A stretch of DNA of 64,000 bases, taken from NCBI GenBank assembly GCA_043820105.1, contig JBDREC010000010.1, positions 62,001-126,000 on the forward strand. Reading direction: 5' to 3'. The notes under the pieces were generated by a model. The model saw only the letters and a list, made by a program, of their open reading frames with translations. It ran no database searches and was not told the DNA's origin. Numbering within the stretch: the first letter of the stretch is position 1; each line of letters starts with the position of its first letter. Positions 1 through 64,000 of the stretch are shown here, one piece after another. Source of the stretch: Pseudomonadota bacterium. GTDB taxonomy: Bacteria > Bdellovibrionota_F > JAHFAK01 > JBDREC01. The translations under genes and the position numbers were made by a program.

Positions 1-1
1 T

Positions 2-76
2 AAGCCTAAATCAAAGAATAGTATCAAAGAAAAAAGAAAATTAAAACAAGAAAAGCTTAAAAATAAAAACTCTTAA
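2..76 (+). CDS. 3' end of a small Lys-rich protein (partial, cut by window edge)
   Basis: Frame 2 reads KPKSKNSIKEKRKLKQEKLKNKNS* to TAA at 74-76. Confidence 0.35.
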   Translation, partial: KPKSKNSIKEKRKLKQEKLKNKNS

Positions 77-490
77 TGCACATATATCAGAGGCCTTACT
101 GCACTTTATCATAATTTTTTCTATTATTTTAAAAACATTAATATTTTAATATGCTCTTATTATGCTGATTTTACTTGTAATTAAGAAAGATCTCGGCTAT
201 AAGCACTTATCTTGAATCTTTTACAAGCTTCGGGATATATCCAAAACCTCACTAGTCCTTCCTATAAAATGCGAACTGGGCTCGTTTGAGTTGAGTTTGT
301 TGCCTTTAAATTCTGCCAAGGCTTAAACCAAACAATATTTTTCACAGCAATTTTTGTGTGAAATGTTTTGTAAACTTTTGGAATTTTTGTGCAGTTTATA
401 AAACTTTAATTATATATCAGGTGGATTATATCCATTTGGGATAAAGATTTAATAAAATCCCCCAAAAACCTGATCAGGAGAAATGTATTT

Positions 491-1861
491 ATGTCATTTA
501 ACAAATTAGGTCTATCGAGTGAGCTTATGCAGTCAGTAAAGGAACAAGGCTACACAACTCCCACTCCGATACAAATGAAAACTATCCCAGCTATTTTAAA
601 CAAACAAGATGTCATGGGAAGATCACAAACAGGAACCGGTAAAACAGCTGGTTTTGCATTACCCTTACTACAGCGCTTAATATCAGAAAAAAAAGAAACA
701 GGTAGCAAACGAAACATCAGAGCTCTTATCGTAACGCCTACCCGAGAACTTGCAGCACAAGTCTGTAAAAGCATCAAAACTTATGGAAGGCATTTACCTT
801 TACGCTGCAGTGTAGTCTTTGGAGGTATTAGTATCAATCCTCAGATTCATGAACTTCGCAGGGGAGTCGATATCCTGGTCGCAACACCTGGTCGTTTGCT
901 TGATCACGTGGGTCAGGGAACTGTCGATCTTTCAAAAATCGATATATTAATTCTTGATGAAGCAGATCGCATGCTTGATATGGGTTTTATCCCTGATATC
1001 AAAAGAATTATTGCCTTAATGCCTTTAAAGCGACAAAATCTTTTATTTTCAGCAACTTTTTCAAAAGAAATCAAAAAGCTCGCAATGGGCTTTTTGAAAA
1101 ACCCAGTTATAATAGAAGTTGATCCTGAAAACGCTGCCGCAGAACTAGTAACTCAAGTTGTACATCATGTTGATAAAAGACGTAAAAAAGATTTATTATC
1201 ACACCTCATTGATTCAAAAAAATGGGAAAGAGTTCTTGTTTTTACTAGAACCAAACATGGAGCTAATCGTTTAGCAAAACAGCTCGACCAGGATGGAATA
1301 AGTTCTATTGCGATTCATGGTAACAAATCACAAGGTGCCAGAACAAGAGCTTTAGATTTGTTTAAAAAAGAAGCTGTCAAAGTATTAGTAGCTACAGACA
1401 TTGCTGCTCGCGGACTTGATATTCAACAACTGCCACATGTGGTAAATTATGATCTGCCCAATATTCCTGAAGATTATGTTCATCGAATTGGACGCACAGG
1501 AAGAGCTGGTCATGAAGGTGAAGCTTTGTCCTTAGTAAGTGTTGATGAAATGTCCTTTTTAAGAAACATTGAAAAAATGCTTAAAATAAGCATCCCAAAA
1601 ATAAAACTTAAAGGCTATGAACCAGATCCTTCTATAAAAGCAGAACTGCTTTCAAGAAGAGGAAGTGGAACAAGCAATAGACCATTCAATGCTTCAAGAA
1701 TAAATCCCAGACCAGGAAGCACAGAAAGAAAAGAAAGCAGAGACTCAAGATTTCCTGAAACCGGACAATCAAAAGCTTACTGGGGAAATAGAAACAAGAC
1801 ACAAAACTCAAGACGTAGATTTGGCAAAGGCACTGCAAATTCCCGCTCTCAGGTTGCTTGA
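491..1861 (+). CDS. rhlE: DEAD-box RNA helicase RhlE-like
   Basis: Q motif [46 protein letters not shown]; basic C-tail; AGGAG RBS. Confidence 0.9.
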
Positions 1862-1876
1862 AAATAGAAACAACCT

Positions 1877-2326
1877 TTAAGGCTCTTTTTTCACAATAAA
1901 TCGATTAAGTGCATTTGCAAAATCAGCTTTGTTTTTAGCGCTATATGGCGCTGGTCCAGAACTTTGTATACCATCAGTTCTTAGTTCTTCCAAAAGATTT
2001 CGAATTGCTAGTCGAGAACCGATATTTTTATCATCAAAAAATTCTCCATGAGAGCTTAAGGCAAATGCTGATTTTTTAACTACACGAGAGGCCAAAGGAA
2101 TATCAGAAGTAATAACCAAATCTCCGGCTTGCACTAATTCAACAATTTTATCATCTGCAACATCTGTCCCCCTTGCAACAACAATAACTTTAATATTAGT
2201 GTCAGGTGGTGTTCTTACATAGCAATTAGCAACAAGAATGATCTCTATATTCAAACGTTTTGATGCCTTAAAAAGAACATCTTTTGCTTCCTTTGGACAT
2301 GCATCAGCATCAATATAAATTTTCAT
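1877..2326 (-). CDS. YaiI/YqxD (UPF0178) family protein
   Basis: MKIYIDADACP, ADDKIV, GDLVITSDIPLA. Confidence 0.9.
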   Translation of the reverse strand: MKIYIDADACPKEAKDVLFKASKRLNIEIILVANCYVRTPPDTNIKVIVVARGTDVADDKIVELVQAGDLVITSDIPLASRVVKKSAFALSSHGEFFDDKNIGSRLAIRNLLEELRTDGIQSSGPAPYSAKNKADFANALNRFIVKKEP

Positions 2327-2417
2327 AATTAAACCTATCCTATAAAGTCACAAACGCAAACTTTTGGTTCATTTTTTACTTTATTGAGCATGCATGATTA
2401 TCTATGTTTTGAAAAGC

Positions 2418-3266
2418 TTACCCTAACTCAAAAGTTGTAATTCCAAATATTTCATTATCTGGCAATTTGGGAAATGTTCCATGATACATTTTCGCGCAAC
2501 CAAAAACCTCTTTCATGTTATATTTTTTAGCCATGGCTATTGCTGCATTGTTATTTTCTGGAATATCAAGTTGAACTACTGCACCCATTGCATTGCTACT
2601 TAGGGCAACAAATAAATCTTCAGCAATCTTTGCATCATCTGCAAAAAGAGGACCTATTTTATAACCTGAATAGCATTTTCTCATAACAGAATATCCACAT
2701 AATTTATTATCCTTAATAGCCCCCAAGCAAATTGAGTTTTTTTGATTTATCCACATGTTAAGAAACTTTTCTCTTGAAGCTGGAAAACAATTAGAATCAT
2801 AGAGAAATATATCATCAAATGAAATATTTTTTAATTCGGTAATATAGTTTGCTTTTTCTTTTTTTTGCCCAACATATTCAAAACGTATTTCCCTAGTATA
2901 GAATTCAAAGCCACCTTTTATATAAAAAGGTTGCATATTAAAAACACCATCCATACCTATTAGCGGATTTTTTAAACGAGCAAGCAGCAGCTCTTTTCTT
3001 GCACACCATAATTCAGTGCCAAGACCCTTATTTCTATATTCAGGTTGCATTATAAAAAAGCCCATAAATCCGTAGTCACCATTATAGGATATTATTGAGC
3101 CGCTTCCAACCATTTTTCCATCTAATTCGGCTACAACAAAACCCCCTGGATCCGTGTTCCAAAATATTTCGGCATCTGCTAAGCCTGGATTCCAACCTTC
3201 TTTGCTTGCCCATTGCACCACTTGATCCAATTCATTTCTCGTCATCTGACGAATTTTTAATTTCAT
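2418..3266 (-). CDS. Tandem GNAT N-acetyltransferase (YitH-like)
   Basis: EGWNPG, PEYRNKGLG, KIGPLFAD, C-terminal FGITTFELG. Confidence 0.85.
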   Translation of the reverse strand: MKLKIRQMTRNELDQVVQWASKEGWNPGLADAEIFWNTDPGGFVVAELDGKMVGSGSIISYNGDYGFMGFFIMQPEYRNKGLGTELWCARKELLLARLKNPLIGMDGVFNMQPFYIKGGFEFYTREIRFEYVGQKKEKANYITELKNISFDDIFLYDSNCFPASREKFLNMWINQKNSICLGAIKDNKLCGYSVMRKCYSGYKIGPLFADDAKIAEDLFVALSSNAMGAVVQLDIPENNNAAIAMAKKYNMKEVFGCAKMYHGTFPKLPDNEIFGITTFELG

Positions 3267-3366
3267 AGTTATCTCTACTCAAATTTCTTATATAATAATT
3301 ATTGAGATATTTCGATAGCTAAGACTATAATAAATTTAGCTAAAAAAACAAATAAAAACAGGAAAG

Positions 3367-3678
3367 TTAATTGCGGCTGCGAAACTTGGATAGTAAACGT
3401 AAAATTCCAATATATAGCCAAACCCGTGTGACTAGCAGAGCAAAAGCTCCATACCATTCCATGAATTTAGGGGCTTTTTCGTATTCGCCTTGTTCAATGA
3501 AATCAAAATCCATTACCAAATTAAGAGCTGCAATTACAATAACAAAAAAACTAAAGCCTATTCCAATCATACCGCTTTCATGGATATATGGAATATTTAC
3601 ACCAAAAAAACCAAGAATCATTGTCAGTAAATAAATTAGAAAGATACCTGAAGTGGCTGCTGCAAATACTAGCACCAA
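3367..3678 (-). pseudogene. C-terminal fragment of a Bax inhibitor-1/YccA family membrane protein
   Basis: IAALNLVMDFDFIEQG..APKFMEWYGAFALLV..WLY..ILRLL is the family C-terminus; only 103 aa, TTG start without RBS, N-terminal half missing. Confidence 0.7.
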
Positions 3679-3790
3679 TAAAATTCACTATATTATAAAT
3701 CAAGCAACATTAGATTTTTGGATTTTTATTGCTTTTACTTTCTTTATAAAGGTAAAAGCAAGCCAAGCTTCATTATTATAGGACTTTCAA

Positions 3791-4825
3791 ATGAATCAAT
3801 CAATGTGGGGTAATGATAAAACAAAGCATTTCTACAAACTTGCTCCTCATACAGTGCTAGATGACATTGAAAAACTTGGTTATTTAACAAGCGGGAGATG
3901 CCTTGCCTTAAATAGTCTTGAGAATAGAGTATATGAAATTGAAATTATTGTTGATGAAGAAAAAGTTAAAAGCCCCTCTGATAGATTTTTAGTAGCAAAA
4001 TTTTATCGGCCAGGCAGATGGTCAGAAGAACAAATCCTTGAAGAGCACCAATTCCTTTTTGATCTTGAGCAAGCTGAAATACCTGTAATTTCGCCTCTTA
4101 AAATTAATGGACAGTCCTTGTTCAAATCCGAGGATACTGAGATATTGTATTCAATATTTCCTAAAAGGGGTGGACGCCTGCAAGATGAATTAAAAGAAGA
4201 AGAGCTAAAACAAATTGGAAGAACAATAGCAAGACTTCACATCGTTGGAAAATCAAAAGAAGCAAAACATAGATTAAAACTTGACCATAATACATATGGC
4301 CAAATAAATTTTCAGTACCTAAAAGACAATTTAATTTTCCCAAAAACCTTAAGACCACATTTTGAAGCGATTATAGAGCAAATCATAGAATTAATTGCTC
4401 CAATGTTTGAAAACGCATATTTTCAAAGAATCCATGGTGATTGCCATTTAGGAAATATTTTATGGAACCATGAAAACCCACTCTTGGTTGACTTTGATGA
4501 TATGGTCACAGGGCCACCAGTTCAAGACATTTGGCATATTGCAAGCGGCAGGGATAATGAAGCCATCCAGCGAAGAAATATAGTTCTTACAGCTTATGAA
4601 ACAATGAATGATTTTGATAGATCTACTGTAAGGCTAATTGAACCATTAAGAACATTACGCTATATTCATTTCATGGCCTGGATTTCAAAGAGATGGGAAG
4701 ATGAATCCTTTAAAAGAGCCTTTCCAATGTATGGAAGTGAAGGATATTGGTCAGAACAAATGCTTGATCTAAGGGAACAATTTGCCCTTATACAAGAAGA
4801 AGCATATTCAAATCAAACATATTAA
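3791..4825 (+). CDS. srkA: Stress response kinase SrkA/RdoA (YihE)
   Basis: LNSLENRVY, AKFYRPGRWS, IHGDCHLGN, VDFDD, AWISKRWED. Confidence 0.9.
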   Translation: MNQSMWGNDKTKHFYKLAPHTVLDDIEKLGYLTSGRCLALNSLENRVYEIEIIVDEEKVKSPSDRFLVAKFYRPGRWSEEQILEEHQFLFDLEQAEIPVISPLKINGQSLFKSEDTEILYSIFPKRGGRLQDELKEEELKQIGRTIARLHIVGKSKEAKHRLKLDHNTYGQINFQYLKDNLIFPKTLRPHFEAIIEQIIELIAPMFENAYFQRIHGDCHLGNILWNHENPLLVDFDDMVTGPPVQDIWHIASGRDNEAIQRRNIVLTAYETMNDFDRSTVRLIEPLRTLRYIHFMAWISKRWEDESFKRAFPMYGSEGYWSEQMLDLREQFALIQEEAYSNQTY

Positions 4826-4849
4826 TAAATTATTAAGGTAAAAACAATT

Positions 4850-5503
4850 TTGAAGGAAAACACAAGCTGCCCATTGTGTGCACAAGCTAATCCAAGTGAA
4901 TTTCACAAAGATGCAATGAGAAAATATTTCCTTTGTCAAAAATGCAAGCTTGTTTTTGTTCCAATAAACCAACAAATATTATTAAGCGAAGAAAAAAAAC
5001 ACTATGATAGACACCAAAACAATCCAATGGATGAAAGATATAGAAACTTTTTAAATAAATTAGTAAAAGAAATTAAGCCAAAACTTGCTAATAATTCTTT
5101 TGGTCTAGACTATGGATGTGGATCCGGACCTACAATATCAGTCATGTTAGGTGAACAAGGACACAATGTTTCCAATTTTGACCCCTTATATAATAACAAC
5201 TCAAAACTATTAGAGTTAAGCTACGACTTTATTACAGCCACAGAAGTTGCTGAACATTTCAAATCTCCTCAAAAAGAGTTTGAAAAGTTATTTGAAATGC
5301 TAAAACCAGGAGGATATCTAGGATTAATGACAAACAGATGGACCACTCTTGAATCTTTTAAAACCTGGTATTACATTAGAGATCTAACTCATATATCCTT
5401 TTTTTGTGAAGAAACCTTTGAGTATATTGCAAAAAAATTTAATGCTTCATTAGAAATAACAGGATCAGACGTAGCAATTTTTCAAATTAATCCTCTTAAA
5501 TAA
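4850..5503 (+). CDS. Class I SAM-dependent methyltransferase with N-terminal Zn ribbon
   Basis: CPLC...CQKC, LDYGCGSGP, TEVAEHF, LKPGG, WYYIRDLTHISFF. Confidence 0.85.
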   Translation: MKENTSCPLCAQANPSEFHKDAMRKYFLCQKCKLVFVPINQQILLSEEKKHYDRHQNNPMDERYRNFLNKLVKEIKPKLANNSFGLDYGCGSGPTISVMLGEQGHNVSNFDPLYNNNSKLLELSYDFITATEVAEHFKSPQKEFEKLFEMLKPGGYLGLMTNRWTTLESFKTWYYIRDLTHISFFCEETFEYIAKKFNASLEITGSDVAIFQINPLK

Positions 5504-6255
5504 GCCCAAGCGATTCCCAGGTACTCATAAATTGCTATCTTAGTTTTATACATATTTCTTGCCTTTGGTATCATATTATAGAAAAAGCCTTGCGATCCTA
5601 GATTATTAAAATAATCGCATGGAGCAGGAATATGATTAACTCCTACCTTTTTAAACAATGCAGAGGACCTTGGCAAATGGTTGGCAGAAGTAACTAAAAT
5701 AATTTTTTCTTGGCCTACAATATTTTTTATTAATTTAGCCTCATCCTTTGTATCATTAGATTTTTTTTCAATTACAATCCTTTCTCTAGCAATACCCATA
5801 TCTAAAGATGTATTAGCCATTATCATTGCACTTGGATATTTAGACCCACCAGCCCCGCCTGACAAAAGTATTTTAGCATCTGGAATTTTTTTTACTATCC
5901 TAATACCTTCAATTAATCGAGCTAGAGTAGAAATAAACAGCTGATTATTTGCAGATAATCCCCTGTTAAAATCTCCACCGCCTGATAAAACAACAACCCA
6001 TTTTATGTTTTTATATTTTTCCAGTTCTTGCTTATGAACCAATACAGGTGGATATTTAGATTCAAGCGAAAAAATCAAGTGATTTGCAAAATAGTGGTTT
6101 GAGAATAGAAAAAAGAAAAAAGAAAAAATGAGTAAAAATATTTTTCCAAGCTTATATTTTTTCCTAAGTAATAAAAAAAGCGATATAATTAGAAGCATAG
6201 AAAGAAAGGGCATAGGGAAAAAAAGCTTTGAAAATATTTTTTTAAATACATACAT
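5482..6255 (-). CDS. elyC: ElyC/YdcF (DUF218) envelope biogenesis factor
   Basis: Two N-terminal TM helices, LESKYP, VVLSGG, RLIEG, LLSGG, DTKDEA, LVTSANHLPR, YEYLG. Confidence 0.8.
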   Translation of the reverse strand: MYVFKKIFSKLFFPMPFLSMLLIISLFLLLRKKYKLGKIFLLIFSFFFFLFSNHYFANHLIFSLESKYPPVLVHKQELEKYKNIKWVVVLSGGGDFNRGLSANNQLFISTLARLIEGIRIVKKIPDAKILLSGGAGGSKYPSAMIMANTSLDMGIARERIVIEKKSNDTKDEAKLIKNIVGQEKIILVTSANHLPRSSALFKKVGVNHIPAPCDYFNNLGSQGFFYNMIPKARNMYKTKIAIYEYLGIAWAYLRGLI

Positions 6256-6389
6256 ATTAAACCCAGCTTGCTTAGGTTAAAAAGTGTTAAAATAATAAAA
6301 ATTATTCAACATATTATTAAGCATGAGTCAAAATATAAATTGATGCAAATAACATTGAAAAAATTATAATCTTCCCAAAAATCTTGTCC

Positions 6390-6776
6390 TTAATATCTTT
6401 TAATAGAAGCAATGATATAATCCAGATAAGCAATTTCAGCGCTAATTGAAAAACCGTCCAGCCCATTTTGCTTTGCATTTTCAAGCTCTTTACTTTCAGT
6501 TAAAAAAGATTTTCTAAGTTTCTTAAACTCTTGCAGTTTTTGGCTAAAATGCTTGAATTGCTCTGATTCCTTTTCTAATTTGTAGAAGATGTTATATAAA
6601 ATGTGCAGACATAAATATCTTAAATAATAGATATTTTCAGCTGATTTTAATCTATTATCCACTGGAGTTAAAAATGATATTTCAGCAATTAAAAAATCAA
6701 TTGCCTGCAGCGATGGAAAACGAGATAGCAAATTTAGAGAATCGTATAAAAAATATAACCAAAGTAACAAAAACAA
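6390..6776 (-). CDS. Hypothetical protein
   Basis: 128-aa ORF, TTG start preceded by GAGGG; no recognisable motif. Confidence 0.4.
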   Translation of the reverse strand: MFLLLWLYFLYDSLNLLSRFPSLQAIDFLIAEISFLTPVDNRLKSAENIYYLRYLCLHILYNIFYKLEKESEQFKHFSQKLQEFKKLRKSFLTESKELENAKQNGLDGFSISAEIAYLDYIIASIKRY

Positions 6777-6932
6777 TTAAACCCTCAGTTTTTAACTTAA
6801 GTATATTCATAGACGAATCCTTAAAAACAAAATAAATAAAATGTCATAATTTTTATATAAATTGTTTCACTAATGCATTTGGCGTGGCTTTAAGCAGAAC
6901 TTGACACTATACGTTAACAGCAAACAAGTCAA

Positions 6933-7424
6933 CTAAATATGTGAAAGAGCAACAAAAAAGACAAGCAAAGAAAGGCCGTTAATTATTAGGGTAGGAAGCA
7001 GATAATAAAATTCCCCTTTTAAGTTTCCCCTTTTTTCAATTATAAAAAGGGCAAGATAATAAAAAGAGATAATATTAAAAATTATTGGAATTAATAAGGA
7101 AAAAAATGAAAGAATATATGCTCTTTTAAGACTGGATTTTGAATTCTCTATCTGACTTTTGTCTTCCTTCGATTCTAAGGAGCTCTTACTTTCTTCTATA
7201 TTTTCGATATCTTGTAAAAGCTCATTGGCCTGTTCAAAATCTTTTGAAGAAACCAAAACATGAACACCATTTAAACCAGGCATCATAAATGATAAATTTC
7301 TGGCTGTATTTTCTTCTAAGATTGTAGTCTGAATTCCAAAAGATGCTAAATAGGACTTAGCAAACTCTGCCTGATTAAGAGTACTGTAAACTGCTAATAT
7401 TTCAAAATCATTTTTATCCATCAT
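6933..7424 (-). CDS. DUF2007-like putative signal-transducing protein with C-terminal TM helices
   Basis: AEFAKSYLASFGI...GVHVLVSSKDFEQANELL pattern plus two hydrophobic segments. Confidence 0.7.
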   Translation of the reverse strand: MMDKNDFEILAVYSTLNQAEFAKSYLASFGIQTTILEENTARNLSFMMPGLNGVHVLVSSKDFEQANELLQDIENIEESKSSLESKEDKSQIENSKSSLKRAYILSFFSLLIPIIFNIISFYYLALFIIEKRGNLKGEFYYLLPTLIINGLSLLVFFVALSHI

Positions 7425-8597
7425 TTACCTAAAATATTTGTTAATAATACTGTCATTTCTTTCTTTTTTATTAATTGCTTCGCTAATTTCACTATTTCCA
7501 CCTAAATCCCCAAGCATAATGGCTCCAATGGGAATTGAATTTTCAAGTACAAGCTTTTTATATAAACCTTCTTTTTTCACACAAATAGATTCATATTTTT
7601 CATCTGCATCAATATTTCCAAAAGACACAAGATCAATTCCAGCAACCTTAAGCTTTGTTGAAGGAATAACTTCTTCATAAATAACATTTTCAGAAGACAT
7701 TTGTAAGCCTGCTATTTCTCCTTGAGCTTTGGCAATTGGAAAAATCCCACATGGCTTACCATTAAACTCTGTACAATCTCCGGCTGCATATATATCTTTT
7801 ATGGAAGTTTCCATTTTTTCATTAACAATGATTGCTTTATCTGTATTAATTCCACAATTATTAGCTAAATCGACTCTTGCGCGAACCCCTGCTGAAACTA
7901 GAATAAAATCTACATCAAGACAATTGCCATCTGACAATTCACAAGCAAGCCTATTGCCAGATAACGCCTCAATATTTTTAGCACTTTTGCCCAAGATAAA
8001 TTCAATATTTCTTTTTTCAAGCAGGTTTTCAAGAACTTGAGCCCCGTATTCGTCTAACTGTTTTGGCATCAAACGATTCATTATTTCTACAACAAAAACC
8101 TTTAAACCAAGTGCTGAAAGACTATTTGCTGCCTCTAAACCTAACAAGCCACCTCCCAACACAAGGCAAGCTCTTGATTTTTTGGCAATTTCTTTAATCT
8201 GAACAGAATCGCTATAATCTCTCCATGTAAAAATATTGGCATTATTAATTCCACAAACAGGAGGAATAAATGAATTTGCACCTGTTGCAATCAATAACTT
8301 ATCATATTCTAAAACATTTCCATCACTTAAGCTTATTTGTCTTTTTGATGCTATAATTGAATTAACCTTTTTATTTAAAAAAAGAGCAATTCTATTTTCT
8401 TCATACCATTTTATTTTTTTGGTAATCAAAGACTCAATTTTTGCTTTTGAAGCTAAAAAATCAATTAACCTTGGACGATAATAATACAAAATGGATTCAT
8501 CACTAATAACACTTATTGCAATATCAGGATCATTCTTTCTTATTGCCTGACATGCAGAGAAACCAGCAATTCCAAGGCCCATAATAACAACATGCAT
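7425..8597 (-). CDS. FAD-dependent NAD(P)H oxidoreductase (NADH:rubredoxin oxidoreductase / NirB N-terminal-like)
   Basis: GLGIAG, YYRPRL, YDKLLIATG, GGGLLGLEAA, TSIKDIYAAGD, TKLKVAG. Confidence 0.85.
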   Translation of the reverse strand: MHVVIMGLGIAGFSACQAIRKNDPDIAISVISDESILYYYRPRLIDFLASKAKIESLITKKIKWYEENRIALFLNKKVNSIIASKRQISLSDGNVLEYDKLLIATGANSFIPPVCGINNANIFTWRDYSDSVQIKEIAKKSRACLVLGGGLLGLEAANSLSALGLKVFVVEIMNRLMPKQLDEYGAQVLENLLEKRNIEFILGKSAKNIEALSGNRLACELSDGNCLDVDFILVSAGVRARVDLANNCGINTDKAIIVNEKMETSIKDIYAAGDCTEFNGKPCGIFPIAKAQGEIAGLQMSSENVIYEEVIPSTKLKVAGIDLVSFGNIDADEKYESICVKKEGLYKKLVLENSIPIGAIMLGDLGGNSEISEAINKKERNDSIINKYFR

Positions 8598-8851
8598 TTT
8601 TCATCCTTTACAAACAATAAACATAAATGGATAAAAGTCACCTACCATTGAAACCAAAAAAGCTCAACACTTTAATGCTAAATTTGTATATTTTGCATAA
8701 ATGTAGTAAAATATAATAACTAAGCAATTTTTTATTGAGCTGTGTGACCTATATTACAGACTAATCACTAAATTTTTGCTAAATTATATTTAAGAGTATT
8801 ATTTTTTGATTTATTATTTTTCGATAATAATAAAGCTTAAGGAGGGGTACC

Positions 8852-10429
8852 ATGGATGCAATAATTAATAAAAAAACAATATTTATCATTCCTTTATTAA
8901 TGGTTCTTATTTTCGCTTCAAGCTGCCTTGATTTGTCTGAAAAACAAACTCAAACCACTAACCTTGATCTTGAAAAATTCTTTCCAACCGGAGCTGCTGT
9001 TTTTAGTCCTTTTCAATTGGCAAATGTTAACAACGCAATTCCAAGCTTTAAATATGCAGTAGAAGCAGAATATGAAATCGCTCGGCAATATGATACTTTT
9101 AATGAAAATATTGAAAGCGTATTTGATGGAAGTGATGCAGAGCCTGCATTATTGATAACACCGCTTAATTTTCTTCACGGTCCTGCTGACGCCACTTGTT
9201 TTGGCCCAAAACTGTATTATGAAGGTCACCCAGATGGAGCAGATGGCAGTCCAGAAGCAAACTTTGCCACAGGAGCTATAGATGACTATCCATCACTACC
9301 AACAGGAGACTTAGGCTTGTGGCTAGAAATTGATGAAACAAGCGGCCATGCTTGTGCAGCTGCTGAAATTAACTCACAAGTTGATATTGTTGGTCAACAT
9401 TTCCAGGAAGCTCTTTATGGAATATTAATGACAGCTTATGCTGCTGTTCAAGCTGAACTAATCACAGATGCTTTAGAAAGTTTTGAAGAAACAGATGTAA
9501 AAGAATATATTCCTGAATCTGAACTTTTTGCAGTTGAAGAAGCTTTAGTAAGCTATGATGGCACAGAATTTGTTTATGATATGACTCTTACTTTTGAAGA
9601 TGCTGATGGTCTGGAGTATTCAACAAATATCATTAATTATTTTACACCTGGAGCTTCATCTAATGAATATGAAGGCATTCTTTACTATTACAATCAAGCA
9701 TACTTTGCAGGCGGCCATTGCCCAAGCTCAGATGTTGTTATGGCTGGATCAATGTATTATAAAAAATCTTCAGCCAGTGAACTTTATGTAAATGCAAGAG
9801 AAGGAACTTATTGCGGTCATGATGCTGTTCCTGCTGTAGCAATAGATACTGATGTTCACCCTACAATCACAATGCTTGATCCAAATGATGGTTATGATGC
9901 ATCATCAAACCCTGATGGTTGGGGAAACAATTTCAGAATTTTTGCAGCTTCTTATGATCCAGATAGCACTGAAGGACAATATATCTATGCATGGCAAGCA
10001 GGGTTTCATGATTTTAATTCAAGAATACTGATTTCAAATGTTATAGAATATGCAGCAACAACAGCAGGGTTAGCCTACTATGGATTTGGCGATAATGTAA
10101 CAAGCTCTGATGGATCGATAAGTGGTTTTAAATGTAATTACACTGGACCTAGCGCTGATGGAGAATTGCTTGAATATGTTCAAAAACAATCATTTGAGTA
10201 TGATGCAGTTGAAGAACTTTTCTTGCCAACGGAGTCTTATATTACATATGCACCAACAAACAATTGTTTAAATGATGATGATACTTTTTGGTATGATAGA
10301 GATTTAGATGAAACTCAAAATGAAACAAGCGACGAACTTTTAGTTGGAGAAGCAGGTTCAGGTAGCACTCTAGAATTTGACTTAGCAGACATCACAGAAG
10401 TTTCAAGCCTATCTTTAATTGCATTCTAA
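8852..10429 (+). CDS. Acidic hypothetical lipoprotein
   Basis: AGGAGG RBS, lipobox-like FASSC, Asp/Glu-rich with several Cys. Confidence 0.75.
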   Translation: MDAIINKKTIFIIPLLMVLIFASSCLDLSEKQTQTTNLDLEKFFPTGAAVFSPFQLANVNNAIPSFKYAVEAEYEIARQYDTFNENIESVFDGSDAEPALLITPLNFLHGPADATCFGPKLYYEGHPDGADGSPEANFATGAIDDYPSLPTGDLGLWLEIDETSGHACAAAEINSQVDIVGQHFQEALYGILMTAYAAVQAELITDALESFEETDVKEYIPESELFAVEEALVSYDGTEFVYDMTLTFEDADGLEYSTNIINYFTPGASSNEYEGILYYYNQAYFAGGHCPSSDVVMAGSMYYKKSSASELYVNAREGTYCGHDAVPAVAIDTDVHPTITMLDPNDGYDASSNPDGWGNNFRIFAASYDPDSTEGQYIYAWQAGFHDFNSRILISNVIEYAATTAGLAYYGFGDNVTSSDGSISGFKCNYTGPSADGELLEYVQKQSFEYDAVEELFLPTESYITYAPTNNCLNDDDTFWYDRDLDETQNETSDELLVGEAGSGSTLEFDLADITEVSSLSLIAF

Positions 10430-10532
10430 ACTCTATATCTATTTACTAATTAAAAAAATCCTTGCTATTCTCAAATCCATTAAATAGAATTCCTCTGTCT
10501 TTTAAAAGAAATCCCCCTCAAAACAGAAATTT

Positions 10533-10602
10533 GTAAGTAGAAAGTAGTAAGTAGTTTTATCTTCTTACCACTTACCACTTATCACTTACCACTTACCACT
10601 TA
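10533..10602. repeat. CTTACCA heptamer tandem repeat (5.5 units) with an upstream inverted arm GTAAGTAG
   Basis: cttacca cttacca cttatca cttacca cttacca ctta at 10564-10602. Confidence 0.85.
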
Positions 10603-10619
10603 TCTAAATGGAGGGAAAA

Positions 10620-12488
10620 ATGAAAAAGTTACTGGCAATTTTAATTCTCAACTTAACTGTCCTTGTTAATCTGTATGCTATCACAGACACATCAAGTGAT
10701 AAATTGAATTACAAACAGGTCATTACAAGAAACCTAGACAGTGTTAAATCATTGTCAGAGATAATGCCATTTGATGGAGGACCTAATGATAGATATTTTA
10801 CGGGTTTTCCGACAAATTGGGATTTTAAAGTTGATCTGGAGGCAGAAGAAATTTTTGCAGGAAGTGGTGTGCTTGAAAATATCATTAGCAGTGATGATAC
10901 CTTAGAAAGTCTTGATTTAAAAATATCGGATCTGGTTTATGATAAATTTGATTTTTTAGAACTTTTTAACATTGAACTACAACTTGATAAAAAAAGCTCC
11001 ATTATAAAAGATCCTAAAACTGGGCTTAGTTTTTTAAGATACACACAAATATATAAAGGTATTGAGGTCCTTGAATCAGAAGCTAACTTTAGATTTAAAT
11101 TTTCAAACCTTGTTGATTTTGACACTCTTGTTTTTAAAAACATTAACCTTGATACTAAAACAAAAATTTCTAAAGAAGCGGCCCTTAGAATTTCTAGTGC
11201 TTCAATGAATTGCGAAAAAGAAGTCTGTGAAGTAAGTTCCTCAAACAAGCTTTTTATTTACCCAATAAAAACTGGCCAAGCTTATGAGTATAAATTGGTA
11301 TGGGAAAATAAAATAGGAAAGGCAAATCCTTATAGTCTTTGGACTTCATACGTAGATGCTCATACTGGAGATGTTATTGAAAACTATAATACTGTTTTTT
11401 ATGTCACAGGAAGCATAATGGGCACAGCTCACCCCAGAAAATACTCAGAAGATAAAATTGAAATTCCAATGAAAGGTCTGCATATTAACTTTGCAGGAAA
11501 AACAAGTATCGTTGATGAAGATGGCTATTTTGAACTTCCACAAAAAACCGGGAAAATGACCTTTGCATTAAAGGGTGAAGGCGCAGATGTTAAATTGTGT
11601 AAAACAGCTATTCTTGATATCCTTGGAGCTTTAACAGATGTTGTTGATCAATCAAGATGTAAAACCGAGCAAAAAAGCTTTTATAAAGATATTACAAACC
11701 CAAATGAAGATATTTCAATATATCTTGACGAGCGTACCTTAAATGACTCTGAACTTGATGCATACTTTCATGTAAATGAAGTAATAGACTTCGCGTCACA
11801 GTTCATAGATCTTGATTGGTTTAATAGATCTTTGCCAGTAAAAGTAAACATTGAAGAACTGCAAATAAAATTTGCTTTTTTACCTCTGGTAAAACAAAAA
11901 GCAGCTTGCAATGCTTTTTGGGATGGCTCAAGTTTAAGCTTTTTCGAAGAAGGCATTTTAGAAAAAGAAGATTTAAAAGTAAAATGCGCAAATACAGGCA
12001 CAATTGCTGATATTATTTATCATGAATGGGGACATGGCTTTGATCAAAATTCACATGGAGGTAAAATCCATGATCCAATAAAAAGTGAAGCCATTGCTGA
12101 CATAATTGCCTTTCATATTACAGATGATTTTGAGATGGCCCCAGGTTTCTTTTTAGAGGGCTCTCCAACAGGTCTTGACTATATTAGAGAAGTAGAAACA
12201 AACAGACATTATCCAGAAGACTTGCAGCAAGAACCACACTATGACAGCTTGATTTTCAGCTCAATGTGGTGGGACCTAAGACAAAGCTTAATAAACAAAT
12301 ATGGTTATAAAGATGGAAACTTCCATTCAGCTAAACTTTTATTTCAACATGTTCCATATTCAACCAAATATACCAATTCTCTATCTGCTGTCTTAGTAGC
12401 TGATGATGATGATGGAAATCTGGCAAATGGAACACCCAATGAAGGCCTAATTAGAGCCGCTTTTTATGATCATGGCTTAGATAGTTAA
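10620..12488 (+). CDS. Secreted M4/M36-type zinc metallopeptidase with FTP/PepSY propeptide
   Basis: Signal peptide MKKLLAIL after GGAGGG; RYTQIYKGIEV, YVDAHTGDV, CNAFWDG, HEWGH, SEAIAD, EPHY, DDDDGNLANGTPN. Confidence 0.85.
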   Translation: MKKLLAILILNLTVLVNLYAITDTSSDKLNYKQVITRNLDSVKSLSEIMPFDGGPNDRYFTGFPTNWDFKVDLEAEEIFAGSGVLENIISSDDTLESLDLKISDLVYDKFDFLELFNIELQLDKKSSIIKDPKTGLSFLRYTQIYKGIEVLESEANFRFKFSNLVDFDTLVFKNINLDTKTKISKEAALRISSASMNCEKEVCEVSSSNKLFIYPIKTGQAYEYKLVWENKIGKANPYSLWTSYVDAHTGDVIENYNTVFYVTGSIMGTAHPRKYSEDKIEIPMKGLHINFAGKTSIVDEDGYFELPQKTGKMTFALKGEGADVKLCKTAILDILGALTDVVDQSRCKTEQKSFYKDITNPNEDISIYLDERTLNDSELDAYFHVNEVIDFASQFIDLDWFNRSLPVKVNIEELQIKFAFLPLVKQKAACNAFWDGSSLSFFEEGILEKEDLKVKCANTGTIADIIYHEWGHGFDQNSHGGKIHDPIKSEAIADIIAFHITDDFEMAPGFFLEGSPTGLDYIREVETNRHYPEDLQQEPHYDSLIFSSMWWDLRQSLINKYGYKDGNFHSAKLLFQHVPYSTKYTNSLSAVLVADDDDGNLANGTPNEGLIRAAFYDHGLDS

Positions 12489-12567
12489 TTAGAAGCACTT
12501 CACATTTGACATTTTTGTGCGTACGCCTTACAGCGTACAGCGATAAAATAAATTATTTCGAATTTAG

Positions 12568-13299
12568 TTGTTAGTAATGAAAATTAAAATCCTTAATATA
12601 AATGTAGATGTAATTGACCTTGATAACTTGTTTGAAAAACTTCTTATAGCAAAAAAAACAAACCAGAAAATAACAATTAATTATTTAAACATCCATGTTG
12701 CAAATGAAGCATATAAAAATAAAAAATTACTTGAAGCTTTAAATGATTCTGATATAGTTTATTGCGATGGCGATGGAATTCGTCTTGGATCATACCTGAC
12801 AAAACAAATAGTTCCTCCCAAAAATACAGGCGCTGATTTTATTGATGAACTTACTGCTTTCTGTGAAAAAAATAATATCTCAATTTTCTATTTGGGAGGT
12901 ACAAAGGAAGTTTCAGAAAAAGCTGAAGCTCTATTTAGAAATAAGTATCCTTTTTTATCAATTAAAGGGTTTAAAGATGGATATTTTGATTTTAATGATA
13001 AAAGTGTAGTTGAAGAAATCAATGAAGCAAGCCCTGATTTATTGATAGTTGGCATGGGAACTCCAGCTCAAGAATTATGGATCAGGGAAAATAAAGGCAT
13101 GCTTAATGCAAAGACCATATGGGCAATAGGTGGAACACTTGATTATTTAACGGGAAAACAGAAAAGAGGTTCAAAGCTAATGAGAGATTTACACCTTGAA
13201 TGGCTTGGAAGATTTCTATCAGATCCTCTGAGATTATGGAAACGCTATTTAATCGGAAATTGCTTATTTCTTTATAGGGTTTTATTTGGACGTTCCTGA
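12568..13299 (+). CDS. WecB/TagA/CpsF family glycosyltransferase
   Basis: YCDGDGI, GADF, FYLGG, DGYF, VGMGTPAQE, LEWLGR..SDPLRLWKRY. Confidence 0.9.
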   Translation: MLVMKIKILNINVDVIDLDNLFEKLLIAKKTNQKITINYLNIHVANEAYKNKKLLEALNDSDIVYCDGDGIRLGSYLTKQIVPPKNTGADFIDELTAFCEKNNISIFYLGGTKEVSEKAEALFRNKYPFLSIKGFKDGYFDFNDKSVVEEINEASPDLLIVGMGTPAQELWIRENKGMLNAKTIWAIGGTLDYLTGKQKRGSKLMRDLHLEWLGRFLSDPLRLWKRYLIGNCLFLYRVLFGRS

Positions 13300-13429
13300 A
13301 AAAAATAAAAGTTTTGTTGATTTATTGAGAATAAATTATTATAAACACGTGTTAATTTTATAGAATTTCGAAACAGAACTTAGACTAGCTGCATTAAATA
13401 GATAAATCTGGAGGGGCAGAAATTTACTT

Positions 13430-16400
13430 ATGATAATAAAATTATTTAAACAATATTCAATAGTATTATTAATTTTTTTAATAATAGCTATTGGGGGATG
13501 TAGAAAAGATGTTAAAAGCCCAGTAGCTTTTGAAGGATATTCAAAAGATGGAGCAAGCTCTACAGTTTTACCTCCTTTTTCCAAAAACCAAAAAATAGAT
13601 ATCAGCACCCAGAACACGCAATCAAATCAAATTAATAGACAAACAGATAGTCTGCTCATAGCTAAGAAACTAAGCCATCTTGATGGTCTTCCAAGGGCTG
13701 CAAACTTAATGGCAAAACCAAATGATTATTTTTTAAAAAATGATAAAATTTGGGTTGTTGTTCAAGGCCTTGGAAGAGATATTGCCTTAAATCCCTATGG
13801 TGGCAATATTATAGATGCTTCATTTATTGGTGAAAATGATTATTTTAATGAAATGGGTCTTTTAATTAATGGTGCATTTACATTTGAGCCTAAGGAGGCA
13901 AAAGTAATCACTGATGGTTCAGATGGCAAAGAAGCAAGGATTAGGTTCAATGGTGAAGTAACTAGCTTTGATTATATTGATGTTGGAATGGTTTTAAAAA
14001 TATCTCAATCAAACATGAATGTTCCAATTGAACTTGATGATAAAAACATTCCTAATCTTAGCGTAGAAATTGATTATGTACTTAAACCTGAATGGAAGCA
14101 CGTTGAAATTGAAACAAGGCTTACTAATAATGCTGACACAGAAATCCCTTTATTGCTTGGACATGTTTTTGATGTAGGAAGAGATATTTATTCTTTTGCA
14201 CCTATGGGATGCGGGTTTGCCAATGGCGCCAATAATATGCCTTTTTCAGCAATGAATGATACTCTAATTTTTGCGGGTAAAGAGCCTGTATCTTATGGTG
14301 TAAGGTATCATGGAAGTAAAGATAATTTTTTAATTAACGCAGCTTCAGTTCTTTTTTCAATCTACAAGCTTGAAAATCCAATTTCCTTACTTTCCTTTAA
14401 AACGAATCCACCACTAAAGATTGCGCCCAAAGATACCCTAACCATGACTTCGGATTTCATTCTTGGAACAGGAGATGTTTCATCTGTGCTTGAAAAATCC
14501 CTTGCCCTATCAGAAGAAAAAACATTCTCATTAAATGGCAAGATTACTTTAAAAGAAAGCACTCAGCCCATTTCAAATGCAATAATAGCAGTAGACAAGC
14601 TAAGCGAAAAAAACAATAAATATTTACCTTATTCAAATACAACTTCAAATAATGAATCTTTTCACTTTTCCTTACCAACAGGCAATTACAGGGTTTATGC
14701 ATATAAAAAAGGTTATCCTTACATAACAACAAACAATGAACCTGATTATCATGCAGTAGAAGTCACAGATAATAATCCAGCTGACCTGGCTCTGCAATTA
14801 GGTGAAACAGGAAAAGTAGTATTTTCAATACAATCATCTGATGGAAATTTTTTACCTGGCAAAGTTGTGGTCGTTGGTAATGACCCATCATTGCCTACTC
14901 AGACTATTGAAAACATAGACTTTGAACCTGTTCCCTATGGAATTTCAACAGTTGAATTTACTGGAAACGGCAAAAAAGAATTTAACCTTGAACCTGGAAA
15001 GTATAAACTATTTGCATATAGAGGTCTTGAATATGCTCCATATTCAAAGGAAATTGAAGTAAAAGCTTCAGAAACAAGTACTTTTTCAGCTGTAATTGAA
15101 AAAGTAATAGATACAGAAGGCTATATTTCAGGCGACTTTCACATTCATACAGGAATTTCATCTGATGGAAAAATTAGCATTGAAAATAAAGCAATTGCAA
15201 TTTCAGCAGAAGGTTTAGAAATAGCAGCAATTACTGATCATGATTATTTAAATAACATTGAGCAAGAAATTACAAATCTTGGTTACTCTGAATATTTCAA
15301 ACCCTTGATTGGAGAAGAAATGACAACATCCAACAGGGGTCATATGAATATTTACCCTTACTTAAAAACAGCTGAAGAAAAAACAAATAATGGTGCTGTT
15401 GACTGGTCAGGACCAGGTAGAGTAAGTAAAACTTACGATGAAGTATTTGAAAACTATCCAGCTGAAAATGAAAGAGTAATACAACTTAATCACCCAAGGG
15501 GCAATTCCAGGGAAAAAGCGATCTGGAATGAATACTTCTCAGTAATGGACCTTGACTTTCAGGATAGCAAACCAACAGTTGGTGAAAAAGCGTGGTCAAA
15601 TGATGCCATGAGATTACCTGAAAACGCCCCAAGAAAAATATTTACTCATTTCACAGCTTCTGAAGTTTATTCGTGGTTTGATCTTGTTTTTAAAGATTCT
15701 CTAAACTTCTTTAATCATGGTAAAATACACACAATGCTTGGCGGATCAGATTCTCATAAAAGCAAATATGCTGAAATAGTAGGTTTTCCAAGAAATTATA
15801 TTTATTTTGGAACAGATAATATAAGCGACATTAGCCCAGAAGACGTTGCCAGGAGAATTAACAAAGGAAATGTTTCAATAAGTGGTGGTATTTTTACGAA
15901 ACTCAGACTTGGAGAAAATGGTAATATTAGCAATGATGTTTGTGAAGGAGAATTAATCACTTTAAATTCAGGGCAAGTTGAACTTGATATTACAATTGAA
16001 ACAATCTTTGCTTATAAAGAGGTCAAACTTTCAATCATTGATAGCGGAGAATACGCCAAAGATTCTAAAGGCACGAAATATGACAATGACCATACTGTAG
16101 AACTTGCAGAAGTTTCAAGCTCAGGAGGCTTTAAGAAATATACCTTTAATGATAAAATTACAGTTGATGTAAATAAAGATTCATATTTTATAATCTTGGT
16201 CCAGGGTGGTTCCTTGTTTCCTTATATTCCATATCATAAAGGAACAGTTGAAGACACTCAAATCACAGATCTTTTTAATGGCGAACCTACACAAGAAGCA
16301 CCAAAAGCTCGAGCCATTACAAATCCTATATTTGTAGATTATGATGGTGACGGTGAATTCAAACCAAGCTTTAAAAAAGCCAGCTCTGAAATACCAGATG

Positions 16401-16438
16401 AAATAAAAAGTGGACACTTTGTTGCTAATAAGAGATAA
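13430..16438 (+). CDS. CehA/McbA family PHP-domain metallohydrolase, lipoprotein
   Basis: Lipobox IGGC; GDFHIHT, ITDHD, GEEMT..GHMN, NHPR, GSDSH, GFPRNY, TNPIFVDYDG. Confidence 0.85.
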   Translation: MIIKLFKQYSIVLLIFLIIAIGGCRKDVKSPVAFEGYSKDGASSTVLPPFSKNQKIDISTQNTQSNQINRQTDSLLIAKKLSHLDGLPRAANLMAKPNDYFLKNDKIWVVVQGLGRDIALNPYGGNIIDASFIGENDYFNEMGLLINGAFTFEPKEAKVITDGSDGKEARIRFNGEVTSFDYIDVGMVLKISQSNMNVPIELDDKNIPNLSVEIDYVLKPEWKHVEIETRLTNNADTEIPLLLGHVFDVGRDIYSFAPMGCGFANGANNMPFSAMNDTLIFAGKEPVSYGVRYHGSKDNFLINAASVLFSIYKLENPISLLSFKTNPPLKIAPKDTLTMTSDFILGTGDVSSVLEKSLALSEEKTFSLNGKITLKESTQPISNAIIAVDKLSEKNNKYLPYSNTTSNNESFHFSLPTGNYRVYAYKKGYPYITTNNEPDYHAVEVTDNNPADLALQLGETGKVVFSIQSSDGNFLPGKVVVVGNDPSLPTQTIENIDFEPVPYGISTVEFTGNGKKEFNLEPGKYKLFAYRGLEYAPYSKEIEVKASETSTFSAVIEKVIDTEGYISGDFHIHTGISSDGKISIENKAIAISAEGLEIAAITDHDYLNNIEQEITNLGYSEYFKPLIGEEMTTSNRGHMNIYPYLKTAEEKTNNGAVDWSGPGRVSKTYDEVFENYPAENERVIQLNHPRGNSREKAIWNEYFSVMDLDFQDSKPTVGEKAWSNDAMRLPENAPRKIFTHFTASEVYSWFDLVFKDSLNFFNHGKIHTMLGGSDSHKSKYAEIVGFPRNYIYFGTDNISDISPEDVARRINKGNVSISGGIFTKLRLGENGNISNDVCEGELITLNSGQVELDITIETIFAYKEVKLSIIDSGEYAKDSKGTKYDNDHTVELAEVSSSGGFKKYTFNDKITVDVNKDSYFIILVQGGSLFPYIPYHKGTVEDTQITDLFNGEPTQEAPKARAITNPIFVDYDGDGEFKPSFKKASSEIPDEIKSGHFVANKR

Positions 16439-16508
16439 TGCTCGTTTAAAGTAAAATTTAATTTTATCTTAAAAAAAATAATTTTAATAAAACAAAGGTG
16501 TTTTTTTC

Positions 16509-18167
16509 ATGTCAAATAAAATTAATATTATTGTAGAAGGCAAAGACTTTACTATAGATAAAGACACAACTTTGCTTGAACTCATACAAGAACACTATAC
16601 TGATATTCAATTCAAGGTGCTTGCTGGAAATATTAACCATACAGTCAATAACCTAAGAACTTGCCTAAATGATAATGACAATGTTGAATTCATAACTTAT
16701 AGTTCATCTATTGGAAGAGAAATATACAGAAGAAGTCTATCCTTTCTGCTTTTCAGAGCAATTTTTGAAACACAAAGAAATACAAGACTTGTTTTATCAC
16801 GGTCTGTCGGAAATTCATGGTATTATGATTTCTATTCAGACACACCCGTAACAGAAGGCTTTCTCTCAAAAATTGAAGAAAAAATGCAAGAGTATGTAAA
16901 AAACAATGAAGAAATCACTTCTGAAATTTTACCAAGAGAACGAGCAAGGGAATTTTTCGAAGAAAGAGCATATGCTGATAAAGTAAGACTATTAAAGCAT
17001 GTTGACCACGAAAATATTGAAATTTATAAAACAGGCAAGGTTTATGACTACAACCATCTTCCGTGTGTTCCATCAGCTGCCCATCTCGCGGCATTTGAAC
17101 TAAGGCCTTATGAATCCGGATTTTTATTAGTCTTTCCCAACCCTAAAAGCAGCAATAAGATGTCACACATCCCATATCAACCAAAACTTTTCAAAATTCA
17201 CCAGGAAGCTAAAGAGTGGGGAAGAATCTTAAGAATCAACAACATTGGCAGACTAAATGAATACATAAGCAGAGATAGAGGCCCTGAGCTAATAAGAATA
17301 GCAGAAGCTTTTCATGAAAAAAAAATTGCCCAAATCGCTGACCAAATCAAACAAAATTCCTCAGAACTTAAAATCGTATTTATTGCTGGCCCTTCTTCCT
17401 CTGGAAAAACTACTTTTTCAAAAAGACTTCGAACACATTTACTTGTAAATGGAATAGAACCCCATGTTATTTCGCTGGATGATTTTTATTTGGACAGGGA
17501 ATGCACTCCCAAGAAAAAAGACGGCACTTTTGACTTTGAGCACATTAAGGCAATAGACATAAAACTTTTTAATAAAATACTATTTGATTTATTAAAAGGT
17601 GAGAAAGTTTGCTTGCCGAAATTTGATTTTGCACAAGGCATGAGAATAAAAGATGCTAGAAAAATCGAAATGTTTGAAGATCAAATACTGATTATTGAGG
17701 GTATTCATGGTCTTAATGAAGCCCTAACTTTTTCAGTTCCTAAAAGAAATATATTTAAAATTTACATCAGTGCTCTCACACAAATTTCAATAGATGATCA
17801 TAATAGAATTTCAACAAGAAAAAATCGACTAATCAGAAGAATGGTTAGAGATAATACTTTTAGAGGATACAGCGCATTAAATACCTTAAAAATTTGGCCT
17901 TCTGTTACAGCAGGAGAAGAAAAGTGGATTTTCCCATTTCAGGAAAAAGCAGATATAATTTTCAACTCAGCATTATTTTATGAACTTTCTGTATTAAAAC
18001 CACATATCATCCCACTTCTTGAAGAAATACCCAAAGATGACCCCTGTCATTTACAAGCTTCAAATTTATTAAACTTTTTAAAACTAATAAAAAGCATTGA
18101 TAATGAAGCAGACATTCCATCAACTTCTATTTTACGTGAGTTTATTGGTGGATCGGCGTTTAAATAG
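16509..18167 (+). CDS. Uridine/nucleoside kinase with N-terminal TGS and ThrRS-like domains
   Basis: GREIYRRSL, AEAFHEKKI, AGPSSSGKTT, SLDDF, IEGIHGLN, RLIRRMVRD, SILREFIGGS. Confidence 0.9.
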   Translation: MSNKINIIVEGKDFTIDKDTTLLELIQEHYTDIQFKVLAGNINHTVNNLRTCLNDNDNVEFITYSSSIGREIYRRSLSFLLFRAIFETQRNTRLVLSRSVGNSWYYDFYSDTPVTEGFLSKIEEKMQEYVKNNEEITSEILPRERAREFFEERAYADKVRLLKHVDHENIEIYKTGKVYDYNHLPCVPSAAHLAAFELRPYESGFLLVFPNPKSSNKMSHIPYQPKLFKIHQEAKEWGRILRINNIGRLNEYISRDRGPELIRIAEAFHEKKIAQIADQIKQNSSELKIVFIAGPSSSGKTTFSKRLRTHLLVNGIEPHVISLDDFYLDRECTPKKKDGTFDFEHIKAIDIKLFNKILFDLLKGEKVCLPKFDFAQGMRIKDARKIEMFEDQILIIEGIHGLNEALTFSVPKRNIFKIYISALTQISIDDHNRISTRKNRLIRRMVRDNTFRGYSALNTLKIWPSVTAGEEKWIFPFQEKADIIFNSALFYELSVLKPHIIPLLEEIPKDDPCHLQASNLLNFLKLIKSIDNEADIPSTSILREFIGGSAFK

Positions 18168-18200
18168 GGAACAAGAGCGCAGGGGAACAAGGGCGCAAGG
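18167..18200. repeat. Octamer tandem repeat (GGGAACAA/GGGCGCAA family)
   Basis: gggaacaa gagcgcag gggaacaa gggcgcaa between convergent stops. Confidence 0.6.
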
Positions 18201-18212
18201 CACCAGGATTTT

Positions 18213-18974
18213 TTAATTATACTTTTTCAAGTAGTCATCAATTAACGATTTATTAACTTTTGTAATTGAAGTTAGAAACTTGTTTTTCATGGATATTGCA
18301 TATGGATTGTAGTTCATCATGTCACTAAAAAGCTGTTTTGAATCATTGCAGGTTTGTTGCATTAGTTGCATGAGCCTATTAAACCCCAAGGTGCTGAGAT
18401 GCGAGTCTTGTATATTCAGTTCTTTTAATATTCTTCCAATGTAATGAGTAAGAGCTTGTGAATTCGCAGCTATTCTATCATGTTCATCAGGTGACATTTC
18501 AACAACATTAAAACCTATTTGTTTCAAATTCCTCTTCCACAAATGATAATCTTTTGATTTCTTTCCCACTGGATAAATAATCCAATTTGGTTTTAAATGC
18601 TTTTTAGTTAAGGGATTAAAGCTATCAGGTCCAAAAAGAGGATGAGAAGAAATAAAAGTATATTTACTAGAATCATATTTTTTCATTTCTTGAGCAGGAT
18701 GCAAGTTAACAGAACATGTTTCAACTATAGTAGCTCCATCTTGAGCGATTTTCATTATACTCGAAATAGTTCTTGAAAACTGATTAATTGGAACACAAAT
18801 AAAAATAACTTCATTTTGACATGCCTGCTTTTTAGAAACAAAATCTACTTTAAGTTTTTTCGCGATTTTACTCAGATTTTTTTTAGAATCAAAAACCTCA
18901 ACCTTGAATTGAGTTTTTAATATTTGTGCTAGAATTTGACCAAAACGACCAAACCCATAAATAGTTATTTTCAT
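18213..18974 (-). CDS. tyrA: Prephenate/arogenate dehydrogenase
   Basis: GFGRFG, ETCSV, HPLFGP, SPDEHD, SQALTH. Confidence 0.85.
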   Translation of the reverse strand: MKITIYGFGRFGQILAQILKTQFKVEVFDSKKNLSKIAKKLKVDFVSKKQACQNEVIFICVPINQFSRTISSIMKIAQDGATIVETCSVNLHPAQEMKKYDSSKYTFISSHPLFGPDSFNPLTKKHLKPNWIIYPVGKKSKDYHLWKRNLKQIGFNVVEMSPDEHDRIAANSQALTHYIGRILKELNIQDSHLSTLGFNRLMQLMQQTCNDSKQLFSDMMNYNPYAISMKNKFLTSITKVNKSLIDDYLKKYN

Positions 18975-18995
18975 TAGTTACTTTATATTTAAAGC

Positions 18996-19096
18996 AGTAT
19001 TTAGTATTTAGTATTCAGATAAGAAGAAAAACTAATTACTGAATACCGAATACCGAATACTGAATACTGAATACCGAATACTGAATACCGAATACC
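18996..19096. repeat. GAATAC(C/T) heptamer tandem repeat (8 units) with an inverted AGTATT(T/C) arm
   Basis: 8 units at 19041-19096; agtattt agtattt agtattc ag at 18996-19018 can pair with them. Confidence 0.9.
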
Positions 19097-19099
19097 ATT

Positions 19100-20200
19100 T
19101 TATTCCTCTGCCTTAAACCAATCCTTAGAAATTTTAAACCCTTGAGCTTTTGCTTCTTCATAAAAAGATGGCATTTTGCCTGTTGCAATGTGCTTGCAAT
19201 TTAGTTTTCCATCTTCATTTGCAGAAATAATTTTATTTAGAAAAATATCATTAATAACATAATGCCCATTAAGATCTAATTCTACTATTTCAGAAATGTG
19301 TGTTACCTTCCTTGAACCATCTCTAAGTCTGGACGCCTGAACAACAAGATCAATAGCAGAGGCTATTTGATTTTTGATGGCCAGGTGAGGCAAGTCAACT
19401 CCTGCCATTAAAGCAAGGGTTTCAAGCCTGCTCATAGTCTGCCTTGGATCATTAGCATGAACAGTGGTCATTGAGCCAGAGTGACCAGTATTCATGGCTT
19501 GCAAGAGATCAAGTGCTTCTCCACCCCTAATTTCACCGATTATAACCCTATCAGGACGCATTCTTAGTGAAGATTTAACAAGCTCTCTAATTGGAACCGC
19601 GCCTTCGCCATTTTTATCAGGGGCCTTTGTCTCCATGGGAACAATATGATCCTGCTGTAATTGAAGTTCTGATGAATCTTCAATAATTATAATTCTTTCA
19701 TTATTAGGAATTAAGGAAGATACGACATTCAGCAAAGTCGTCTTACCAGAAGAAGTTCCACCTGATACAACAATATTTTTTTTAAGTTGAATACAGAGGT
19801 TTAAAAATTTGGCGCAATCAACATTCATTGAACCAAAACCAACAAGTTGTTTTATTGTCAGGCTTTCCTTGAAAAACTTTCGAATAGCAATATAAGCACC
19901 AAAGCGAGCACATGGAGGAACTACAATATGAATTCTAGAACCATCTGGTAGCCTTGCATCCAATGTTGGCCTGTCTTCACTAATAACTCGACCCATATAT
20001 TGAGCAATGTTTCTAACTGCTGCCATCAAGGCTTCTTCACTTGGAAAAGTAGTTTCTGCTTTATGTAGTTTACCGCCTTTTTCAAAATATATTCTATCAG
20101 GGCCATTAACCATAACTTCTGAAACATCATCATCATCAAGATACATATTTATTGGACCTAAATAGGCTTTGGTGGATTCACCAAGTACATCATTACTCAT
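19100..20200 (-). CDS. cpaF: CpaF/TadA family secretion ATPase
   Basis: SEVMVNG, DARLPDGSR, GGTSSGKTT, IEDSSEL, LRMRPDRVIIGEIRGGE, AMNTGHSG, DGSRKV. Confidence 0.9.
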   Translation of the reverse strand: MSNDVLGESTKAYLGPINMYLDDDDVSEVMVNGPDRIYFEKGGKLHKAETTFPSEEALMAAVRNIAQYMGRVISEDRPTLDARLPDGSRIHIVVPPCARFGAYIAIRKFFKESLTIKQLVGFGSMNVDCAKFLNLCIQLKKNIVVSGGTSSGKTTLLNVVSSLIPNNERIIIIEDSSELQLQQDHIVPMETKAPDKNGEGAVPIRELVKSSLRMRPDRVIIGEIRGGEALDLLQAMNTGHSGSMTTVHANDPRQTMSRLETLALMAGVDLPHLAIKNQIASAIDLVVQASRLRDGSRKVTHISEIVELDLNGHYVINDIFLNKIISANEDGKLNCKHIATGKMPSFYEEAKAQGFKISKDWFKAEE

Positions 20201-20201
20201 T

Positions 20202-20810
20202 TTATTTTTCTTCCTTTACTTTTTCATTGCCTGACCAATCCCTTTTTAGTTTATCAAAATAATCCCATCCTGAATACAACGAAAGTCCCATTCCAACTAA
20301 CAATAAAATAAAGCCAACTTCATTCCACGTAACACCAAAAAAATTATTTTGAGGCCCCATAATCAACATTACTGCAGCTATACTTAAAACTAAGGTCTTT
20401 TTCTTACCCCAATTTGAGGCGGAAATTATTATGCCCTCAGAAGAAGCAATACCCCGAAGACCTGTTATCGCTATTTCCCTTCCAATAATTATAACAACAA
20501 TCCAGGCAGGAATCATTTTTAAAGGAATAAGCATAACTAAACCAGCTAGCATCAAAAGTTTATCAGCTAAAGGATCTAGAAGTTTACCAGCCTTAGAGGT
20601 TTTTTCAAGTTTCCTGGCTAAGTAACCATCTAAAAGATCAGACAAAGAAGAGATAGTAAAAATAATGGCAGCTATCAAACGCGTCCACCGGCAGTCCCAA
20701 AGAAGAAATACCATTATTAAAGGAATAGAAGCTATCCTGGTTACTGAAATAATGTTGGGTAACTCCCAAAATTTTTGGCCATTTTGCTCAAACATTATTC
20801 TGCCTTTCAT
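20202..20810 (-). CDS. pgsA: CDP-diacylglycerol--glycerol-3-phosphate 3-phosphatidyltransferase
   Basis: LPNIISVTRI, DLLDGYLAR..G.LLDPLADK, REIAITGLR, WGKKKT. Confidence 0.9.
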   Translation of the reverse strand: MKGRIMFEQNGQKFWELPNIISVTRIASIPLIMVFLLWDCRWTRLIAAIIFTISSLSDLLDGYLARKLEKTSKAGKLLDPLADKLLMLAGLVMLIPLKMIPAWIVVIIIGREIAITGLRGIASSEGIIISASNWGKKKTLVLSIAAVMLIMGPQNNFFGVTWNEVGFILLLVGMGLSLYSGWDYFDKLKRDWSGNEKVKEEK

Positions 20811-20882
20811 TTTATTTTTATTAGTTCATTTATATTACTAGATTATTGTAATTTGTAAAACATTTTTTTTAAATTTTAAAGA

Positions 20883-22373
20883 CTATTTGTCCTTTTCAAA
20901 TTCAAAAATCGCTAAATATGATTTTTCAGTAAAGAAAGGCTCCTTATCCTTTATGTTCAAATTAAAGGATTCAGGGAAAGGTTTAAATTTCAGGCTTTCA
21001 AGGACTTGGTTCAGGTAAAATGCCATTAAGTCTGAACTTATAAGACTTGAATAGTCCATATCATCACTTTTATCCATAGATATTCCCAATGTTTCGGAAA
21101 AAGAATTCGAAATATCTATTTTTTTAATTTTTATTTTATCTTTTTTTGATTTCGCTATCAATGCTCTTTCATCATTGTCCCAAATCAAATCAATTGCTGC
21201 TTCAACGCTAAAATTACCCAAAACAATCTTATTACCCTGGTCATTTTTTATTACCTCAATACTGTCCTGACTAAAATAAAGAGAATCATCAGTAATTGTA
21301 AAAAAGGTAGGGCTTTGAGGAAGGTTAATACTAATATCGTCAGAAATTTCCAAAACTAAGCCTTCTTGCTTTTTTTCAAAAACTGTTGAAACCAGAGCAT
21401 TGGGAACTTCGCATGGAATATTCATTACAACATTTTTACCTCCTGAAAGAGCAGCATAAAACTCTTTAACAAATTCATCATCAGTAATAATTCGACTCTC
21501 TTTTTGGACCATGCTTTTAACTTTATCAGGTTTAGAAAAATATACTATAATACCAAAACTATTTTCACCTTCACTTTTTTCATAAGATTTAAAAGTAAGC
21601 CTTTCAAACTTGTTTAAATAATCTTTATCTAAATAAATAACTTTATTAATTATGATTTTTTCAAACAAAGGAAAAAGCTTAGTAGATGCATTGCTTTTTA
21701 CATAGTTTGCAAATTCATCTTCTATAAACTGGCTAATTAAACCTTCTATTTCAGACTCAAGTGGCCCAGGAAGTCCCTCAAGGAAATCAATGTTAGTTTT
21801 ATTAACTGAAACTGTAACATCCCCCATTTGTAATAAATTATTTTCGTCTACATAGCTGACTGCTTCAAGGTCTAATTTATTGATACTTGCTTTAAACTTA
21901 ATATTAGGAAAATTAACACATAATAAACCATCTCCAGAAATAAAAAGATTACCAGAAATTTCTATATCTTCGATTGTCTCTTCAAATTGCCAGGCAAGTT
22001 TTGTGTCAGCCTGTGCTTCTTGTTTAAAAAGGTCTATATTTGAAAAATTACTCGAAATAGTTAGCTCATTTAAAAACCCCATGGAATAGTCACACCCCAA
22101 AACTGTATCTTTAAGAGGCTCAACTTTTTCAATTGTAAAATTTTCTTCTAAAACCTCGGAAAAATTCTTGTTTATTTGCTCTGCAGGGAAAAAAACAAAA
22201 AAAAGATTTTTATCAATATCCTGAGTATTATTAAGACCAGAGAAACTATAATCAGCCATAATCACAACTTTATTTTCATTTTGCTTTTCTTTTGGAACCT
22301 TTTTGCATGCTAAAATTGCAAATATACAAAGACAAAAAAGTGATAAAAGAACTATTTTCTTTAAAAAATTCAT
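20883..22373 (-). CDS. Hypothetical lipoprotein
   Basis: Signal peptide with lipobox ILAC; 496 aa. Confidence 0.75.
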   Translation of the reverse strand: MNFLKKIVLLSLFCLCIFAILACKKVPKEKQNENKVVIMADYSFSGLNNTQDIDKNLFFVFFPAEQINKNFSEVLEENFTIEKVEPLKDTVLGCDYSMGFLNELTISSNFSNIDLFKQEAQADTKLAWQFEETIEDIEISGNLFISGDGLLCVNFPNIKFKASINKLDLEAVSYVDENNLLQMGDVTVSVNKTNIDFLEGLPGPLESEIEGLISQFIEDEFANYVKSNASTKLFPLFEKIIINKVIYLDKDYLNKFERLTFKSYEKSEGENSFGIIVYFSKPDKVKSMVQKESRIITDDEFVKEFYAALSGGKNVVMNIPCEVPNALVSTVFEKKQEGLVLEISDDISINLPQSPTFFTITDDSLYFSQDSIEVIKNDQGNKIVLGNFSVEAAIDLIWDNDERALIAKSKKDKIKIKKIDISNSFSETLGISMDKSDDMDYSSLISSDLMAFYLNQVLESLKFKPFPESFNLNIKDKEPFFTEKSYLAIFEFEKDK

Positions 22374-22448
22374 TTATAATAATTATAGCTAGTTAAATAA
22401 AATACACATACGCGATTTGACGCAAACTGTCAATGGTTAGTTTTTTGA

Positions 22449-23417
22449 TTATATTTTGCCAATAAAATGAGTCCCGGTTTTTCCATCAAGGGCTTCACCA
22501 AGACATTCAGGGGCAGTAATAAGCCCCCTTTTTCCTCCAGCTAATAAAAATTCATAGATTGCCTCAACCTTGGGTCCCATGCTGCCAGCTGGAAAATGAC
22601 CTGCCTCAATAAGCCTTCTGGTTTCTTCTAAAGTAATTGCACTTAAAGCAGTTTCATTTTCTTTTTTAAAGTTTAAGTAAACATTTGGTACTTCGGTTAG
22701 AATTATCAAAAGATCAGCTTTAACCTTCTGAGCAATAATGCTGGAGGTTGAATCTTTATCTACCACAGCTTCAACACCTGCAAATTTTCCTTCCTGATTT
22801 TTAATAATAGGAATTCCGCCACCGCCACCTGCTATAACAACATGGCCTTCCATAGCTGATTCTTTAATTGATTTATGCTGAATAACTTTTATTGGTTTTG
22901 GTGAAGCAACAACTCTTCTCCAACCTCTTTTTCCAGCATCTTCTGCAACATCCCAACCAAGTTCAGCTTTTCTTTTCTCAGCATCTTCTTTAGTAATAAA
23001 TGGACCTACTGGTTTTGTTGGATTTTGAAAGGATGGATCGTCTTTATTAACAAGCACTTGTGTAATAAAAGTAACAACATATCTTTTTAGTTTTCTTTCA
23101 ATAAGATTATTTAACATTGCTTGCTGTAAAGTATACCCAAGGCTTCCTTCTGTATCTGCAACTAAAACATCAAGGGGCATAGGTTCTACCTGATCCCTTG
23201 AAATTTCATTTTTCAATAAAAGGTTTCCAACTTGTGGACCATTTCCATGAGTAATAACAATATTGTACCCTCTCTCAATCAGAACCATCAGCTGTTTGCA
23301 AATAAGATCAGCGTTTTTTTCATATACTTCACATGTTGCTTTTTCACCTTTTCCCATAAAGGCATGGCCGCCCAAAGCTACCACAACCAAAGGAGTATGT
23401 TTATTATTTTCACTCAT
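22449..23417 (-). CDS. arcC: Carbamate kinase
   Basis: VALGG, THGNGPQVG, NPTKPVGP, WRRVVASPKP, GGGGIP, EAVVDKD, GSMGPKV; start chosen at the ATG after GAGG. Confidence 0.92.
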   Translation of the reverse strand: MSENNKHTPLVVVALGGHAFMGKGEKATCEVYEKNADLICKQLMVLIERGYNIVITHGNGPQVGNLLLKNEISRDQVEPMPLDVLVADTEGSLGYTLQQAMLNNLIERKLKRYVVTFITQVLVNKDDPSFQNPTKPVGPFITKEDAEKRKAELGWDVAEDAGKRGWRRVVASPKPIKVIQHKSIKESAMEGHVVIAGGGGGIPIIKNQEGKFAGVEAVVDKDSTSSIIAQKVKADLLIILTEVPNVYLNFKKENETALSAITLEETRRLIEAGHFPAGSMGPKVEAIYEFLLAGGKRGLITAPECLGEALDGKTGTHFIGKI

Positions 23418-23529
23418 AAATTCAAACCTCATTTATAATAAAGAAAAAACGATCTATACATTCTAAACTCATAGCTTTCAAGCTAAATTTACATTTACTT
23501 TATGAAAAGAGAGCTTTTTTTTAAACTAT

Positions 23530-24789
23530 TTATAACTGCACATAAGAAAACGGAAGCCTTATTAGCATTTCTGCAAAATAAATAGAAAGCCTTATAAAAA
23601 AAACATTTAATTTTATAAGCTCAAATGAAATATCTTCGGAAAAATAATAAACAAGTTGGGCAAAGAAATTCAGGGGAACTACAATAAAAGAAATAATAGG
23701 TCCGATAAATAAGTTTGATAGAAGAAAGATAAGAGAAACTGATTTGAAATAAAATAAAACAAAAGGCATTATTCCCAACCATGCTGCTAAGGAAACTAGG
23801 ATTATTTCAAAAATCTTTTTAATAAAATATTTTTGTTTTTTTGCCAATTTTTTAATCAGTGGTATTCCCAAATAGATAATAGAAATGACTGCTGCAAATG
23901 TAAGCTGAAAAGAAACACTAAATAGCGATTCAGGGTTAACAAACAGAATAACAAGTGCCGATTGAGCTAAGACAAGTTTGATATTAGTCTTTCTTTTAAA
24001 AGATAAGGAAACAAAATAAAACAATGAAAATATTACAGCTCTGGATGCGGCTTGAGCAAAACTAATTGTAGCCAGATAGAAGATTAGGATTAAGCTTATT
24101 AAATAAGGATAGAAAAACAGATACGAATTAAATATTTTTTTATTTCTGTGTAAAATAAGTAATGGCAGCTTAAAAATTCTTAATAAAATAAAGGCTAGAA
24201 TTCCGATGTGAAACCCAGAAATAACAAAAAGGTGATAGATTCCAGCTCTTTTTAGAATATCAAAAACCTTATCCTTGATAAATCGTGAATTTCCAGATAA
24301 AAAGGCACTTGTAACACCTGAGTCATCAAGCTTTAATGCTGTCTTTGAAAGACTTTTACTAGATAAAGCCATTGGAAACGGACCCTGATTAATATTTGTT
24401 ATTAATCCATCGTAATATAAAAAGGCAACATATTCTGCTTTAAACCTTCCTTTGTATTTATTAGGAAATAGTTTAATAAAAAGCTCTAGCTCATCATAAA
24501 TCATAATATCTTTTTCAATATTTTTTAAGATTAAAAAAATTTTTCCAAAATCTCCTTTTTCCTTATTAATTTGCAATATCTTCAAAAGCCCATAAGACCG
24601 ATCATCACGTGAGTCTTTTATATTAAGGACCCTTGCTTTGATTAAATTTTTTTTATTCAACAAATTTTCGTCAAGAGCTAACCTTTTTGAAAGTCTAATA
24701 ATTTTTCCAAATTCTGGAAAATAAAAACCAAAAACCAAACAAAGCACATAAATAAACAAAGCAAGATATATTAAATTGGTCTGCTTCAT
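23530..24789 (-). CDS. comEC: ComEC/Rec2 competence-domain membrane protein (no metallo-beta-lactamase domain)
   Basis: GIYHLFVISGFHI, SRA, SVSFQLTFAA; start at the ATG after GGGAG. Confidence 0.8.
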   Translation of the reverse strand: MKQTNLIYLALFIYVLCLVFGFYFPEFGKIIRLSKRLALDENLLNKKNLIKARVLNIKDSRDDRSYGLLKILQINKEKGDFGKIFLILKNIEKDIMIYDELELFIKLFPNKYKGRFKAEYVAFLYYDGLITNINQGPFPMALSSKSLSKTALKLDDSGVTSAFLSGNSRFIKDKVFDILKRAGIYHLFVISGFHIGILAFILLRIFKLPLLILHRNKKIFNSYLFFYPYLISLILIFYLATISFAQAASRAVIFSLFYFVSLSFKRKTNIKLVLAQSALVILFVNPESLFSVSFQLTFAAVISIIYLGIPLIKKLAKKQKYFIKKIFEIILVSLAAWLGIMPFVLFYFKSVSLIFLLSNLFIGPIISFIVVPLNFFAQLVYYFSEDISFELIKLNVFFIRLSIYFAEMLIRLPFSYVQL

Positions 24790-24897
24790 AGACTCCCATG
24801 AACAAAAAAGAAAATGTTGCAAAATTTTTATTTTTACATGAATCTGTATTCTAACAGCATGCAATTTAGATGCCACTTTGTAAGGTGAAAACGAGAA

Positions 24898-25695
24898 ATG
24901 CTTTTAGAAAAAGAAAAACCACTATTAAATAAAATTATTGTTACAACCAGACAGCACAGTCCCAATGATCCTTTAATTCTAAAACTTACAGAGCTGGGAG
25001 CAAAAGCATTTGCTTTTCCAACAATTAAAACAGAAATTCATGCGGATGAGAATCTGTTTATAAAAACAATTTCAACCTTTGATGATTATCATTCCACAAT
25101 ATTTACATCTGCAAATGCTGTGAAATATTTTTTTGAATTATTAAATCAAAAAAAGCTTAATCCCAATTTACAAAGTAAATTATTTTGTGTGATAGGAGAT
25201 TCAACAGAAAAGACATTAAAAGCACATATAAAAAATCCAACTCTTATAAAACCCAAAGAAGCATGTGCTGAAAGCATCCTGGAGTTATATAAATCCCTAA
25301 TCCTTAATAAAAATGAAAAGATACTTTACATTCGACCAAAAACAACAAGAGAACTTCTTTGTAAGGGCTTTGCGAAAATATATTTATCTCTTGATGAACT
25401 AGTGGTCTATAAAACGATATTTAACTGTGATGAATCTCTTAAACAAAAGCTCGAAAACATGCTTAAAAATAATCAGGTAAACCTTGTCACCTTTACATCT
25501 CCATCAACTTTCAATAATTTCATGAAAATATTTCCTGAATGTTTATTAAAAAAAGCAAAAGGGCTTAAAATTGCATCAATCGGTGCAGTCACTAAAAACG
25601 CTATTGAGCAAAAAGGTTTAATCGTGGATATTGTGCCTGATATTTTTAATATCGATTCCCTACTAGAAGCTATCCTTTTATATTATTCAAAATAA
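24898..25695 (+). CDS. hemD: Uroporphyrinogen-III synthase
   Basis: IVTTR, FPTIKT, IFTSANAV, VIGDST, VYKT, FTSPST, SIGAVT. Confidence 0.88.
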   Translation: MLLEKEKPLLNKIIVTTRQHSPNDPLILKLTELGAKAFAFPTIKTEIHADENLFIKTISTFDDYHSTIFTSANAVKYFFELLNQKKLNPNLQSKLFCVIGDSTEKTLKAHIKNPTLIKPKEACAESILELYKSLILNKNEKILYIRPKTTRELLCKGFAKIYLSLDELVVYKTIFNCDESLKQKLENMLKNNQVNLVTFTSPSTFNNFMKIFPECLLKKAKGLKIASIGAVTKNAIEQKGLIVDIVPDIFNIDSLLEAILLYYSK

Positions 25696-25725
25696 ATTCT
25701 TTACAAAAAGGCATAATTTTATCCA

Positions 25726-25814
25726 TTTTAAACATAAAACATTAACTTTTCAAAACCTTTCTATTTAAAATCATAGATCTTTTTATGTTTTTTAATCCTG
25801 GTACACTCTTTGCA
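25726..25814 (+). promoter_or_regulatory. Sigma54 promoter with a looser upstream box
   Basis: TGGTACACTCTTTGCA (GG-N10-GC) at 25799-25814; TTTTAAACATAAAACA starts 74 bp upstream of the GG. Confidence 0.65.
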
Positions 25815-25914
25815 AAAGATATTCTATGGGCCTGTCATGTATAGGGAAATGATGACAAGGGGGCCTTGAAGGAAGATATGTACTTGTATTTTTAAATTTC
25901 AAGGAGGTGGCCCT

Positions 25915-27246
25915 ATGAGTTTATGGAAAAAAATTGCCTTGCTGCTCATCACTTTAATTTTTTCATCTTTTATAATTACCAGCTGTGGTTTTGATTCAAC
26001 AAACGCTTCAGATCTTGAGATAGCTGATGATTCCATTGAAATTGAAAGCATAGTAGATGAAGGGATCATAATGGAAACAGGTGAAGCCTCAGAAGGTTAC
26101 GCTTTGGAGGCTGATAGCACAAAGGAATCTGGCTCTCAGGCGACTGAAAGCGAGTCTGAAAAAGATTATGAAAGAAATAATCCGAGTTTGTCTTTTCTGG
26201 ACAATTTGGAATTTTCAAAAAACAACTTCCTGGATATTGGTAACAAGCCAGGCAATAACAAAGACAGTGATGATAATGAAAGTAGTTTCGAAAATGGAAT
26301 TCTCGCTGGAAATAAACTGAATGATATTTCCCAAATTATAACAATAGATCTCATTTTTACAGGGGACAAATTCAAATGTTCTGCTCGTTCAAGTAAAACA
26401 TCAGGCGATTTTAAAGGTTCTGCATCCTTAGTTTATTTTTACATGGGTGATGATACTCTAACCACAATTGCCCAAGAAACTACAAAATTATCAAACGCAT
26501 TTACAGGTTATGATCATAAGGTTCTGATGTACGATGATGCCTCAACTGTTGCTTCAAAATTTCTCAGCGCAAGCGCCATAAATCAGGCCGACGTAATTTA
26601 CCATCCAACAAAGGACAATTTTTTTAACGCCATACTTGACACTGTTGAAAAGGGATATTTCCTTGATATTTATATAATCTCTCATGGTAACATTAAATCA
26701 AATGGGGTGCCCTATTTTGTTTCAGCAGATAACAACATAAAAGGAACAGATATTGCTTCAAAACTGGGCGATTATGGCTGCAATGAAATCCCCATCAGAA
26801 TGGTTTATACTGTTGCCTGTTATCAGTCAGCAATGAATTCCTATTGGACAAGTGTTGGTGCTAAAGCAGTTGTTGGATCACAATATATAAATTTTTATCC
26901 AAACCAATTTAATAAATTTGCTGAATCCTGGACACTCGGAAATAATTTTGAAACTGCTCTTGATAAAGCAAATACTGAAGGCTCAAGAACCGTTGCCCAA
27001 GCTTATATATATTACCTTGGCTTAAAATATGCAAATCAGGGAGATTGCGGTGCCTGGCCAAATGTTTTAGGTGAAAATGCCTGTGCAGAATGGTTCTTTA
27101 CTGAAGGTGGGCCCTATACTTTGGAAGATGATTATAATGACAATAAATCCGGAAAACAAAACATGACTATTTCGTCAAAAAAGATTATTACAGGCGATGA
27201 AACGATTAGCATTTCAAGTGAAGTAAGCTGGAATTTGCCAAACTAA
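25915..27246 (+). CDS. Lipoprotein with putative caspase/CHAT-fold (clan CD) cysteine peptidase domain
   Basis: AGGAGG RBS, lipobox ITSC, acidic linker, IYIISHG ... MVYTVAC ... VGAKAVVG. Confidence 0.65.
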   Translation: MSLWKKIALLLITLIFSSFIITSCGFDSTNASDLEIADDSIEIESIVDEGIIMETGEASEGYALEADSTKESGSQATESESEKDYERNNPSLSFLDNLEFSKNNFLDIGNKPGNNKDSDDNESSFENGILAGNKLNDISQIITIDLIFTGDKFKCSARSSKTSGDFKGSASLVYFYMGDDTLTTIAQETTKLSNAFTGYDHKVLMYDDASTVASKFLSASAINQADVIYHPTKDNFFNAILDTVEKGYFLDIYIISHGNIKSNGVPYFVSADNNIKGTDIASKLGDYGCNEIPIRMVYTVACYQSAMNSYWTSVGAKAVVGSQYINFYPNQFNKFAESWTLGNNFETALDKANTEGSRTVAQAYIYYLGLKYANQGDCGAWPNVLGENACAEWFFTEGGPYTLEDDYNDNKSGKQNMTISSKKIITGDETISISSEVSWNLPN

Positions 27247-27259
27247 TAAATTTCATATT

Positions 27260-28294
27260 TTAAACCTTTTCTCCAAAACCAAATGGCAAAAAAGAAAATC
27301 CAAAGCCAAAAATTGGTTGAAAATTCTCCTTATCAACTCCAAAGAAAAATGATGGTCTAAGCTTATGAAATTTTAAAACTGAGGGATATAAATTTAATCT
27401 AAATAAAAGATTATCAGTTCCATTAATTATTAAAGATGAAATTAGTGAATCATTTCTATCATAAAATATCCCAGCTGAATATATCATTTCAAGCTCCAAA
27501 GGAACAACCATTGATTGCCCAAAACCTGCTGATACATGCTTTTCTTTATCTATTTCATAACTCAATCCAAATAGCGTTGTCATACCAACATATGCAAATG
27601 GCGTAAGCTTTGACCCATAAACCTCAGGACGAATAGCATAATTCAAACCGATATTTCTAAATTTATTATATACAGGATCATAAATCGGTTGGTGATGCCA
27701 CATGGCTGGTTTAATATATTTTTTAACAAATTTACAAACAGGCTCAAAACTAAATAAAAGCATTCCAAGTGGATCAAAAATTAGTAAATCCGCGATCGGA
27801 TCAGAAGTTTCTGTGCTTCCTTTTTCTATACCTTCATTAATAAAACCCGAAGCATAAACTATCAAAACAGAAGCTAAATAACTATATGGCCTTTTAAAGC
27901 CGCGAGAATAAAGCCATTCCTCATTCATTTTGTATGAAATTCCATTTCCAAATAAATGCAGAAATAAATTAGGCACAACATTCACTGAAAGAAATTCATT
28001 TTGCAAAAACTGAGAAAAACCACCATCTGCTTCCAAAGAATTAAAAGGATGAAACACTTCATAAAAAACAGTTTCCATATGTTCATCAAAATCCTGAGTT
28101 GAAAAAGCCTCTGGAACCTGAGTTGTATCAAAGCCACCATTAATTATAAAGGTAAGTGGATTAAAATTAGCAGTAGATCCATAATCCAATTGATCATAAA
28201 AATAAAGCTTCTTCTCCAATTCCTCAGCAATTACAAATCTTGATAAAAATCCAAAAATAAATAATAAAAATATAATTGAATTTTTTTTTCCCAT
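27260..28294 (-). CDS. Hypothetical secreted / outer-membrane protein
   Basis: Signal peptide (VIA/EE); amphipathic beta-strand-like, aromatic-rich C-terminal half. Confidence 0.7.
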   Translation of the reverse strand: MGKKNSIIFLLFIFGFLSRFVIAEELEKKLYFYDQLDYGSTANFNPLTFIINGGFDTTQVPEAFSTQDFDEHMETVFYEVFHPFNSLEADGGFSQFLQNEFLSVNVVPNLFLHLFGNGISYKMNEEWLYSRGFKRPYSYLASVLIVYASGFINEGIEKGSTETSDPIADLLIFDPLGMLLFSFEPVCKFVKKYIKPAMWHHQPIYDPVYNKFRNIGLNYAIRPEVYGSKLTPFAYVGMTTLFGLSYEIDKEKHVSAGFGQSMVVPLELEMIYSAGIFYDRNDSLISSLIINGTDNLLFRLNLYPSVLKFHKLRPSFFFGVDKENFQPIFGFGFSFLPFGFGEKV

Positions 28295-28332
28295 AAAAGA
28301 TAATCTCACTTTAAATTACCAAATACAAAATG

Positions 28333-28381
28333 GAATACTAAATACTAAATACCGAATACTGAATACCGAATACCAAATACC
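28333..28381. repeat. (G/A)AATAC(C/T) heptamer tandem repeat (7 units)
   Basis: Ends directly at the AAGGAG RBS of the 28398 gene. Confidence 0.88.
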
Positions 28382-28397
28382 AAGGAGACCCTATACT

Positions 28398-29477
28398 ATG
28401 CCCTACAAAAACATGCAAATCTATTTTACCTCAGGTACAGGAAACACTTACCAGGTAGCCAAATGGATACTTGAGCTTGCTGAATCAAAAAATATTTCAA
28501 CAGAATTGCATTCAATTGAAAACTCAAAACTAGACAAGGACCATTTTAAGGGAAAAGAAAAGCTCTTTGGCTTTGGGGCTCCAGCGCATGGCTTCTCTGC
28601 CCCCTGGCATATGCTTAAATTCATGTTTCGTCTTCCCAGGTCAGATGGAGCAAGTGCCTTTTCCTTTTCAACACGTGGATCTTTTCGTCTTGGAAACACT
28701 TGTGTTCCTGGGCTTAGCGGTTCTGCAATATTTTTATTTGCACTTATTTTATTTATTAAAGGATATAAGGTTAAAGGAGGATTTACGGTAGATATGCCCA
28801 TTAACTGGCAAAATGTATTTCCTTCTCTAAAAAAACAGAACATAGACTTTGTCTTAAAAAAGGCAAAAATAAAAATTTTAAAAATATCAAAAAAATTACT
28901 TTCAGGAAAATCATACTGGCTTAGTTTAAACAATATTTATGAATTTCTGGGAGGAATTCTTCTATCCTGGTTTACTGTTCTTTACATTTATATTGGCAGA
29001 GCATTTATGGCAAAAATATTTTTTGAAAATGCGTCTTGTACAAAATGTGGCTTATGTGTAAAAAATTGTCCAGTCTCTGGCTTAAAATTCATAGGAAGTG
29101 ATAAAAAATATTTATATTGGACCAGAAAATGTGAATCCTGCATGAGATGCATGGCCTATTGCCCAAATAAAGCAATTGAAGCAAGCCATTCCTGGGGAGC
29201 TTTAATCTTCGGAATTCTATGGCTTCCAACATTACCTTTTATAATGAACGATATAATAGACCTGCAATACTCCTTAATTGGAACAAAGTCAGCAGCTCTT
29301 GTATGGATAATATCAACCCTACTTACTCCTTTATTCATATATTTATTCTACTACCTGCTCCACTACCTCTCAAGATTTCCAACCATCAATAAGCTCTTAA
29401 AATATACAACCCTAACCCCTCTTTACAGAAGATACCACGCACCCAATATAAAAACAAAAGACTTAACAACCATTTAA
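28398..29477 (+). CDS. EFR1 family flavodoxin / 4Fe-4S ferredoxin
   Basis: FTSGTGNT, MPINW, CTKCGLCVKNCP, CESCMRCMAYCP. Confidence 0.88.
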   Translation: MPYKNMQIYFTSGTGNTYQVAKWILELAESKNISTELHSIENSKLDKDHFKGKEKLFGFGAPAHGFSAPWHMLKFMFRLPRSDGASAFSFSTRGSFRLGNTCVPGLSGSAIFLFALILFIKGYKVKGGFTVDMPINWQNVFPSLKKQNIDFVLKKAKIKILKISKKLLSGKSYWLSLNNIYEFLGGILLSWFTVLYIYIGRAFMAKIFFENASCTKCGLCVKNCPVSGLKFIGSDKKYLYWTRKCESCMRCMAYCPNKAIEASHSWGALIFGILWLPTLPFIMNDIIDLQYSLIGTKSAALVWIISTLLTPLFIYLFYYLLHYLSRFPTINKLLKYTTLTPLYRRYHAPNIKTKDLTTI

Positions 29478-29479
29478 AT

Positions 29480-29518
29480 CTTACCCCTTACCACTTACCC
29501 CTTACCACTTACCACTTA
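29480..29518. repeat. CTTACC(A/C) heptamer tandem repeat (5.5 units)
   Basis: Starts 2 nt after the stop at 29477. Confidence 0.85.
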
Positions 29519-29569
29519 AACCGTGACACAAGAACCCCACAAAACAATACATCACGAATAAACTACATG

Positions 29570-29657
29570 TTTTGAAAAAAAGATTATTCACACCAACCAT
29601 GTAACACATTGTTTATATACAACTATTAACCAAGGCAATCCTGGCCTCTATCTTGCT
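29570..29657 (+). promoter_or_regulatory. Sigma54 promoter with conserved upstream box
   Basis: TTTTGAAAAAAAGA at 29570-29583; IHF-like site 29602-29614; TGGCCTCTATCTTGCT at 29642-29657. Confidence 0.7.
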
Positions 29658-29701
29658 CTATCAACGCATCGAGTTATTATCGAAACCATTTGAGGTAAAA
29701 A

Positions 29702-31423
29702 ATGAAAAAAATTATTTTCTTGTTATTAATGTTGTCTGTCCTTTCTTTTGGCAAAGACAAATCCGTTCACACCATGCTAGAAATGCCAGAACTTAGCGAA
29801 GCATGCAAAATGCAAGGAGCGGATGCAAAGGTATTTTTCTTTACTCCAAAAGGAAAGTATATAAGACACAAGTCCTGGTCCCAAATTCTTAATTCTTTTG
29901 AAGGTAAAGACCCGCTTATGGCAAATGTGTGGAATGCCTGTAAAATGGAAGTATTGGAATATGCAGCGGTTCATTCTTTAAATTGGCATTATGATAGAGA
30001 TGATGAATGCAGTGCGGGGCTATGGAGCGTAGAAAAAAGACCTATAAACACAGAAACTCTTGAATGCAAATATGGACTGGTAGAAGGCACAAAAAAAACA
30101 GACTTTGATTATGTAAAAAGCGCCTTAAAAGATAGGCTTCCACTGGCATCAAATGAGATGTACGCTCAAGTTTTAAGTAAATTCTGTTCAAGTGAATACT
30201 ATGAACACTGCACGTTTGTTGAAGGTGGAATCGAATACCTGGAAAAAGTTCTATATGATCGGGTTGAAGCACTAAAATATTCCTTGAAAAATGATCTTCC
30301 TGAAGATTGTGACCTTTCAAAACCTTTAACTGGTGAATGCAAACTTATTGCAAGCAATCTAGTTGAACCAGAAGAAAATCTTTCCTTAATTGATACTGCC
30401 AATGAATTAATAGATAGCGCAGCTGAAGTACTTAACGATGAAGCCCCAATTGAAAAACCAACAATCGAAGATCCTGCGCCTGAATTTCAAGAAGATACTG
30501 ATACAAATCAAGAACCATTAATAATTCAAGAGCAAGAACCTCAAGTCGCAGCTGAACCCGAAGTTTTCTTACAAACAGACAATGAACTTGAAAAATCAAT
30601 AGTAGATAATTTTAAAGCCCAAATAAAAGAAACAATCGGAGCTTCTTCTTTCAAGCAATCAGAAGTTTTAGCTTTAAATATTGCAGCAATAAGATGCTTT
30701 GGAAGTGCCAAAACAACTGCAGCAGGTGATCCTTTAAAACAACAGATGCTTATAGACTATTGCATAGATGCTCTTTCTAATCTTGTAAATAAATATGCAG
30801 ATATAGTTGAACAAAACTCTTATTTGGAATCTGAAAAATATAATAGTCTTCTGACTAATTATTTCATCCTGTACCGAGAATCCGAGTTAAATAATAAATT
30901 TTATGACGAAGAGTATGTTTATATGATTGCAAAGGGCGTTAAATTTGCAAGCCACTATGCGGACCTTTATAAAAAGTTTGTTCAAACTGACCCCATGGTT
31001 ATTCTAAGATTCTTTTATCTTGTTCAAGATGGTAATCCACAGAGAATTGAACAGGCCGCTGATAAATTCTATTTTCAAGTTTTTTCAAGTCAAAAAAATC
31101 ACATTGAAAAGGCTTTTGCTTTTTCAGAGTTATACAAAAGGTTTTATATAGAACTAGAAGGTAATACCTTAATACAAATTAAAATGTCAGAACTCAAAAC
31201 TATTTTAGACATATTGGATAGAGTTGAATTTCGTACACATTGGAATAAAGGCTTCAGAACAGTTTTGGCTTTTTCCAAAACTGATGACCCAGGCCTTCCA
31301 TCCAAGATTACGATTAATAAAGATGGGGAAGGAATAATTTTATTAAGACAACAAGCCAGGCAAGATTTAGAGTATTATTTCCCTAGAGCATTAAAAAAAT
31401 TCCTTAAAAAGACAGGATATTAA
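29702..31423 (+). CDS. Secreted hypothetical protein (Cys-rich N-half, acidic Pro/Glu linker)
   Basis: GAGG RBS, signal peptide MKKIIFLLLMLSVLSFG. Confidence 0.8.
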   Translation: MKKIIFLLLMLSVLSFGKDKSVHTMLEMPELSEACKMQGADAKVFFFTPKGKYIRHKSWSQILNSFEGKDPLMANVWNACKMEVLEYAAVHSLNWHYDRDDECSAGLWSVEKRPINTETLECKYGLVEGTKKTDFDYVKSALKDRLPLASNEMYAQVLSKFCSSEYYEHCTFVEGGIEYLEKVLYDRVEALKYSLKNDLPEDCDLSKPLTGECKLIASNLVEPEENLSLIDTANELIDSAAEVLNDEAPIEKPTIEDPAPEFQEDTDTNQEPLIIQEQEPQVAAEPEVFLQTDNELEKSIVDNFKAQIKETIGASSFKQSEVLALNIAAIRCFGSAKTTAAGDPLKQQMLIDYCIDALSNLVNKYADIVEQNSYLESEKYNSLLTNYFILYRESELNNKFYDEEYVYMIAKGVKFASHYADLYKKFVQTDPMVILRFFYLVQDGNPQRIEQAADKFYFQVFSSQKNHIEKAFAFSELYKRFYIELEGNTLIQIKMSELKTILDILDRVEFRTHWNKGFRTVLAFSKTDDPGLPSKITINKDGEGIILLRQQARQDLEYYFPRALKKFLKKTGY

Positions 31424-31465
31424 ACTTTTCAATAGTTTCAACATTGCAACAAGCCTTCAAAAGCC

Positions 31466-31494
31466 TTTACAAATAATACAATTTATTATATAAT
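31466..31494 (+). promoter_or_regulatory. Sigma70-type promoter
   Basis: TTTACA-17 bp-TATAAT upstream of 31540. Confidence 0.5.
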
Positions 31495-31539
31495 CATATA
31501 TAGTTACGTAATTTCAACCACTTGGGTAGCAGGGAAGCA

Positions 31540-32877
31540 ATGAAGCTTAAAACACGAAAACATATTATTCTTTTAATCTCAATAAGTTATTTCTTTATTT
31601 TCTCCTGTAGTTCAAACAATGATAACCAGGAAAGTCAGCAGGCAAGTGGAGCAAGTGATGAAATCACTGTAAATTTGTCAGGAACAATTGATACTTCTGG
31701 CATTATTACAAGAAGCGATCTAATAACCAGAACAGATATTATCACCAGATCCGATATCATCACCAGGTCAGACATAATATCCCCAATTGGATCACCTGGC
31801 ACTGGCATTATTCAAGCCAATATCCCCACAAATTTGCTTTTTTTAAAACAAAACAATGCTTTAAAACTAGATTCAAGTAATGCAAGTGATGCAGCGATTT
31901 TGCTTTTTATTGAAACACAAACAGCTGATGGCAATGAAACTGGTGCTTTATTACTTGCTTCTAATGGCGACTATAGTGGAACTTTCAGTCTTGCTGAAGG
32001 TGATGTTGTATCATTATCTGCTGGAATAGCATATGAAGAATATATAAGTAGCTCTGCTTATAATTTTGACAAGCAGATAAGCGATGGCCTGGTAATAACA
32101 ATTCTTGATAAAGATCAAAATGAAAGCTTTGAAATATCAGAAACAACAGCGTCAAGCATCAGTATTGACCTGGGAACAGCAAGCCTTTCTGGGAATTCTC
32201 TGGTTCTTGATAAATCCGTTACTGATGAAGTTCAAGGTCTATCAGTTTCAAATGAAAGCCCTGCTCAAACAAGCACTTTCAGCATAAAGTACATTGAAGA
32301 TGATATTGAAAGCACTATTATCTGCACAGCTAATAACATATCTAATAACTATTTTAATGGAAGTGATTCTTACGCAGTTTGTGCAAATACTACTTTATCT
32401 GGTGTCAACAATAATTTTTCAATATTATTTGAAACTACTCCTGATGAACTTGATGGTGTAATCTTTTTTGACATGGAAGTTCAAAGCACTTATTTTGCAA
32501 TTATTGGTTTTGATAGAAACACTTTTAGCACAAGCCTAGGAAGCAGTCAAACGCAAGAAAATCAAGTCCTTTCAGATTTTTCTTTTTCTGAAAACACAAC
32601 ATATCAAGTTATAGTATCTCATGATTATGATACATCTGAAAATAATATTCTTCGATCAATAGCAGTCTATGATGGTTCAATAAACATAAGTTCAAATACT
32701 GTTGCCGAAATCCCTCGTATTACTTTTTCTGAAAATATTTACATAGGAGCATCAAATGAAACAGGAAGCCCGGCCAGCTTTTTTAAAGGCATAATTTCCA
32801 ATGTAATAATTATTAATGAATCCATAGATACTGATGAAAATACATTTTTTTCCTACTTTCCTTCATTAAATCAATAA
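31540..32877 (+). CDS. Ser/Thr-rich lipoprotein with IITRSD hexapeptide repeats and a LamG/ConA-like C-terminal domain
   Basis: Lipobox FIFSC; FNGSDSY ... IYIGAS ... FFKGIISNVII resembles LamG-type lectin domains. Confidence 0.7.
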   Translation: MKLKTRKHIILLISISYFFIFSCSSNNDNQESQQASGASDEITVNLSGTIDTSGIITRSDLITRTDIITRSDIITRSDIISPIGSPGTGIIQANIPTNLLFLKQNNALKLDSSNASDAAILLFIETQTADGNETGALLLASNGDYSGTFSLAEGDVVSLSAGIAYEEYISSSAYNFDKQISDGLVITILDKDQNESFEISETTASSISIDLGTASLSGNSLVLDKSVTDEVQGLSVSNESPAQTSTFSIKYIEDDIESTIICTANNISNNYFNGSDSYAVCANTTLSGVNNNFSILFETTPDELDGVIFFDMEVQSTYFAIIGFDRNTFSTSLGSSQTQENQVLSDFSFSENTTYQVIVSHDYDTSENNILRSIAVYDGSINISSNTVAEIPRITFSENIYIGASNETGSPASFFKGIISNVIIINESIDTDENTFFSYFPSLNQ

Positions 32878-32884
32878 ACACTGT

Positions 32885-32898
32885 TTTTGAAAAAAAGA
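32885..32898 (+). promoter_or_regulatory. Copy of the conserved box upstream of the giant activator gene
   Basis: TTTTGAAAAAAAGA; no canonical GG-N10-GC at the usual spacing; TTGAAA-16-TATAAT at 32964-32991. Confidence 0.45.
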
Positions 32899-33033
32899 CC
32901 GCTCAGAAAGCCAACATAACAACTCGTTATCATTATATTTATAAATATTGCACGCTTAATTGTTTGAAAAATTCATTTCTTTTTATATAATAAACAAGTT
33001 TTTTATCAAATAAATTAAATTGGTAGCTAAAAC

Positions 33034-36000
33034 ATGAAAAATAGTCTTAGTCAGTATATTGACTTACTTTTGAAAAAAAGAAAAATTTCGGAAAATTCTG
33101 TTAATATTTATAATAAAAAGCTATTGGATTTCGTAGCATTTCTTGGTGAAAATAAAAAACCACAGGAACTAACAAAAGAAATTATTTTGGACTTTATGAA
33201 TAATGTTAAAAAAAAGGGATATTCAGTTCAGACCTATAACCTTTATGTATCCTCCCTAAAACTCTTCCTCAGGCACTTAAATGAAACCCTTGAAATTGAA
33301 GACTTTTCAAAAACAATAAAAAACGAGAAAAAGCAGGATGTCAGTCAAGTATCAAAAAAGGACCTTGAACTTTTTATTGAAAAAACAGAAAGCATTGAAG
33401 ATAATAGAAAAACTTTTTTTCTTCTTTATATCTTACTTGGAATGAGTACAGACAATATTGCCTTATTAAAAAAACAGGACCTAAAGCTTGAAGATAGCAG
33501 AATTGGCATTCGGTATCCTGACAATAAAAAGGCTGGTTATAAATTTTATCCAATATCAGTGGAAAATTTTGGTTTTAGGTTAAAAACTGAACTAGAAGAA
33601 TTAGCTGAATCATCAAAAAAATATCTTTTTGAAACCTCAAAATTAAAACCTCTTACAAAATCAAATTTCAATTATATTTTTAATAAATACAAGCACCTTT
33701 TACCAAAAGAATGTGACACTTTATTAAAACTGAAAAACGACAATATCCTAATAAAATGTGAAATAGACATTGAAGATGGGCTGGAAACTATTATTGAAAA
33801 AAGGTATACCCTTAAAAGACCATTGGGAAAGGGAACTTATAATCAAGTATATCTAGCATATGATGAAGAAAAAAAACAAGATGTTGCCCTTAAGCTTCTT
33901 GACAGTAAAAAAGCAACTCCAAAAACAATCAGTGCCTTTAAAGAAGAATTTAAAATTCTAAAAAAATTAAACCATCCGCAAATTCCCAAGGTATATGAAT
34001 TCGCATATGTAAAAGAAACAAATGCCTTCTACTTTTCAATGGAATATATTGATCTTGATGAATCCTCAAAATATGTAAACAAGCTCTCAACTAGTCAGGC
34101 ATGTATAATCCTGCATAGGGTTCTTGATCTATTAGACTATATTTCAGCAAAGAATATTATTCATTATGATATTAACCCTTCAAATATTATGCTAAAAGAA
34201 AGAGACCATGGCCACACTGATGTTAAACTTATAGATTTTGGTTTAGCAAGCTTAGATGAAAAAGATGTCCATGGCACAAATTATTTTATTGCTCCAGAAA
34301 TAATTCAAACTAAAAAAAGCTGCCCTTCATCTGATTTATATTCTCTTGGGCTTACTATTTATTATTTACTAACATCTAAGTTCCCGTTTTCCACAGCCTC
34401 TTTTGAAGACTATCTAAAAGACATTAAAACTAATACTTTTATAACAATCTCAAGTGCATTGGGAAATTTTGATGCTGATTTAGAAAAAATTATTCTCAAA
34501 ATGATCGCCTATAAAAATAACGATAGATATGAATCTCCAAAAGAGGCTCTTAAAGATATTGATGCATATATAAAAAAATGTTTAGTAGAATCACCAAATG
34601 CTCAAGCTGGTCAAAAACTTGTTATACCTGATTTTTTTGGACGAGAAAAACAATTAGAAATTCTTGAAAACAACTTTAATATCACTTTTCAAGATGATCA
34701 GACCAAACACGAAGTTAACATTAACCTAATATCAGGTGAGCCTTATATCGGAAAAAAGCGATTAATCGATGAAATTGCAAATAAAGCAAATCTTTCTGAA
34801 ATAGAAATAATAAGAATAGAACTTACTAAATCAAACCCACTTAATTCTGTTATTGAATATTTATATGAACATAAAAAGATAAAAAAAGATGAGTTTAAAA
34901 CGATATTGTCAGGTGAGGCAGAATACAAATCATCAATTATCAAAAAAGTTTCTGAAATCTTTTTAAGGCATGTCTCCACAAAGAAAACTCTTCTTATTCT
35001 TGAGAAATTAGAGTTTGCAGATAAAGATATATTAATCTTTATAAGATTCTTTTTAAATGATCTAAAGGCACATAACTCCAAATTACTATTTGTACTTTCA
35101 ATTAATTCTGATTCTTCAAAGCAAGAAAAAATATTGCCAATATTAGAAAAGAAAAGCTCTTCTTTTGCAAACATAAGCATAATAGAATTGCGTCGTTTTT
35201 CCAAAGAAGAAACCGAGAACTATCTCAAAACAACTTTTAATTCAGAAATTGAACCTGAACTTCTTGATTATATTTATAATAGCAGCGGAGGAAACCCAGG
35301 ATATATCGCGAGCTTATTAATAAACCTTAATGAAAATGCTCACCTTTCAATAAAAAATAAAATAACAGGCTTAAATACAAGTATAAGCTTTTCACAAACA
35401 GAGGACCTTGTTAAAATTGGCTTTGAAAGATTAAAGCAACTATCTAAAATTCAAATAATTATTATTTATATTATTGCTAACTATGAGTTTAAAATTACAG
35501 CAGATACTTTATTTATTTTATTATCAAGGCTTGAAAATATTTCAAGAGCAGACTTTTTACAGATAATTGAATCCTTAATAAAAAGAAGCTATATCAAGCT
35601 TAAACAAAATCAAGATACAAGTTCAAATGAAGCTCATTCAAGAACAATCAGCATTATAGCTTTAGCAGACATTACTTTAGAACAAGCAATTGAGCTAGCA
35701 ATAAATAAAAAGGATGCTCAACTTGCAAACCTTATCATAGCAGAAGACCTAGAAGAAACATCAATCCTTGACAACAAGTATAAAGAAGTTATCTCAAATC
35801 ATTATTTAAAAGCATCGAACTATCAAAAGGCTGTTGCTTATTTAGAAGATATTGCGAAAGAATATTTAGAAAAGGGCTTATTAGATAAAGCTATTGAAAA
35901 ATATGAAAGCATTCTACTCTCAATCAAGTCCTTTGATATAAAAATTAAGGAAGAATACAAACTAAAAGCATTTATTAATTTGAGTCGTGCAAACTTCCTC

Positions 36001-38931
36001 TTAGGAAGCTATAAAAAAGCTGAAGATTATAATATAAAAGCCTTACACACAACACAGGATAGAAACACCCAGTTAAGTCTCCTGGAAAATCTTGGGAAAA
36101 TAAAAACCAAGCAAGGCTTTTACACTAAAGGCATTGAGCTTTATGATGAAGCCTTAAAAATCGCTAAAGAAGATAAATTAAAAGATCAAGAATGCAATCT
36201 TTGCTTGTTAAAGATTTCAGCCCTATGGGGTTTAGCCTCTTTTCAAGAAGCTGAAAAATTATTAAAAGAACTATTAAAAATAAAAGATATTAATGCAAAA
36301 TTCAAAGCAACTCTAAATAATTATGCCGGCCTTGTAAATTACTTTAAATCAAACCTAATCAAAGCAAATGAAGATTTTGCTATAGCCTTAAGTTTTGCAG
36401 AAAACCAACAAAATATTTATGCTCAAATTGATATAAATAACAATATCGGGCTTGTAGAGTTTAGGCTAAATAATATTCCAAAAGCTATAGATTCGCACAA
36501 AAAAGCCCTGTCCTTGTGCGAAAAAGTTTCCCATGTTTTCAGCAAGGCACAGCAAAACCTAAACCTGGGGAACTGTTATTACAATGAAGGCAACTTTGGA
36601 AAAGCCCTATCATCATACCAAGAAGCACATGAGGTTTTTAAGGATCTTGACAATCCTCGTGAAACTGAAACAGCCCTTTTTAACCTGGCGCTCATTTACT
36701 CTGAAATTGGAGATAATGTAAAAGCCGAATCTTATGCTAAACAATGTCAGGAATTAGCAAAGAACAGGGAAAACAGCTTAGTGTTTTTAGCGTGTCATGG
36801 AATCTACGGAAACATCAACCTTAATAAGGGGATTTTTCATGAAGCTATTAAAGAATTTGATATCAGCTTAAATTCCTTTAAAGAGCTTTCACTTTTTAAC
36901 TCAATGGCCGAGTTGTTTGTAAGCAAAGCTATTTGTCTTTTTAAACTCAACCTACACAAGGAAATGGCTGAAAACATTGATGAAGCTTTAAAGCTCGAAT
37001 CTAATGATACTAAAATCCTTCTTGAGTCAAATACCTTAAAAGCGAAGCAAGCTATGCTAAACTCTGACTTAAAATCAGCAAAAAAATATTTTGATATAAT
37101 TGACAAGTTAAACACTGAAACAATCGGCTTTCAGGGGAAAATCTCTTTTCATGAAAGCTACGCAAGCTTTCATTTTAAAAACGGTGATTTAAAAAAAGCC
37201 TTAAGCCATATCAAGCAACTAGGGATTCTAATTGCAGATCTAAAGGAAACTCTACCTCTTAGTCAACAACAATCATTTGTTTCACATTATAAAATAAAAG
37301 AAGCCCTGGAAACCATTAATAGAATTAAATTTAAAGAAACAGGTGCAACTGACATAAGTAAAATTGAAAAATTAATTGAAATTACATCTTTTTTAAGCTC
37401 AGAATCAAACCTTGATAAGCTTCTTAATGTTATTATAGATAACGCTATTTTATTTTCAAATGCAAAAAGAGGATTTATCTTACTTAATAAATATTATTTA
37501 GAAAAAGAATTGAAACTAAAGAGCGATGACCTGTTAAAAAACTTTACTGTAATGATAGCTAGAAATATTGAGGGAAGAAACGTTGATAAACTTGCCTTAG
37601 AAGTTAGTGAAACAATATTAAAAGAAACACTAGATGCAGATAAAGTAATTTATATTAAAAACGCCTTTAAAGATTTTGATCAAGCCAAAAGCATACAGAT
37701 GGCTCAGCTAAAAAGCATAATCTCTTTTCCAATTATTGAAAATAAAATAATTATCGGAGCTGTCTATCTTGATGATCCTGGTAAAATATCAGCCTTTGAC
37801 GACATAGATCAAAACCTTATCAAGGCTTTTGCCAAACAAGTTTCAATCGCCATATCAAATTCAAAACACTTAAGTCAACTAAAGCAGAAAAACAAGGAAA
37901 TTGAAACCCTCAACACTGAGCTAGATAAAAGACTAAAAATAACAGAAGAGCTCTATGAAAAATCAGAAGAACTTATAGAAGCAAAAATTAAAACTGAAGA
38001 TAAAAGTTTTGATTACAAAAACATTATCACCCAAAGCCCAAAGATGATGAAAATCTTTGATGTAATAGACAAGATCAAAGATTCTGATGTTCCGGTTCTC
38101 ATAATAGGTGAATCTGGAACAGGAAAAGAACTTATCGCACGTGCTATACACTATAATGGAGCAAGAAGCATAAACCCATTTATGGCTGAAAACTGTGGGG
38201 CCATTTCTGCTACTTTAATTGAAAGTGAACTCTTTGGCTATGTAAAAGGAGCCTTCACTGATGCCAACAAAGATAAAAGAGGAATCTTTGAGCTTGCTAA
38301 CAAGGGAACAGTTTTTCTTGATGAAATAGGTGAAATGCCGCTTGATATGCAAAAGAAACTTTTAAGGGTCTTGCAACAAAAAGCGATTAGAAAAGTTGGA
38401 GGCAATAAATCAATCTCTATAGATTTTAGAATTATTTCTGCTACAAATAAAAATATAAAAGAAATGGTTGAAAAAAGTATTTTTAGAAACGATCTTTATT
38501 TTAGAATAAACACTGTTGAAATACACCTTCCTCCTCTCAGGGAAAGAAAAGAAGATATTCCAATCCTTATTAATTTCTTTTTAAAAAAAATAAACCCTGA
38601 AAGTGAAATAAAAATTGATAAAGCTGTTATTGAAAGTTTCATGGAATATAATTGGCCAGGAAATATTAGAGAACTTGAAAATGAGATCTACAAACTTAGT
38701 GTACTAGCTGAAAACAATAAAATTGATGCTCAAACTTTTAATCAGGGAAAAACTTTTATTTCCAATCAAATTGGAATTCCGAAAAAAACATTAGTAGATA
38801 TAGAAAAAGAATATATTGATAAAATATTAAATGAAGTAGCCTGGAATAAATCACAGGCTTCAAAAATATTAGACATTGATATAAAAACTTTAAATGCTAA
38901 AATTAGCAAATATGAATTGGAGGTAAATTAG
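33034..38931 (+). CDS. Multidomain sigma54 enhancer-binding protein: inactive XerD-like recombinase + Ser/Thr kinase + STAND NTPase + TPR + GAF + sigma54 AAA+ + Fis-type HTH
   Basis: aa1-240 align by eye with XerD; LGKGTYN/VALK/HYDINPSN/DFG/APE; FFGREKQL..GEPYIGKK; TPR helices; GAF (IGAVYLD); GESGTGKE, GAFTDA, LDEIGEM, WPGNIRELEN; WNKSQASKILDI. Confidence 0.9.
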   Translation: MKNSLSQYIDLLLKKRKISENSVNIYNKKLLDFVAFLGENKKPQELTKEIILDFMNNVKKKGYSVQTYNLYVSSLKLFLRHLNETLEIEDFSKTIKNEKKQDVSQVSKKDLELFIEKTESIEDNRKTFFLLYILLGMSTDNIALLKKQDLKLEDSRIGIRYPDNKKAGYKFYPISVENFGFRLKTELEELAESSKKYLFETSKLKPLTKSNFNYIFNKYKHLLPKECDTLLKLKNDNILIKCEIDIEDGLETIIEKRYTLKRPLGKGTYNQVYLAYDEEKKQDVALKLLDSKKATPKTISAFKEEFKILKKLNHPQIPKVYEFAYVKETNAFYFSMEYIDLDESSKYVNKLSTSQACIILHRVLDLLDYISAKNIIHYDINPSNIMLKERDHGHTDVKLIDFGLASLDEKDVHGTNYFIAPEIIQTKKSCPSSDLYSLGLTIYYLLTSKFPFSTASFEDYLKDIKTNTFITISSALGNFDADLEKIILKMIAYKNNDRYESPKEALKDIDAYIKKCLVESPNAQAGQKLVIPDFFGREKQLEILENNFNITFQDDQTKHEVNINLISGEPYIGKKRLIDEIANKANLSEIEIIRIELTKSNPLNSVIEYLYEHKKIKKDEFKTILSGEAEYKSSIIKKVSEIFLRHVSTKKTLLILEKLEFADKDILIFIRFFLNDLKAHNSKLLFVLSINSDSSKQEKILPILEKKSSSFANISIIELRRFSKEETENYLKTTFNSEIEPELLDYIYNSSGGNPGYIASLLINLNENAHLSIKNKITGLNTSISFSQTEDLVKIGFERLKQLSKIQIIIIYIIANYEFKITADTLFILLSRLENISRADFLQIIESLIKRSYIKLKQNQDTSSNEAHSRTISIIALADITLEQAIELAINKKDAQLANLIIAEDLEETSILDNKYKEVISNHYLKASNYQKAVAYLEDIAKEYLEKGLLDKAIEKYESILLSIKSFDIKIKEEYKLKAFINLSRANFLLGSYKKAEDYNIKALHTTQDRNTQLSLLENLGKIKTKQGFYTKGIELYDEALKIAKEDKLKDQECNLCLLKISALWGLASFQEAEKLLKELLKIKDINAKFKATLNNYAGLVNYFKSNLIKANEDFAIALSFAENQQNIYAQIDINNNIGLVEFRLNNIPKAIDSHKKALSLCEKVSHVFSKAQQNLNLGNCYYNEGNFGKALSSYQEAHEVFKDLDNPRETETALFNLALIYSEIGDNVKAESYAKQCQELAKNRENSLVFLACHGIYGNINLNKGIFHEAIKEFDISLNSFKELSLFNSMAELFVSKAICLFKLNLHKEMAENIDEALKLESNDTKILLESNTLKAKQAMLNSDLKSAKKYFDIIDKLNTETIGFQGKISFHESYASFHFKNGDLKKALSHIKQLGILIADLKETLPLSQQQSFVSHYKIKEALETINRIKFKETGATDISKIEKLIEITSFLSSESNLDKLLNVIIDNAILFSNAKRGFILLNKYYLEKELKLKSDDLLKNFTVMIARNIEGRNVDKLALEVSETILKETLDADKVIYIKNAFKDFDQAKSIQMAQLKSIISFPIIENKIIIGAVYLDDPGKISAFDDIDQNLIKAFAKQVSIAISNSKHLSQLKQKNKEIETLNTELDKRLKITEELYEKSEELIEAKIKTEDKSFDYKNIITQSPKMMKIFDVIDKIKDSDVPVLIIGESGTGKELIARAIHYNGARSINPFMAENCGAISATLIESELFGYVKGAFTDANKDKRGIFELANKGTVFLDEIGEMPLDMQKKLLRVLQQKAIRKVGGNKSISIDFRIISATNKNIKEMVEKSIFRNDLYFRINTVEIHLPPLRERKEDIPILINFFLKKINPESEIKIDKAVIESFMEYNWPGNIRELENEIYKLSVLAENNKIDAQTFNQGKTFISNQIGIPKKTLVDIEKEYIDKILNEVAWNKSQASKILDIDIKTLNAKISKYELEVN

Positions 38932-38976
38932 ACAAATTAGGTACAATATTGTAAATAAAAGCACCAATAAGGGGAT

Positions 38977-39064
38977 TTTTAAATAAAAGATTTGCCCAAA
39001 TCACAAGACAACATATTGATTTGTCACATTATTTAAGGTCTTTATTTTTGGAACAATATTTGCA
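38977..39064 (+). promoter_or_regulatory. Sigma54 promoter with conserved upstream box and IHF site
   Basis: TTTTAAATAAAAGA 38977-38990; AATCAATATGTTG (minus strand, 39009-39021) matches WATCAANNNNTTR; TGGAACAATATTTGCA 39049-39064. Confidence 0.75.
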
Positions 39065-39111
39065 ATATTTATAACATGTGTAAAGTTAATTAAAAAGAGA
39101 AAGAGGACAAA

Positions 39112-40167
39112 ATGAAAAAAACACTAATTAGCGCAATGATTATTTTTAGCTTAATCTTCTTTTCAGCATGTTTGTTAGAAGATGGAACAGATGATACAAG
39201 CAACGACGATGGATCATCAGATTCAGCAGATACAACTGCTTTAACCCTTGATACGCTCGCAGGCATCTTGCTTAACACTACCTTTGATACTTCAACTGAA
39301 TCCTTATTTAAATATGTGACACAGACCACGACCTGTTCAGATACATCAGAAGATCATGCAGGCAATATTTATGGGCTGGATTGTGATGGCAATGGTCTGG
39401 AAGTTGCATATCAAACCCCTACTGCATATACAGTAGCCTTAAAAAGTGTTTATCTAATAACGGATTCAGATGACCTTATTCCGATTCTTGAATATGACCT
39501 ATTATCATCAATCGATGCTGATGGAGTATTTGAATTTACTTCAGAGGAATCATCCCAAACAATTGAAATTCCTTCTGACCTTGCAGCCAGCTACGTTACT
39601 GCCCCTGCAATAAATGGAATAAAACTAGAAATCTATTATTATGAATTTGAAATATTAATGTATAATGAATATGAAACAATCAGGATCTATGTCAGTGATG
39701 ATGATTTTGAAACCGAAGGTTACTTAGGACACCATCAGGGAGATGTAACATATTTTGATGCTGATGGAATTGAACATTGGGCCAATGGTGGACTAAATTG
39801 GTTTTCAAATCCAGATGATACTCTTGAAAGAGGAGAGTTTGCAAACGGAGCAGGGGAAACCGACGAAGAAACAGGACATGAAAGAGGCATGTTTGGTAAT
39901 CTAGCTCAATGGAATGCTGATGATTTTATGCAAGGTGAAAATCAAGACACTTTTTTTGTTGAGATGACTTTTGAAAATCCAAATGGCACAAACATTCAAA
40001 TTAATTTTGATATTACACACACCATGTTCTATGAAGATTACATAAATGATAAATCCTTTGACCCATGCATAGAAAATGACCTTGGTGAATCAAGCGAAGA
40101 AGGTTGCGGAGCAAACTGGTCCATCAATCCACCGGAAATAGAGTCCGTTGTAATAGATGAAATTTAA
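39112..40167 (+). CDS. Highly acidic hypothetical lipoprotein
   Basis: GAGG RBS, lipobox FFSAC, Asp/Glu-rich. Confidence 0.8.
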   Translation: MKKTLISAMIIFSLIFFSACLLEDGTDDTSNDDGSSDSADTTALTLDTLAGILLNTTFDTSTESLFKYVTQTTTCSDTSEDHAGNIYGLDCDGNGLEVAYQTPTAYTVALKSVYLITDSDDLIPILEYDLLSSIDADGVFEFTSEESSQTIEIPSDLAASYVTAPAINGIKLEIYYYEFEILMYNEYETIRIYVSDDDFETEGYLGHHQGDVTYFDADGIEHWANGGLNWFSNPDDTLERGEFANGAGETDEETGHERGMFGNLAQWNADDFMQGENQDTFFVEMTFENPNGTNIQINFDITHTMFYEDYINDKSFDPCIENDLGESSEEGCGANWSINPPEIESVVIDEI

Positions 40168-40238
40168 AATATCATCAAAAAGCAAATTATTGAGACATTT
40201 TCTTGTCTAAAAAAAGATAAGCGTGCTTTTTTTCCCAA

Positions 40239-40327
40239 TTTTAAATAAAAGATTCCTTTGCTAATCCCCTTAAACCACCAAAATGACAGTGTTTTCTGCC
40301 AAGCACTTTTCTGGCATTTAATTTGCT
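40239..40327 (+). promoter_or_regulatory. Sigma54 promoter with conserved upstream box
   Basis: TTTTAAATAAAAGA 40239-40252; TGGCATTTAATTTGCT 40312-40327. Confidence 0.75.
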
Positions 40328-40426
40328 AAATAAAAGGTGCCCAAAACAACAAAAAAAGGAGTGCTTTAATAAAATTATGCAAACTATAAAGGTAATTTTC
40401 TTGAGTAAAAATAAGGAATAAAAAAA

Positions 40427-41362
40427 ATGAAGTTAAAAGTAAAAATTCTAATAATAAGTGTCTTATTGACCTTTGTAACCCAGGCATTAATAGCGGATAA
40501 TGAGCTCTATTTAAATAAAGATCACTTAATCCAGGATACCAATAGCTTTTTGGATCATCTTGATTGTTTATATGTTCTTTCTATCAGTGAAGATACCTAT
40601 GATTTTTTATATAAAAATGCTCCTGACTTAAACACCTTGATAAACATCATTGAAAAACCATTTGCTCAAACTGTGGAAATTTGCACATTTTTATCAGAAA
40701 ATCTAAATACTGTTGCACCAGGATTTTCATTTTACATACCAATGGATCAAGTTGAAATAGTTATTAAAGAAACTAATCATGAGCCTTTAGAAGCAAGCTT
40801 TAATAAAAAAGATGGAAGATATATATTAACCCTAAATATAATAGCTAAAAACCCCAACCCTAATCTTTCATTAAAAAATTCAGATATAAAGGATGCAATA
40901 AGCGAATATTTTTCAAAAAGAAAGCTAATAAAATTCTATCAAAAGTCATTGGAAAAAGAGCTTTTAGATGTGCAATGTAAAATTGAAATTGGAAATGACA
41001 TTATTAAAGCTTTTGTAAAGGCCGACCTAAGAAGTGAAATTCCATCGACTATTGATGAAATTGTTTCAAATGCTGAAGACGCTTGTGATCAGGTAATAAA
41101 AAGATGCTCTGAGATCAAACCCACTCATAATAGTTTTGATCCACTTAAGTGCACTAAAAATAATACAATAATAGAGCTATATGATATGAATGAATACAAG
41201 CATACAATTGAAAAAGCCTATTTTAGACATAGTCATGAAGGCTTGCACTGTAGATTTAAACTGGAACTGGGATTTTATAATTTGAAAGAAGGTCATATTA
41301 CCTTTAGTGAAACAGAATGGAAAATTTTGAAGGCTGTTAGAAAGTATTATTACCCAAGATAA
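40427..41362 (+). CDS. Secreted hypothetical protein
   Basis: Signal peptide ending LIA/DN; AAGGA RBS. Confidence 0.75.
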   Translation: MKLKVKILIISVLLTFVTQALIADNELYLNKDHLIQDTNSFLDHLDCLYVLSISEDTYDFLYKNAPDLNTLINIIEKPFAQTVEICTFLSENLNTVAPGFSFYIPMDQVEIVIKETNHEPLEASFNKKDGRYILTLNIIAKNPNPNLSLKNSDIKDAISEYFSKRKLIKFYQKSLEKELLDVQCKIEIGNDIIKAFVKADLRSEIPSTIDEIVSNAEDACDQVIKRCSEIKPTHNSFDPLKCTKNNTIIELYDMNEYKHTIEKAYFRHSHEGLHCRFKLELGFYNLKEGHITFSETEWKILKAVRKYYYPR

Positions 41363-41373
41363 AAATCTCCTAT

Positions 41374-41461
41374 TTTTGAAAAAAACACTGCTCACTCCAG
41401 CAGAATAACACCCCAATATAATATTACTTTTTCATTAAGTCCATTAGGCATGTTCTTTGCA
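41374..41461 (+). promoter_or_regulatory. Sigma54 promoter with conserved upstream box
   Basis: TTTTGAAAAAAACA 41374-41387; AGGCATGTTCTTTGCA 41446-41461. Confidence 0.7.
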
Positions 41462-41501
41462 AACAATAAAAGAATAGAGTTATTAGTACAAATACTGTGG
41501 A

Positions 41502-44500
41502 GTGCTTTTGAAAAAGAACTTAAAAAACTTATCTTTTATTCAAATTATATTACTATTCTTGTCCTTTATGTACTTACTTAAGCCATGCTATTGTTCAAAT
41601 TTCACTGACATAAGTGATGAAATTATATCAAAGGCATCCAGGCTTGGAATAGAAGGTGATGATTTATTATCAAGACTGGAAAAAGTTGTTATATTGGAAG
41701 CAAAAATATCCCAGCTAAAAATGCGCCTTAAAAAGATAAAAAAATGGAATGAAGTAAAATCTGAATTTAATAAATACTCTTATCTTACTTATAAAGAAGA
41801 GCTCATACGTATAATTACTGAAATCGATGAAGCCACATATAAAGACTTTTATGAGCGCCTTGATAATGCAATATCATGGTTAGCAATCTTAGAAATGAAT
41901 TTAAGATTAATGTGCCCGCCTTGGATTAAATCTTATAATTTTGAATCAATGGCTGAGGAGTTTATTAAAACTTTAGAGCTAACACAAATCGCCAGTGATT
42001 TCTTTGAAGAAAAAAAGCAAAAATACCTTGAAGAAGCCATAGATTCAAAAGAGCAAGCAACATTAAACAATGATAGTTTTCATACGAAATATTATAGTGG
42101 AATAATTGAATATATAAAGGGGGATTTTTATTTATCATACACGTTTCTAAAAGAAGCTAAAAAAATAATAGATGATAATAATGTCAATGAAGATGAAATT
42201 CCTTTAGGTACAATAGAAATACTCCAAAATCAATTGATTACTCTAGAATCCTATTTTCTCCAAGAGGTAAGATCTAGCTTAAATCGTTTTTTGCTTTATG
42301 CAATGAATATGGATTCCATAGAATCTAATCATATTGAAAATGGTCGGAATTTATCTCCTGGAAAAAGAACCTTTATTTCAAAAGAAATTTTCCACCACCT
42401 AAATAGTGAAAATTCAGACCTTTTTGTTGAATATCCTAAAATCTCTTTTAATGATGAGCCAATAGTAGTTGAAAAAGTCAGACATATATTAGATGAGGTC
42501 AAAAAGTATGATAGTTATTATGATTCATGGAAAACACAAATCAATAAAGCAAATGTCAATATTATAGAAATCGCCCAAAAAGCCTGCAAAGGAAACAAAA
42601 AAGTAGTCACAAAAGCAATCTTAGAATTGGTTAGAGTTAATTTGGGACTAATCATTGAAAGTGAGTCTACTTGGTCTAAAATCTCAACTACAACAAAAAA
42701 ACTTTCTATTGGCTCATTAAAGGCATCAGTAGAAACATTAAAAGATATTCTTCAAAAACAAATAAGTAAAGAAGAACAAAAATTACCAATTGATAAAAAA
42801 AGAGAGCTTTGGTTTTCATCAAAAGTGGATGCCAACAAGTTCTTTGAACCATATGAAGCTTCTGAAAAGGCTTCAGTCCTACGAGCATACAAAAGTGCAT
42901 ATGCAGCAGACATTTATTCAGACAACATCTTTTCTCTTGTTGTTAATGATTTAAGTGCTCAAGGATTTGAAGAAACAGATTATGTTACAAAACAGCATAT
43001 AATCACTGCTATTGCATTAGCTCAAAAGGTTAAAAAAACAAAGCTATTTCAGGACACTTATCATTTCTCAGTAAACACCGGAAAATCAGCATTAAAGCTT
43101 GCAAAGGCAATAGCAATAGAGGGAATCACTTTTTATATTGGAGGAATCTTTGCAAAGGGATCAATATCCTTGGGGTTAAAATTATTAAGCAAGTATAGGC
43201 TAATAAAAGCAAGTTCCATCGTCAGAAAACAATCACTTGTTAAAGCTATCGCCTTTTCAGCAATTAACTTGCCAGTATATGCATTTTTCTTTACAGGCGC
43301 CAAAATTCCCTTTGATTTTATGATAGAGCAAAAGCCCTTTATTAACATTTCACATGAATTTCCCAAATACTACAAAAAATATTTTGAGATGTTTTTAATT
43401 GGAGGTGTTATTGGTTTTGGTTTTACTCACAGTCTAGGAAAAGCCATGCACTCATCTTCATTATTTGCAAACAACTCAACATTAATCCATGCAACAAAAC
43501 TTTCAAGGCAATCAGGCAAACTGTACATTGAAAAAGCTCTTGTTTCAGAACTTGAAAGATATGGTAAGAGAGTAAAAGAAATTTTATTTATTGGAGCACA
43601 GGCTACAGGGTTTGAACTCTTTCATGTTTTAAAAGAAAAAATTAAAACTGGTTATTGGAACTTTGATGATTTTGGAAAACATTTATTAAGTAATTTTGTA
43701 AACTTTTATGCTTTGCACATGTCAACAGCAACAATTGCTAGGCTTGTAGAAGGCCCAAAAGAAAGCTTAAAACTATCAAGAGAAATTGAAATCCCAGAAA
43801 TTGAAGTGCGAGCTGAACAAAATCCAGTTGATGTGCTTTTTGAAGCAGAATCTCAAAGGGCTTTAGGCCAAAATGGTGTTGATGCTGCGCCTTTTCTTAT
43901 TGAAGGAACAAGGCCCGGGTACAAAAACAGAACAACAGATGATGCCTTAATTCCTCCTGACTATGCTCAGGCAAAGCCAAAAGACAATGACACCAGCACC
44001 CTGGCCTATGCAGAAAAAGCAAGAGCAAAACTTGGTCTTCAAAGAAAAATAGCAGATCTTAATGACAAAGAAACTCTTATTTTAGAACCACAAAAAGATG
44101 GTTCATTTATAGAAGTAGCAAAACAAGATCCCAATAATAGTATCTTAATTACTAGGCAAAATAAATTTAAATTTACTTTAATAAATAATTCCAATTTATA
44201 CCTTTTCATAAAATACAAAGATAATTGGATACCAATTGAAAAAGGTATTAAAATAGATATTTTAAGTAATGACTTGATTGCTCTTGCAAAAAGGGGATCT
44301 GTTGAGCCAGTACTTGCAGAAGCTTTAATAATTTCAAATGCCTTAGCAAGAAACTATAAACCATCACTAAAAATTAGCTCAAGACATGGATATAATGAAG
44401 GAGCAAGAGTACAAGAAAGAGGGTTTGGTCAGATTTTCACAGTTGATGGAAATGAAGGAACCTTTCAAGCAAACACACAACCTGGAACCTTCAATTCACG

Positions 44501-45287
44501 ATCTTTTTCATCAATAGGAAAACCTAAAGGCCGAAAAACTGAAAACGAAGATGGCATAGGAGCTGTAGTTAGACTTGAAAACGGAGTTGAATCCCTGGAC
44601 ATTGTTTCAATTGATGCAATGGGAAAATATCAAGAAGCACGGCTTGCTATGCAAATAGCTCTTAGTGAATCAACTTCTCAACTGGCCTCAAACAAAACAA
44701 GCTTTGAAATCTGGAAATCAGTTCTTGAGCAATATGATCTAAGATTTGATCCCACCCTTCCAGACAGGCATTTAACTGGCGTTTGTCTAGTGCATGGCAG
44801 ATTTCAGGCAAGTCCAGATGGCAGTAAAACTCTTGATTTATCTTGGTTTGGAGATACCGGTGCAGTCATCTTTCGACCTGACCCTGCTAATCCGAAAAAA
44901 GCAAAAATTCTTTTTGAAACCATAGACAGTTCAATTGAAAATGCCTTAGCTACGGGAGAAATAAAGCTTTCTGATTTACCTGTGAAAAATCGTGAAAATT
45001 TAATAAGAAACGCTGTATTGAATCCTCTTTCTCTAGCCCATGGAATAAGAGGAATAACTTTTCATAGAATATATGATCTTCAAAAAGGAGATATTGCTAT
45101 TTTCGGATCAGATGGTTTAAGAAAATTTTTATCAAGTGCCGAAGTCTGGACACTGATTAGAGACTGCAAAAGCCCAGAAGAAATGATCTATATTTTACGA
45201 TCAGCGGTTTCAAGAACCATGCAATTTGAAGTCTTTTTAAATGGACATGGAGACAATGTTAACATCGGAGCAGTTATAGTAAATTAA
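41502..45287 (+). CDS. Large secreted protein with central hydrophobic helices and C-terminal PP2C/PPM-like phosphatase domain
   Basis: N-terminal hydrophobic signal; ENEDG, SIDAMG, WFGDT, FGSDGL, GDNVN match the order of PPM motifs. Confidence 0.75.
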   Translation: MLLKKNLKNLSFIQIILLFLSFMYLLKPCYCSNFTDISDEIISKASRLGIEGDDLLSRLEKVVILEAKISQLKMRLKKIKKWNEVKSEFNKYSYLTYKEELIRIITEIDEATYKDFYERLDNAISWLAILEMNLRLMCPPWIKSYNFESMAEEFIKTLELTQIASDFFEEKKQKYLEEAIDSKEQATLNNDSFHTKYYSGIIEYIKGDFYLSYTFLKEAKKIIDDNNVNEDEIPLGTIEILQNQLITLESYFLQEVRSSLNRFLLYAMNMDSIESNHIENGRNLSPGKRTFISKEIFHHLNSENSDLFVEYPKISFNDEPIVVEKVRHILDEVKKYDSYYDSWKTQINKANVNIIEIAQKACKGNKKVVTKAILELVRVNLGLIIESESTWSKISTTTKKLSIGSLKASVETLKDILQKQISKEEQKLPIDKKRELWFSSKVDANKFFEPYEASEKASVLRAYKSAYAADIYSDNIFSLVVNDLSAQGFEETDYVTKQHIITAIALAQKVKKTKLFQDTYHFSVNTGKSALKLAKAIAIEGITFYIGGIFAKGSISLGLKLLSKYRLIKASSIVRKQSLVKAIAFSAINLPVYAFFFTGAKIPFDFMIEQKPFINISHEFPKYYKKYFEMFLIGGVIGFGFTHSLGKAMHSSSLFANNSTLIHATKLSRQSGKLYIEKALVSELERYGKRVKEILFIGAQATGFELFHVLKEKIKTGYWNFDDFGKHLLSNFVNFYALHMSTATIARLVEGPKESLKLSREIEIPEIEVRAEQNPVDVLFEAESQRALGQNGVDAAPFLIEGTRPGYKNRTTDDALIPPDYAQAKPKDNDTSTLAYAEKARAKLGLQRKIADLNDKETLILEPQKDGSFIEVAKQDPNNSILITRQNKFKFTLINNSNLYLFIKYKDNWIPIEKGIKIDILSNDLIALAKRGSVEPVLAEALIISNALARNYKPSLKISSRHGYNEGARVQERGFGQIFTVDGNEGTFQANTQPGTFNSRSFSSIGKPKGRKTENEDGIGAVVRLENGVESLDIVSIDAMGKYQEARLAMQIALSESTSQLASNKTSFEIWKSVLEQYDLRFDPTLPDRHLTGVCLVHGRFQASPDGSKTLDLSWFGDTGAVIFRPDPANPKKAKILFETIDSSIENALATGEIKLSDLPVKNRENLIRNAVLNPLSLAHGIRGITFHRIYDLQKGDIAIFGSDGLRKFLSSAEVWTLIRDCKSPEEMIYILRSAVSRTMQFEVFLNGHGDNVNIGAVIVN

Positions 45288-45314
45288 ATAGGAATACTTT
45301 TCAAGGAGGAAAAA

Positions 45315-45452
45315 ATGAAAAGAAAACTAGCAAAAACCTTTTTGCTTAAAATCACGGTGCTTTTAATCTTTATTACAAATTCTCCTCTCTTTGCTGATGA
45401 TGATGGGATCGCAGCTAGCTTTCCGGAGTCCTGTTCTATTTTATCCCGCTAA
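45315..45452 (+). CDS. 45-aa signal-peptide-bearing ORF (small secreted peptide or truncated gene), not in the ORF track
   Basis: AAGGAGG-AAAAA-ATG; MKRKLAKTFLLKITVLLIFITNSPLFA/DDDGIAASFPESCSILSR*. Confidence 0.6.
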   Translation: MKRKLAKTFLLKITVLLIFITNSPLFADDDGIAASFPESCSILSR

Positions 45453-45459
45453 TTAGTTT

Positions 45460-47409
45460 TCACTTTTTTAATTTTCCCTTGATCCTTCCAGAACTACGCC
45501 TGCGAACTGGATCTTCTTTAACATTAACTCTGCCTGCCTTCACCTGGCTATAATCAGGCTGTTTTGTACTTCCAAATAATCCTTCCAAAGCATAAGCACC
45601 TCTGGGACTATCAAATATTCCTCTCTCAGAAATCCCTATTATTCTGGCAAGATCTGACTTTGCAGGTCTTGCTTCAGAACGTTTGGGAAAACCAATTCTT
45701 TGCTCAAACATTAGCATTTCTTTATTTGCTTTTACTTTTGATAAACTATAGCGGCGTTCATATTCCTGCAATTGAAAGTCAGTATATAGCTCCAGGTCAA
45801 AAGCATGAAACAATTGAAGGTCTCTTAGTTCACGCACAAACTCCACCAAGTATTGTGCTTTGCCTAACTGTCTTCTTAAGGTATCTTGATCTGTTAATGA
45901 AAACTCGATTTCGTTTATAGTTGACTCTACAAAGCTGGCTACAAATATAAGATCATGTATTCTGGTTTCCTGGTAAACACTTATTTTACTGATGTCGCCT
46001 TTAAATTCCAAGCCATAATTTTCAACGTGCTTAACAACTTCAATTTTTATTTGTATTTCCAAATCTTTTAATTCTGAATTTAATTTGTCTTTTATTTGCA
46101 TAAGGGCAGCTTCTTCATAAGGCAGATTCATATCATCCGGATGCGTAAGCTTATCTAATTCACCATCAGCACTTTGCTTTATTTTTTCAAGCAGTTCAGA
46201 GCCTTTTAATACTGAAAGGTATAAATCAATAAGCTCCCTTTTTTTATTAGCCTGACCCATATGAGAAAGCACTGACATTAATTCTTTTATGAATTGCTTG
46301 GTTTCAGAGTTATTCTCAATTTCATAAGCCTCTTCCAATTCCTCTAAAACCTCATTCTCACAACATTCAAAGATAAAAAGCATTATAAAACTAAGCTTTC
46401 TCACCTTATAACTTTCACTTTGAATGCCATTATCTAAAAGATCATCAATCAGTTCTCTTTTCAGACTATCATCTGATCCCACCATCTCAATATACTCTCC
46501 AGTTAATAGTGCCCTGTATCTTTGAAAAGCCAGTTCATGAGAATTGGGATGGGGATTTAAGATTAAAACTTCTAATGCCTGTGGGCTTCTATATTTTGGA
46601 TTAGTTAGTTCTTTGGCAATAAGAACTCTTAAAGCTTCTCCTCCTTTTGAATATAAGGTCAAAAGCCTTTTAGTCTTTGCCTCATATCTACGCTCACTTT
46701 TAAGCATAGCCTCCAAGTAAGGAACCAATATAGCATCTGAGGAAAAACTACGATTAATCACCCTGCTTTCTAAAAATAACAAGCCATAATCCCCTCCATA
46801 TAAGGACATATAAACAAAGGCTGCCTCAAAGGCTCCTTTTGAACCAGCCGAAAGGAACATTTCCGCATTTTCAATAATAGCACCTTCAGGCACATACCAT
46901 GCCCTGGATGCTTGCAAATATTCATATGTTTTTTTAAAATCCCTGGCTCTGTCTAAATCTTCACAATAAGCAGGATTGCTTCTAATCTCTTTTCTAAAAG
47001 GCACTTTTCCTGGAGGGGTTAATCTTTTTATATCTCCTAATTGCAATATATCTCTAACTCTTTCTAAGCCTTGATCAAGAAACCTTTCCAATTCCTCTGG
47101 AGTTTCAAACTCAATATCATCCATTATAATTCTGTTAAAACGCTCTTCTAGTTCAAATTTAAGCTCAAACAACCTTCCAATTACTAATATATTCCTTGTG
47201 CTCACTTCAGGGCTGTTTAAATATTCTCCTCTGCTCTGCCTTATTTCTTCCCTGATAATTACATCATAATAGTTATAATTTAAGGTTTGTAATAAATCAC
47301 TAATTTCCTTTAAAACAGCTTCCTTTTTTATTTGCAGCTGGTCAGGCATTGTGCTGGCATTTGCAAAAGTGAAGCTCAAAAATATACAAATAATTATTAA
47401 TTTTCTCAT
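45460..47409 (-). CDS. Secreted alpha-helical hypothetical protein
   Basis: Signal peptide MRKLIIICIFLSFTFANA; HEAT-like and coiled-coil segments; basic C-tail. Confidence 0.75.
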   Translation of the reverse strand: MRKLIIICIFLSFTFANASTMPDQLQIKKEAVLKEISDLLQTLNYNYYDVIIREEIRQSRGEYLNSPEVSTRNILVIGRLFELKFELEERFNRIIMDDIEFETPEELERFLDQGLERVRDILQLGDIKRLTPPGKVPFRKEIRSNPAYCEDLDRARDFKKTYEYLQASRAWYVPEGAIIENAEMFLSAGSKGAFEAAFVYMSLYGGDYGLLFLESRVINRSFSSDAILVPYLEAMLKSERRYEAKTKRLLTLYSKGGEALRVLIAKELTNPKYRSPQALEVLILNPHPNSHELAFQRYRALLTGEYIEMVGSDDSLKRELIDDLLDNGIQSESYKVRKLSFIMLFIFECCENEVLEELEEAYEIENNSETKQFIKELMSVLSHMGQANKKRELIDLYLSVLKGSELLEKIKQSADGELDKLTHPDDMNLPYEEAALMQIKDKLNSELKDLEIQIKIEVVKHVENYGLEFKGDISKISVYQETRIHDLIFVASFVESTINEIEFSLTDQDTLRRQLGKAQYLVEFVRELRDLQLFHAFDLELYTDFQLQEYERRYSLSKVKANKEMLMFEQRIGFPKRSEARPAKSDLARIIGISERGIFDSPRGAYALEGLFGSTKQPDYSQVKAGRVNVKEDPVRRRSSGRIKGKLKK

Positions 47410-47474
47410 AATCTCAATTTTCCTTATTTAGATGCTCATAATATAAAATATACCTTTAGCCATGGCTTATATCT

Positions 47475-47561
47475 TTCATTTTTAATGCCATTATTTGTAG
47501 TCTAAATAAATCTAAAAATTCATAAGGTTGGCTCAAAGAAAAAAGTTTCTTTTTTTCAAAA
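47475..47561 (-). promoter_or_regulatory. Sigma54-like promoter (GG-N10-GA) with conserved upstream box
   Basis: TTTTGAAAAAAAGA 47561-47548; TGGCATTAAAAATGAA 47490-47475. Confidence 0.55.
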
Positions 47562-47625
47562 GATGTAATTATTCATAAATCGGAAAAAAATGGGGAAGAA
47601 ATTGTCGCAAATATTTAGAGTTTGA

Positions 47626-48876
47626 TTATTTTGTATCTGCTGCAGTTTTTCCTGCCAAATATCCTGTTGACCAGGCGATTTGCAGATTGTAGCCGCCGGT
47701 TGGGCCATCCAGGTCAAGTATTTCACCTGCTAAAAATAAATTATCAATCCGTTTGGACCGCATTGTTTTTGGATCAACTTCTTTCAAATTAAGCCCCCCG
47801 GATGTAATGATTGCCTTATCAAAGCCATCCAGGGCTTTTACGTTCAACCTTAAATCCTTCAAAAGGTTTAATAGTTTCTTTCTTTCTTTTTTTGAAATCT
47901 CTGAAACCTTTTTATTTTCATCTATGCAAGTGAGCTGAATCATAATAGGAATTAACCTCTGGGGAAGCAGTTTGTTTAAACAGTTTTTAAACTGCTTGGC
48001 CTTGAATTCTTGAAAATCTCTTTGCATTCTTTTGTCTAATTTCTCTAATTCTAATGCAGGTTTAAAGTCAATAGATAGCTCGCAATCACCTGCTTCTAAA
48101 ACTTCGCCAACTGTTTTACTTAAGTCTAAAACGATTGGACCACTTAAGCCACTGTCTGTAAAAAGTGCTTCTCCAAACCTTGAGTCTTTCTTTTTTTTAT
48201 TTTGATAAACTGATATTTCCACATTTTTAAGACTCAAGCCCTCAAGCTCCCCAATCCATTTTTCCTTACAAAGAACAGGAACTAAAGCAGGTCTTGGTTT
48301 TACAATTGAGTGTTCTAACTTTTCTAGTAATCTATATCCATCACCAGAAGAACCAGTAGCAGGATAAGACATGCCTCCAGTGGCCAAAATAAAATTCTTA
48401 GCTCTAAGCACTTCTTTATTTGTTCCTAATTCTAAAATCTTATTTTCTTTTAGCTTAAAACTTTTTACTAAGCTCTTAGTTCTAATTTCTACCTTCTTTT
48501 TTCTTAAAACTTCCAATAATGTTTTCAACACATCTTGCGACCTATCACTTTCCGGAAAAACCCTATTCCCTCTTTCAATTTTAGTCTTAAGCCCCTTTCT
48601 TTCAAAGAACTCAATGGTATCTTGAACTGAAAAGGCATTTAACGCTGGAAACAGAAACTTGCCAGACTTCCCATAAACCTGCACAAGCTCTTTATTATCA
48701 AAAGAGGCATTTGTAATATTGCATCGTCCTTTGCCTGTTATTAAAAGCTTCCTGCCTGGTCTGTCATTTTTTTCTAAAATACAAACCTTTGCACCTTTTG
48801 AAGAAGCAGCAATAGCAGCCATAATTCCAGCAGGGCCTGCTCCAATTACAATTATGTCATATGTTTTTTCTTTCAT
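47626..48876 (-). CDS. HI0933/YhiN/BaiN family flavoprotein
   Basis: GAGPAG, GRKLLITGKGRCNITN, ATGGMSYPATGSSGDG, GEALFT..GLSGP, GPTGGYNLQ. Confidence 0.92.
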   Translation of the reverse strand: MKEKTYDIIVIGAGPAGIMAAIAASSKGAKVCILEKNDRPGRKLLITGKGRCNITNASFDNKELVQVYGKSGKFLFPALNAFSVQDTIEFFERKGLKTKIERGNRVFPESDRSQDVLKTLLEVLRKKKVEIRTKSLVKSFKLKENKILELGTNKEVLRAKNFILATGGMSYPATGSSGDGYRLLEKLEHSIVKPRPALVPVLCKEKWIGELEGLSLKNVEISVYQNKKKKDSRFGEALFTDSGLSGPIVLDLSKTVGEVLEAGDCELSIDFKPALELEKLDKRMQRDFQEFKAKQFKNCLNKLLPQRLIPIMIQLTCIDENKKVSEISKKERKKLLNLLKDLRLNVKALDGFDKAIITSGGLNLKEVDPKTMRSKRIDNLFLAGEILDLDGPTGGYNLQIAWSTGYLAGKTAADTK

Positions 48877-48920
48877 GGATTTATTATTTAATTTTAAAGA
48901 AGTGAAATCAAATTAATAAT

Positions 48921-51900
48921 TTAGATATTCCAATCATCTCCGAAAATTCCACCGAAAGGTCCAATTGTTGTGATTGTATCAGCAAAATCAATATAACCAT
49001 CCTGATTTAAATCCTCTAAAAGACCATCTCCATCCAGGTCATCTTGAATATCATTAAGATCTAAATCTAAAGTTCCTTCAAAAGAAAGATCTCCAATGAG
49101 ATCGAATTCTAAATAATTAAGATCCTCATTTTCTAACAAATCATAAATCCCGTTGGCATCGGAATCCTCCAGTGACAAGGTATCAGGAGCCCCTGAAGAA
49201 TCAACTTCAAATTCAATCAATGGATAACTTGCACTTGTATCACTTGTTTCAAAAATATTGTCATCAATCCAAGAATCATCCCCATAGGGGCTTGCATTAT
49301 ATCCATTATCTAAATAAAAATTACTCGGGCTATTGTTTAAGTATAAATTACTAAATGAATATACATTATCAGACATATCTGCATTTGAGTTTGGATAAGT
49401 TGAATCAAAGGCTGGTTTTAAATTATCATAAAAAATATTGTTAGCTAAAATCAGTAAAGAATCAAAAACGCTAAATTTATTAATTAATCCTCCCTCATAA
49501 AGAGTATCATTATTGTAAAATAAATTATTCAAAAATATTATTTCTGTTTCTGTTGAGCTTGTGTTATATAATCTATCAAACCTAATCAATTTGTTATTTC
49601 CACCGCTATTACCAGCAATTATATTATTGGACATAGTAAAATTTTCTACATTTTTGAATTTAAGAACTTCAAACTGACCATGGTTGCCAATAATGAGATT
49701 GTTAGTGAACGTAAGATTTGCATCTGGTCTATCTATTTGAATAGCCCCTGCACTTCTTTCAGATGAATTTCTAGCTATTATATTATTTCTTATGTTTATA
49801 ATACTATTTCCATTGTGGCCTATGGACATGCCTCCACCCAAACTGCTAACACTATTATCCCTAATTATATTATTTTCTATATTAAGTTCAAAATTATTAC
49901 CGCCAATACCAATTCCCCCTTCCAGCATAGCTACATTATTTTGAAGAATATTATTTTTAATAGTAATATTTCCCCAGCTATTATTAGAAAAAAGATATAA
50001 AGATATAGCTCCTCTTCTGCTATCACTATTTTCAATAATGTTATTTTCTATCACAATGTTTGTGTTATCTGCTTTACCGTAAAAATGAATTCCTCCGGCC
50101 ACATCATTTAAAGAGCTGCCATTTCTCATGGTAAAACCCGCAACTTTAAGGCTTTCTCCTCTACCTTGATAATTAACATATAAAGCGGTATCTATTCCAA
50201 GAGTGTCAATAATTGTATAATCTCTACCTTTTTGAGACATTAGCGAAAAGCCATTTGAAGCAACAAGTCTTTCATTATAAGTATAGGGAGCAACAACAAT
50301 ACAGTCATCTTCATTAGAATTATCCATTGCTCCTTGTATGGTAGCAAAAATTTCCAGATTATCAATAGCATCGCTCATTGGATCAACAAGCAAATCATAT
50401 GTAACACTTGAGTCAGAATCATCGCAATCTGACATGTTATCGACATATCCTGTTGGAATACTTGAATTGTCAGAGCAATTAATTACTATTTCATTGTGAT
50501 AATCTCCATATCCGTCATTATCATTATCAATATAAGCAAAAACATTGTTATCAATTTCGCCATCGCAATTATTATCTTTAGTGTCGCAAAGCTCTGGATG
50601 GGTAGGATTAATTTCGTTGTCCGAATCTTCGCAATCACCTCCCAAGAGAACAACATTATCAGGCAAAGGACAAATTCCTTGATATTCTTCATCACCATAA
50701 CCGTCACCGTCATTGTCATAATAGGCAATGGTATCTTCATCTATTTCACCATCACAATCATTATCTTGACCATCACAAACTTCCACACCATAACTATTTA
50801 TTAAATGATTGCTATCATTACAATCATCGCCATTTGAAATATATCCATTTAAAACCTTACAGGAAATAACCAGATTTTCAGCTCCTCCTTCTCCATCTCC
50901 ATCATCATCCCAGTAATTATAGATTTCCGGAAATCCTTCATTTACAACACCATCACAATTATTATCAAAGGAATCACAAATCTCTGGAGCACCTGGATAA
51001 ACACTATCATTCCAGTCTGTACAATCCCAATCATTTTCAACATACCCTTCTGGAACAGTACAAGCATCAATTGAAAAATGATCAGGACGACCAAAACCAT
51101 CTCCATCTGCATCGCGATAATAGGTATTAATAGGCAACCCTTCGTCAACCTGCCCATCACAATTATTGTCAAAAGAGTCACAAATCTCTATAGCATCGGG
51201 ATTAATCTCAACTTCAAAATCATCGCAATCACCTGCAACTAACACATAATTCAAGGGAGCTTCACACATATTAACAAAAACAGTTGAATTACCGAAACCA
51301 TCTCCATCTGTATCGAGGTAGTAAGTGTTAACAATAAAACCTTCATCTACATTTGAATCACAATTATTATCAATTGTGTCACAAGCTTCCAAAGCACTTG
51401 GGTTAATTGAAGCATCTGTATCATTACAGTCTAAATTATTATCAACAAAACCAGCTGGAATATTACAGGCAGATCCACTTAAAGAAGAGCTACCAAAACC
51501 ATCACCGTCTTCGTCAATATAAAAAGTAATATAAGCGCCCTCATCAATTTCATCATTACAATTATTATCAATATTATCACAAAGCTCCAGGTTACCTGGA
51601 TATCGGTTTGGATCATTATCATCGCAGTCACCCTCTTCAGGGCTAACACCATCTAAATCATCATCAATTTTAATAATTAATTCATCTTCTGTTGTGGTGC
51701 TTGCTTCTTCCACACCAGCAACATCTTCTGGAGGATTGTTATTTTGAATAGAATTAGTAGGATTTGGAGTTGGAAAGGAATCTGCAGTTTCATGGGATTC
51801 AATTTCCCCATCTAATATTGGGGCTTCTTGATTACTTTCCTGCTCAATTGAAATCTCGTCAATTGCTTCATCACTTGCCTTGCTTTCGCTTCCACAAGAA

Positions 51901-51965
51901 AGCAGAAGATATTGTGAAAGAATAAATATAAAAAATATAACAATTCTTTTTTTCAAGTTTTTCAT
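48921..51965 (-). CDS. Lipoprotein with MopE-like (putative metal-binding) Cys/Asp repeats and a right-handed beta-helix
   Basis: GGAGG RBS before MKNLKK; lipobox LLSC; about seven DCDD..P.A.E.CD..DNNCDG.VDEG units with YxDxDGDGFG; Asn/Ile-rich beta-helix (IENNII, NNIIA). Confidence 0.85.
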   Translation of the reverse strand: MKNLKKRIVIFFIFILSQYLLLSCGSESKASDEAIDEISIEQESNQEAPILDGEIESHETADSFPTPNPTNSIQNNNPPEDVAGVEEASTTTEDELIIKIDDDLDGVSPEEGDCDDNDPNRYPGNLELCDNIDNNCNDEIDEGAYITFYIDEDGDGFGSSSLSGSACNIPAGFVDNNLDCNDTDASINPSALEACDTIDNNCDSNVDEGFIVNTYYLDTDGDGFGNSTVFVNMCEAPLNYVLVAGDCDDFEVEINPDAIEICDSFDNNCDGQVDEGLPINTYYRDADGDGFGRPDHFSIDACTVPEGYVENDWDCTDWNDSVYPGAPEICDSFDNNCDGVVNEGFPEIYNYWDDDGDGEGGAENLVISCKVLNGYISNGDDCNDSNHLINSYGVEVCDGQDNDCDGEIDEDTIAYYDNDGDGYGDEEYQGICPLPDNVVLLGGDCEDSDNEINPTHPELCDTKDNNCDGEIDNNVFAYIDNDNDGYGDYHNEIVINCSDNSSIPTGYVDNMSDCDDSDSSVTYDLLVDPMSDAIDNLEIFATIQGAMDNSNEDDCIVVAPYTYNERLVASNGFSLMSQKGRDYTIIDTLGIDTALYVNYQGRGESLKVAGFTMRNGSSLNDVAGGIHFYGKADNTNIVIENNIIENSDSRRGAISLYLFSNNSWGNITIKNNILQNNVAMLEGGIGIGGNNFELNIENNIIRDNSVSSLGGGMSIGHNGNSIINIRNNIIARNSSERSAGAIQIDRPDANLTFTNNLIIGNHGQFEVLKFKNVENFTMSNNIIAGNSGGNNKLIRFDRLYNTSSTETEIIFLNNLFYNNDTLYEGGLINKFSVFDSLLILANNIFYDNLKPAFDSTYPNSNADMSDNVYSFSNLYLNNSPSNFYLDNGYNASPYGDDSWIDDNIFETSDTSASYPLIEFEVDSSGAPDTLSLEDSDANGIYDLLENEDLNYLEFDLIGDLSFEGTLDLDLNDIQDDLDGDGLLEDLNQDGYIDFADTITTIGPFGGIFGDDWNI

Positions 51966-52009
51966 TTCTCCTCCAGAAAAATATTTTGTGTTATTCATAA
52001 GCATATTAA

Positions 52010-52099
52010 TGCAAGCAGCATACCAGAACTCACTTGGCAAGATAAGACTATAATATCAATACAATACAATGAGAAGGAGTGTTTCTCTTTTATTCAAAA
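52010..52099 (-). promoter_or_regulatory. Sigma54 promoter with conserved upstream box
   Basis: TTTTGAATAAAAGA 52099-52086; TGGTATGCTGCTTGCA 52025-52010. Confidence 0.75.
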
Positions 52100-52160
52100 A
52101 AGGGATTTCAATTAGAATTGTAAAAAAAATTAAACTGCAAAAAATAATAATCTTATTCAT
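52056..52160 (-). pseudogene. Signal-peptide remnant (34 aa) of a deleted secreted-protein gene
   Basis: GGAG-caccct-ATG; MNKIIIFCSLIFFTILIEIPFLNKRETLLLIVLY*; the second half runs over the next promoter box. Confidence 0.5.
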
Positions 52161-52198
52161 AGGGTGCTCCATCTAATTATTGTATCTCTATACAATAT

Positions 52199-52286
52199 AT
52201 CAAATATCGCGCCAGGACTTTGTAAAATTATTTTACTTTTATTTCATACAGATATAGCAAGACAAGTGAATTTCTTTTTTTCAAAA
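52199..52286 (-). promoter_or_regulatory. Sigma54-like promoter (GG-N10-GA) with conserved upstream box
   Basis: TTTTGAAAAAAAGA 52286-52273; TGGCGCGATATTTGAT 52214-52199. Confidence 0.6.
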
Positions 52287-52359
52287 CATAGAAAATAATA
52301 TAGAAATTGGATTTTTTGAGACATAAAAATCTCAATAATTAAGGAAATTAGAAAAAAAC

Positions 52360-52395
52360 AAAAAAAAAGCCTAAGTCGAAATTTTCGACCCAGGC
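52360..52395 (-). terminator. Rho-independent terminator
   Basis: GCCUGGGUCGAA-AAU-UUCGACUUAGGC 12-bp stem (2 G-U pairs, complete only on the minus strand) followed by a U-run. Confidence 0.85.
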
Positions 52396-52428
52396 AGTTT
52401 GCTTTGGGGGACATATTATGAAACTATT
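52360..52428 (-). ncRNA. Candidate sigma54-dependent small RNA (~70 nt)
   Basis: Lies between the sigma54-like promoter at 52454-52439 and an intrinsic terminator; no RBS-led ORF; contains UUUCAUAAUAUGUCCCCC. Confidence 0.55.
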
Positions 52429-52438
52429 AAGATACTAT

Positions 52439-52527
52439 TTCAACTTGTGTGCCATTTTAGCAGCATATGTGTTTTTCTTTATTTTCAACACCTTATATGG
52501 TCCGCTTGAAAATTCTTTTTTTCAAAA
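52439..52527 (-). promoter_or_regulatory. Sigma54-like promoter with conserved upstream box
   Basis: TTTTGAAAAAAAGA 52527-52514; IHF-like TTTCAACACCTTA 52483-52495; TGGCACACAAGTTGAA 52454-52439. Confidence 0.7.
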
Positions 52528-52770
52528 AGGGGACTTTAGTGAATTTTGTAAAGTTAATGGATCATATCTTTTAGACAACACTTGCCTCAAGGTAGAAAAT
52601 CATATTTTAAGTCTAATCTTTGAGTAAGGATATAATATTTTTAGGATTAATAACTTATACAGAAGCATTCAAATTCTATGGCTTGTTTATTATTTTACAA
52701 CATCGGGAGATGCTTGGGACGGTGAACCCCCAACCATAGATTCAAGAACATCATAAAATTGTCTAGTCAA

Positions 52771-52908
52771 TTATGAATCAAAATCTACGGTGTTTATCTG
52801 ACCACTTGGCTCAGTGATTGCGCCATCACCTTGGGGTTTGCCGTCAACAAAAGTACCCTGCCAGCGAGATCCCTCTTTCAGATAAAGTGTGCCTTGACCA
52901 GTCACCAA
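52771..52908 (-). pseudogene. 3' remnant of a MORN-repeat gene
   Basis: TGQGTLYLKEGSRWQGTFVDGKPQGDGAITEPSG...DS*; locally GC-richer than its surroundings. Confidence 0.65.
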
Positions 52909-52914
52909 GGAGAG

Positions 52915-52940
52915 GTCATCCTGAACTTGTTTCGGGATCT
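52915..52940 (+). repeat. CGTC-type REP-like palindrome
   Basis: GTCATCCTGAACTTGTTTCGGGATCT; near-identical inverted copy at 63210-63236. Confidence 0.75.
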
Positions 52941-53130
52941 CTTGAGTTCAATTTTCATTATCAATGAAGAAAACACCAGACGAGCCTGCATTGAATTTTC
53001 CATATCCTACTTTCTATTTCCCTGTGCATCTAATTTCATCTAATTACTACTTACAAATCGCTAATCTCTAATTTTGCTGTTAGGGGAAATTTAAGATGAG
53101 ATTAGTGAGTAGAAATTGGAGATTAGAGGA

Positions 53131-53156
53131 TAAATTTTGTCTGACAACAAAATTTA
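53131..53156 (-). other. Perfect AT-rich hairpin abutting the tRNA 3' end
   Basis: TAAATTTTGT-6 nt-ACAAAATTTA. Confidence 0.55.
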
Positions 53157-53228
<72 letters not shown>

Positions 53229-53452
53229 TTGTTTTGAAAAACCATAAATCAAAAAATGAATCAAGAAGCAAGAAAATAAAATGGCTATAAGTGGAAATCT
53301 GGTTCAGGGGAATATGTCGAAATTTAGCTTGTAGCTGGTAGGTTGATGCAATTTATTCATGTTAAATCCTGGCTTGACGATTCTTGTTAATTAGGATTTA
53401 AATAATAAATGTTGAGAACTTTGATGAAAAATATAATATTGAGGTTTTTTGG

Positions 53453-53821
53453 ATGTTAAGAGGTGAAAAAGAAATAAAAGAAGCTAAATTATTAGCTGTA
53501 GAAAATAAAAACAGACATAGAAAATATAATATTCATATGGAGTGTCCTGAGTTTACATGTCATTGTCCAATGACTGGGTTTCCTGATTTTGGTACGATCA
53601 TTATTGATTTTGTGCCTGATGAAAAAATACTTGAATTAAAATCACTTAAGCTTTACATAAATAAATATAGAGATGAATATATTTTTCATGAAGATGTTGT
53701 TAATAAGATTCTTGATGATTTGGTCAAAGAGCTTGATCCTTTTGAGATGACTATCAAGGGTGATTTTAATGTTAGGGGTAATATTAAAACACTTATTACT
53801 GCTAAGCATGTTAAGGGATAA
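53453..53821 (+). CDS. queF: NADPH-dependent 7-cyano-7-deazaguanine (preQ0) reductase
   Basis: PEFTCHCPMTGFPDFG, ELKSLKLY, FHE, FNVRG. Confidence 0.92.
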   Translation: MLRGEKEIKEAKLLAVENKNRHRKYNIHMECPEFTCHCPMTGFPDFGTIIIDFVPDEKILELKSLKLYINKYRDEYIFHEDVVNKILDDLVKELDPFEMTIKGDFNVRGNIKTLITAKHVKG

Positions 53822-53823
53822 TT

Positions 53824-54996
53824 TTGAAGATTAAATTTAAAAGCATTCGAACAAAAACCTTGATCATTTCTATTGTTATTTCAACCTTGGTTATTGGCAT
53901 GATAAGTTTTTTGTATCATAAGCAAGTTTCAAATATTGTTTATGAAAATGAACTGCATGATAATATGATTACAACAATTTCCATTGTGAATAACTTAGAG
54001 ATTAAGTTGGAAATGGTTATGGATTCAGTTAACTCGCTAGCCAAGGATCCAAGGATAGCTTCAATGGATCCTGAGGTTCAGGATGCTGTTTTAAGGGATT
54101 TTTTAAGCTTTCATCCCCTGTTTACGAATGTTTTTATTTTTAGTCCGGATCTTTATATTACTCAAATCACTTCATTAAGTACAAGTCTTTGGAAAAATGA
54201 GTTGCTTGGAAAGCAATTTAACAAGCCCACAGATTTTATATATCCTTATGCTACTTTTGCCATGCGAAATAAACAATCTACATTTTCTGGTTCACATTGG
54301 GATATTGAGGGTTGGGGTTTAATGTTTGCAGCTGTTGCTCCAATTATTGATACAAGCAATGATAAAGAAGAGATTAAAGGCGTTGTTTCTGCTGGAATTT
54401 TTGTGAGCAAGGACTTTTTGGGAAAACTAATTCACGGATATTCCTGTAAGATGAGTAGTTTTATAGCCCTTGTTGATGATGAGGAAAATGTAATAGCAAA
54501 ATCTGGTAAGATTTTTCCAAGTGAGCAATTAAAATATCGCATCTCAGAAGAAGCCCTTCCAGCAAATGTTGAGATTGGAGATAAATTTAGAAAATACAAT
54601 ATTTCTAACTGGAGAGATAACTTTTTAGATACTGATTTTATTATTACTCAAGCCTATTTTAAAACTCTAAATCTGCAGCTTTATTTGGCTAAAGATATGG
54701 GGGAAATAAAAGGTGTGGTTAAAGAAGTTAATAAAAGCATGTCCATAATTTTTGTTGTAACCTTGCTTTTTGTTATTCTTATAGTCATAATTTTAGTTAA
54801 ATCATTTTTAAAACCAATAATTGTGCTAATTGAATCAATAAATAAGGTTGCTGGTGGAGATCTTTCTTCCCAGATTCTTAATGAAAGAGAAGATGAAATT
54901 GGTGAGGCAAATAACGCTTTTAATAGAATGGTTATTGAGCTTCAAAAAGCCAAAGTTATTGAGGATGAGTGGGACGATAGCTCAAAAGCTAATTGA
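53824..54996 (+). CDS. Membrane sensor with periplasmic Cache-like domain and HAMP, no output domain
   Basis: TM - ~270 aa - TM - KPI..L..SINKVAGGDLS....REDEIGE..NAFNRM, then stop after ~20 aa. Confidence 0.8.
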   Translation: MKIKFKSIRTKTLIISIVISTLVIGMISFLYHKQVSNIVYENELHDNMITTISIVNNLEIKLEMVMDSVNSLAKDPRIASMDPEVQDAVLRDFLSFHPLFTNVFIFSPDLYITQITSLSTSLWKNELLGKQFNKPTDFIYPYATFAMRNKQSTFSGSHWDIEGWGLMFAAVAPIIDTSNDKEEIKGVVSAGIFVSKDFLGKLIHGYSCKMSSFIALVDDEENVIAKSGKIFPSEQLKYRISEEALPANVEIGDKFRKYNISNWRDNFLDTDFIITQAYFKTLNLQLYLAKDMGEIKGVVKEVNKSMSIIFVVTLLFVILIVIILVKSFLKPIIVLIESINKVAGGDLSSQILNEREDEIGEANNAFNRMVIELQKAKVIEDEWDDSSKAN

Positions 54997-56140
54997 TTAA
55001 TTTACTAAGCTGCGTAAAGTCGACCTTTTTTCCCTTAAAAAGCATTTCAATATTTTGAATTACGGTTGAATAAGCGACTTTCAGTTCTTTATCTGAAATA
55101 TTTTTTGTAATCTTTTTTGTTATAGAAAAATTTACAGTTAGTTTTGAAAGAATTTTTGAAGCTTTATCTTTGCATTTAAAAGCTATACCTAAAACAATGA
55201 TAAGGTTTTCGAGCAGCCATAGAGATCTTTTTATATCATCGTATGATCCAAGATCTATCGTTCTAAGGGCAAGCAATTTTAATATGTAGCGCGCGGTTTC
55301 AATAAGTTTTTCTTTCCTTTCTTTTGAAAGACTCAAGCAGGATTCAAAAAGTTCTTTGTCTATTTTGTTAAAAATAATGTATTCAAATAAATAAGCATAA
55401 TTGATTTGGCTTCCTATTTCAGAATCCATTATCATTTCATCTAGGAATTGAATGGTTGTTTGCGAAGGGTCTTTTAGCGCGTGATTGCATAATACAGTTT
55501 TATTCGCTATATTTCTGATTAATAAAATTCTTTTTAAAACTTTAAACCTTGGAAAGTTGTTCATTTTTTCACATAAAAGAATTATGTCATTGTTATTTTT
55601 GAATCCAGTGAAAATAAGAATCTTAATTAAAGATTTAAAATAATCTTTAATGCTATCATCTAAATATCCATTAATTTCCTTTGAGTAAATAAAATCTTCT
55701 TCTTCTGCTTGCAGTTTGTTTTTAAGCAGGTTTAGGAATTTTGGATTTTTTAGCTGAACAAGGGCAAAATATGCTTCTCTTTTTACTGCAAAATTATCAT
55801 CATCAATGAGTTCATAAATTTTGCTGGCGAAACATGAGTAACCAAGGTCTGCCATGATTTTACAACTAAGTCTTTTTGTATCTGCATCACTTGATTCCAA
55901 AGAACTTTTTAAAACCAAAAGACATTTTGAAGTTGTTTGTTTATCATAGCCATATTTGATTAATAAGTAGGATGAATAAAGCTTCAATTTTTCATCATAA
56001 TGATCAAGAGAAATTAAGAGGGCTTTTTCAAGGCTTGTAAATTTTTCTTTATCATTATCTGCAAAGATTTTTCTTATATGATTAAAATCTAGATCAGTAA
56101 GATTATTAATGTCATTACATATTTTAGAATAAAGTTCCAT
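54989..56140 (-). CDS. HEAT-repeat-containing protein
   Basis: LESSDADTKRLSCKIMADLG, LIDDDNFAVKREAYFALVQL. Confidence 0.65.
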   Translation of the reverse strand: MELYSKICNDINNLTDLDFNHIRKIFADNDKEKFTSLEKALLISLDHYDEKLKLYSSYLLIKYGYDKQTTSKCLLVLKSSLESSDADTKRLSCKIMADLGYSCFASKIYELIDDDNFAVKREAYFALVQLKNPKFLNLLKNKLQAEEEDFIYSKEINGYLDDSIKDYFKSLIKILIFTGFKNNNDIILLCEKMNNFPRFKVLKRILLIRNIANKTVLCNHALKDPSQTTIQFLDEMIMDSEIGSQINYAYLFEYIIFNKIDKELFESCLSLSKERKEKLIETARYILKLLALRTIDLGSYDDIKRSLWLLENLIIVLGIAFKCKDKASKILSKLTVNFSITKKITKNISDKELKVAYSTVIQNIEMLFKGKKVDFTQLSKLIN

Positions 56141-56149
56141 TAGGTTTCC

Positions 56150-57136
56150 TTAGGTTTCTTTGTCATGAAGGTGACAAGCAACCGAGTGACCATTAGAAAT
56201 TTTAATAAGCTCAGGAGTTTTTGTTTTGCAAAGATCAAATTTCTTAGGACACCTGTTATGAAATGAACAACCACTTGGAATATTCAATGGGCTTGGAATT
56301 TCACCATTTAGTAAAATAAGTTCACGCTTTTTTTCAAGTGCAGGATCTGGAATGGGGATAGCAGAAATTAAAGCTTCAGTATATGGGTGAAGTGGATTGT
56401 CGTAAATATTTTTATAATCAGCTAGCTCCACAATTTTACCTAGATACATGACAGCGATTCTATCTGATATATGCTTTACAGCACTAAGGTCATGAGAAAT
56501 AAACAAGTAAGTAAGGTCTAGTTCTTTTTGTAAGTCCATTAAGAGATTAATAATTTGGGCCTGAATAGATACATCAAGGGCAGAAATGGGTTCATCAGCG
56601 ACAATGAATTTGGGATTAAGGGCAATGGCTCTCGCGATGCCAATTCTTTGCTGTTGGCCACCGGAAAACTCATGGGGATATCTTCTTATAAAGGAAGATC
56701 TTAGCCCCACTTTTTCCATTAATTCTATCACCTTTTCTTTTAATTCCTTTCCCTTGAAAAGCTTAAAGGTGGAGAGGGGTTCACCAATGATAGATCCAAT
56801 TGTCATTCTAGGGTTTAAAGAAGAAGCAGGATCTTGGAAAATCATTTGAAAATTTTTGCGTTTTTCTCTGAGTTGTCTGTCTGTTAAAATAGAAATGTTT
56901 TCACCATCAAAATATACTGATCCTTTTGCATTAGCTTCAAGTTGCAAAATTGTCTTTCCCAGGGTTGATTTCCCACAACCGGATTCACCAACAAGGCCAA
57001 GAGTTTCTCCTTCAAATATATCAAGATCAATATCATTAACAGCCTTGAGCTGAAAGCTCGTTTTGTTTAAAAGATTTCCCTTTGTAATTGTATATTGAAC
57101 ATTTATATTTTTAAGGGATATTAGAGCTTTTGACAA
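56150..57136 (-). CDS. oppF: Oligopeptide/dipeptide ABC transporter ATP-binding subunit (OppF/AppF-like)
   Basis: GESGCGKS, FQDP, YPHEFSGGQQQR, DEPISALD, PLHPYT, GCSFHNRCP. Confidence 0.88.
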   Translation of the reverse strand: MSKALISLKNINVQYTITKGNLLNKTSFQLKAVNDIDLDIFEGETLGLVGESGCGKSTLGKTILQLEANAKGSVYFDGENISILTDRQLREKRKNFQMIFQDPASSLNPRMTIGSIIGEPLSTFKLFKGKELKEKVIELMEKVGLRSSFIRRYPHEFSGGQQQRIGIARAIALNPKFIVADEPISALDVSIQAQIINLLMDLQKELDLTYLFISHDLSAVKHISDRIAVMYLGKIVELADYKNIYDNPLHPYTEALISAIPIPDPALEKKRELILLNGEIPSPLNIPSGCSFHNRCPKKFDLCKTKTPELIKISNGHSVACHLHDKET

Positions 57137-57279
57137 TTATGAATCTCCTTAATAAAGGTTATTACTTAAAGCATCATAGAAATTTGCTGGAAAAATTACA
57201 AATAAAATATTGATTATTTTTGTTAACTTTCTATAAGTTGCAATTGTTTATAAATTCTGCTTTCAAAAAAGGTATATTT

Positions 57280-59961
57280 ATGAATTGGCTAAAATCAAAA
57301 TTTTCAATTTTCATGTTTCTTTGTATATCTGTTTCTTTGATTTATGTGTCTGAAATTGTGCAACTAACATTAAAAGTTGGTCAAAATTATTACATCCTTA
57401 GTGTCGTTTTATGCATTACAATTTTGGGAATTTACCTGCCTATATTTATTAAAAAACCAGAAAGATTAAAATATTTCATATCATTTGTAGCTTTACTTGC
57501 AATGGCTACTTATCCCTTTGTTGTAAATCTTGAGCGATTTTTTTATTCTTTTGATCCATATTTTCTTAAAGAAACCCTGGCTTTGATCCTTTTTTTATTT
57601 CCCCTGGCCTTGTCAATAGGGATTTTATTTAAGAAGGACTATTTGAAGGCAAGTTTATTTTTTGGAGTAGGGCTTTTGCTTTCAACTTTACTTGTTTATC
57701 TTCTTGGAATATTTATATGTTTGCTTGTTGGATCTATTGTTAGCTTTGTCCTGTCATTTTTTTTAAAAATCGAAAGTAATCTACATGAACTTGATAAAAA
57801 AATTTCTAAAAGTTCTTTTAGGCATTTAATTTACTTCTTTGTTTTGGGTTTTATGCTGGCCTTTTATTTTTATGCTATCTTAAAGCTTTCTTTCTTTAGT
57901 ACAAATCAAGGGCTTTTTTCAATTAGCTTATTCATTTCTCTTGGTTTATTTTTGCTTTTCTATTTCACTGGGAAGATTTCCAAGAAAATTGAATTATCTA
58001 ACGATAAGATTCCTTTTCTTCATTTGGCTGGCTTTTTCTATGTTTCTTTTCTTTATCTGGTCTTTTTTCTGTTTTTTCTGTATGATTTTGCTCTAATTAA
58101 TATTGCATATCTTCTGGCAATTCTGTTTATAATATTTTTATTAGGTCCACCCCTTTTCTTATTATTTGCTCCATTATTCATTTTAAATAAAGAAAGAAAA
58201 AGACCAAGTAAAAGACAGATATCAGCTTTTGCGATTGGATTTTTGCTAGCAATTGTGCTTTCTTCCCAGGTATCAACCTCAGGGCTTAATGTTTACAAGT
58301 ATTTTCTTTTGTACGCTATTTCTAATGCAATAATCTTTGCAATCTATTGTTTGATTAAAAAATTATATCAAAAGCCAGTCTTTATCTTTTCTTTTATTGG
58401 AATATTCTTTGTGCTTATTCTTAATTATAGTTTTTATTTTTATGACAAGAAAAGTGAATGTTCAAAACACAGTGAAAGTGAAGCCTTGGAAAGCAGCCTA
58501 AGTTATTCAAAAACAATGGAGCTTGCAAATCTCTTTGTTAATTATTCGACAGATATAGATCATAGACAACGCTTTCTTAATGTGCTCCAGGTGGGAGCTT
58601 CATATGATAACTTTTTTAAAAACTTTATGAAATATGGCTTTTTAAGGTTTGATATACTTGGCTCTGAGTACAATGTTAAAGATGAAGTTAATTCTTTTTT
58701 GGAAACGAAAAAAGTAGATGGTCAAAGAATTAATTCTTATGACTATTCTTTTAGGACCTTTTTGAATTTAAGAAAACAAGATCACGATTATGAATACGAT
58801 TTGATCTTATATTTAAACGAAGAAAATAAGATTCTTGATCCTATTAATAATTTTACCATGGAATTCTTATCAAAGACCTGGAAAAGCCTATCAAACAGAG
58901 GGGTTCTTTGTATTAGACTTATGCATAATGAAAATTATAAAAAACTTGCTACTATTTACAGAACTCTAAAAAAACTATATGCAAATGTTTATGTGTTTTC
59001 TTTAATGCCTGACAAATATATAAGCTTTGTGGCTGTGAAATCTTATACGAAAATTGATTTAAATAAGCTTTCAAATGATTTGAAAAACAATAGAAGCCTT
59101 ACAAAAATAATTAATTTGCCAAGTTTACTTGCTTTAAATATTTCAATGAAAGATTTTCCCCCAGAAAAAGGACTGTTGAACCGAAACTCTGATAATTATG
59201 CCTATTCTATATTATTACAGAAAGAATCCTTTAATTATTTAGAACAAAGTTTTTCAACTGATTATTTTGAATCAAGTGAATCAAAGCTTGAAGAGCTTAA
59301 AATAGAAGCCTTGGAAGAATCTTTCTTGATTTATCATGATAATGAGCGATTCAAAGTTTCATATGAAAAATATAAAAATAATTTTAGCCAATCCCAGAGG
59401 CTCTGTTTGCAGGGATTGGATTATCTGTACATAAATGACCAAAACCTTGCATATAAATCTTTTATTGATGGTATTACTTTAGATCCAAATAATCTTGTTT
59501 GCTATAATGGCTTATATAATTTTGGAGTAGAAAATGATAAAACAAAAGATATTGCAAGATTTTATAAAAAAATATCAGGGCGAGTGCATCAGGTCAAAGT
59601 TATAAGTGAAATCGTTAAAGTAATGTATTATGCAAATGATATTAGTCTTTTAAGCACATCAGATCCAGTTTATATTGATACTAGTGACCCCTATGAATAT
59701 AAAAGAATCCTTATATACCGGCTGGGATTTTTTATGAAAAATACTCATTTAATAGAATCTACTGAACAACTTGAAAGGCTATATGGCTATCTTGTTGATG
59801 ATCTGGAATCTTTATATAAAAATGATGAAGAAAAATCCAGATTCTATTTTATTATGGGTTCCATTGCTAATTATTTGGGTCAGGAAGAACAAGCAAAAGA
59901 CTTTTTCAAAAAATCATTAAAAAGCTGTGGGGGGTCTAGTTGTTCAGCGGGGTGCCATTAG
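57280..59961 (+). CDS. Polytopic membrane protein fused to a degenerate spermidine synthase-like domain and TPRs
   Basis: About 12 TM helices, then NVLQVGA, YDLIL, FTMEFL..SLSNRGVL; C-terminal TPR-like helices. Confidence 0.65.
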   Translation: MNWLKSKFSIFMFLCISVSLIYVSEIVQLTLKVGQNYYILSVVLCITILGIYLPIFIKKPERLKYFISFVALLAMATYPFVVNLERFFYSFDPYFLKETLALILFLFPLALSIGILFKKDYLKASLFFGVGLLLSTLLVYLLGIFICLLVGSIVSFVLSFFLKIESNLHELDKKISKSSFRHLIYFFVLGFMLAFYFYAILKLSFFSTNQGLFSISLFISLGLFLLFYFTGKISKKIELSNDKIPFLHLAGFFYVSFLYLVFFLFFLYDFALINIAYLLAILFIIFLLGPPLFLLFAPLFILNKERKRPSKRQISAFAIGFLLAIVLSSQVSTSGLNVYKYFLLYAISNAIIFAIYCLIKKLYQKPVFIFSFIGIFFVLILNYSFYFYDKKSECSKHSESEALESSLSYSKTMELANLFVNYSTDIDHRQRFLNVLQVGASYDNFFKNFMKYGFLRFDILGSEYNVKDEVNSFLETKKVDGQRINSYDYSFRTFLNLRKQDHDYEYDLILYLNEENKILDPINNFTMEFLSKTWKSLSNRGVLCIRLMHNENYKKLATIYRTLKKLYANVYVFSLMPDKYISFVAVKSYTKIDLNKLSNDLKNNRSLTKIINLPSLLALNISMKDFPPEKGLLNRNSDNYAYSILLQKESFNYLEQSFSTDYFESSESKLEELKIEALEESFLIYHDNERFKVSYEKYKNNFSQSQRLCLQGLDYLYINDQNLAYKSFIDGITLDPNNLVCYNGLYNFGVENDKTKDIARFYKKISGRVHQVKVISEIVKVMYYANDISLLSTSDPVYIDTSDPYEYKRILIYRLGFFMKNTHLIESTEQLERLYGYLVDDLESLYKNDEEKSRFYFIMGSIANYLGQEEQAKDFFKKSLKSCGGSSCSAGCH

Positions 59962-59963
59962 GT

Positions 59964-59999
59964 CAAGTGCGCAAGGGAACAAGGAGAGTGGGAGAGTGG
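59964..59999. repeat. Octamer repeat (CAAGGGAA family)
   Basis: caagtgcg caagggaa caaggaga gtgggaga between convergent stops. Confidence 0.5.
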
Positions 60000-60024
60000 A
60001 TTTTACTATCAATATGCCCAGGGA

Positions 60025-60936
60025 TTATGTTTGATTTGATTTAAGTATTTTAATTATTATTGTACTTACATCTAAAATTGATTCAGCATCATTAAAGACA
60101 TCTGCTTTTTTTCCAACTGCTAATAATGGGACTTTGTTTTCAGTGTGAGCCCCGTGAGAGAAGTCTTCTAGGTTTCCATGGTCTGAGCTAATAACAAGTG
60201 TTGTGTTGTTATCCATATTATTAATGATAGATCCTAGAAAATAATCAATGATTGTTATAAATCTGGATGCTTTTTTGACATCTCTTTTATGTCCGATTAA
60301 ATCAGACATAAATGATTCAAACAAGACTAAATCGAATTCTTTGGAAAGCTTGCAAATTCTTTCACCTGCGTTTGTTGGGCTAACAAAAGCTGCTTTTTTA
60401 TCATTTGTTTTATTTAAAAAATAATTTGTAATATCCCAATAAACAGCTGAGCCCATTCGCAAGTCATGGATTGTTCTAAATGGTAAATTAGCTGCCATTA
60501 CCGAAACAGTAGTTGCAGAATGTGAAACCACCCCTTCTTTAATTAATTTATTATACCGTTTTAGGTCATAAGCATTTGCAAAAGTTGCTTTTAAACCAAG
60601 ATCAATTACTTGCTTAAGGATATTTTTTTCTTTTAATATCTTTTTTAAGGTTTCATTTGGATAAGCAGTAAGATGATGACCAAGGATTTTCGCGACGTTA
60701 ACTCCCGTGAACAAAGCAGTTTGACCAGTAGCACTTTGAGGGATTCCTTCAACATCTAAAGAAGCGTCAATTCCTTTAAATACTAAATTCTTTTTATTAA
60801 CTTTTGTGGAAGCTATAAATGGTCCATCTAGCAGTTTGTCGAGGTTTGGAGTTGGATACTTGAAGAAAGGATTTAAGTCATTAGCGTCGCCTAGTCCAAT
60901 TCCATCCAGAAATATAAAAATAATCTTATTCTTCAT
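60025..60936 (-). CDS. Alkaline phosphatase superfamily metalloenzyme (phosphoglycerate mutase / phosphopentomutase-like)
   Basis: FLDGIGLG, PQSATGQT, DLIGH, SSDHGNLED, HTENKVP. Confidence 0.85.
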   Translation of the reverse strand: MKNKIIFIFLDGIGLGDANDLNPFFKYPTPNLDKLLDGPFIASTKVNKKNLVFKGIDASLDVEGIPQSATGQTALFTGVNVAKILGHHLTAYPNETLKKILKEKNILKQVIDLGLKATFANAYDLKRYNKLIKEGVVSHSATTVSVMAANLPFRTIHDLRMGSAVYWDITNYFLNKTNDKKAAFVSPTNAGERICKLSKEFDLVLFESFMSDLIGHKRDVKKASRFITIIDYFLGSIINNMDNNTTLVISSDHGNLEDFSHGAHTENKVPLLAVGKKADVFNDAESILDVSTIIIKILKSNQT

Positions 60937-60953
60937 AAATAATTTTATCTTAA

Positions 60954-60985
60954 AATTTTGAATTTTGAATTTTGAATTTTGAATT
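60954..60985. repeat. AATTTTG heptamer tandem repeat (4.5 units)
   Basis: aattttg x4 + aatt. Confidence 0.8.
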
Positions 60986-60989
60986 AATT

Positions 60990-62081
60990 CTATTCTTCAT
61001 ATTCTTCAAATAATTTTCCCCACTTTGTATTCTTTCTAACTTCTGCTTGTATCTGCTTACCCTTTAGTGGCCACCAGATGTTGTCATGGTAGAAGAAGGA
61101 TCCAAAGACAAAGAAATAAACAAGAGGTGTGTGAAATAAAAGTTTTTGAAAAACCTTTAAAGGACTAAACCAAAAAACATCTCCAATTGTTGATGCAAAA
61201 TTATCGCCAACTGAAAAACCAAAATTAACGTTTGAAATATCTTCACCAATTATTTCTATGTCTTCAGGCTTGCCTGTGCCAAGGCCATCTTCATGGGCCA
61301 TTTTAATGTAAGGAATAGTCATTGGGTCAAAGCCCATCATTTTAGCTGCTACAGCGTCAATAGCAACAGAGTCTGCGCTTGCTAGCATATAATCTTTTTC
61401 AACTGGAATCATTGTTCTTGGGCCAGGGCCAGACCCGCAGATGGTTCCATCTTTAACTGTAAATATTCCTGAATGTATTTCTTTTTGAATGGCGAGTAAA
61501 TCAACTAAAGTTTCATGAATCACAGAATGAGTATAATGTCTTTTAGTATTTAATAAACCGCCAAAAGCATTTTTCATGGCCCCTGTAGTTGTTGTATAAA
61601 TATGTGTTTTAACAGTTGGAAGATGTAAAATATTTTTATCAAAGAAATACTCAGGAATTTTAATTCCGCATTGGAATATTTTATCAAGAGCTCTCATTTT
61701 TGCTTTTGGTTTATATTCAACCCATTTGATGTGATCTTCATTAAAATTATAAAGTTCTTCTATGTTGTGCTTTTCATAAATCTTTTTTAAGCGACACAAT
61801 TTGCCACCTTTAAAAGGGTCTGTAACAACAGTATTGTTATGGACTGCAACCACATCTTTAAAACCATTTTCTTTTAACGAATTAATTGTGCCTTCTAGCT
61901 GCCAGGGTGTTGTATTGGCTGATAAATAAGGCATATGCCAGGAAATGTTATCTTTTAAAATAGTGGTTTTTGTTTTATCAAATTCCTCATTAATGCCAGC
62001 TTCACGCATTATTTTATCAATGTCTTGATTAATGTTTTCAGGACTTGTTTTAATTAAAGCAACTTTTGATTTCGCCATCAT
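60990..62081 (-). CDS. DUF362 family protein
   Basis: LKDNISW, TTPWQLEG, LPTVKTH..TTTGAMKNAFG, DG..GPGP, DSVAID. Confidence 0.85.
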   Translation of the reverse strand: MMAKSKVALIKTSPENINQDIDKIMREAGINEEFDKTKTTILKDNISWHMPYLSANTTPWQLEGTINSLKENGFKDVVAVHNNTVVTDPFKGGKLCRLKKIYEKHNIEELYNFNEDHIKWVEYKPKAKMRALDKIFQCGIKIPEYFFDKNILHLPTVKTHIYTTTTGAMKNAFGGLLNTKRHYTHSVIHETLVDLLAIQKEIHSGIFTVKDGTICGSGPGPRTMIPVEKDYMLASADSVAIDAVAAKMMGFDPMTIPYIKMAHEDGLGTGKPEDIEIIGEDISNVNFGFSVGDNFASTIGDVFWFSPLKVFQKLLFHTPLVYFFVFGSFFYHDNIWWPLKGKQIQAEVRKNTKWGKLFEEYEE

Positions 62082-62085
62082 TTCT

Positions 62086-62145
62086 CCTTGTTCTCTTGTT
62101 CCCTTGTTCTCGTGTTCCCTTGTTCCCTTGCGCTCTTGTTCCCTT
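62086..62145. repeat. (C/T)CTTGTTC octamer tandem repeat (7 units)
   Basis: Fills the gap between the fcl stop and the AGGAG RBS of the DUF362 gene. Confidence 0.85.
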
Positions 62146-63188
62146 TATACGCAATAAGCCTCATAAGCCTTCTTAATTCCCTCTTTAAGGTTATGTCTAG
62201 CCTTCCAGCCAAGACTATTTATTTTACTGGTATCAAGAAGCTTTTTTGGTGTTCCATCTGGTTTTGTTTTGTCCCACTTTATTTGGCCATTATATTCAAC
62301 AATATTTTTTACAGTGCTAGCTAGCTCTGCAATTGTAATGTCCTTGCCATAGCCAACATTAATTATTTCGTTTATGTCAGATGAATTGTAATTGTTTAAT
62401 AAAAATAATACTGCTTCTGCTAAATCTTCGGAAAATAAAAATTCCCTATAAGGACAACCTGTTCCCCAAAGCATTATATGATCCTTGAAGATTCCAAAAG
62501 AAGCTAGCAGTTCAATGAAATAATTGTCATCACCATTTTCTTTAATATCTTTCATTGGGTGCTTAATGAAATCATTTCTTATAGCATCAAAGTCATTATT
62601 TAAAAGAAAATTGCCAAGGTGAAGTTTTCTTATAATTGCAGGTAGCACATGGGAGGTGTTAAGGTTATAATTATCAAAAGGACCAAATAAATTTGTTGGC
62701 ATTAACGATATGTAGTTAGTGCCATATTGTTCATTATAATACCGGCACATTTTAATAGCAGCAATTTTAGCAATTGCATAGGGTTCATTTGTTGGTTCAA
62801 GTAAATCTGTAAGCAAGTATTCTTCTTTTAAAGGTTGAGGAGCAAGCTTTGGATAAATACAAGATGAGCCAAGATTTAAAAGTTTTTTAACTCCAAATTT
62901 ATAAGAACTATTGATGACATTAGCAGCAATCATTAAATTGTCATATATGAATTCGGCCTTATATGTATTGTTAGCAAGGATTCCGCCAACTTTAGCTGCA
63001 GCTAAAATAACATACTCAGGTTTTTCTACAGCAAAAAAAGCTTCACACTCATCTTGTCGCCTAAGATCAAGATCTGAAATGTTTTTATAAACAATCTTTT
63101 CAAAGCCAGATTCTTTCAGCTTCTTAAAAATTGCAGATCCAACTAACCCATCATGTCCAGCCAGGTATATTTTAGAGTTTTTGTGCAT
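62145..63188 (-). CDS. fcl: GDP-L-fucose synthase
   Basis: GHDGLVGSA, AAAKVGGI, LGSSCIYP, YAIAKIA, WGTG.PYREF, KPDGTPKK. Confidence 0.95.
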   Translation of the reverse strand: MHKNSKIYLAGHDGLVGSAIFKKLKESGFEKIVYKNISDLDLRRQDECEAFFAVEKPEYVILAAAKVGGILANNTYKAEFIYDNLMIAANVINSSYKFGVKKLLNLGSSCIYPKLAPQPLKEEYLLTDLLEPTNEPYAIAKIAAIKMCRYYNEQYGTNYISLMPTNLFGPFDNYNLNTSHVLPAIIRKLHLGNFLLNNDFDAIRNDFIKHPMKDIKENGDDNYFIELLASFGIFKDHIMLWGTGCPYREFLFSEDLAEAVLFLLNNYNSSDINEIINVGYGKDITIAELASTVKNIVEYNGQIKWDKTKPDGTPKKLLDTSKINSLGWKARHNLKEGIKKAYEAYCV

Positions 63189-63209
63189 TTATACTCCAAG
63201 TATTAAATG

Positions 63210-63236
63210 GGATCCTGAAACAAGTTCAGGATGACG
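63210..63236 (-). repeat. CGTC-type REP-like palindrome
   Basis: CGTCATCCTGAACTTGTTTCAGGATCC on the minus strand. Confidence 0.8.
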
Positions 63237-63249
63237 ATATCGCAATTTA

Positions 63250-63282
63250 CTTACCACTTACAGCTTACCACTTACCACTTAC
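63250..63282. repeat. CTTAC(CA) heptamer tandem repeat (4.7 units)
   Basis: Abuts the gmd stop codon. Confidence 0.8.
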
Positions 63283-64000
63283 TCAACAGTTCTCCTGGAT
63301 ATTCTCATACAAGGCAAAGTCATGATTTGTATAATGAAAGCCTTTGTCTTTTGAAACATTAATTCCTTCGCCAATTGGTTGCATACGTAGTGTTTTAATA
63401 TCGTAATCAACCATTATCTTTACTAGCTCATGAAATTTAACTTTTGGTTCCCAGCCAAGCTTTTCTTTTGATTTTGAAATGTCGGCCATTAAATAGTCAA
63501 CTTCAGTTGGTCTGAAATATCTAGGATCAATTTCTAAAATTACACTTCCAACTTGTAGGCTGTGCTTTGGATTTATTTTATTAAGAATGCTTTCATTAAT
63601 TCCCGAAATAATACCTTGTTCAGCTTCATTTTTGCCTTCAAACCTTATGTCAACTCCACAGTATTTAAAAGCTGTGGTTACAAAATCGCGAACAGAATGA
63701 GATTCACCTGTACCAACTACATAATCATCTGGTGTGTCTTGCTGAAGCATTAGCCACATCTGCTCAATATAATCAGGAGCAAAACCCCAATCTCTCTTTG
63801 AATCCATGTTTCCAAGAAATATTTTTTGTTGATCTCCTGCAATTATATGTGCAACAGCGCGAGTAATTTTTCTGGTTACAAAAGTTTCACCACGACGTGG
63901 AGATTCATGGTTAAATAAAATGCCATTACAAGCAAAAATATCATAAGCTTCTCTATAATTAACTACCATCCAATAAGAATAGATTTTTGCAGCAGCATAT
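63283..64000 (-). CDS. gmd: GDP-mannose 4,6-dehydratase (5' part outside the window)
   Basis: YAAAK at the window edge, [32 protein letters not shown]. Confidence 0.95.

Follow-up and report, generated by a model that had tools for sequence, protein, structure and literature searches.

A probable local sigma-54 regulon of one repeated promoter design, with a 1965-residue enhancer-binding protein as its putative activator

Sigma-54 promoters require an enhancer-binding protein (EBP), and sigma-54 enhancers are the bacterial model of activation at a distance, normally with several dyad sites at loose distances. Known EBPs usually have two or more dyad-symmetric sites, whereas here there is one asymmetric site. 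In the window, the whole 64,000-nucleotide stretch of DNA analyzed here, nine sigma-54-type promoters are each preceded by a 14-base box with the consensus TTTTRAAWAAAASA. The question raised by this locus is whether these cassettes form a regulon and which protein would read the box. The sequence-only reading had listed nine box–promoter pairs, with distances from the box start to the first G of the -24 GG of 74, 73, 73, 74, and 73 bp on the plus strand and 72, 75, 73, and 74 bp on the minus strand; all nine coordinate pairs and spacings proved correct. The features are as follows.

25726..25739, plus strand: loose box TTTTAAACATAAAA, 3 mismatches, 74 bp before the GG
25799..25814, plus strand: sigma-54-type promoter TGGTACACTCTTTGCA, 1 mismatch, among the best; predicted start at about 25825; lipoprotein gene 25915-27246
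29570..29583, plus strand: exact box TTTTGAAAAAAAGA, 73 bp before the GG
29602..29614, plus strand: IHF-like site TAACACATTGTTT, 1 mismatch to YAANNNNTTGATW, at box+32
29642..29657, plus strand: sigma-54-type promoter TGGCCTCTATCTTGCT; exported protein 29702-31423, perhaps also LamG lipoprotein 31540-32877
32885..32898, plus strand: exact box, no sigma-54 promoter, 8 bp past the upstream gene's stop
33034..38931, plus strand: predicted 1965-aa sigma-54 EBP, from domain matches
33068-33081, plus strand: exact box in codons 12-16 of the putative activator gene, no sigma-54 promoter
38977..38990, plus strand: exact box TTTTAAATAAAAGA, 73 bp before the GG
39009..39021, plus strand: IHF-like site CAACATATTGATT, 0 mismatches, at box+32
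39049..39064, plus strand: sigma-54-type promoter TGGAACAATATTTGCA; lipoprotein gene 39112-40167
40239..40252, plus strand: exact box, 74 bp before the GG
40312..40327, plus strand: sigma-54-type promoter TGGCATTTAATTTGCT; exported protein 40427-41362
41374..41387, plus strand: exact box TTTTGAAAAAAACA, 73 bp before the GG
41446..41461, plus strand: sigma-54-type promoter AGGCATGTTCTTTGCA; 1261-aa exported protein 41502-45287
47548..47561, minus strand: exact box, 72 bp before the GG
47518-47530, minus strand: IHF-like site, 2 mismatches
47475..47490, minus strand: weakest promoter TGGCATTAAAAATGAA, 3 mismatches, GA type; exported protein 45460-47409
52514..52527, minus strand: exact box, first of three tandem cassettes, 74 bp before the GG
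52483..52495, minus strand: IHF-like site TAAGGTGTTGAAA, 1 mismatch, at box+32
52439..52454, minus strand: sigma-54-type promoter TGGCACACAAGTTGAA, GA type, 1 mismatch
52360..52428, minus strand: candidate small RNA of about 70 nt, hairpin and T9
52273..52286, minus strand: exact box, second tandem cassette, 73 bp before the GG
52199..52214, minus strand: sigma-54-type promoter TGGCGCGATATTTGAT, GA type
52056..52160, minus strand: 34-codon ORF, signal-peptide-like sequence, GGAG before the ATG
52086..52099, minus strand: exact box TTTTGAATAAAAGA, third tandem cassette, 75 bp before the GG
52054..52066, minus strand: IHF-like site TATTGTATTGATA, 1 mismatch, at box+33
52010..52025, minus strand: sigma-54-type promoter TGGTATGCTGCTTGCA; MopE-repeat lipoprotein gene 48921-51965, perhaps also flavoprotein gene 47626-48876

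The shared box consensus was borne out by 11 exact matches in the window versus 0.45 expected, and the top count in 100 shuffles was 2. Eight of these 11 boxes have GG-N10-G(C/A) 72-75 bp downstream (0.01 expected). Moreover, the spacing was tighter than in shuffled DNA, the comparison set in advance: eight cassettes were found in the window and none in 200 dinucleotide shuffles. The box–promoter pattern is real and far above chance. Over the nine cassettes, the distance of 72-75 bp averages 73.4 bp, or 7.0 turns at 10.5 bp per turn, and the box spans approximately -98 to -85 in the same orientation throughout. The box is composed of T4 followed by an A-rich run; seven of the 11 exact copies are identical, and the conserved non-A/T positions listed are R at 5, S at 13, and A at 14. 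No second copy of the box was found in the cassettes, either at a constant offset or inverted, and no shared motif other than the box was found upstream of the promoters.

Three exact boxes (32885, 33068, and, on the minus strand, 60419) have no sigma-54 promoter 72-75 bp downstream. Those at 33068 and 60419 lie within ORFs and may be chance occurrences from LKKR codons. For the loose box at 25726, with its 3 mismatches, we found that boxes this loose occupy 434 of approximately 128,000 positions, giving a chance of about 1.3% of meeting one at any of four fixed positions. Therefore, this weak box is only suggestive as the ninth cassette member; its promoter is excellent.

Eight of the nine promoters fit TGGCAC-N5-TTGCW with no more than 2 mismatches, the exception being that at 47489, the weakest of the nine, with 3. 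The window holds 47 fits of this quality; 10 lie outside the listed genes, and eight of those 10 are the promoters claimed. The division into six GG-N10-GC and three GG-N10-GA promoters was also confirmed, and two of the three GA-type promoters overlap sigma-70-like hexamers. Eight promoters have predicted 5' leaders of 28-90 nt, each co-oriented with the downstream gene, and the ninth (52453) is followed by a predicted terminated transcript of about 70 nt. Consensus fit supports the prediction that these promoters are sigma-54-dependent. No rpoN gene was found within the 64-kb window.

Between box and promoter, an IHF-like site stands at one constant position, -41/-42 relative to the GG. Four of the nine cassettes match the IHF consensus there with no more than 1 mismatch and five with no more than 2; the remaining four have 3-4 mismatches. 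In all five cassettes the site is on the same strand at the same position (positional P about 2e-8 uncorrected, about 2e-6 after a 90-fold correction for the choice of position). The three sites previously noted, at 29602, 39009, and 52483, are present and belong to this positionally fixed element, which additionally includes one in the 52099 cassette and a weaker one in the 47561 cassette. The window contains no ihfA/B gene.

The targets had been described as secreted proteins or lipoproteins, a signal-peptide remnant, and a candidate small RNA (sRNA) throughout. This holds for the proteins downstream of the promoters, as signal peptides, called by a crude in-house rule, are present in 8/8 versus 5/34 other genes (Fisher P 1e-5); it may not extend to the cytoplasmic flavoprotein gene, which lies 44 bp after the MopE-repeat lipoprotein gene and may be co-transcribed with it. 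Five to seven exported proteins in the window have no cassette, and the LamG lipoprotein gene at 31540 has its own sigma-70-like promoter. Laminin_G_3 and MopE repeats were all that Pfam and NCBIfam identified among the targets, no usable match came from the Atlas, and the targets are not paralogues of one another; the protein encoded at 39112 has only 7 relatives, with 33-40% identity. The 34-codon ORF extends over the third tandem cassette's box and IHF-like site, and no terminator was predicted between it and the next gene. The candidate sRNA has a single-stranded 5' part with a CCCCC run, followed by a 12-bp hairpin (52395-52369) and T9, with a folding energy of -20.6 kcal/mol (z -3.7). 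A search of Rfam returned no family at the gathering score, the best weak match being NsiR1 (E 0.23). The regulon would offer a handle on eight exported proteins of no known family and a candidate new sRNA in an uncultured lineage. For the RhlE helicase, the best matches were MAG proteins of 68-75% identity carrying the labels Pseudomonadota, Deltaproteobacteria, or 'bacterium'. Cell-exterior functions are often governed by sigma-54, according to one study (PMC3162934).

ORF 33034 carries, in order, an Xer-like clamp (residues 1-250), a Ser/Thr kinase (258-505), an AAA_16/TPR (STAND) region, a GAF domain (1458-1607), a sigma-54 AAA+ domain (1664-1831), and a Fis-type HTH_8 (1920-1960). Sigma54_activat (PF00158) matched at E 1.5e-68, together with AAA_lid_14 and HTH_8 (E 1.1e-9); the NCBIfam nifA score was 330 bits, under the 529 cut-off. 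Walker A, Walker B, and the Arg finger of the AAA+ domain are intact (GESGTGKE, FLDEIGE, RERKEDI). The sigma-54 contact loop reads GAFTDA instead of GAFTGA, with F and T kept, and one relative has GSFTDA; GAFTDA is among the variants expected to keep function in a Desulfovibrio vulgaris EBP study (PMC4641369). In the kinase, the VALK Lys, Asp, Asn, DFG, and APE are present, and the catalytic loop, HYDINPSN, lacks the Arg and loop Lys.

Residues 1-250 were modeled as a core-binding domain and the first part of a catalytic domain (model pLDDT 95). Foldseek matched XerA (E 1.7e-8) and DNA-bound lambda Int (TM 0.68), and a sequence match to XerA 4a8e was obtained (E 2.8e-5). All five family members have Ser, Asn, or Thr in place of the first catalytic Arg (GMSTDN versus GLRxSE), and the module stops before the HxxR and Tyr region, the kinase following from residue 258. 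Because this Arg is replaced and the HxxR/Tyr region is lacking, the module is predicted to be catalytically dead and cannot be a recombinase.

The activator gene has a sigma-70-like promoter, TTGAAA (32964-32969), N16, TATAAT (32986-32991), and the center of the 32885 box lies about 106 bp upstream of the predicted start. The position of this box upstream of a sigma-70-type promoter suggests autoregulation of the putative activator gene. Proximity and this one box make a link between ORF 33034 and the box likely. The earlier proposal of this protein as the activator is supported as far as the sequence goes, by its EBP domains, its central position, and the box before its own promoter.

We consider it probable that the locus is a local sigma-54 regulon of one repeated promoter design read by the ORF 33034 EBP. 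Sigma-54 RNA polymerase would occupy the -24/-12 elements of the nine promoters and be unable to open them unaided. The EBP would bind the asymmetric 14-bp box seven helical turns above the -24 GG, and an IHF-type bend at approximately -66 to -54 would fold the short spacer, so that the AAA+ ring of the activator could reach sigma-54 and drive ATP-dependent promoter opening. This step may be gated, in response to a signal, by the kinase, STAND/TPR, and GAF modules; prey or host contact, put forward earlier as an example, would be a speculative trigger. The predicted output is seven transcription units, giving eight exported proteins or lipoproteins, the 34-codon ORF, and the sRNA. Bacterial EBPs bind approximately 100-150 bp upstream, with IHF-assisted looping (PMC7057263). 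The layout is best read as the classical upstream activator sequence (UAS)–IHF–promoter arrangement, unusual in its single asymmetric UAS, rigid spacing, and rare activator family.

These cassettes and their enhancer could also be real with the box read by an EBP encoded elsewhere, ORF 33034 regulating something else. EBP-rich genomes are common in related lineages, as two studies report (PMC12316311; PMC4641369), and a single asymmetric box is unlike the typical site of a Fis-type HTH dimer. We nevertheless judge this unlikely: ORF 33034 is the sole EBP gene in the 64-kb window, with all nine cassettes around it and within 20 kb, an exact box precedes its own promoter, and a context analysis has EBP genes commonly adjoining their targets (PMC3162934). 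It is less probable still that the box is no activator site and serves as a bent T4/A7 tract aiding looping, a UP-like element, a nucleoid-protein site, or a terminator tail. Its T4 and A-rich composition would suit such roles, as would its usual start 8-93 bp past the upstream stop (32885, 41374, 38977, 40239, and 29570). However, R at 5, S at 13, and A at 14 are kept among largely identical copies, no G+C-rich hairpin precedes the boxes in a terminator scan of 38.5-53.5 kb except the sRNA terminator, and the EBP needed by sigma-54 promoters would be left with no other shared upstream motif.

Common descent of a duplicated promoter module, or chance in AT-rich DNA, seems a highly improbable source of the fixed spacing. 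Three tandem cassettes do lie within 500 bp (52527-52010), and the genome is 68% A+T; yet the shuffles yielded no cassette, and spacers, upstream flanks, and leaders are at a background identity of 30-35% (maximum 55%). Recent cassette duplication was considered and rejected, the spacers being 33% identical versus 29% when shuffled (maximum 47%). Since identity outside the elements is at background, any duplication must be old. Only the box, IHF-like site, and promoter are kept in register between cassettes.

Within the proposed regulon read by ORF 33034, we also entertain, as a doubtful extension, that the asymmetric box is read by the dead N-terminal Xer-like clamp and not by the Fis-type HTH, which would define a new EBP class. 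The clamp would sit on one 14-bp site in a single orientation, much as one recombinase monomer occupies a single arm of its target, and this would explain the single non-palindromic site, strict orientation, and rigid seven-turn register. If true, a domesticated tyrosine-recombinase clamp on a kinase/STAND/GAF-gated sigma-54 ATPase would control exported proteins and an sRNA.

The nifH paradigm, reportedly from Hoover et al. in 1990, is a NifA-type sigma-54 promoter with a UAS and an IHF bend. The present cassettes are alike in their three parts, a -24/-12 promoter, a putative activator site some 100 bp above it, and an IHF-like site in the interval, and NifA likewise has GAF ahead of the AAA+ domain and a C-terminal HTH. 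The NifA site is the dyad TGT-N10-ACA at variable distance, whereas here one asymmetric 14-mer stands at a rigid 72-75 bp; furthermore, the targets are exported proteins instead of nitrogenase, and ORF 33034 is four times larger. The nine promoters here, each with a single asymmetric site in exact helical register, plus a phased IHF-like site, would constitute a natural series for asking how short-loop geometry sets activation. GlrR, a response regulator, is an activator of another class with several activator sites, and the candidate sRNA here belongs to no Rfam family. GlmY/GlmZ under GlrR/IHF/sigma-54 resemble the present sRNA cassette in having an sRNA gene with a sigma-54 promoter, activator sites, and IHF (PMC3045617).

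In the D. vulgaris sigma-54 regulons, as here, the distance between promoter and EBP site is mostly no more than 100 nt (Kazakov et al., 2015; PMC4641369). As predicted for our locus, the EBPs there are one-component with variant GAFTGA motifs including GAFTDA, and targets include non-coding RNAs and cell-exterior functions; in contrast, spacing is a distribution there and a fixed value here, and the available part of that study describes no EBP with a kinase or recombinase-like module (PMC4641369). Database entries of giant kinase-EBPs from uncultured Myxococcota-like and other bacteria share the order kinase, STAND/TPR, GAF, AAA+, HTH, but those among the 120 best matches lack the N-terminal recombinase-like module. 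The modeled fold of residues 1-250 resembles the core-binding domain and start of the catalytic domain of tyrosine recombinases (XerA, lambda Int, Cre); unlike these, it lacks the R-K-H-R-H/W-Y catalytic set. Literature searches found nothing specific on sigma-54 in Bdellovibrio, on enhancers at a fixed distance, or on EBPs fused to a kinase or a recombinase, and they turned up no paper on the giant kinase-EBP family, with or without the recombinase-like module.

The ORF 33034 family comprises five clusters among 1.84 billion representative proteins. Among the 120 best matches, about 25 were Pkinase-AAA_16-TPR-GAF-Sigma54 proteins of 1400-2100 aa, and PF02899 occurred only in P0001-P0003. In this very small family of putative activators, a sigma-54 ATPase is combined with a STAND module, a eukaryote-like kinase, and a recombinase-derived clamp. 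Plasmid orthologues were sought by tblastn with the first 520 aa and rejected: the 383 matching records, among which there was no orthologue, aligned solely with the kinase part (about 30% identity). A genome contig collection (596 Gb) was also scanned for box-N57-60-TGG-N9-TGM, a pattern too loose at such size. Among the 118 matches listed, no convincing cassette and no stretch from the window's own genome appeared, none had 1 or fewer mismatches to TGGCAC-N5-TTGCW, and 15/118 had 2. At least 118 stretches matched, scattered singletons from unrelated phyla; the one repeat among those listed comprised 3 copies in a Desulfobacterales MAG.

Exact copies of the box, a 14-base motif with the consensus TTTTRAAWAAAASA, number 11 in the window, whereas 100 dinucleotide shuffles gave an expectation of 0.45 and never more than 2. 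The sequence-only reading had placed it upstream of nine sigma-54-type promoters, in cassettes of box, spacer and promoter (named here by box start: 25726, 29570, 38977, 40239 and 41374 on the plus strand; 47561, 52099, 52286 and 52527 on the minus strand), and re-reading of the sites showed that all nine sets of coordinates and spacings were correct. A sigma-54-type element lies 72–75 bp from the box start in 8 of the 11 exact boxes, at a mean of 73.4 bp or 7.0 helical turns. The composite of box, 56–62 bases and GG-N10-G[A/C] gave eight matches where shuffled DNA predicts 0.01, and a separate set of 200 shuffles yielded none; the spacing is thus far more constrained than in shuffled sequence, and the box and spacing observation is solid. 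With one mismatch allowed, 18 boxes were found versus 6.5 expected, so the seven additional boxes are at chance level. The 25726 box carries three mismatches, and since such boxes fill 434 of approximately 128,000 positions, this site is suggestive only; the promoter that follows it, TGGTACACTCTTTGCA, ranks with the best of the nine.

Two exact boxes lie in coding sequence, one at 33068–33081 (+), covering codons 12–16 (LLKKR) of the candidate activator gene 33034, and one at 60406–60419 (-) inside another ORF. Neither has a promoter 72–75 bp downstream, and because Lys-rich (Lys/Arg-rich) codons can yield the box word, both were treated as possibly due to chance. A copy with two mismatches also occurs in the signal-peptide codons (LKKR, about 51956–51942) of the MopE gene described below.

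IHF-like sites had been reported between some boxes and promoters; these are real, and they are phased. Counted back from the first G of the GG, sites of the form YAANNNNTTGATW begin at 41 or 42 bp, equivalent to box+32/33, in the following places:

39009, plus strand, no mismatches
29602, plus strand, one mismatch
52066–52054, minus strand, one mismatch
52495–52483, minus strand, one mismatch
47530–47518, minus strand, two mismatches

The corresponding position in the remaining four cassettes has 3–4 mismatches. A site with at most one mismatch turns up at 0.18% of positions; finding one in four of the nine cassettes at two fixed positions has a probability of about 2e-8, which rises to about 2e-6 when a 90-fold correction is made for the position having been picked afterwards.

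The promoters fit TGGCAC-N5-TTGCW with at most two mismatches in eight of nine cases, and with three at 47489, the promoter of the 47561 cassette. Window-wide, 47 such fits were found versus 28 expected; only 10 of the 47 are intergenic (outside the listed genes), and the claimed promoters make up eight of these 10. The -12 element is GC in six promoters and GA in three, as first described. Relative to the predicted start, the box lies at -98 to -85 and the IHF-like site at -66 to -54, followed by -24/-12, and the predicted 5' leaders are 28–90 nt long. Two GA-type promoters have sigma-70-like hexamer pairs overlapping their -12 regions:

52443–52415, minus strand, TTGAAA-17-CATAAT
52203–52176, minus strand, TTGATA-16-AATAAT

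These two promoters may be used by both sigma-54 and sigma-70, or the overlap may be chance in AT-rich DNA, where such hexamers are near chance frequency (77 found, 63 expected). Elsewhere, a strong sigma-54-type element with one mismatch, TGGCATCTAAATTGCA, lies at 24860–24875 (-) at the head of a ComEC/Rec2-like gene, between that gene and hemD. No box lies upstream of this element (the best box-like match has three mismatches, at 109 bp), which may be another activator's target or a chance occurrence.

Beyond the box, the IHF-like site and the promoter, the cassettes have nothing in common. Identity among spacers, upstream flanks and leaders is at background (33% versus 29% when shuffled; spacer maximum 47%), so the cassettes are not recent copies, and no second box was found at a fixed offset in either orientation across the cassettes. 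Three short elements have been kept in register while the intervening sequence drifted.

The genes downstream of the cassettes are as follows, 31540 being one that may belong to the set:

25915, lipoprotein
29702, signal-peptide protein
39112, lipoprotein
40427, signal-peptide protein
41502, signal-peptide protein
45460, signal-peptide protein
48921–51965, lipoprotein with MopE repeats
31540, LamG lipoprotein

A simple ad hoc rule, which asked for a basic N-terminus, a hydrophobic stretch of 11 residues and no acidic residue, predicted signal peptides in eight of eight targets; of the 34 other genes, five were positive (Fisher P 1e-5), and two further non-targets qualify by eye. The claim that every target is secreted needs two qualifications: a cytoplasmic HI0933-type flavoprotein gene follows the MopE gene by 44 bp on the same strand, and 31540 carries its own sigma-70-like promoter, TTTACA-N17-TATAAT. 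No cassette precedes a housekeeping gene in the window, as had been noted. The targets show no paralogy among themselves and are almost without family assignment: 39112 has only seven relatives, and Atlas look-ups for 41502 and 29702 returned no usable match.

The three tandem cassettes at 52527–52010 differ in what follows each. After the first comes a candidate transcript of about 70 nt ending in a 12-bp hairpin and T9, with a predicted fold of -20.6 kcal/mol (z -3.7) and no Rfam family. The second precedes a 34-codon ORF (52160–52056) that overruns the box and IHF-like site of the third. As no terminator was predicted between this ORF and the MopE gene, the latter may have two tandem promoters.

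The only enhancer-binding protein (EBP) gene in the window is 33034, encoding 1965 amino acids with these Pfam domains, in order:

residues 6–82, Phage_int_SAM_1
residues 258–505, Pkinase
between Pkinase and GAF, AAA_16, then TPR/MalT-like repeats
residues 1458–1607, GAF
residues 1664–1831, Sigma54_activat (E 1.5e-68)
after Sigma54_activat, AAA_lid_14
residues 1920–1960, HTH_8

The AAA+ domain has intact Walker A, Walker B and Arg finger, and its sigma-54-contacting loop reads GAFTDA, which PMC4641369 treats as a natural variant expected to stay functional among Desulfovibrio vulgaris EBPs. The kinase retains Lys, catalytic Asp, Asn, DFG and APE; the Arg and the loop Lys are missing from the catalytic loop, HYDINPSN, so kinase activity is uncertain. 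Residues 1–250 align to archaeal XerA (4a8e, E 2.8e-5) and are predicted to form a recombinase-like two-lobed fold (pLDDT 95), with XerA (E 1.7e-8) and DNA-bound lambda integrase (TM 0.68) as best structural matches. In each of the five family members another residue stands in place of the first catalytic Arg, and the Xer-like module stops before the HxxR and Tyr region; the module is a dead recombinase clamp. With this clamp in addition to the HTH, the protein has two possible DNA readers, and which domain reads DNA is the most interesting point.

This architecture is rare. Among the best 120 of 502 matches in a search of 5.8 billion proteins, about 25 share the kinase-to-HTH order, and an integrase-like domain is listed only for three proteins (P0001–P0003). 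An exhaustive search of 1.84 billion representatives with residues 1–250 gave 48 proteins at E ≤0.001, of which only five, the query included, reached 1e-10; all five are 1661–1965 aa long with the module N-terminal. The other 43 are weak (E 3e-7 or worse), most of them of ordinary-recombinase size (140–370 aa), though a few reach about 580 aa and one has 4090 aa. All four relatives of 33034 carry Sigma54_activat and Phage_int_SAM_1 in Pfam, and three carry Pkinase. No orthologue was found on plasmids.

The nine cassettes flank 33034 on both sides, all within 20 kb. Moreover, an exact box at 32885, beginning 8 bp past the stop of the gene upstream of 33034, precedes a good sigma-70-type promoter (TTGAAA-N16-TATAAT, 32964–32991), suggesting that the protein may also bind at its own gene. 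The proposed regulon mechanism of activator site, IHF looping and sigma-54 promoter is well supported by sequence. Its layout is that of the textbook system (PMC7057263), with an activator bound about 100 bp upstream and IHF helping to form the loop to the sigma-54 promoter. Sigma-54 control of exterior components is an established theme (PMC3162934), and sigma-54-dependent small RNAs are already known (PMC4641369, PMC3045617). In contrast to textbook systems, the cassettes have a single asymmetric site in one orientation and a rigid seven-turn spacing over nine promoters, and the activator make-up is unusual. Literature searches found nothing on kinase-fused or recombinase-fused EBPs or on fixed-distance sigma-54 enhancers.

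A scan of genome contigs for box and sigma-54-type pattern gave at least 118 scattered, chance-like matches, with this genome absent among the matches listed. Three chance matches on one Desulfobacterales MAG contig (L079, L080 and L082) have an identical promoter-like 16-mer and box, which points to a repeated element of that genome, unrelated to the cassettes.

The window has a G+C content of 32%, is about 90% coding and carries proteobacterial-looking housekeeping genes (RhlE, ElyC, PgsA, HemD, QueF, carbamate kinase and OppF). The nearest relatives of RhlE are just 68–75% identical; the MAGs that encode them carry the labels Pseudomonadota, Deltaproteobacteria or 'bacterium', and the host therefore belongs to an uncultured lineage. 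The cassette block (25.7–52.5 kb) has the same G+C as its flanks and ends beside a tRNA-Glu(CTC) gene at 53157–53228 (-), the gap to the outermost cassette being about 630 bp. Other genes observed in the window were:

13430–16438, plus strand, 1002-aa lipoprotein with a CehA/McbA-family metallohydrolase domain (NCBIfam, 92 bits), without a cassette
19100–20200, minus strand, TadA/VirB11-family secretion ATPase gene adjoining pgsA; no further genes for pili or secretion were recognised next to it
53824–54996, plus strand, dCache-HAMP membrane protein without a recognisable output domain
54989–56140, minus strand, convergent HEAT-repeat gene sharing an 8-bp end overlap with the dCache-HAMP gene

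Follow-up and report, generated by a model that had tools for sequence, protein, structure and literature searches.

A handful of model bacteria are known to make small RNAs that depend on sigma-54; the Qrr RNAs of Vibrio are the textbook example of sibling small RNAs that integrate signals. Qrr1-5 are sigma-54- and LuxO-dependent siblings, several nearly identical ones in a genome, each with its own terminator and with a seed that pairs at or near a ribosome-binding site (RBS), and qrr1 adjoins luxO. GlmY and GlmZ of Yersinia and its relatives are likewise sigma-54-dependent; GlmY, which acts as a protein decoy, has overlapping sigma-70 and sigma-54 promoters. Pxr of Myxococcus is a ~110-nt RNA with three hairpins. 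RsaE/RoxS, the RNAIII hairpins and RepG use unpaired C-runs that pair with G-rich ribosome-binding sites. To our knowledge, none of GlmY/GlmZ, Pxr or the Desulfovibrio RNAs introduced next is a ten-copy family with a seed directed against the translation start region. The sigma-54 regulome of Desulfovibrio vulgaris, which is rich in activators, contains four non-coding RNAs under sigma-54 control (PMC4641369). The 'Cuckoo' RNAs of Alphaproteobacteria (the RSs0680/CcsR and SmelC397/NfeR1 group) are described as multi-copy RNAs with CCUCCUCCC anti-Shine-Dalgarno (anti-SD) loops, in which two to four adjacent hairpins each carry the CCUCCUCCC motif in the loop (PMC4615179).

Here we analyzed a locus in a 64,000-nucleotide stretch of DNA, the whole of which we refer to as the window. 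We conclude that positions 52360-52454 of the minus strand are probably one gene of a multi-copy family of trans-acting small RNAs of ~62-73 nt with sigma-54-type promoters. The genome holds at least ten paralogous copies with the same layout, nine with TGGCAC and one with a mutated -24 element. Six copies, the window copy included, carry a type-A seed, UUUCAUAAUAUG(C)UCCCC, and four carry a type-B seed, CUUUUUCAUAUUCCUCCUCCUUGAAAAAG.

The family resembles Qrr in its sibling copies, each behind a sigma-54-type promoter of its own, with a seed that is conserved and single-stranded and its own terminator in less than about 110 nt. In addition, one of the type-B copies, C80, is two genes downstream from a gene for a response-regulator-type activator, which recalls qrr1 beside luxO. 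Unlike Qrr, which has up to five copies and one seed class, the family has ten copies in two classes; its predicted RNAs are shorter (62-73 nt) and their seeds mirror an entire start region instead of a gene-specific site. At least two upstream architectures occur among the ten copies, again unlike Qrr, and Hfq is not clearly present, as it was seen only below the Pfam cut-off (25.6 vs 27 bits). CsrA was not found in the 93%-complete genome, and any chaperone that assists these RNAs would be a presumed one. The lineage is unrelated to that of Qrr, no sequence or covariance-model similarity connects the two, and the Qrr covariance model found no match in the window.

GlmY, Pxr and the Desulfovibrio RNAs share the promoter class, and the overlap of a sigma-70-like match with the sigma-54-type promoter at the window copy parallels GlmY, but GlmY/GlmZ, Pxr and the Desulfovibrio RNAs gave no covariance-model match to the family. 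RsaE/RoxS, RNAIII and RepG differ from it in being, as far as is known, single-copy, not sigma-54-driven and without a contiguous anti-AUG-AAA part. Set beside the Cuckoo RNAs, type B likewise exposes CCUCCUCC in a hairpin loop, and multiple copies, stems that vary elsewhere and a proposed occlusion of the RBS are shared. The differences are that a single module is present here, extended by an anti-AUG-AAA part, behind a sigma-54-type promoter and with no Rfam match. Rather than adjacent hairpins with the motif in each loop, the window copy carries UCCCCC in 5′ sequence that is left unpaired, with the terminator as its only hairpin, and type B has one predicted hairpin of 7 bp.

Layout of the locus

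A sequence-only reading of this stretch had placed on the minus strand a TGGCAC-N5-TTGA promoter, a transcript of about 70 nt ending in a 12-bp terminator and U-run, no RBS-led open reading frame (ORF), and a segment complementary to an RBS followed by AUG-AAA. Each of these was recovered, the transcript as a predicted RNA of 69 nt (Table 1). Its start was inferred from a distance of 12 nt 3′ of the -12 element. No SD-led ORF was found on the minus strand of the element; the AUG within the window seed opens a 56-aa frame that crosses the terminator, and in copies with the GCUCCCCUAA seed this frame amounts to three codons (AUG CUC CCC UAA). The 69-nt RNA is predicted to fold into the terminator only, leaving the 33 nt at the 5′ end, with the seed, unpaired (MFE -18 kcal/mol, z = -3.09; 1 of 200 shuffles as stable). 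An AGUUU/AAACU stem that the same reading had drawn is absent from both the MFE and the centroid structure and, as read from the transcripts, is formable in three of the six type-A copies (the window copy, C98, and C1 with a G-U pair).

Two elements had also been proposed upstream. The box is a real genome-wide element, since 28 of the 52 exact occurrences of TTTAACATAAAA are placed 69-72 nt upstream of TGGCAC, but the window copy has only a variant of it. That variant is common to the C1 and C90 copies, at the same distance as TTTAACATAAAA, and is possibly a site for an activator or an architectural protein; the fixed-distance TTTAACATAAAA box itself is carried by three type-A genes and about 45 other sigma-54 promoters. 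The IHF-like site did not stand out from chance (225 matches in the window vs 231 expected). A search of sequencing runs for the region turned up three groundwater DNA runs with small shares and no RNA run; together the three yielded one identical 184-nt contig over 52370-52553 and two unlike fragments, and no variants were seen.

Table 1. Features at and around the small RNA locus (positions within the window)
Feature	Position	Strand	Remarks
Sigma-54-type promoter TGGCAC-ACAAG-TTGAA (TGGCACACAAGTTGAA, 52454-52439)	52439..52454	-	-24 canonical, spacing right, -12 is GA, not GC
Predicted ~69-nt small RNA, type A: AAUAGUUUCAUAAUAUGUCCCCCAAAGCAAACU + terminator + U-run	52360..52428	-	Based on sequence, fold and paralogues
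Seed UUUCAUAAUAUGUCCCCCAAAG, mirror of SD GGGGGA + spacer + AUG AAA	52402..52423	-	Kept in the six type-A copies
Intrinsic terminator GCCUGGGUCGAA-AAU-UUCGACUUAGGC + U9	52360..52395	-	Stem 52395-52369, 12 pairs, 2 of them G-U; then 9 T at 52368-52360
Sigma-70-like match TTGAAA-17-CATAAT	52415..52443	-	10/12; overlaps sigma-54-type promoter and seed
IHF-like match TTTCAACACCTTA	52483-52495		1 mismatch; chance level
Inverted repeat TTGAAAA-N6-TTTTCAA enclosing box variant	52525-52506	-	Upstream element spans 52506..52526
A/T-rich box variant TTTGAAAAAAAG	52526-52515	-	4 mismatches to TTTAACATAAAA; 71-72 nt upstream of TGGCAC
Sigma-54-type promoter TGGTATGCTGCTTGCA of next downstream gene	52010..52025	-	MopE-repeat lipoprotein, start 51965
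69-codon frame MKLLRYYFNLC...	52418..52627	+	Judged not to be a gene

Copies in this genome and in relatives

Searching the genome with its own region returned three further copies, and nhmmer with a sequence model brought the total to ten. An alignment of nine sequences shows no change in TGGCAC or in the TG of the -12 element, and a spacer whose five to six bases vary. Directly 3′ of the seed, each of the ten copies has its own hairpin, unrelated in sequence to the others, and then a T-run. The seeds of both types are conserved and unpaired in the MFE structures, with those of the window copy and C1 diverged (GUCCCCC / CGCCCCCC). In the type-B terminators, three of eight stem pairs are changed on both sides (A-T/G-C, T-A/C-G, G-C/A-T) across six in-register sequences. 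As judged from the sequence, each copy has the makings of a stand-alone unit, with its own promoter, its own intrinsic terminator and no conserved ORF on either strand; no shared theme was found among the genes that flank the ten copies.

Two genomes of the same order and another family (G001 and G002) each have a type-B copy with TGGTAT-N5-TTGCA, the hairpin and a terminator. Thirty columns of the seed hairpin are invariant across seven sequences, and the segment between the -12 element and the seed differs. The proteins that neighbor the copies in these relatives have only 34-50% identity to proteins of this genome, which are encoded on other contigs (no synteny). Conservation of the element is borne out by the paralogues and the two relatives. 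Because the type-B hairpin never varies, covariation lends it no support, and the independent relatives number only two.

Type A was not found in any other genome in the searches run, a genome of the same class (G003) had no convincing match (best E = 0.21), and the promoter-plus-leader pattern matched 0 loci in a database of genome contigs. The exact type-B hairpin matched only the records of the two relatives among genome contigs and, among metagenome contigs, two that are nearly identical to G002. The initial search with the region, which covered 41 genomes, also picked up short stretches of G001 (28 nt, query 60-87) and of G012 (39 nt, query 336-374) that lie outside the promoter-to-seed block. 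An Rfam scan of the window returned no small RNA family and nothing at the gathering score except tRNA; below threshold, NsiR1 scored highest at the locus (20.1 vs 39 bits), and E-value scans of the window copy and one type-B copy gave chance-level matches only. A description of this sigma-54 small RNA family was not found in literature searches of openly available main texts.

Possible sigma-54 dependence of the window copy

A sigma-54 promoter has GG at -24 and GC at -12, exactly 10 nt apart (TGGCAC-N5-TTGCW). The genome encodes one rpoN (Sigma54_DBD match, 211 bits), has 33 Sigma54_activat matches, all at or above the cut-off, and contains 291 strict sigma-54-type promoter matches. By itself the promoter pattern is not significant in the window (1 match vs 0.18 expected, with at least one in 16 of 100 shuffles), and the case for a real promoter is built on the paralogues and relatives. 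The GA at -12 departs from the near-universal GC: seven of the nine aligned copies have TGC, both relatives have TTGCA, and the window copy and C1 are the sole two with TGA. Given this weakened -12 element and the degenerate box, the two copies may have lower activity than the rest of the family, be under different regulation, or be in decay.

It is unlikely, in our judgment, that these twins, in an otherwise real family, have lost their dependence on sigma-54 altogether or are decaying. Under that scenario, with A in place of C at -12, TTGCAA becomes TTGAAA, which is a better -35 element, and use of the sigma-70-like site would yield a shorter RNA of ~45 nt from ~52408, starting inside the seed, that keeps the C-run and loses the anti-AUG part. 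The 10/12 match of TTGAAA-17-CATAAT, the restriction of TGA to these two of nine copies, and the degenerate box and diverged seed that both show are consistent with such a loss. However, TGGCAC is intact at the exact spacing in both, sigma-70-like matches in this AT-rich region occur at chance (11 found vs 8.8 expected), and the part of the seed 5′ of the would-be sigma-70 start remains conserved.

A same-strand gene follows the window, C1 and C10b copies, as would be expected if the element were a cis-acting leader or attenuator, with a sigma-54 promoter that serves the downstream gene and a hairpin that is a conditional terminator. Against this, a convergent gene lies downstream of at least three copies (C98, C90 and C80), so these are not leaders; C105b is followed by another copy; and the genes downstream of the different copies are mutually unrelated. 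The MopE-repeat lipoprotein gene downstream of the window copy has its own sigma-54-type promoter ~340 nt beyond the terminator (Table 1), which means that the window small RNA is not its leader. We consider a leader very improbable.

We give as little credence to a dispersed repeat without RNA function, for example the remnant of a mobile element or a promoter cassette that has become an orphan. The element is multi-copy and some copies sit at contig ends (C105:1-240), which is repeat-like. Yet there are no terminal repeats, the flanks are not shared outside the promoter-to-seed block, and the terminators differ from copy to copy, each of them intact. Conservation also tracks functional positions, with GG and TGC kept and the spacer free, and relatives in which the neighboring proteins are at only 34-50% identity to those of this genome still have the 30-nt seed hairpin unchanged.

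The frame on the opposite strand

The 69-codon plus-strand frame exists because the seed mirrors an SD sequence and an AUG. It matches no Pfam family and lacks homologues, and the frame at this place in the ten copies runs to 69, 37, 18, 71, 3, 3, 19, 77, 32 and 21 codons. The two copies with three codons still have the promoter, seed and terminator. Likeness among the frames ends after ~13 codons, a segment that is the promoter read in reverse, and in the relatives the frame (MKKLISIELQ...) departs right after MKKL, so that the peptide is not kept. A conserved antisense ORF at 52418-52627, which the sequence-only reading had named as the observation that would speak against a small RNA, was therefore not found.

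A type I toxin-antitoxin-like pair and an ordinary gene at 52418-52627 are both already disfavored by this lack of conservation. In the former, comparable to SymR/SymE, the plus-strand frame, which has a strong SD (GGGGGA-N6-AUG), would encode a small hydrophobic peptide and the minus-strand RNA would be its cis-antisense antitoxin, lying over the SD and the start codon. In favor of this, complementarity between the RNA and the SD and start of the opposite frame is complete, there are multiple copies, and the window frame includes the hydrophobic segment AILAAYVFFFIF, but no conserved small toxin ORF lies opposite the RNA, there is no conserved plus-strand promoter, and what stands upstream of the SD is, in each copy, that copy's own terminator; such a pair is highly unlikely. 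Least credible of all is an ordinary small protein gene with GGGGGA as its RBS and the minus-strand motifs as chance, since, despite an open frame of 69 codons that has a good SD and is hydrophobic near its N-terminus, and despite a promoter pattern that by itself could be chance, the minus-strand layout recurs ten times and in two other genomes and the frame does not, and the points against a toxin-antitoxin pair apply equally. Taken together, the sequence comparisons support a sigma-54-type promoter and a putative non-coding RNA of ~70 nt, its anti-SD/anti-AUG seed exposed, over an antisense ORF.

Predicted targets

A scan for contiguous 11-mer complements was flooded by AT-rich AUGAAA matches, and duplex energies were used instead, on 2931 start regions picked by an SD rule. 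Start regions at or below -18 kcal/mol numbered 99 for seed A1, 91 for A2 and 262 for B, and ten shuffles per seed gave 2-20, 2-28 and 10-99, respectively; the window seed, with 91 such duplexes, lay above all 10 of its shuffles (2-28). In the top 100 start regions per seed, 24-30 lie behind sigma-54-type promoters (5.8% background) and 57-65 have signal/TM-like N-termini (24.5% background), enrichments that are suggestive only, because start sites were chosen by the SD rule and any mirror of SD plus AUG-AAA generally scores well. The same counts for 13 control oligos (reversed, shuffled or plain anti-SD) were 1-12 and 17-41 of 100. The proposal that the RNA is a post-transcriptional arm of the sigma-54 regulon gains indirect support from the share of sigma-54-linked start regions.

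The 58 sigma-54-linked candidate targets fall into 38 sequence clusters. Most predicted targets are secreted proteins, lipoproteins and pilin-like proteins, many of them sigma-54-driven. Examples are a sigma-54-driven lipoprotein gene (C1:28160) whose 5′ UTR complements the type-A seed perfectly over 16 nt, and a sigma-54-driven gene for a 1536-aa protein (C1:21335) with UAGGGGAGCAU as SD. The start region of the MopE-repeat lipoprotein, CUGGAGGAGAAAUGAAAAAC, ranks 68 of 2931 for the type-B seed. The start region at 39112, which had been singled out as a partial pairing partner, ranks 986 of 2931 at -10.0 kcal/mol and is a poor candidate. Genes behind box-type promoters show no enrichment for type-A complementarity (3% vs 3%), and the best predicted targets of the three box-bearing type-A genes are sigma-54 genes without the box.

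Discussion

We suggest that an enhancer-binding activator would switch on RpoN-RNA polymerase at TGGCAC-N5-TTGMA, and that the transcript would begin ~12 nt past the -12 element and stop at its own intrinsic terminator. The unpaired 5′ part, UUUCAUAAUAUGUCCCCC, which would act as a mirror of the SD (GGGGGA), the spacer and AUG-AAA, could then pair with mRNA start regions that have G-run SD sites and AUG-AAA(C) starts. Such pairing would block ribosome loading and probably lower mRNA stability. In the sister type B, the CCUCCUCC loop would do likewise at GGAGGAGG-type sites. On this model, the window small RNA, if expressed, most likely blocks translation of other genes.

Because the predicted targets are mostly secreted or surface proteins and many are sigma-54-driven, the family would form a post-transcriptional layer on, and between, sigma-54 regulons. 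In its broadest version, this becomes a regulon-wide layer directed against start regions, in which at least ten activator-fired siblings in two flavors split the mRNAs for secreted proteins (G-run vs GGAGGAGG) and, with boxes at small RNA genes and box-less targets, one sigma-54 regulon silences the translation of others; we put this forward as a possible but doubtful extension. If true, it would establish a hierarchy between enhancer-dependent regulons set by SD flavor.

As far as sequence can tell, this is a new small RNA family of a known kind, that of sigma-54-dependent siblings with anti-SD seeds. It extends the known cases by a family that is unrelated to them and has no Rfam entry, from an uncultured groundwater lineage that branches deeply, with twice the copy number of Qrr, two seed classes and a seed that mirrors the whole translation start region. 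The ten loci, together with the 30 conserved nt of the type-B hairpin and the fixed-distance box, offer probes with which metatranscriptomes can be searched and heterologous reporters tested. Should the RNAs act as predicted, a large part of the secreted and surface proteome would be under both enhancer-dependent transcription and RNA-level control of translation, and the family would be a compact natural case of regulators that sort mRNAs by Shine-Dalgarno flavor.

A sigma-54-type promoter and predicted RNA

The minus strand of the window carries a sigma-54-type promoter, a short predicted RNA and a terminator (table). The terminator is the sole fold of the predicted 69-nt RNA (MFE −18 kcal/mol, z = −3.09; 1 of 200 shuffles matches its fold energy) and the first 33 nt, seed region included, are unpaired, in keeping with the terminated ~70-nt RNA predicted by the sequence-only reading. 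The promoter named there is present, but TGGCAC-N5-TTGM matches the window once, where 0.18 matches are expected, and 16 of 100 shuffles contain it at least once; the match alone is thus not significant. Matches of the IHF-like kind seen at 52483-52495 number 225, no more than the 231 expected by chance. At gathering scores, Rfam returned only a tRNA-Glu (53157-53228) within the window, and an E-value scan at the locus gave no match near threshold.

Ten copies in one genome

Positions 52300-52700, searched against the genome that the window comes from, G000 (3.8 Mb, 113 contigs, 93% complete), recovered three more copies. These first four have the promoter and the next ~40 nt in common, followed by four different hairpins, each with a T-run. 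An nhmmer profile built from the common block found four further copies, and a sequence-only covariance model (R1) yielded the tenth, plus one copy in each of two relatives. The copies are of two seed types, A and B, and their predicted transcripts of 62-73 nt each have a strong terminator and an unpaired seed; the 49-nt value for the C90 type-A copy ends at the loop U-run and is not its length. A design-pattern scan (promoter, TTYCAT, C-run) picked up nine members of the family plus two sites that lack a terminator. At one contig end (C105:1-560) is a tandem pair of type-A genes about 310 nt apart; the family may break the assembly, and there may be more than ten copies.

In the type-B copy at C90:207221-207271 (+) the −24 element reads TGCCAA, not TGGCAC, and a type-A-like seed, AUUCAUAAUAUGCCCCCC, at C4:30915-30941 (+) has no TGGCAC within 45 nt upstream; both are probably decayed members. 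Further candidate sRNAs with a sigma-54-type promoter, a short ORF-less stretch and a terminator were seen at C12:77984(-), C68:26559(+), C49:25835(-), C102:16523(-), C39:16486(-) and C11:6545(-); the C12 and C68 candidates share GUAUUUUUAGCCAUAAnCAAAG, and C49 has another anti-start-region seed, GUUUCAUGUUCCCAUAG.

Features of the window locus, family copies and candidate targets
Feature	Position	Strand	Basis or remark
Sigma-54-type promoter TGGCAC-ACAAG-TTGAA	52454-52439	minus	sequence
Predicted RNA, 5′ part AAUAGUUUCAUAAUAUGUCCCCCAAAGCAAACU	from about 52428	minus	sequence
Terminator, 12-pair hairpin then nine U	52395-52369, 52368-52360	minus	pattern scan
Upstream box variant TTTGAAAAAAAG	52526-52515	minus	within inverted repeat TTGAAAA-N6-TTTTCAA
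SD-adjoining tandem repeats	10585-10619, 28363-28397; 62082-62116	plus; minus	also on C75, C90, C68, C1
Type A, seed UUUCAUAAUAUG(C)UCCCC(U)AA	window (C10:114454), C1:16575, C98:6182, C105:229, C105:542, C90:46304		
Type B, AGCUUUUUCAUAUUCCUCCUCCUUGAAAAAG	C24:8181, C80:20888, C10:21458, C90:207221		7-bp stem closing 15-nt loop
Candidate target, lipoprotein	C75:13891		−29.6 kcal/mol with window-type seed
Candidate targets, pilin-like	C104:3023, C4:36102		in top set
Candidate site, perfect 16-nt complement UUUAGGGGAGCAUAUU	leader of C1:28160		sigma-54-driven lipoprotein gene
Candidate site UAGGGGAGCAU			SD of sigma-54-driven 1536-residue protein

A probable RNA gene rather than a leader or a coding frame

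Across nine aligned sequences TGGCAC and the −12 TG never change and the spacers vary (ACAAG, CAAGT, CACAT, AGAGT, CTTTC, ACCTT, GCCTC), a pattern of sigma-54 promoters, not of codons. The −12 element is TGC in 7 of 9 copies and TGA in the window and C1 copies. A leader role is argued against by the convergent genes that follow the C98, C90 and C80 copies, by the lack of relationship among the genes beside the ten copies, and by the separate sigma-54-type promoter (TGGTATGCTGCTTGCA, at 52025) of the gene downstream of the window copy (start 51965). That gene (48921-52040, minus strand) encodes a lipoprotein of about 1014 residues with at least six cysteine-rich, metal-binding repeats of MopE type, and its C-terminal half is beta-helix-like.

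The alternative against which the sequence-only reading had set itself, the opposite-strand ORF 52418-52627 as the real gene, is not borne out. The plus-strand frame from the mirrored AUG differs in length from copy to copy (69, 37, 18, 71, 3, 3, 19, 77, 32 and 21 codons), and the 69-codon window frame has no Pfam family and no homologue in a 5.8-billion-protein collection (length range searched), which argues against an ordinary small gene. On the minus strand, the seed AUG of the GCUCCCCUAA copies opens AUG-CUC-CCC-UAA only. A type I toxin-antitoxin pair is argued against by the 3-codon copies (C105:542 and C90:46304), which keep promoter, seed and terminator, and by the spacer pattern.

Conservation in relatives

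The relatives covered were only two species representatives in the same order (G001 and G002) and one more in the same class. G001 and G002 have one type-B gene each, with a TGGTAT-N5-TTGCA promoter, a stretch from −12 to seed that differs, a hairpin that is identical, and terminator AGCCGGCUG...CAGCCGGCU. When the four own type-B copies are aligned with those of the two relatives and of a metagenome contig, which is nearly identical to G002 and not independent, 30 consecutive columns (AGCUUUUUCAUAUUCCUCCUCCUUGAAAAA) are invariant. Proteins adjoining the relatives' copies are only 34-50% identical to their G000 matches, which lie on other contigs, so the 30 conserved nt are conspicuous and synteny is lacking. 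Both sides change in 3 of 8 type-B terminator stem pairs among the six in-register sequences; C24, the remaining one, is aligned one column off and has its own 10-bp stem. Type A was found in G000 only, and exact-pattern scans of public collections returned no further lineages.

The sigma-54 background and upstream box

G000 has one rpoN, 291 matches to a strict sigma-54 promoter pattern and 33 Sigma54_activat matches, about nine of them in proteins of 1950-1990 residues. One such protein is encoded at window 33034-38931 (+), with others at about 8 other loci; the AAA+ domain is near the C-terminus (38023-38526 in the window protein). These giant activators are an unusually large paralogous enhancer-binding protein set.

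The box presumably meant by the sequence-only reading is a genuine genome-wide element at a fixed promoter distance, but is degenerate in the window copy. G000 has 52 exact occurrences of the 12-mer TTTAACATAAAA, 28 of them 69-72 nt upstream of a TGGCAC-type promoter, and with at most two mismatches it precedes 45 of 625 loose promoter-like sites at that distance versus 2 of 625 at a control distance. In the window it lies upstream of promoters at 25799(+) and 40312(+). The exact box is found at three of the type-A genes (C98, C105a, C105b); at the equivalent position the window copy and those on C1 and C90 (type A) have variants of the form TTT(G/T)AAAAAAAG(A), and all type-B genes lack the box. 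Many leaders, often those of sigma-54-driven genes, also have short tandem repeats (CTTACCA, ATACCRA, GAACAAG, CTTACGA, CTTACAG) directly 5′ of the SD.

Besides its four box mismatches, the window copy has GA at −12 and a seed, GUCCCCCAAAG, unlike the main type-A form. A sigma-70-like TTGAAA-17-CATAAT (10/12) overlaps its promoter and seed, and a shorter RNA could arise from it. This copy may, with low probability in our judgement, be a weaker, re-wired or decaying member.

Predicted targets

Each seed is the mirror image of the kind of start region it would pair with, GGGGAG/GGGGGA-N6-AUGAAAC for type A and GGAGGAGG-AAU-AUGAAAAAG for type B. Candidate targets were sought among 2931 heuristic start regions (ORFs of at least 100 codons, starts picked by an SD rule). 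Seeds A1, A2 (window-type) and B gave 99, 91 and 262 duplexes at or below −18 kcal/mol versus 2-20, 2-28 and 10-99 for shuffles. In the seeds' top-100 sets, 28, 24 and 30 had an upstream sigma-54-type promoter (background 5.8%) and 65, 59 and 57 signal- or TM-like N-termini (background 24.5%). The corresponding ranges for thirteen control oligos (seeds reversed with the C-run intact, shuffles, a plain anti-SD oligo) were 1-12 and 17-41. Clustering by sequence puts the 58 sigma-54-linked candidates into 38 groups (largest n = 16), and the A and B sets overlap little (3 and 2 in common). Type-A pairing is not enriched in box-type promoter genes (3%, n = 36, vs 3%) and is enriched in other sigma-54 genes (20%, n = 135); type B is enriched in both (36% and 33%, respectively, vs 7%).

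All targets are predictions: any mirror of a generic start region is bound to score well, and the starts themselves were SD-selected. The start at 39112, singled out by the sequence-only reading, ranks only 986 of 2931; for the type-B seed, the start region of the MopE-repeat lipoprotein is at rank 68 of 2931. At C1:28100-28230 (plus strand), the sigma-54-driven leader of a gene for a 530-residue lipoprotein has a hairpin, GGUUUUAGG...CCUAAAACC, with the 16-nt type-A complement within its 5′ arm and loop, and might serve as a target site or act as an RNA sponge. Hfq in G000 gave a match below cut-off only, and CsrA was not found in this 93% complete genome.

Relation to known systems

The Qrr sibling sRNAs, which are sigma-54-dependent and multi-copy, with seed plus terminator, come nearest to the family in what they do and how they are laid out. 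Type B most resembles the alphaproteobacterial 'cuckoo' RNAs with CCUCCUCCC loops (PMC4615179), and the Desulfovibrio vulgaris sigma-54 regulome includes sigma-54-controlled non-coding RNAs (PMC4641369). By Rfam model or definition tests, the family belongs to none of the three, and a literature search found no description of it. The ten copies and the relatives support, in silico, the proposed sRNA with an exposed anti-start seed and a window locus belonging to a new, lineage-restricted family. Sigma-54-dependent sibling sRNAs with anti-SD seeds are an already known kind; the family itself is new.
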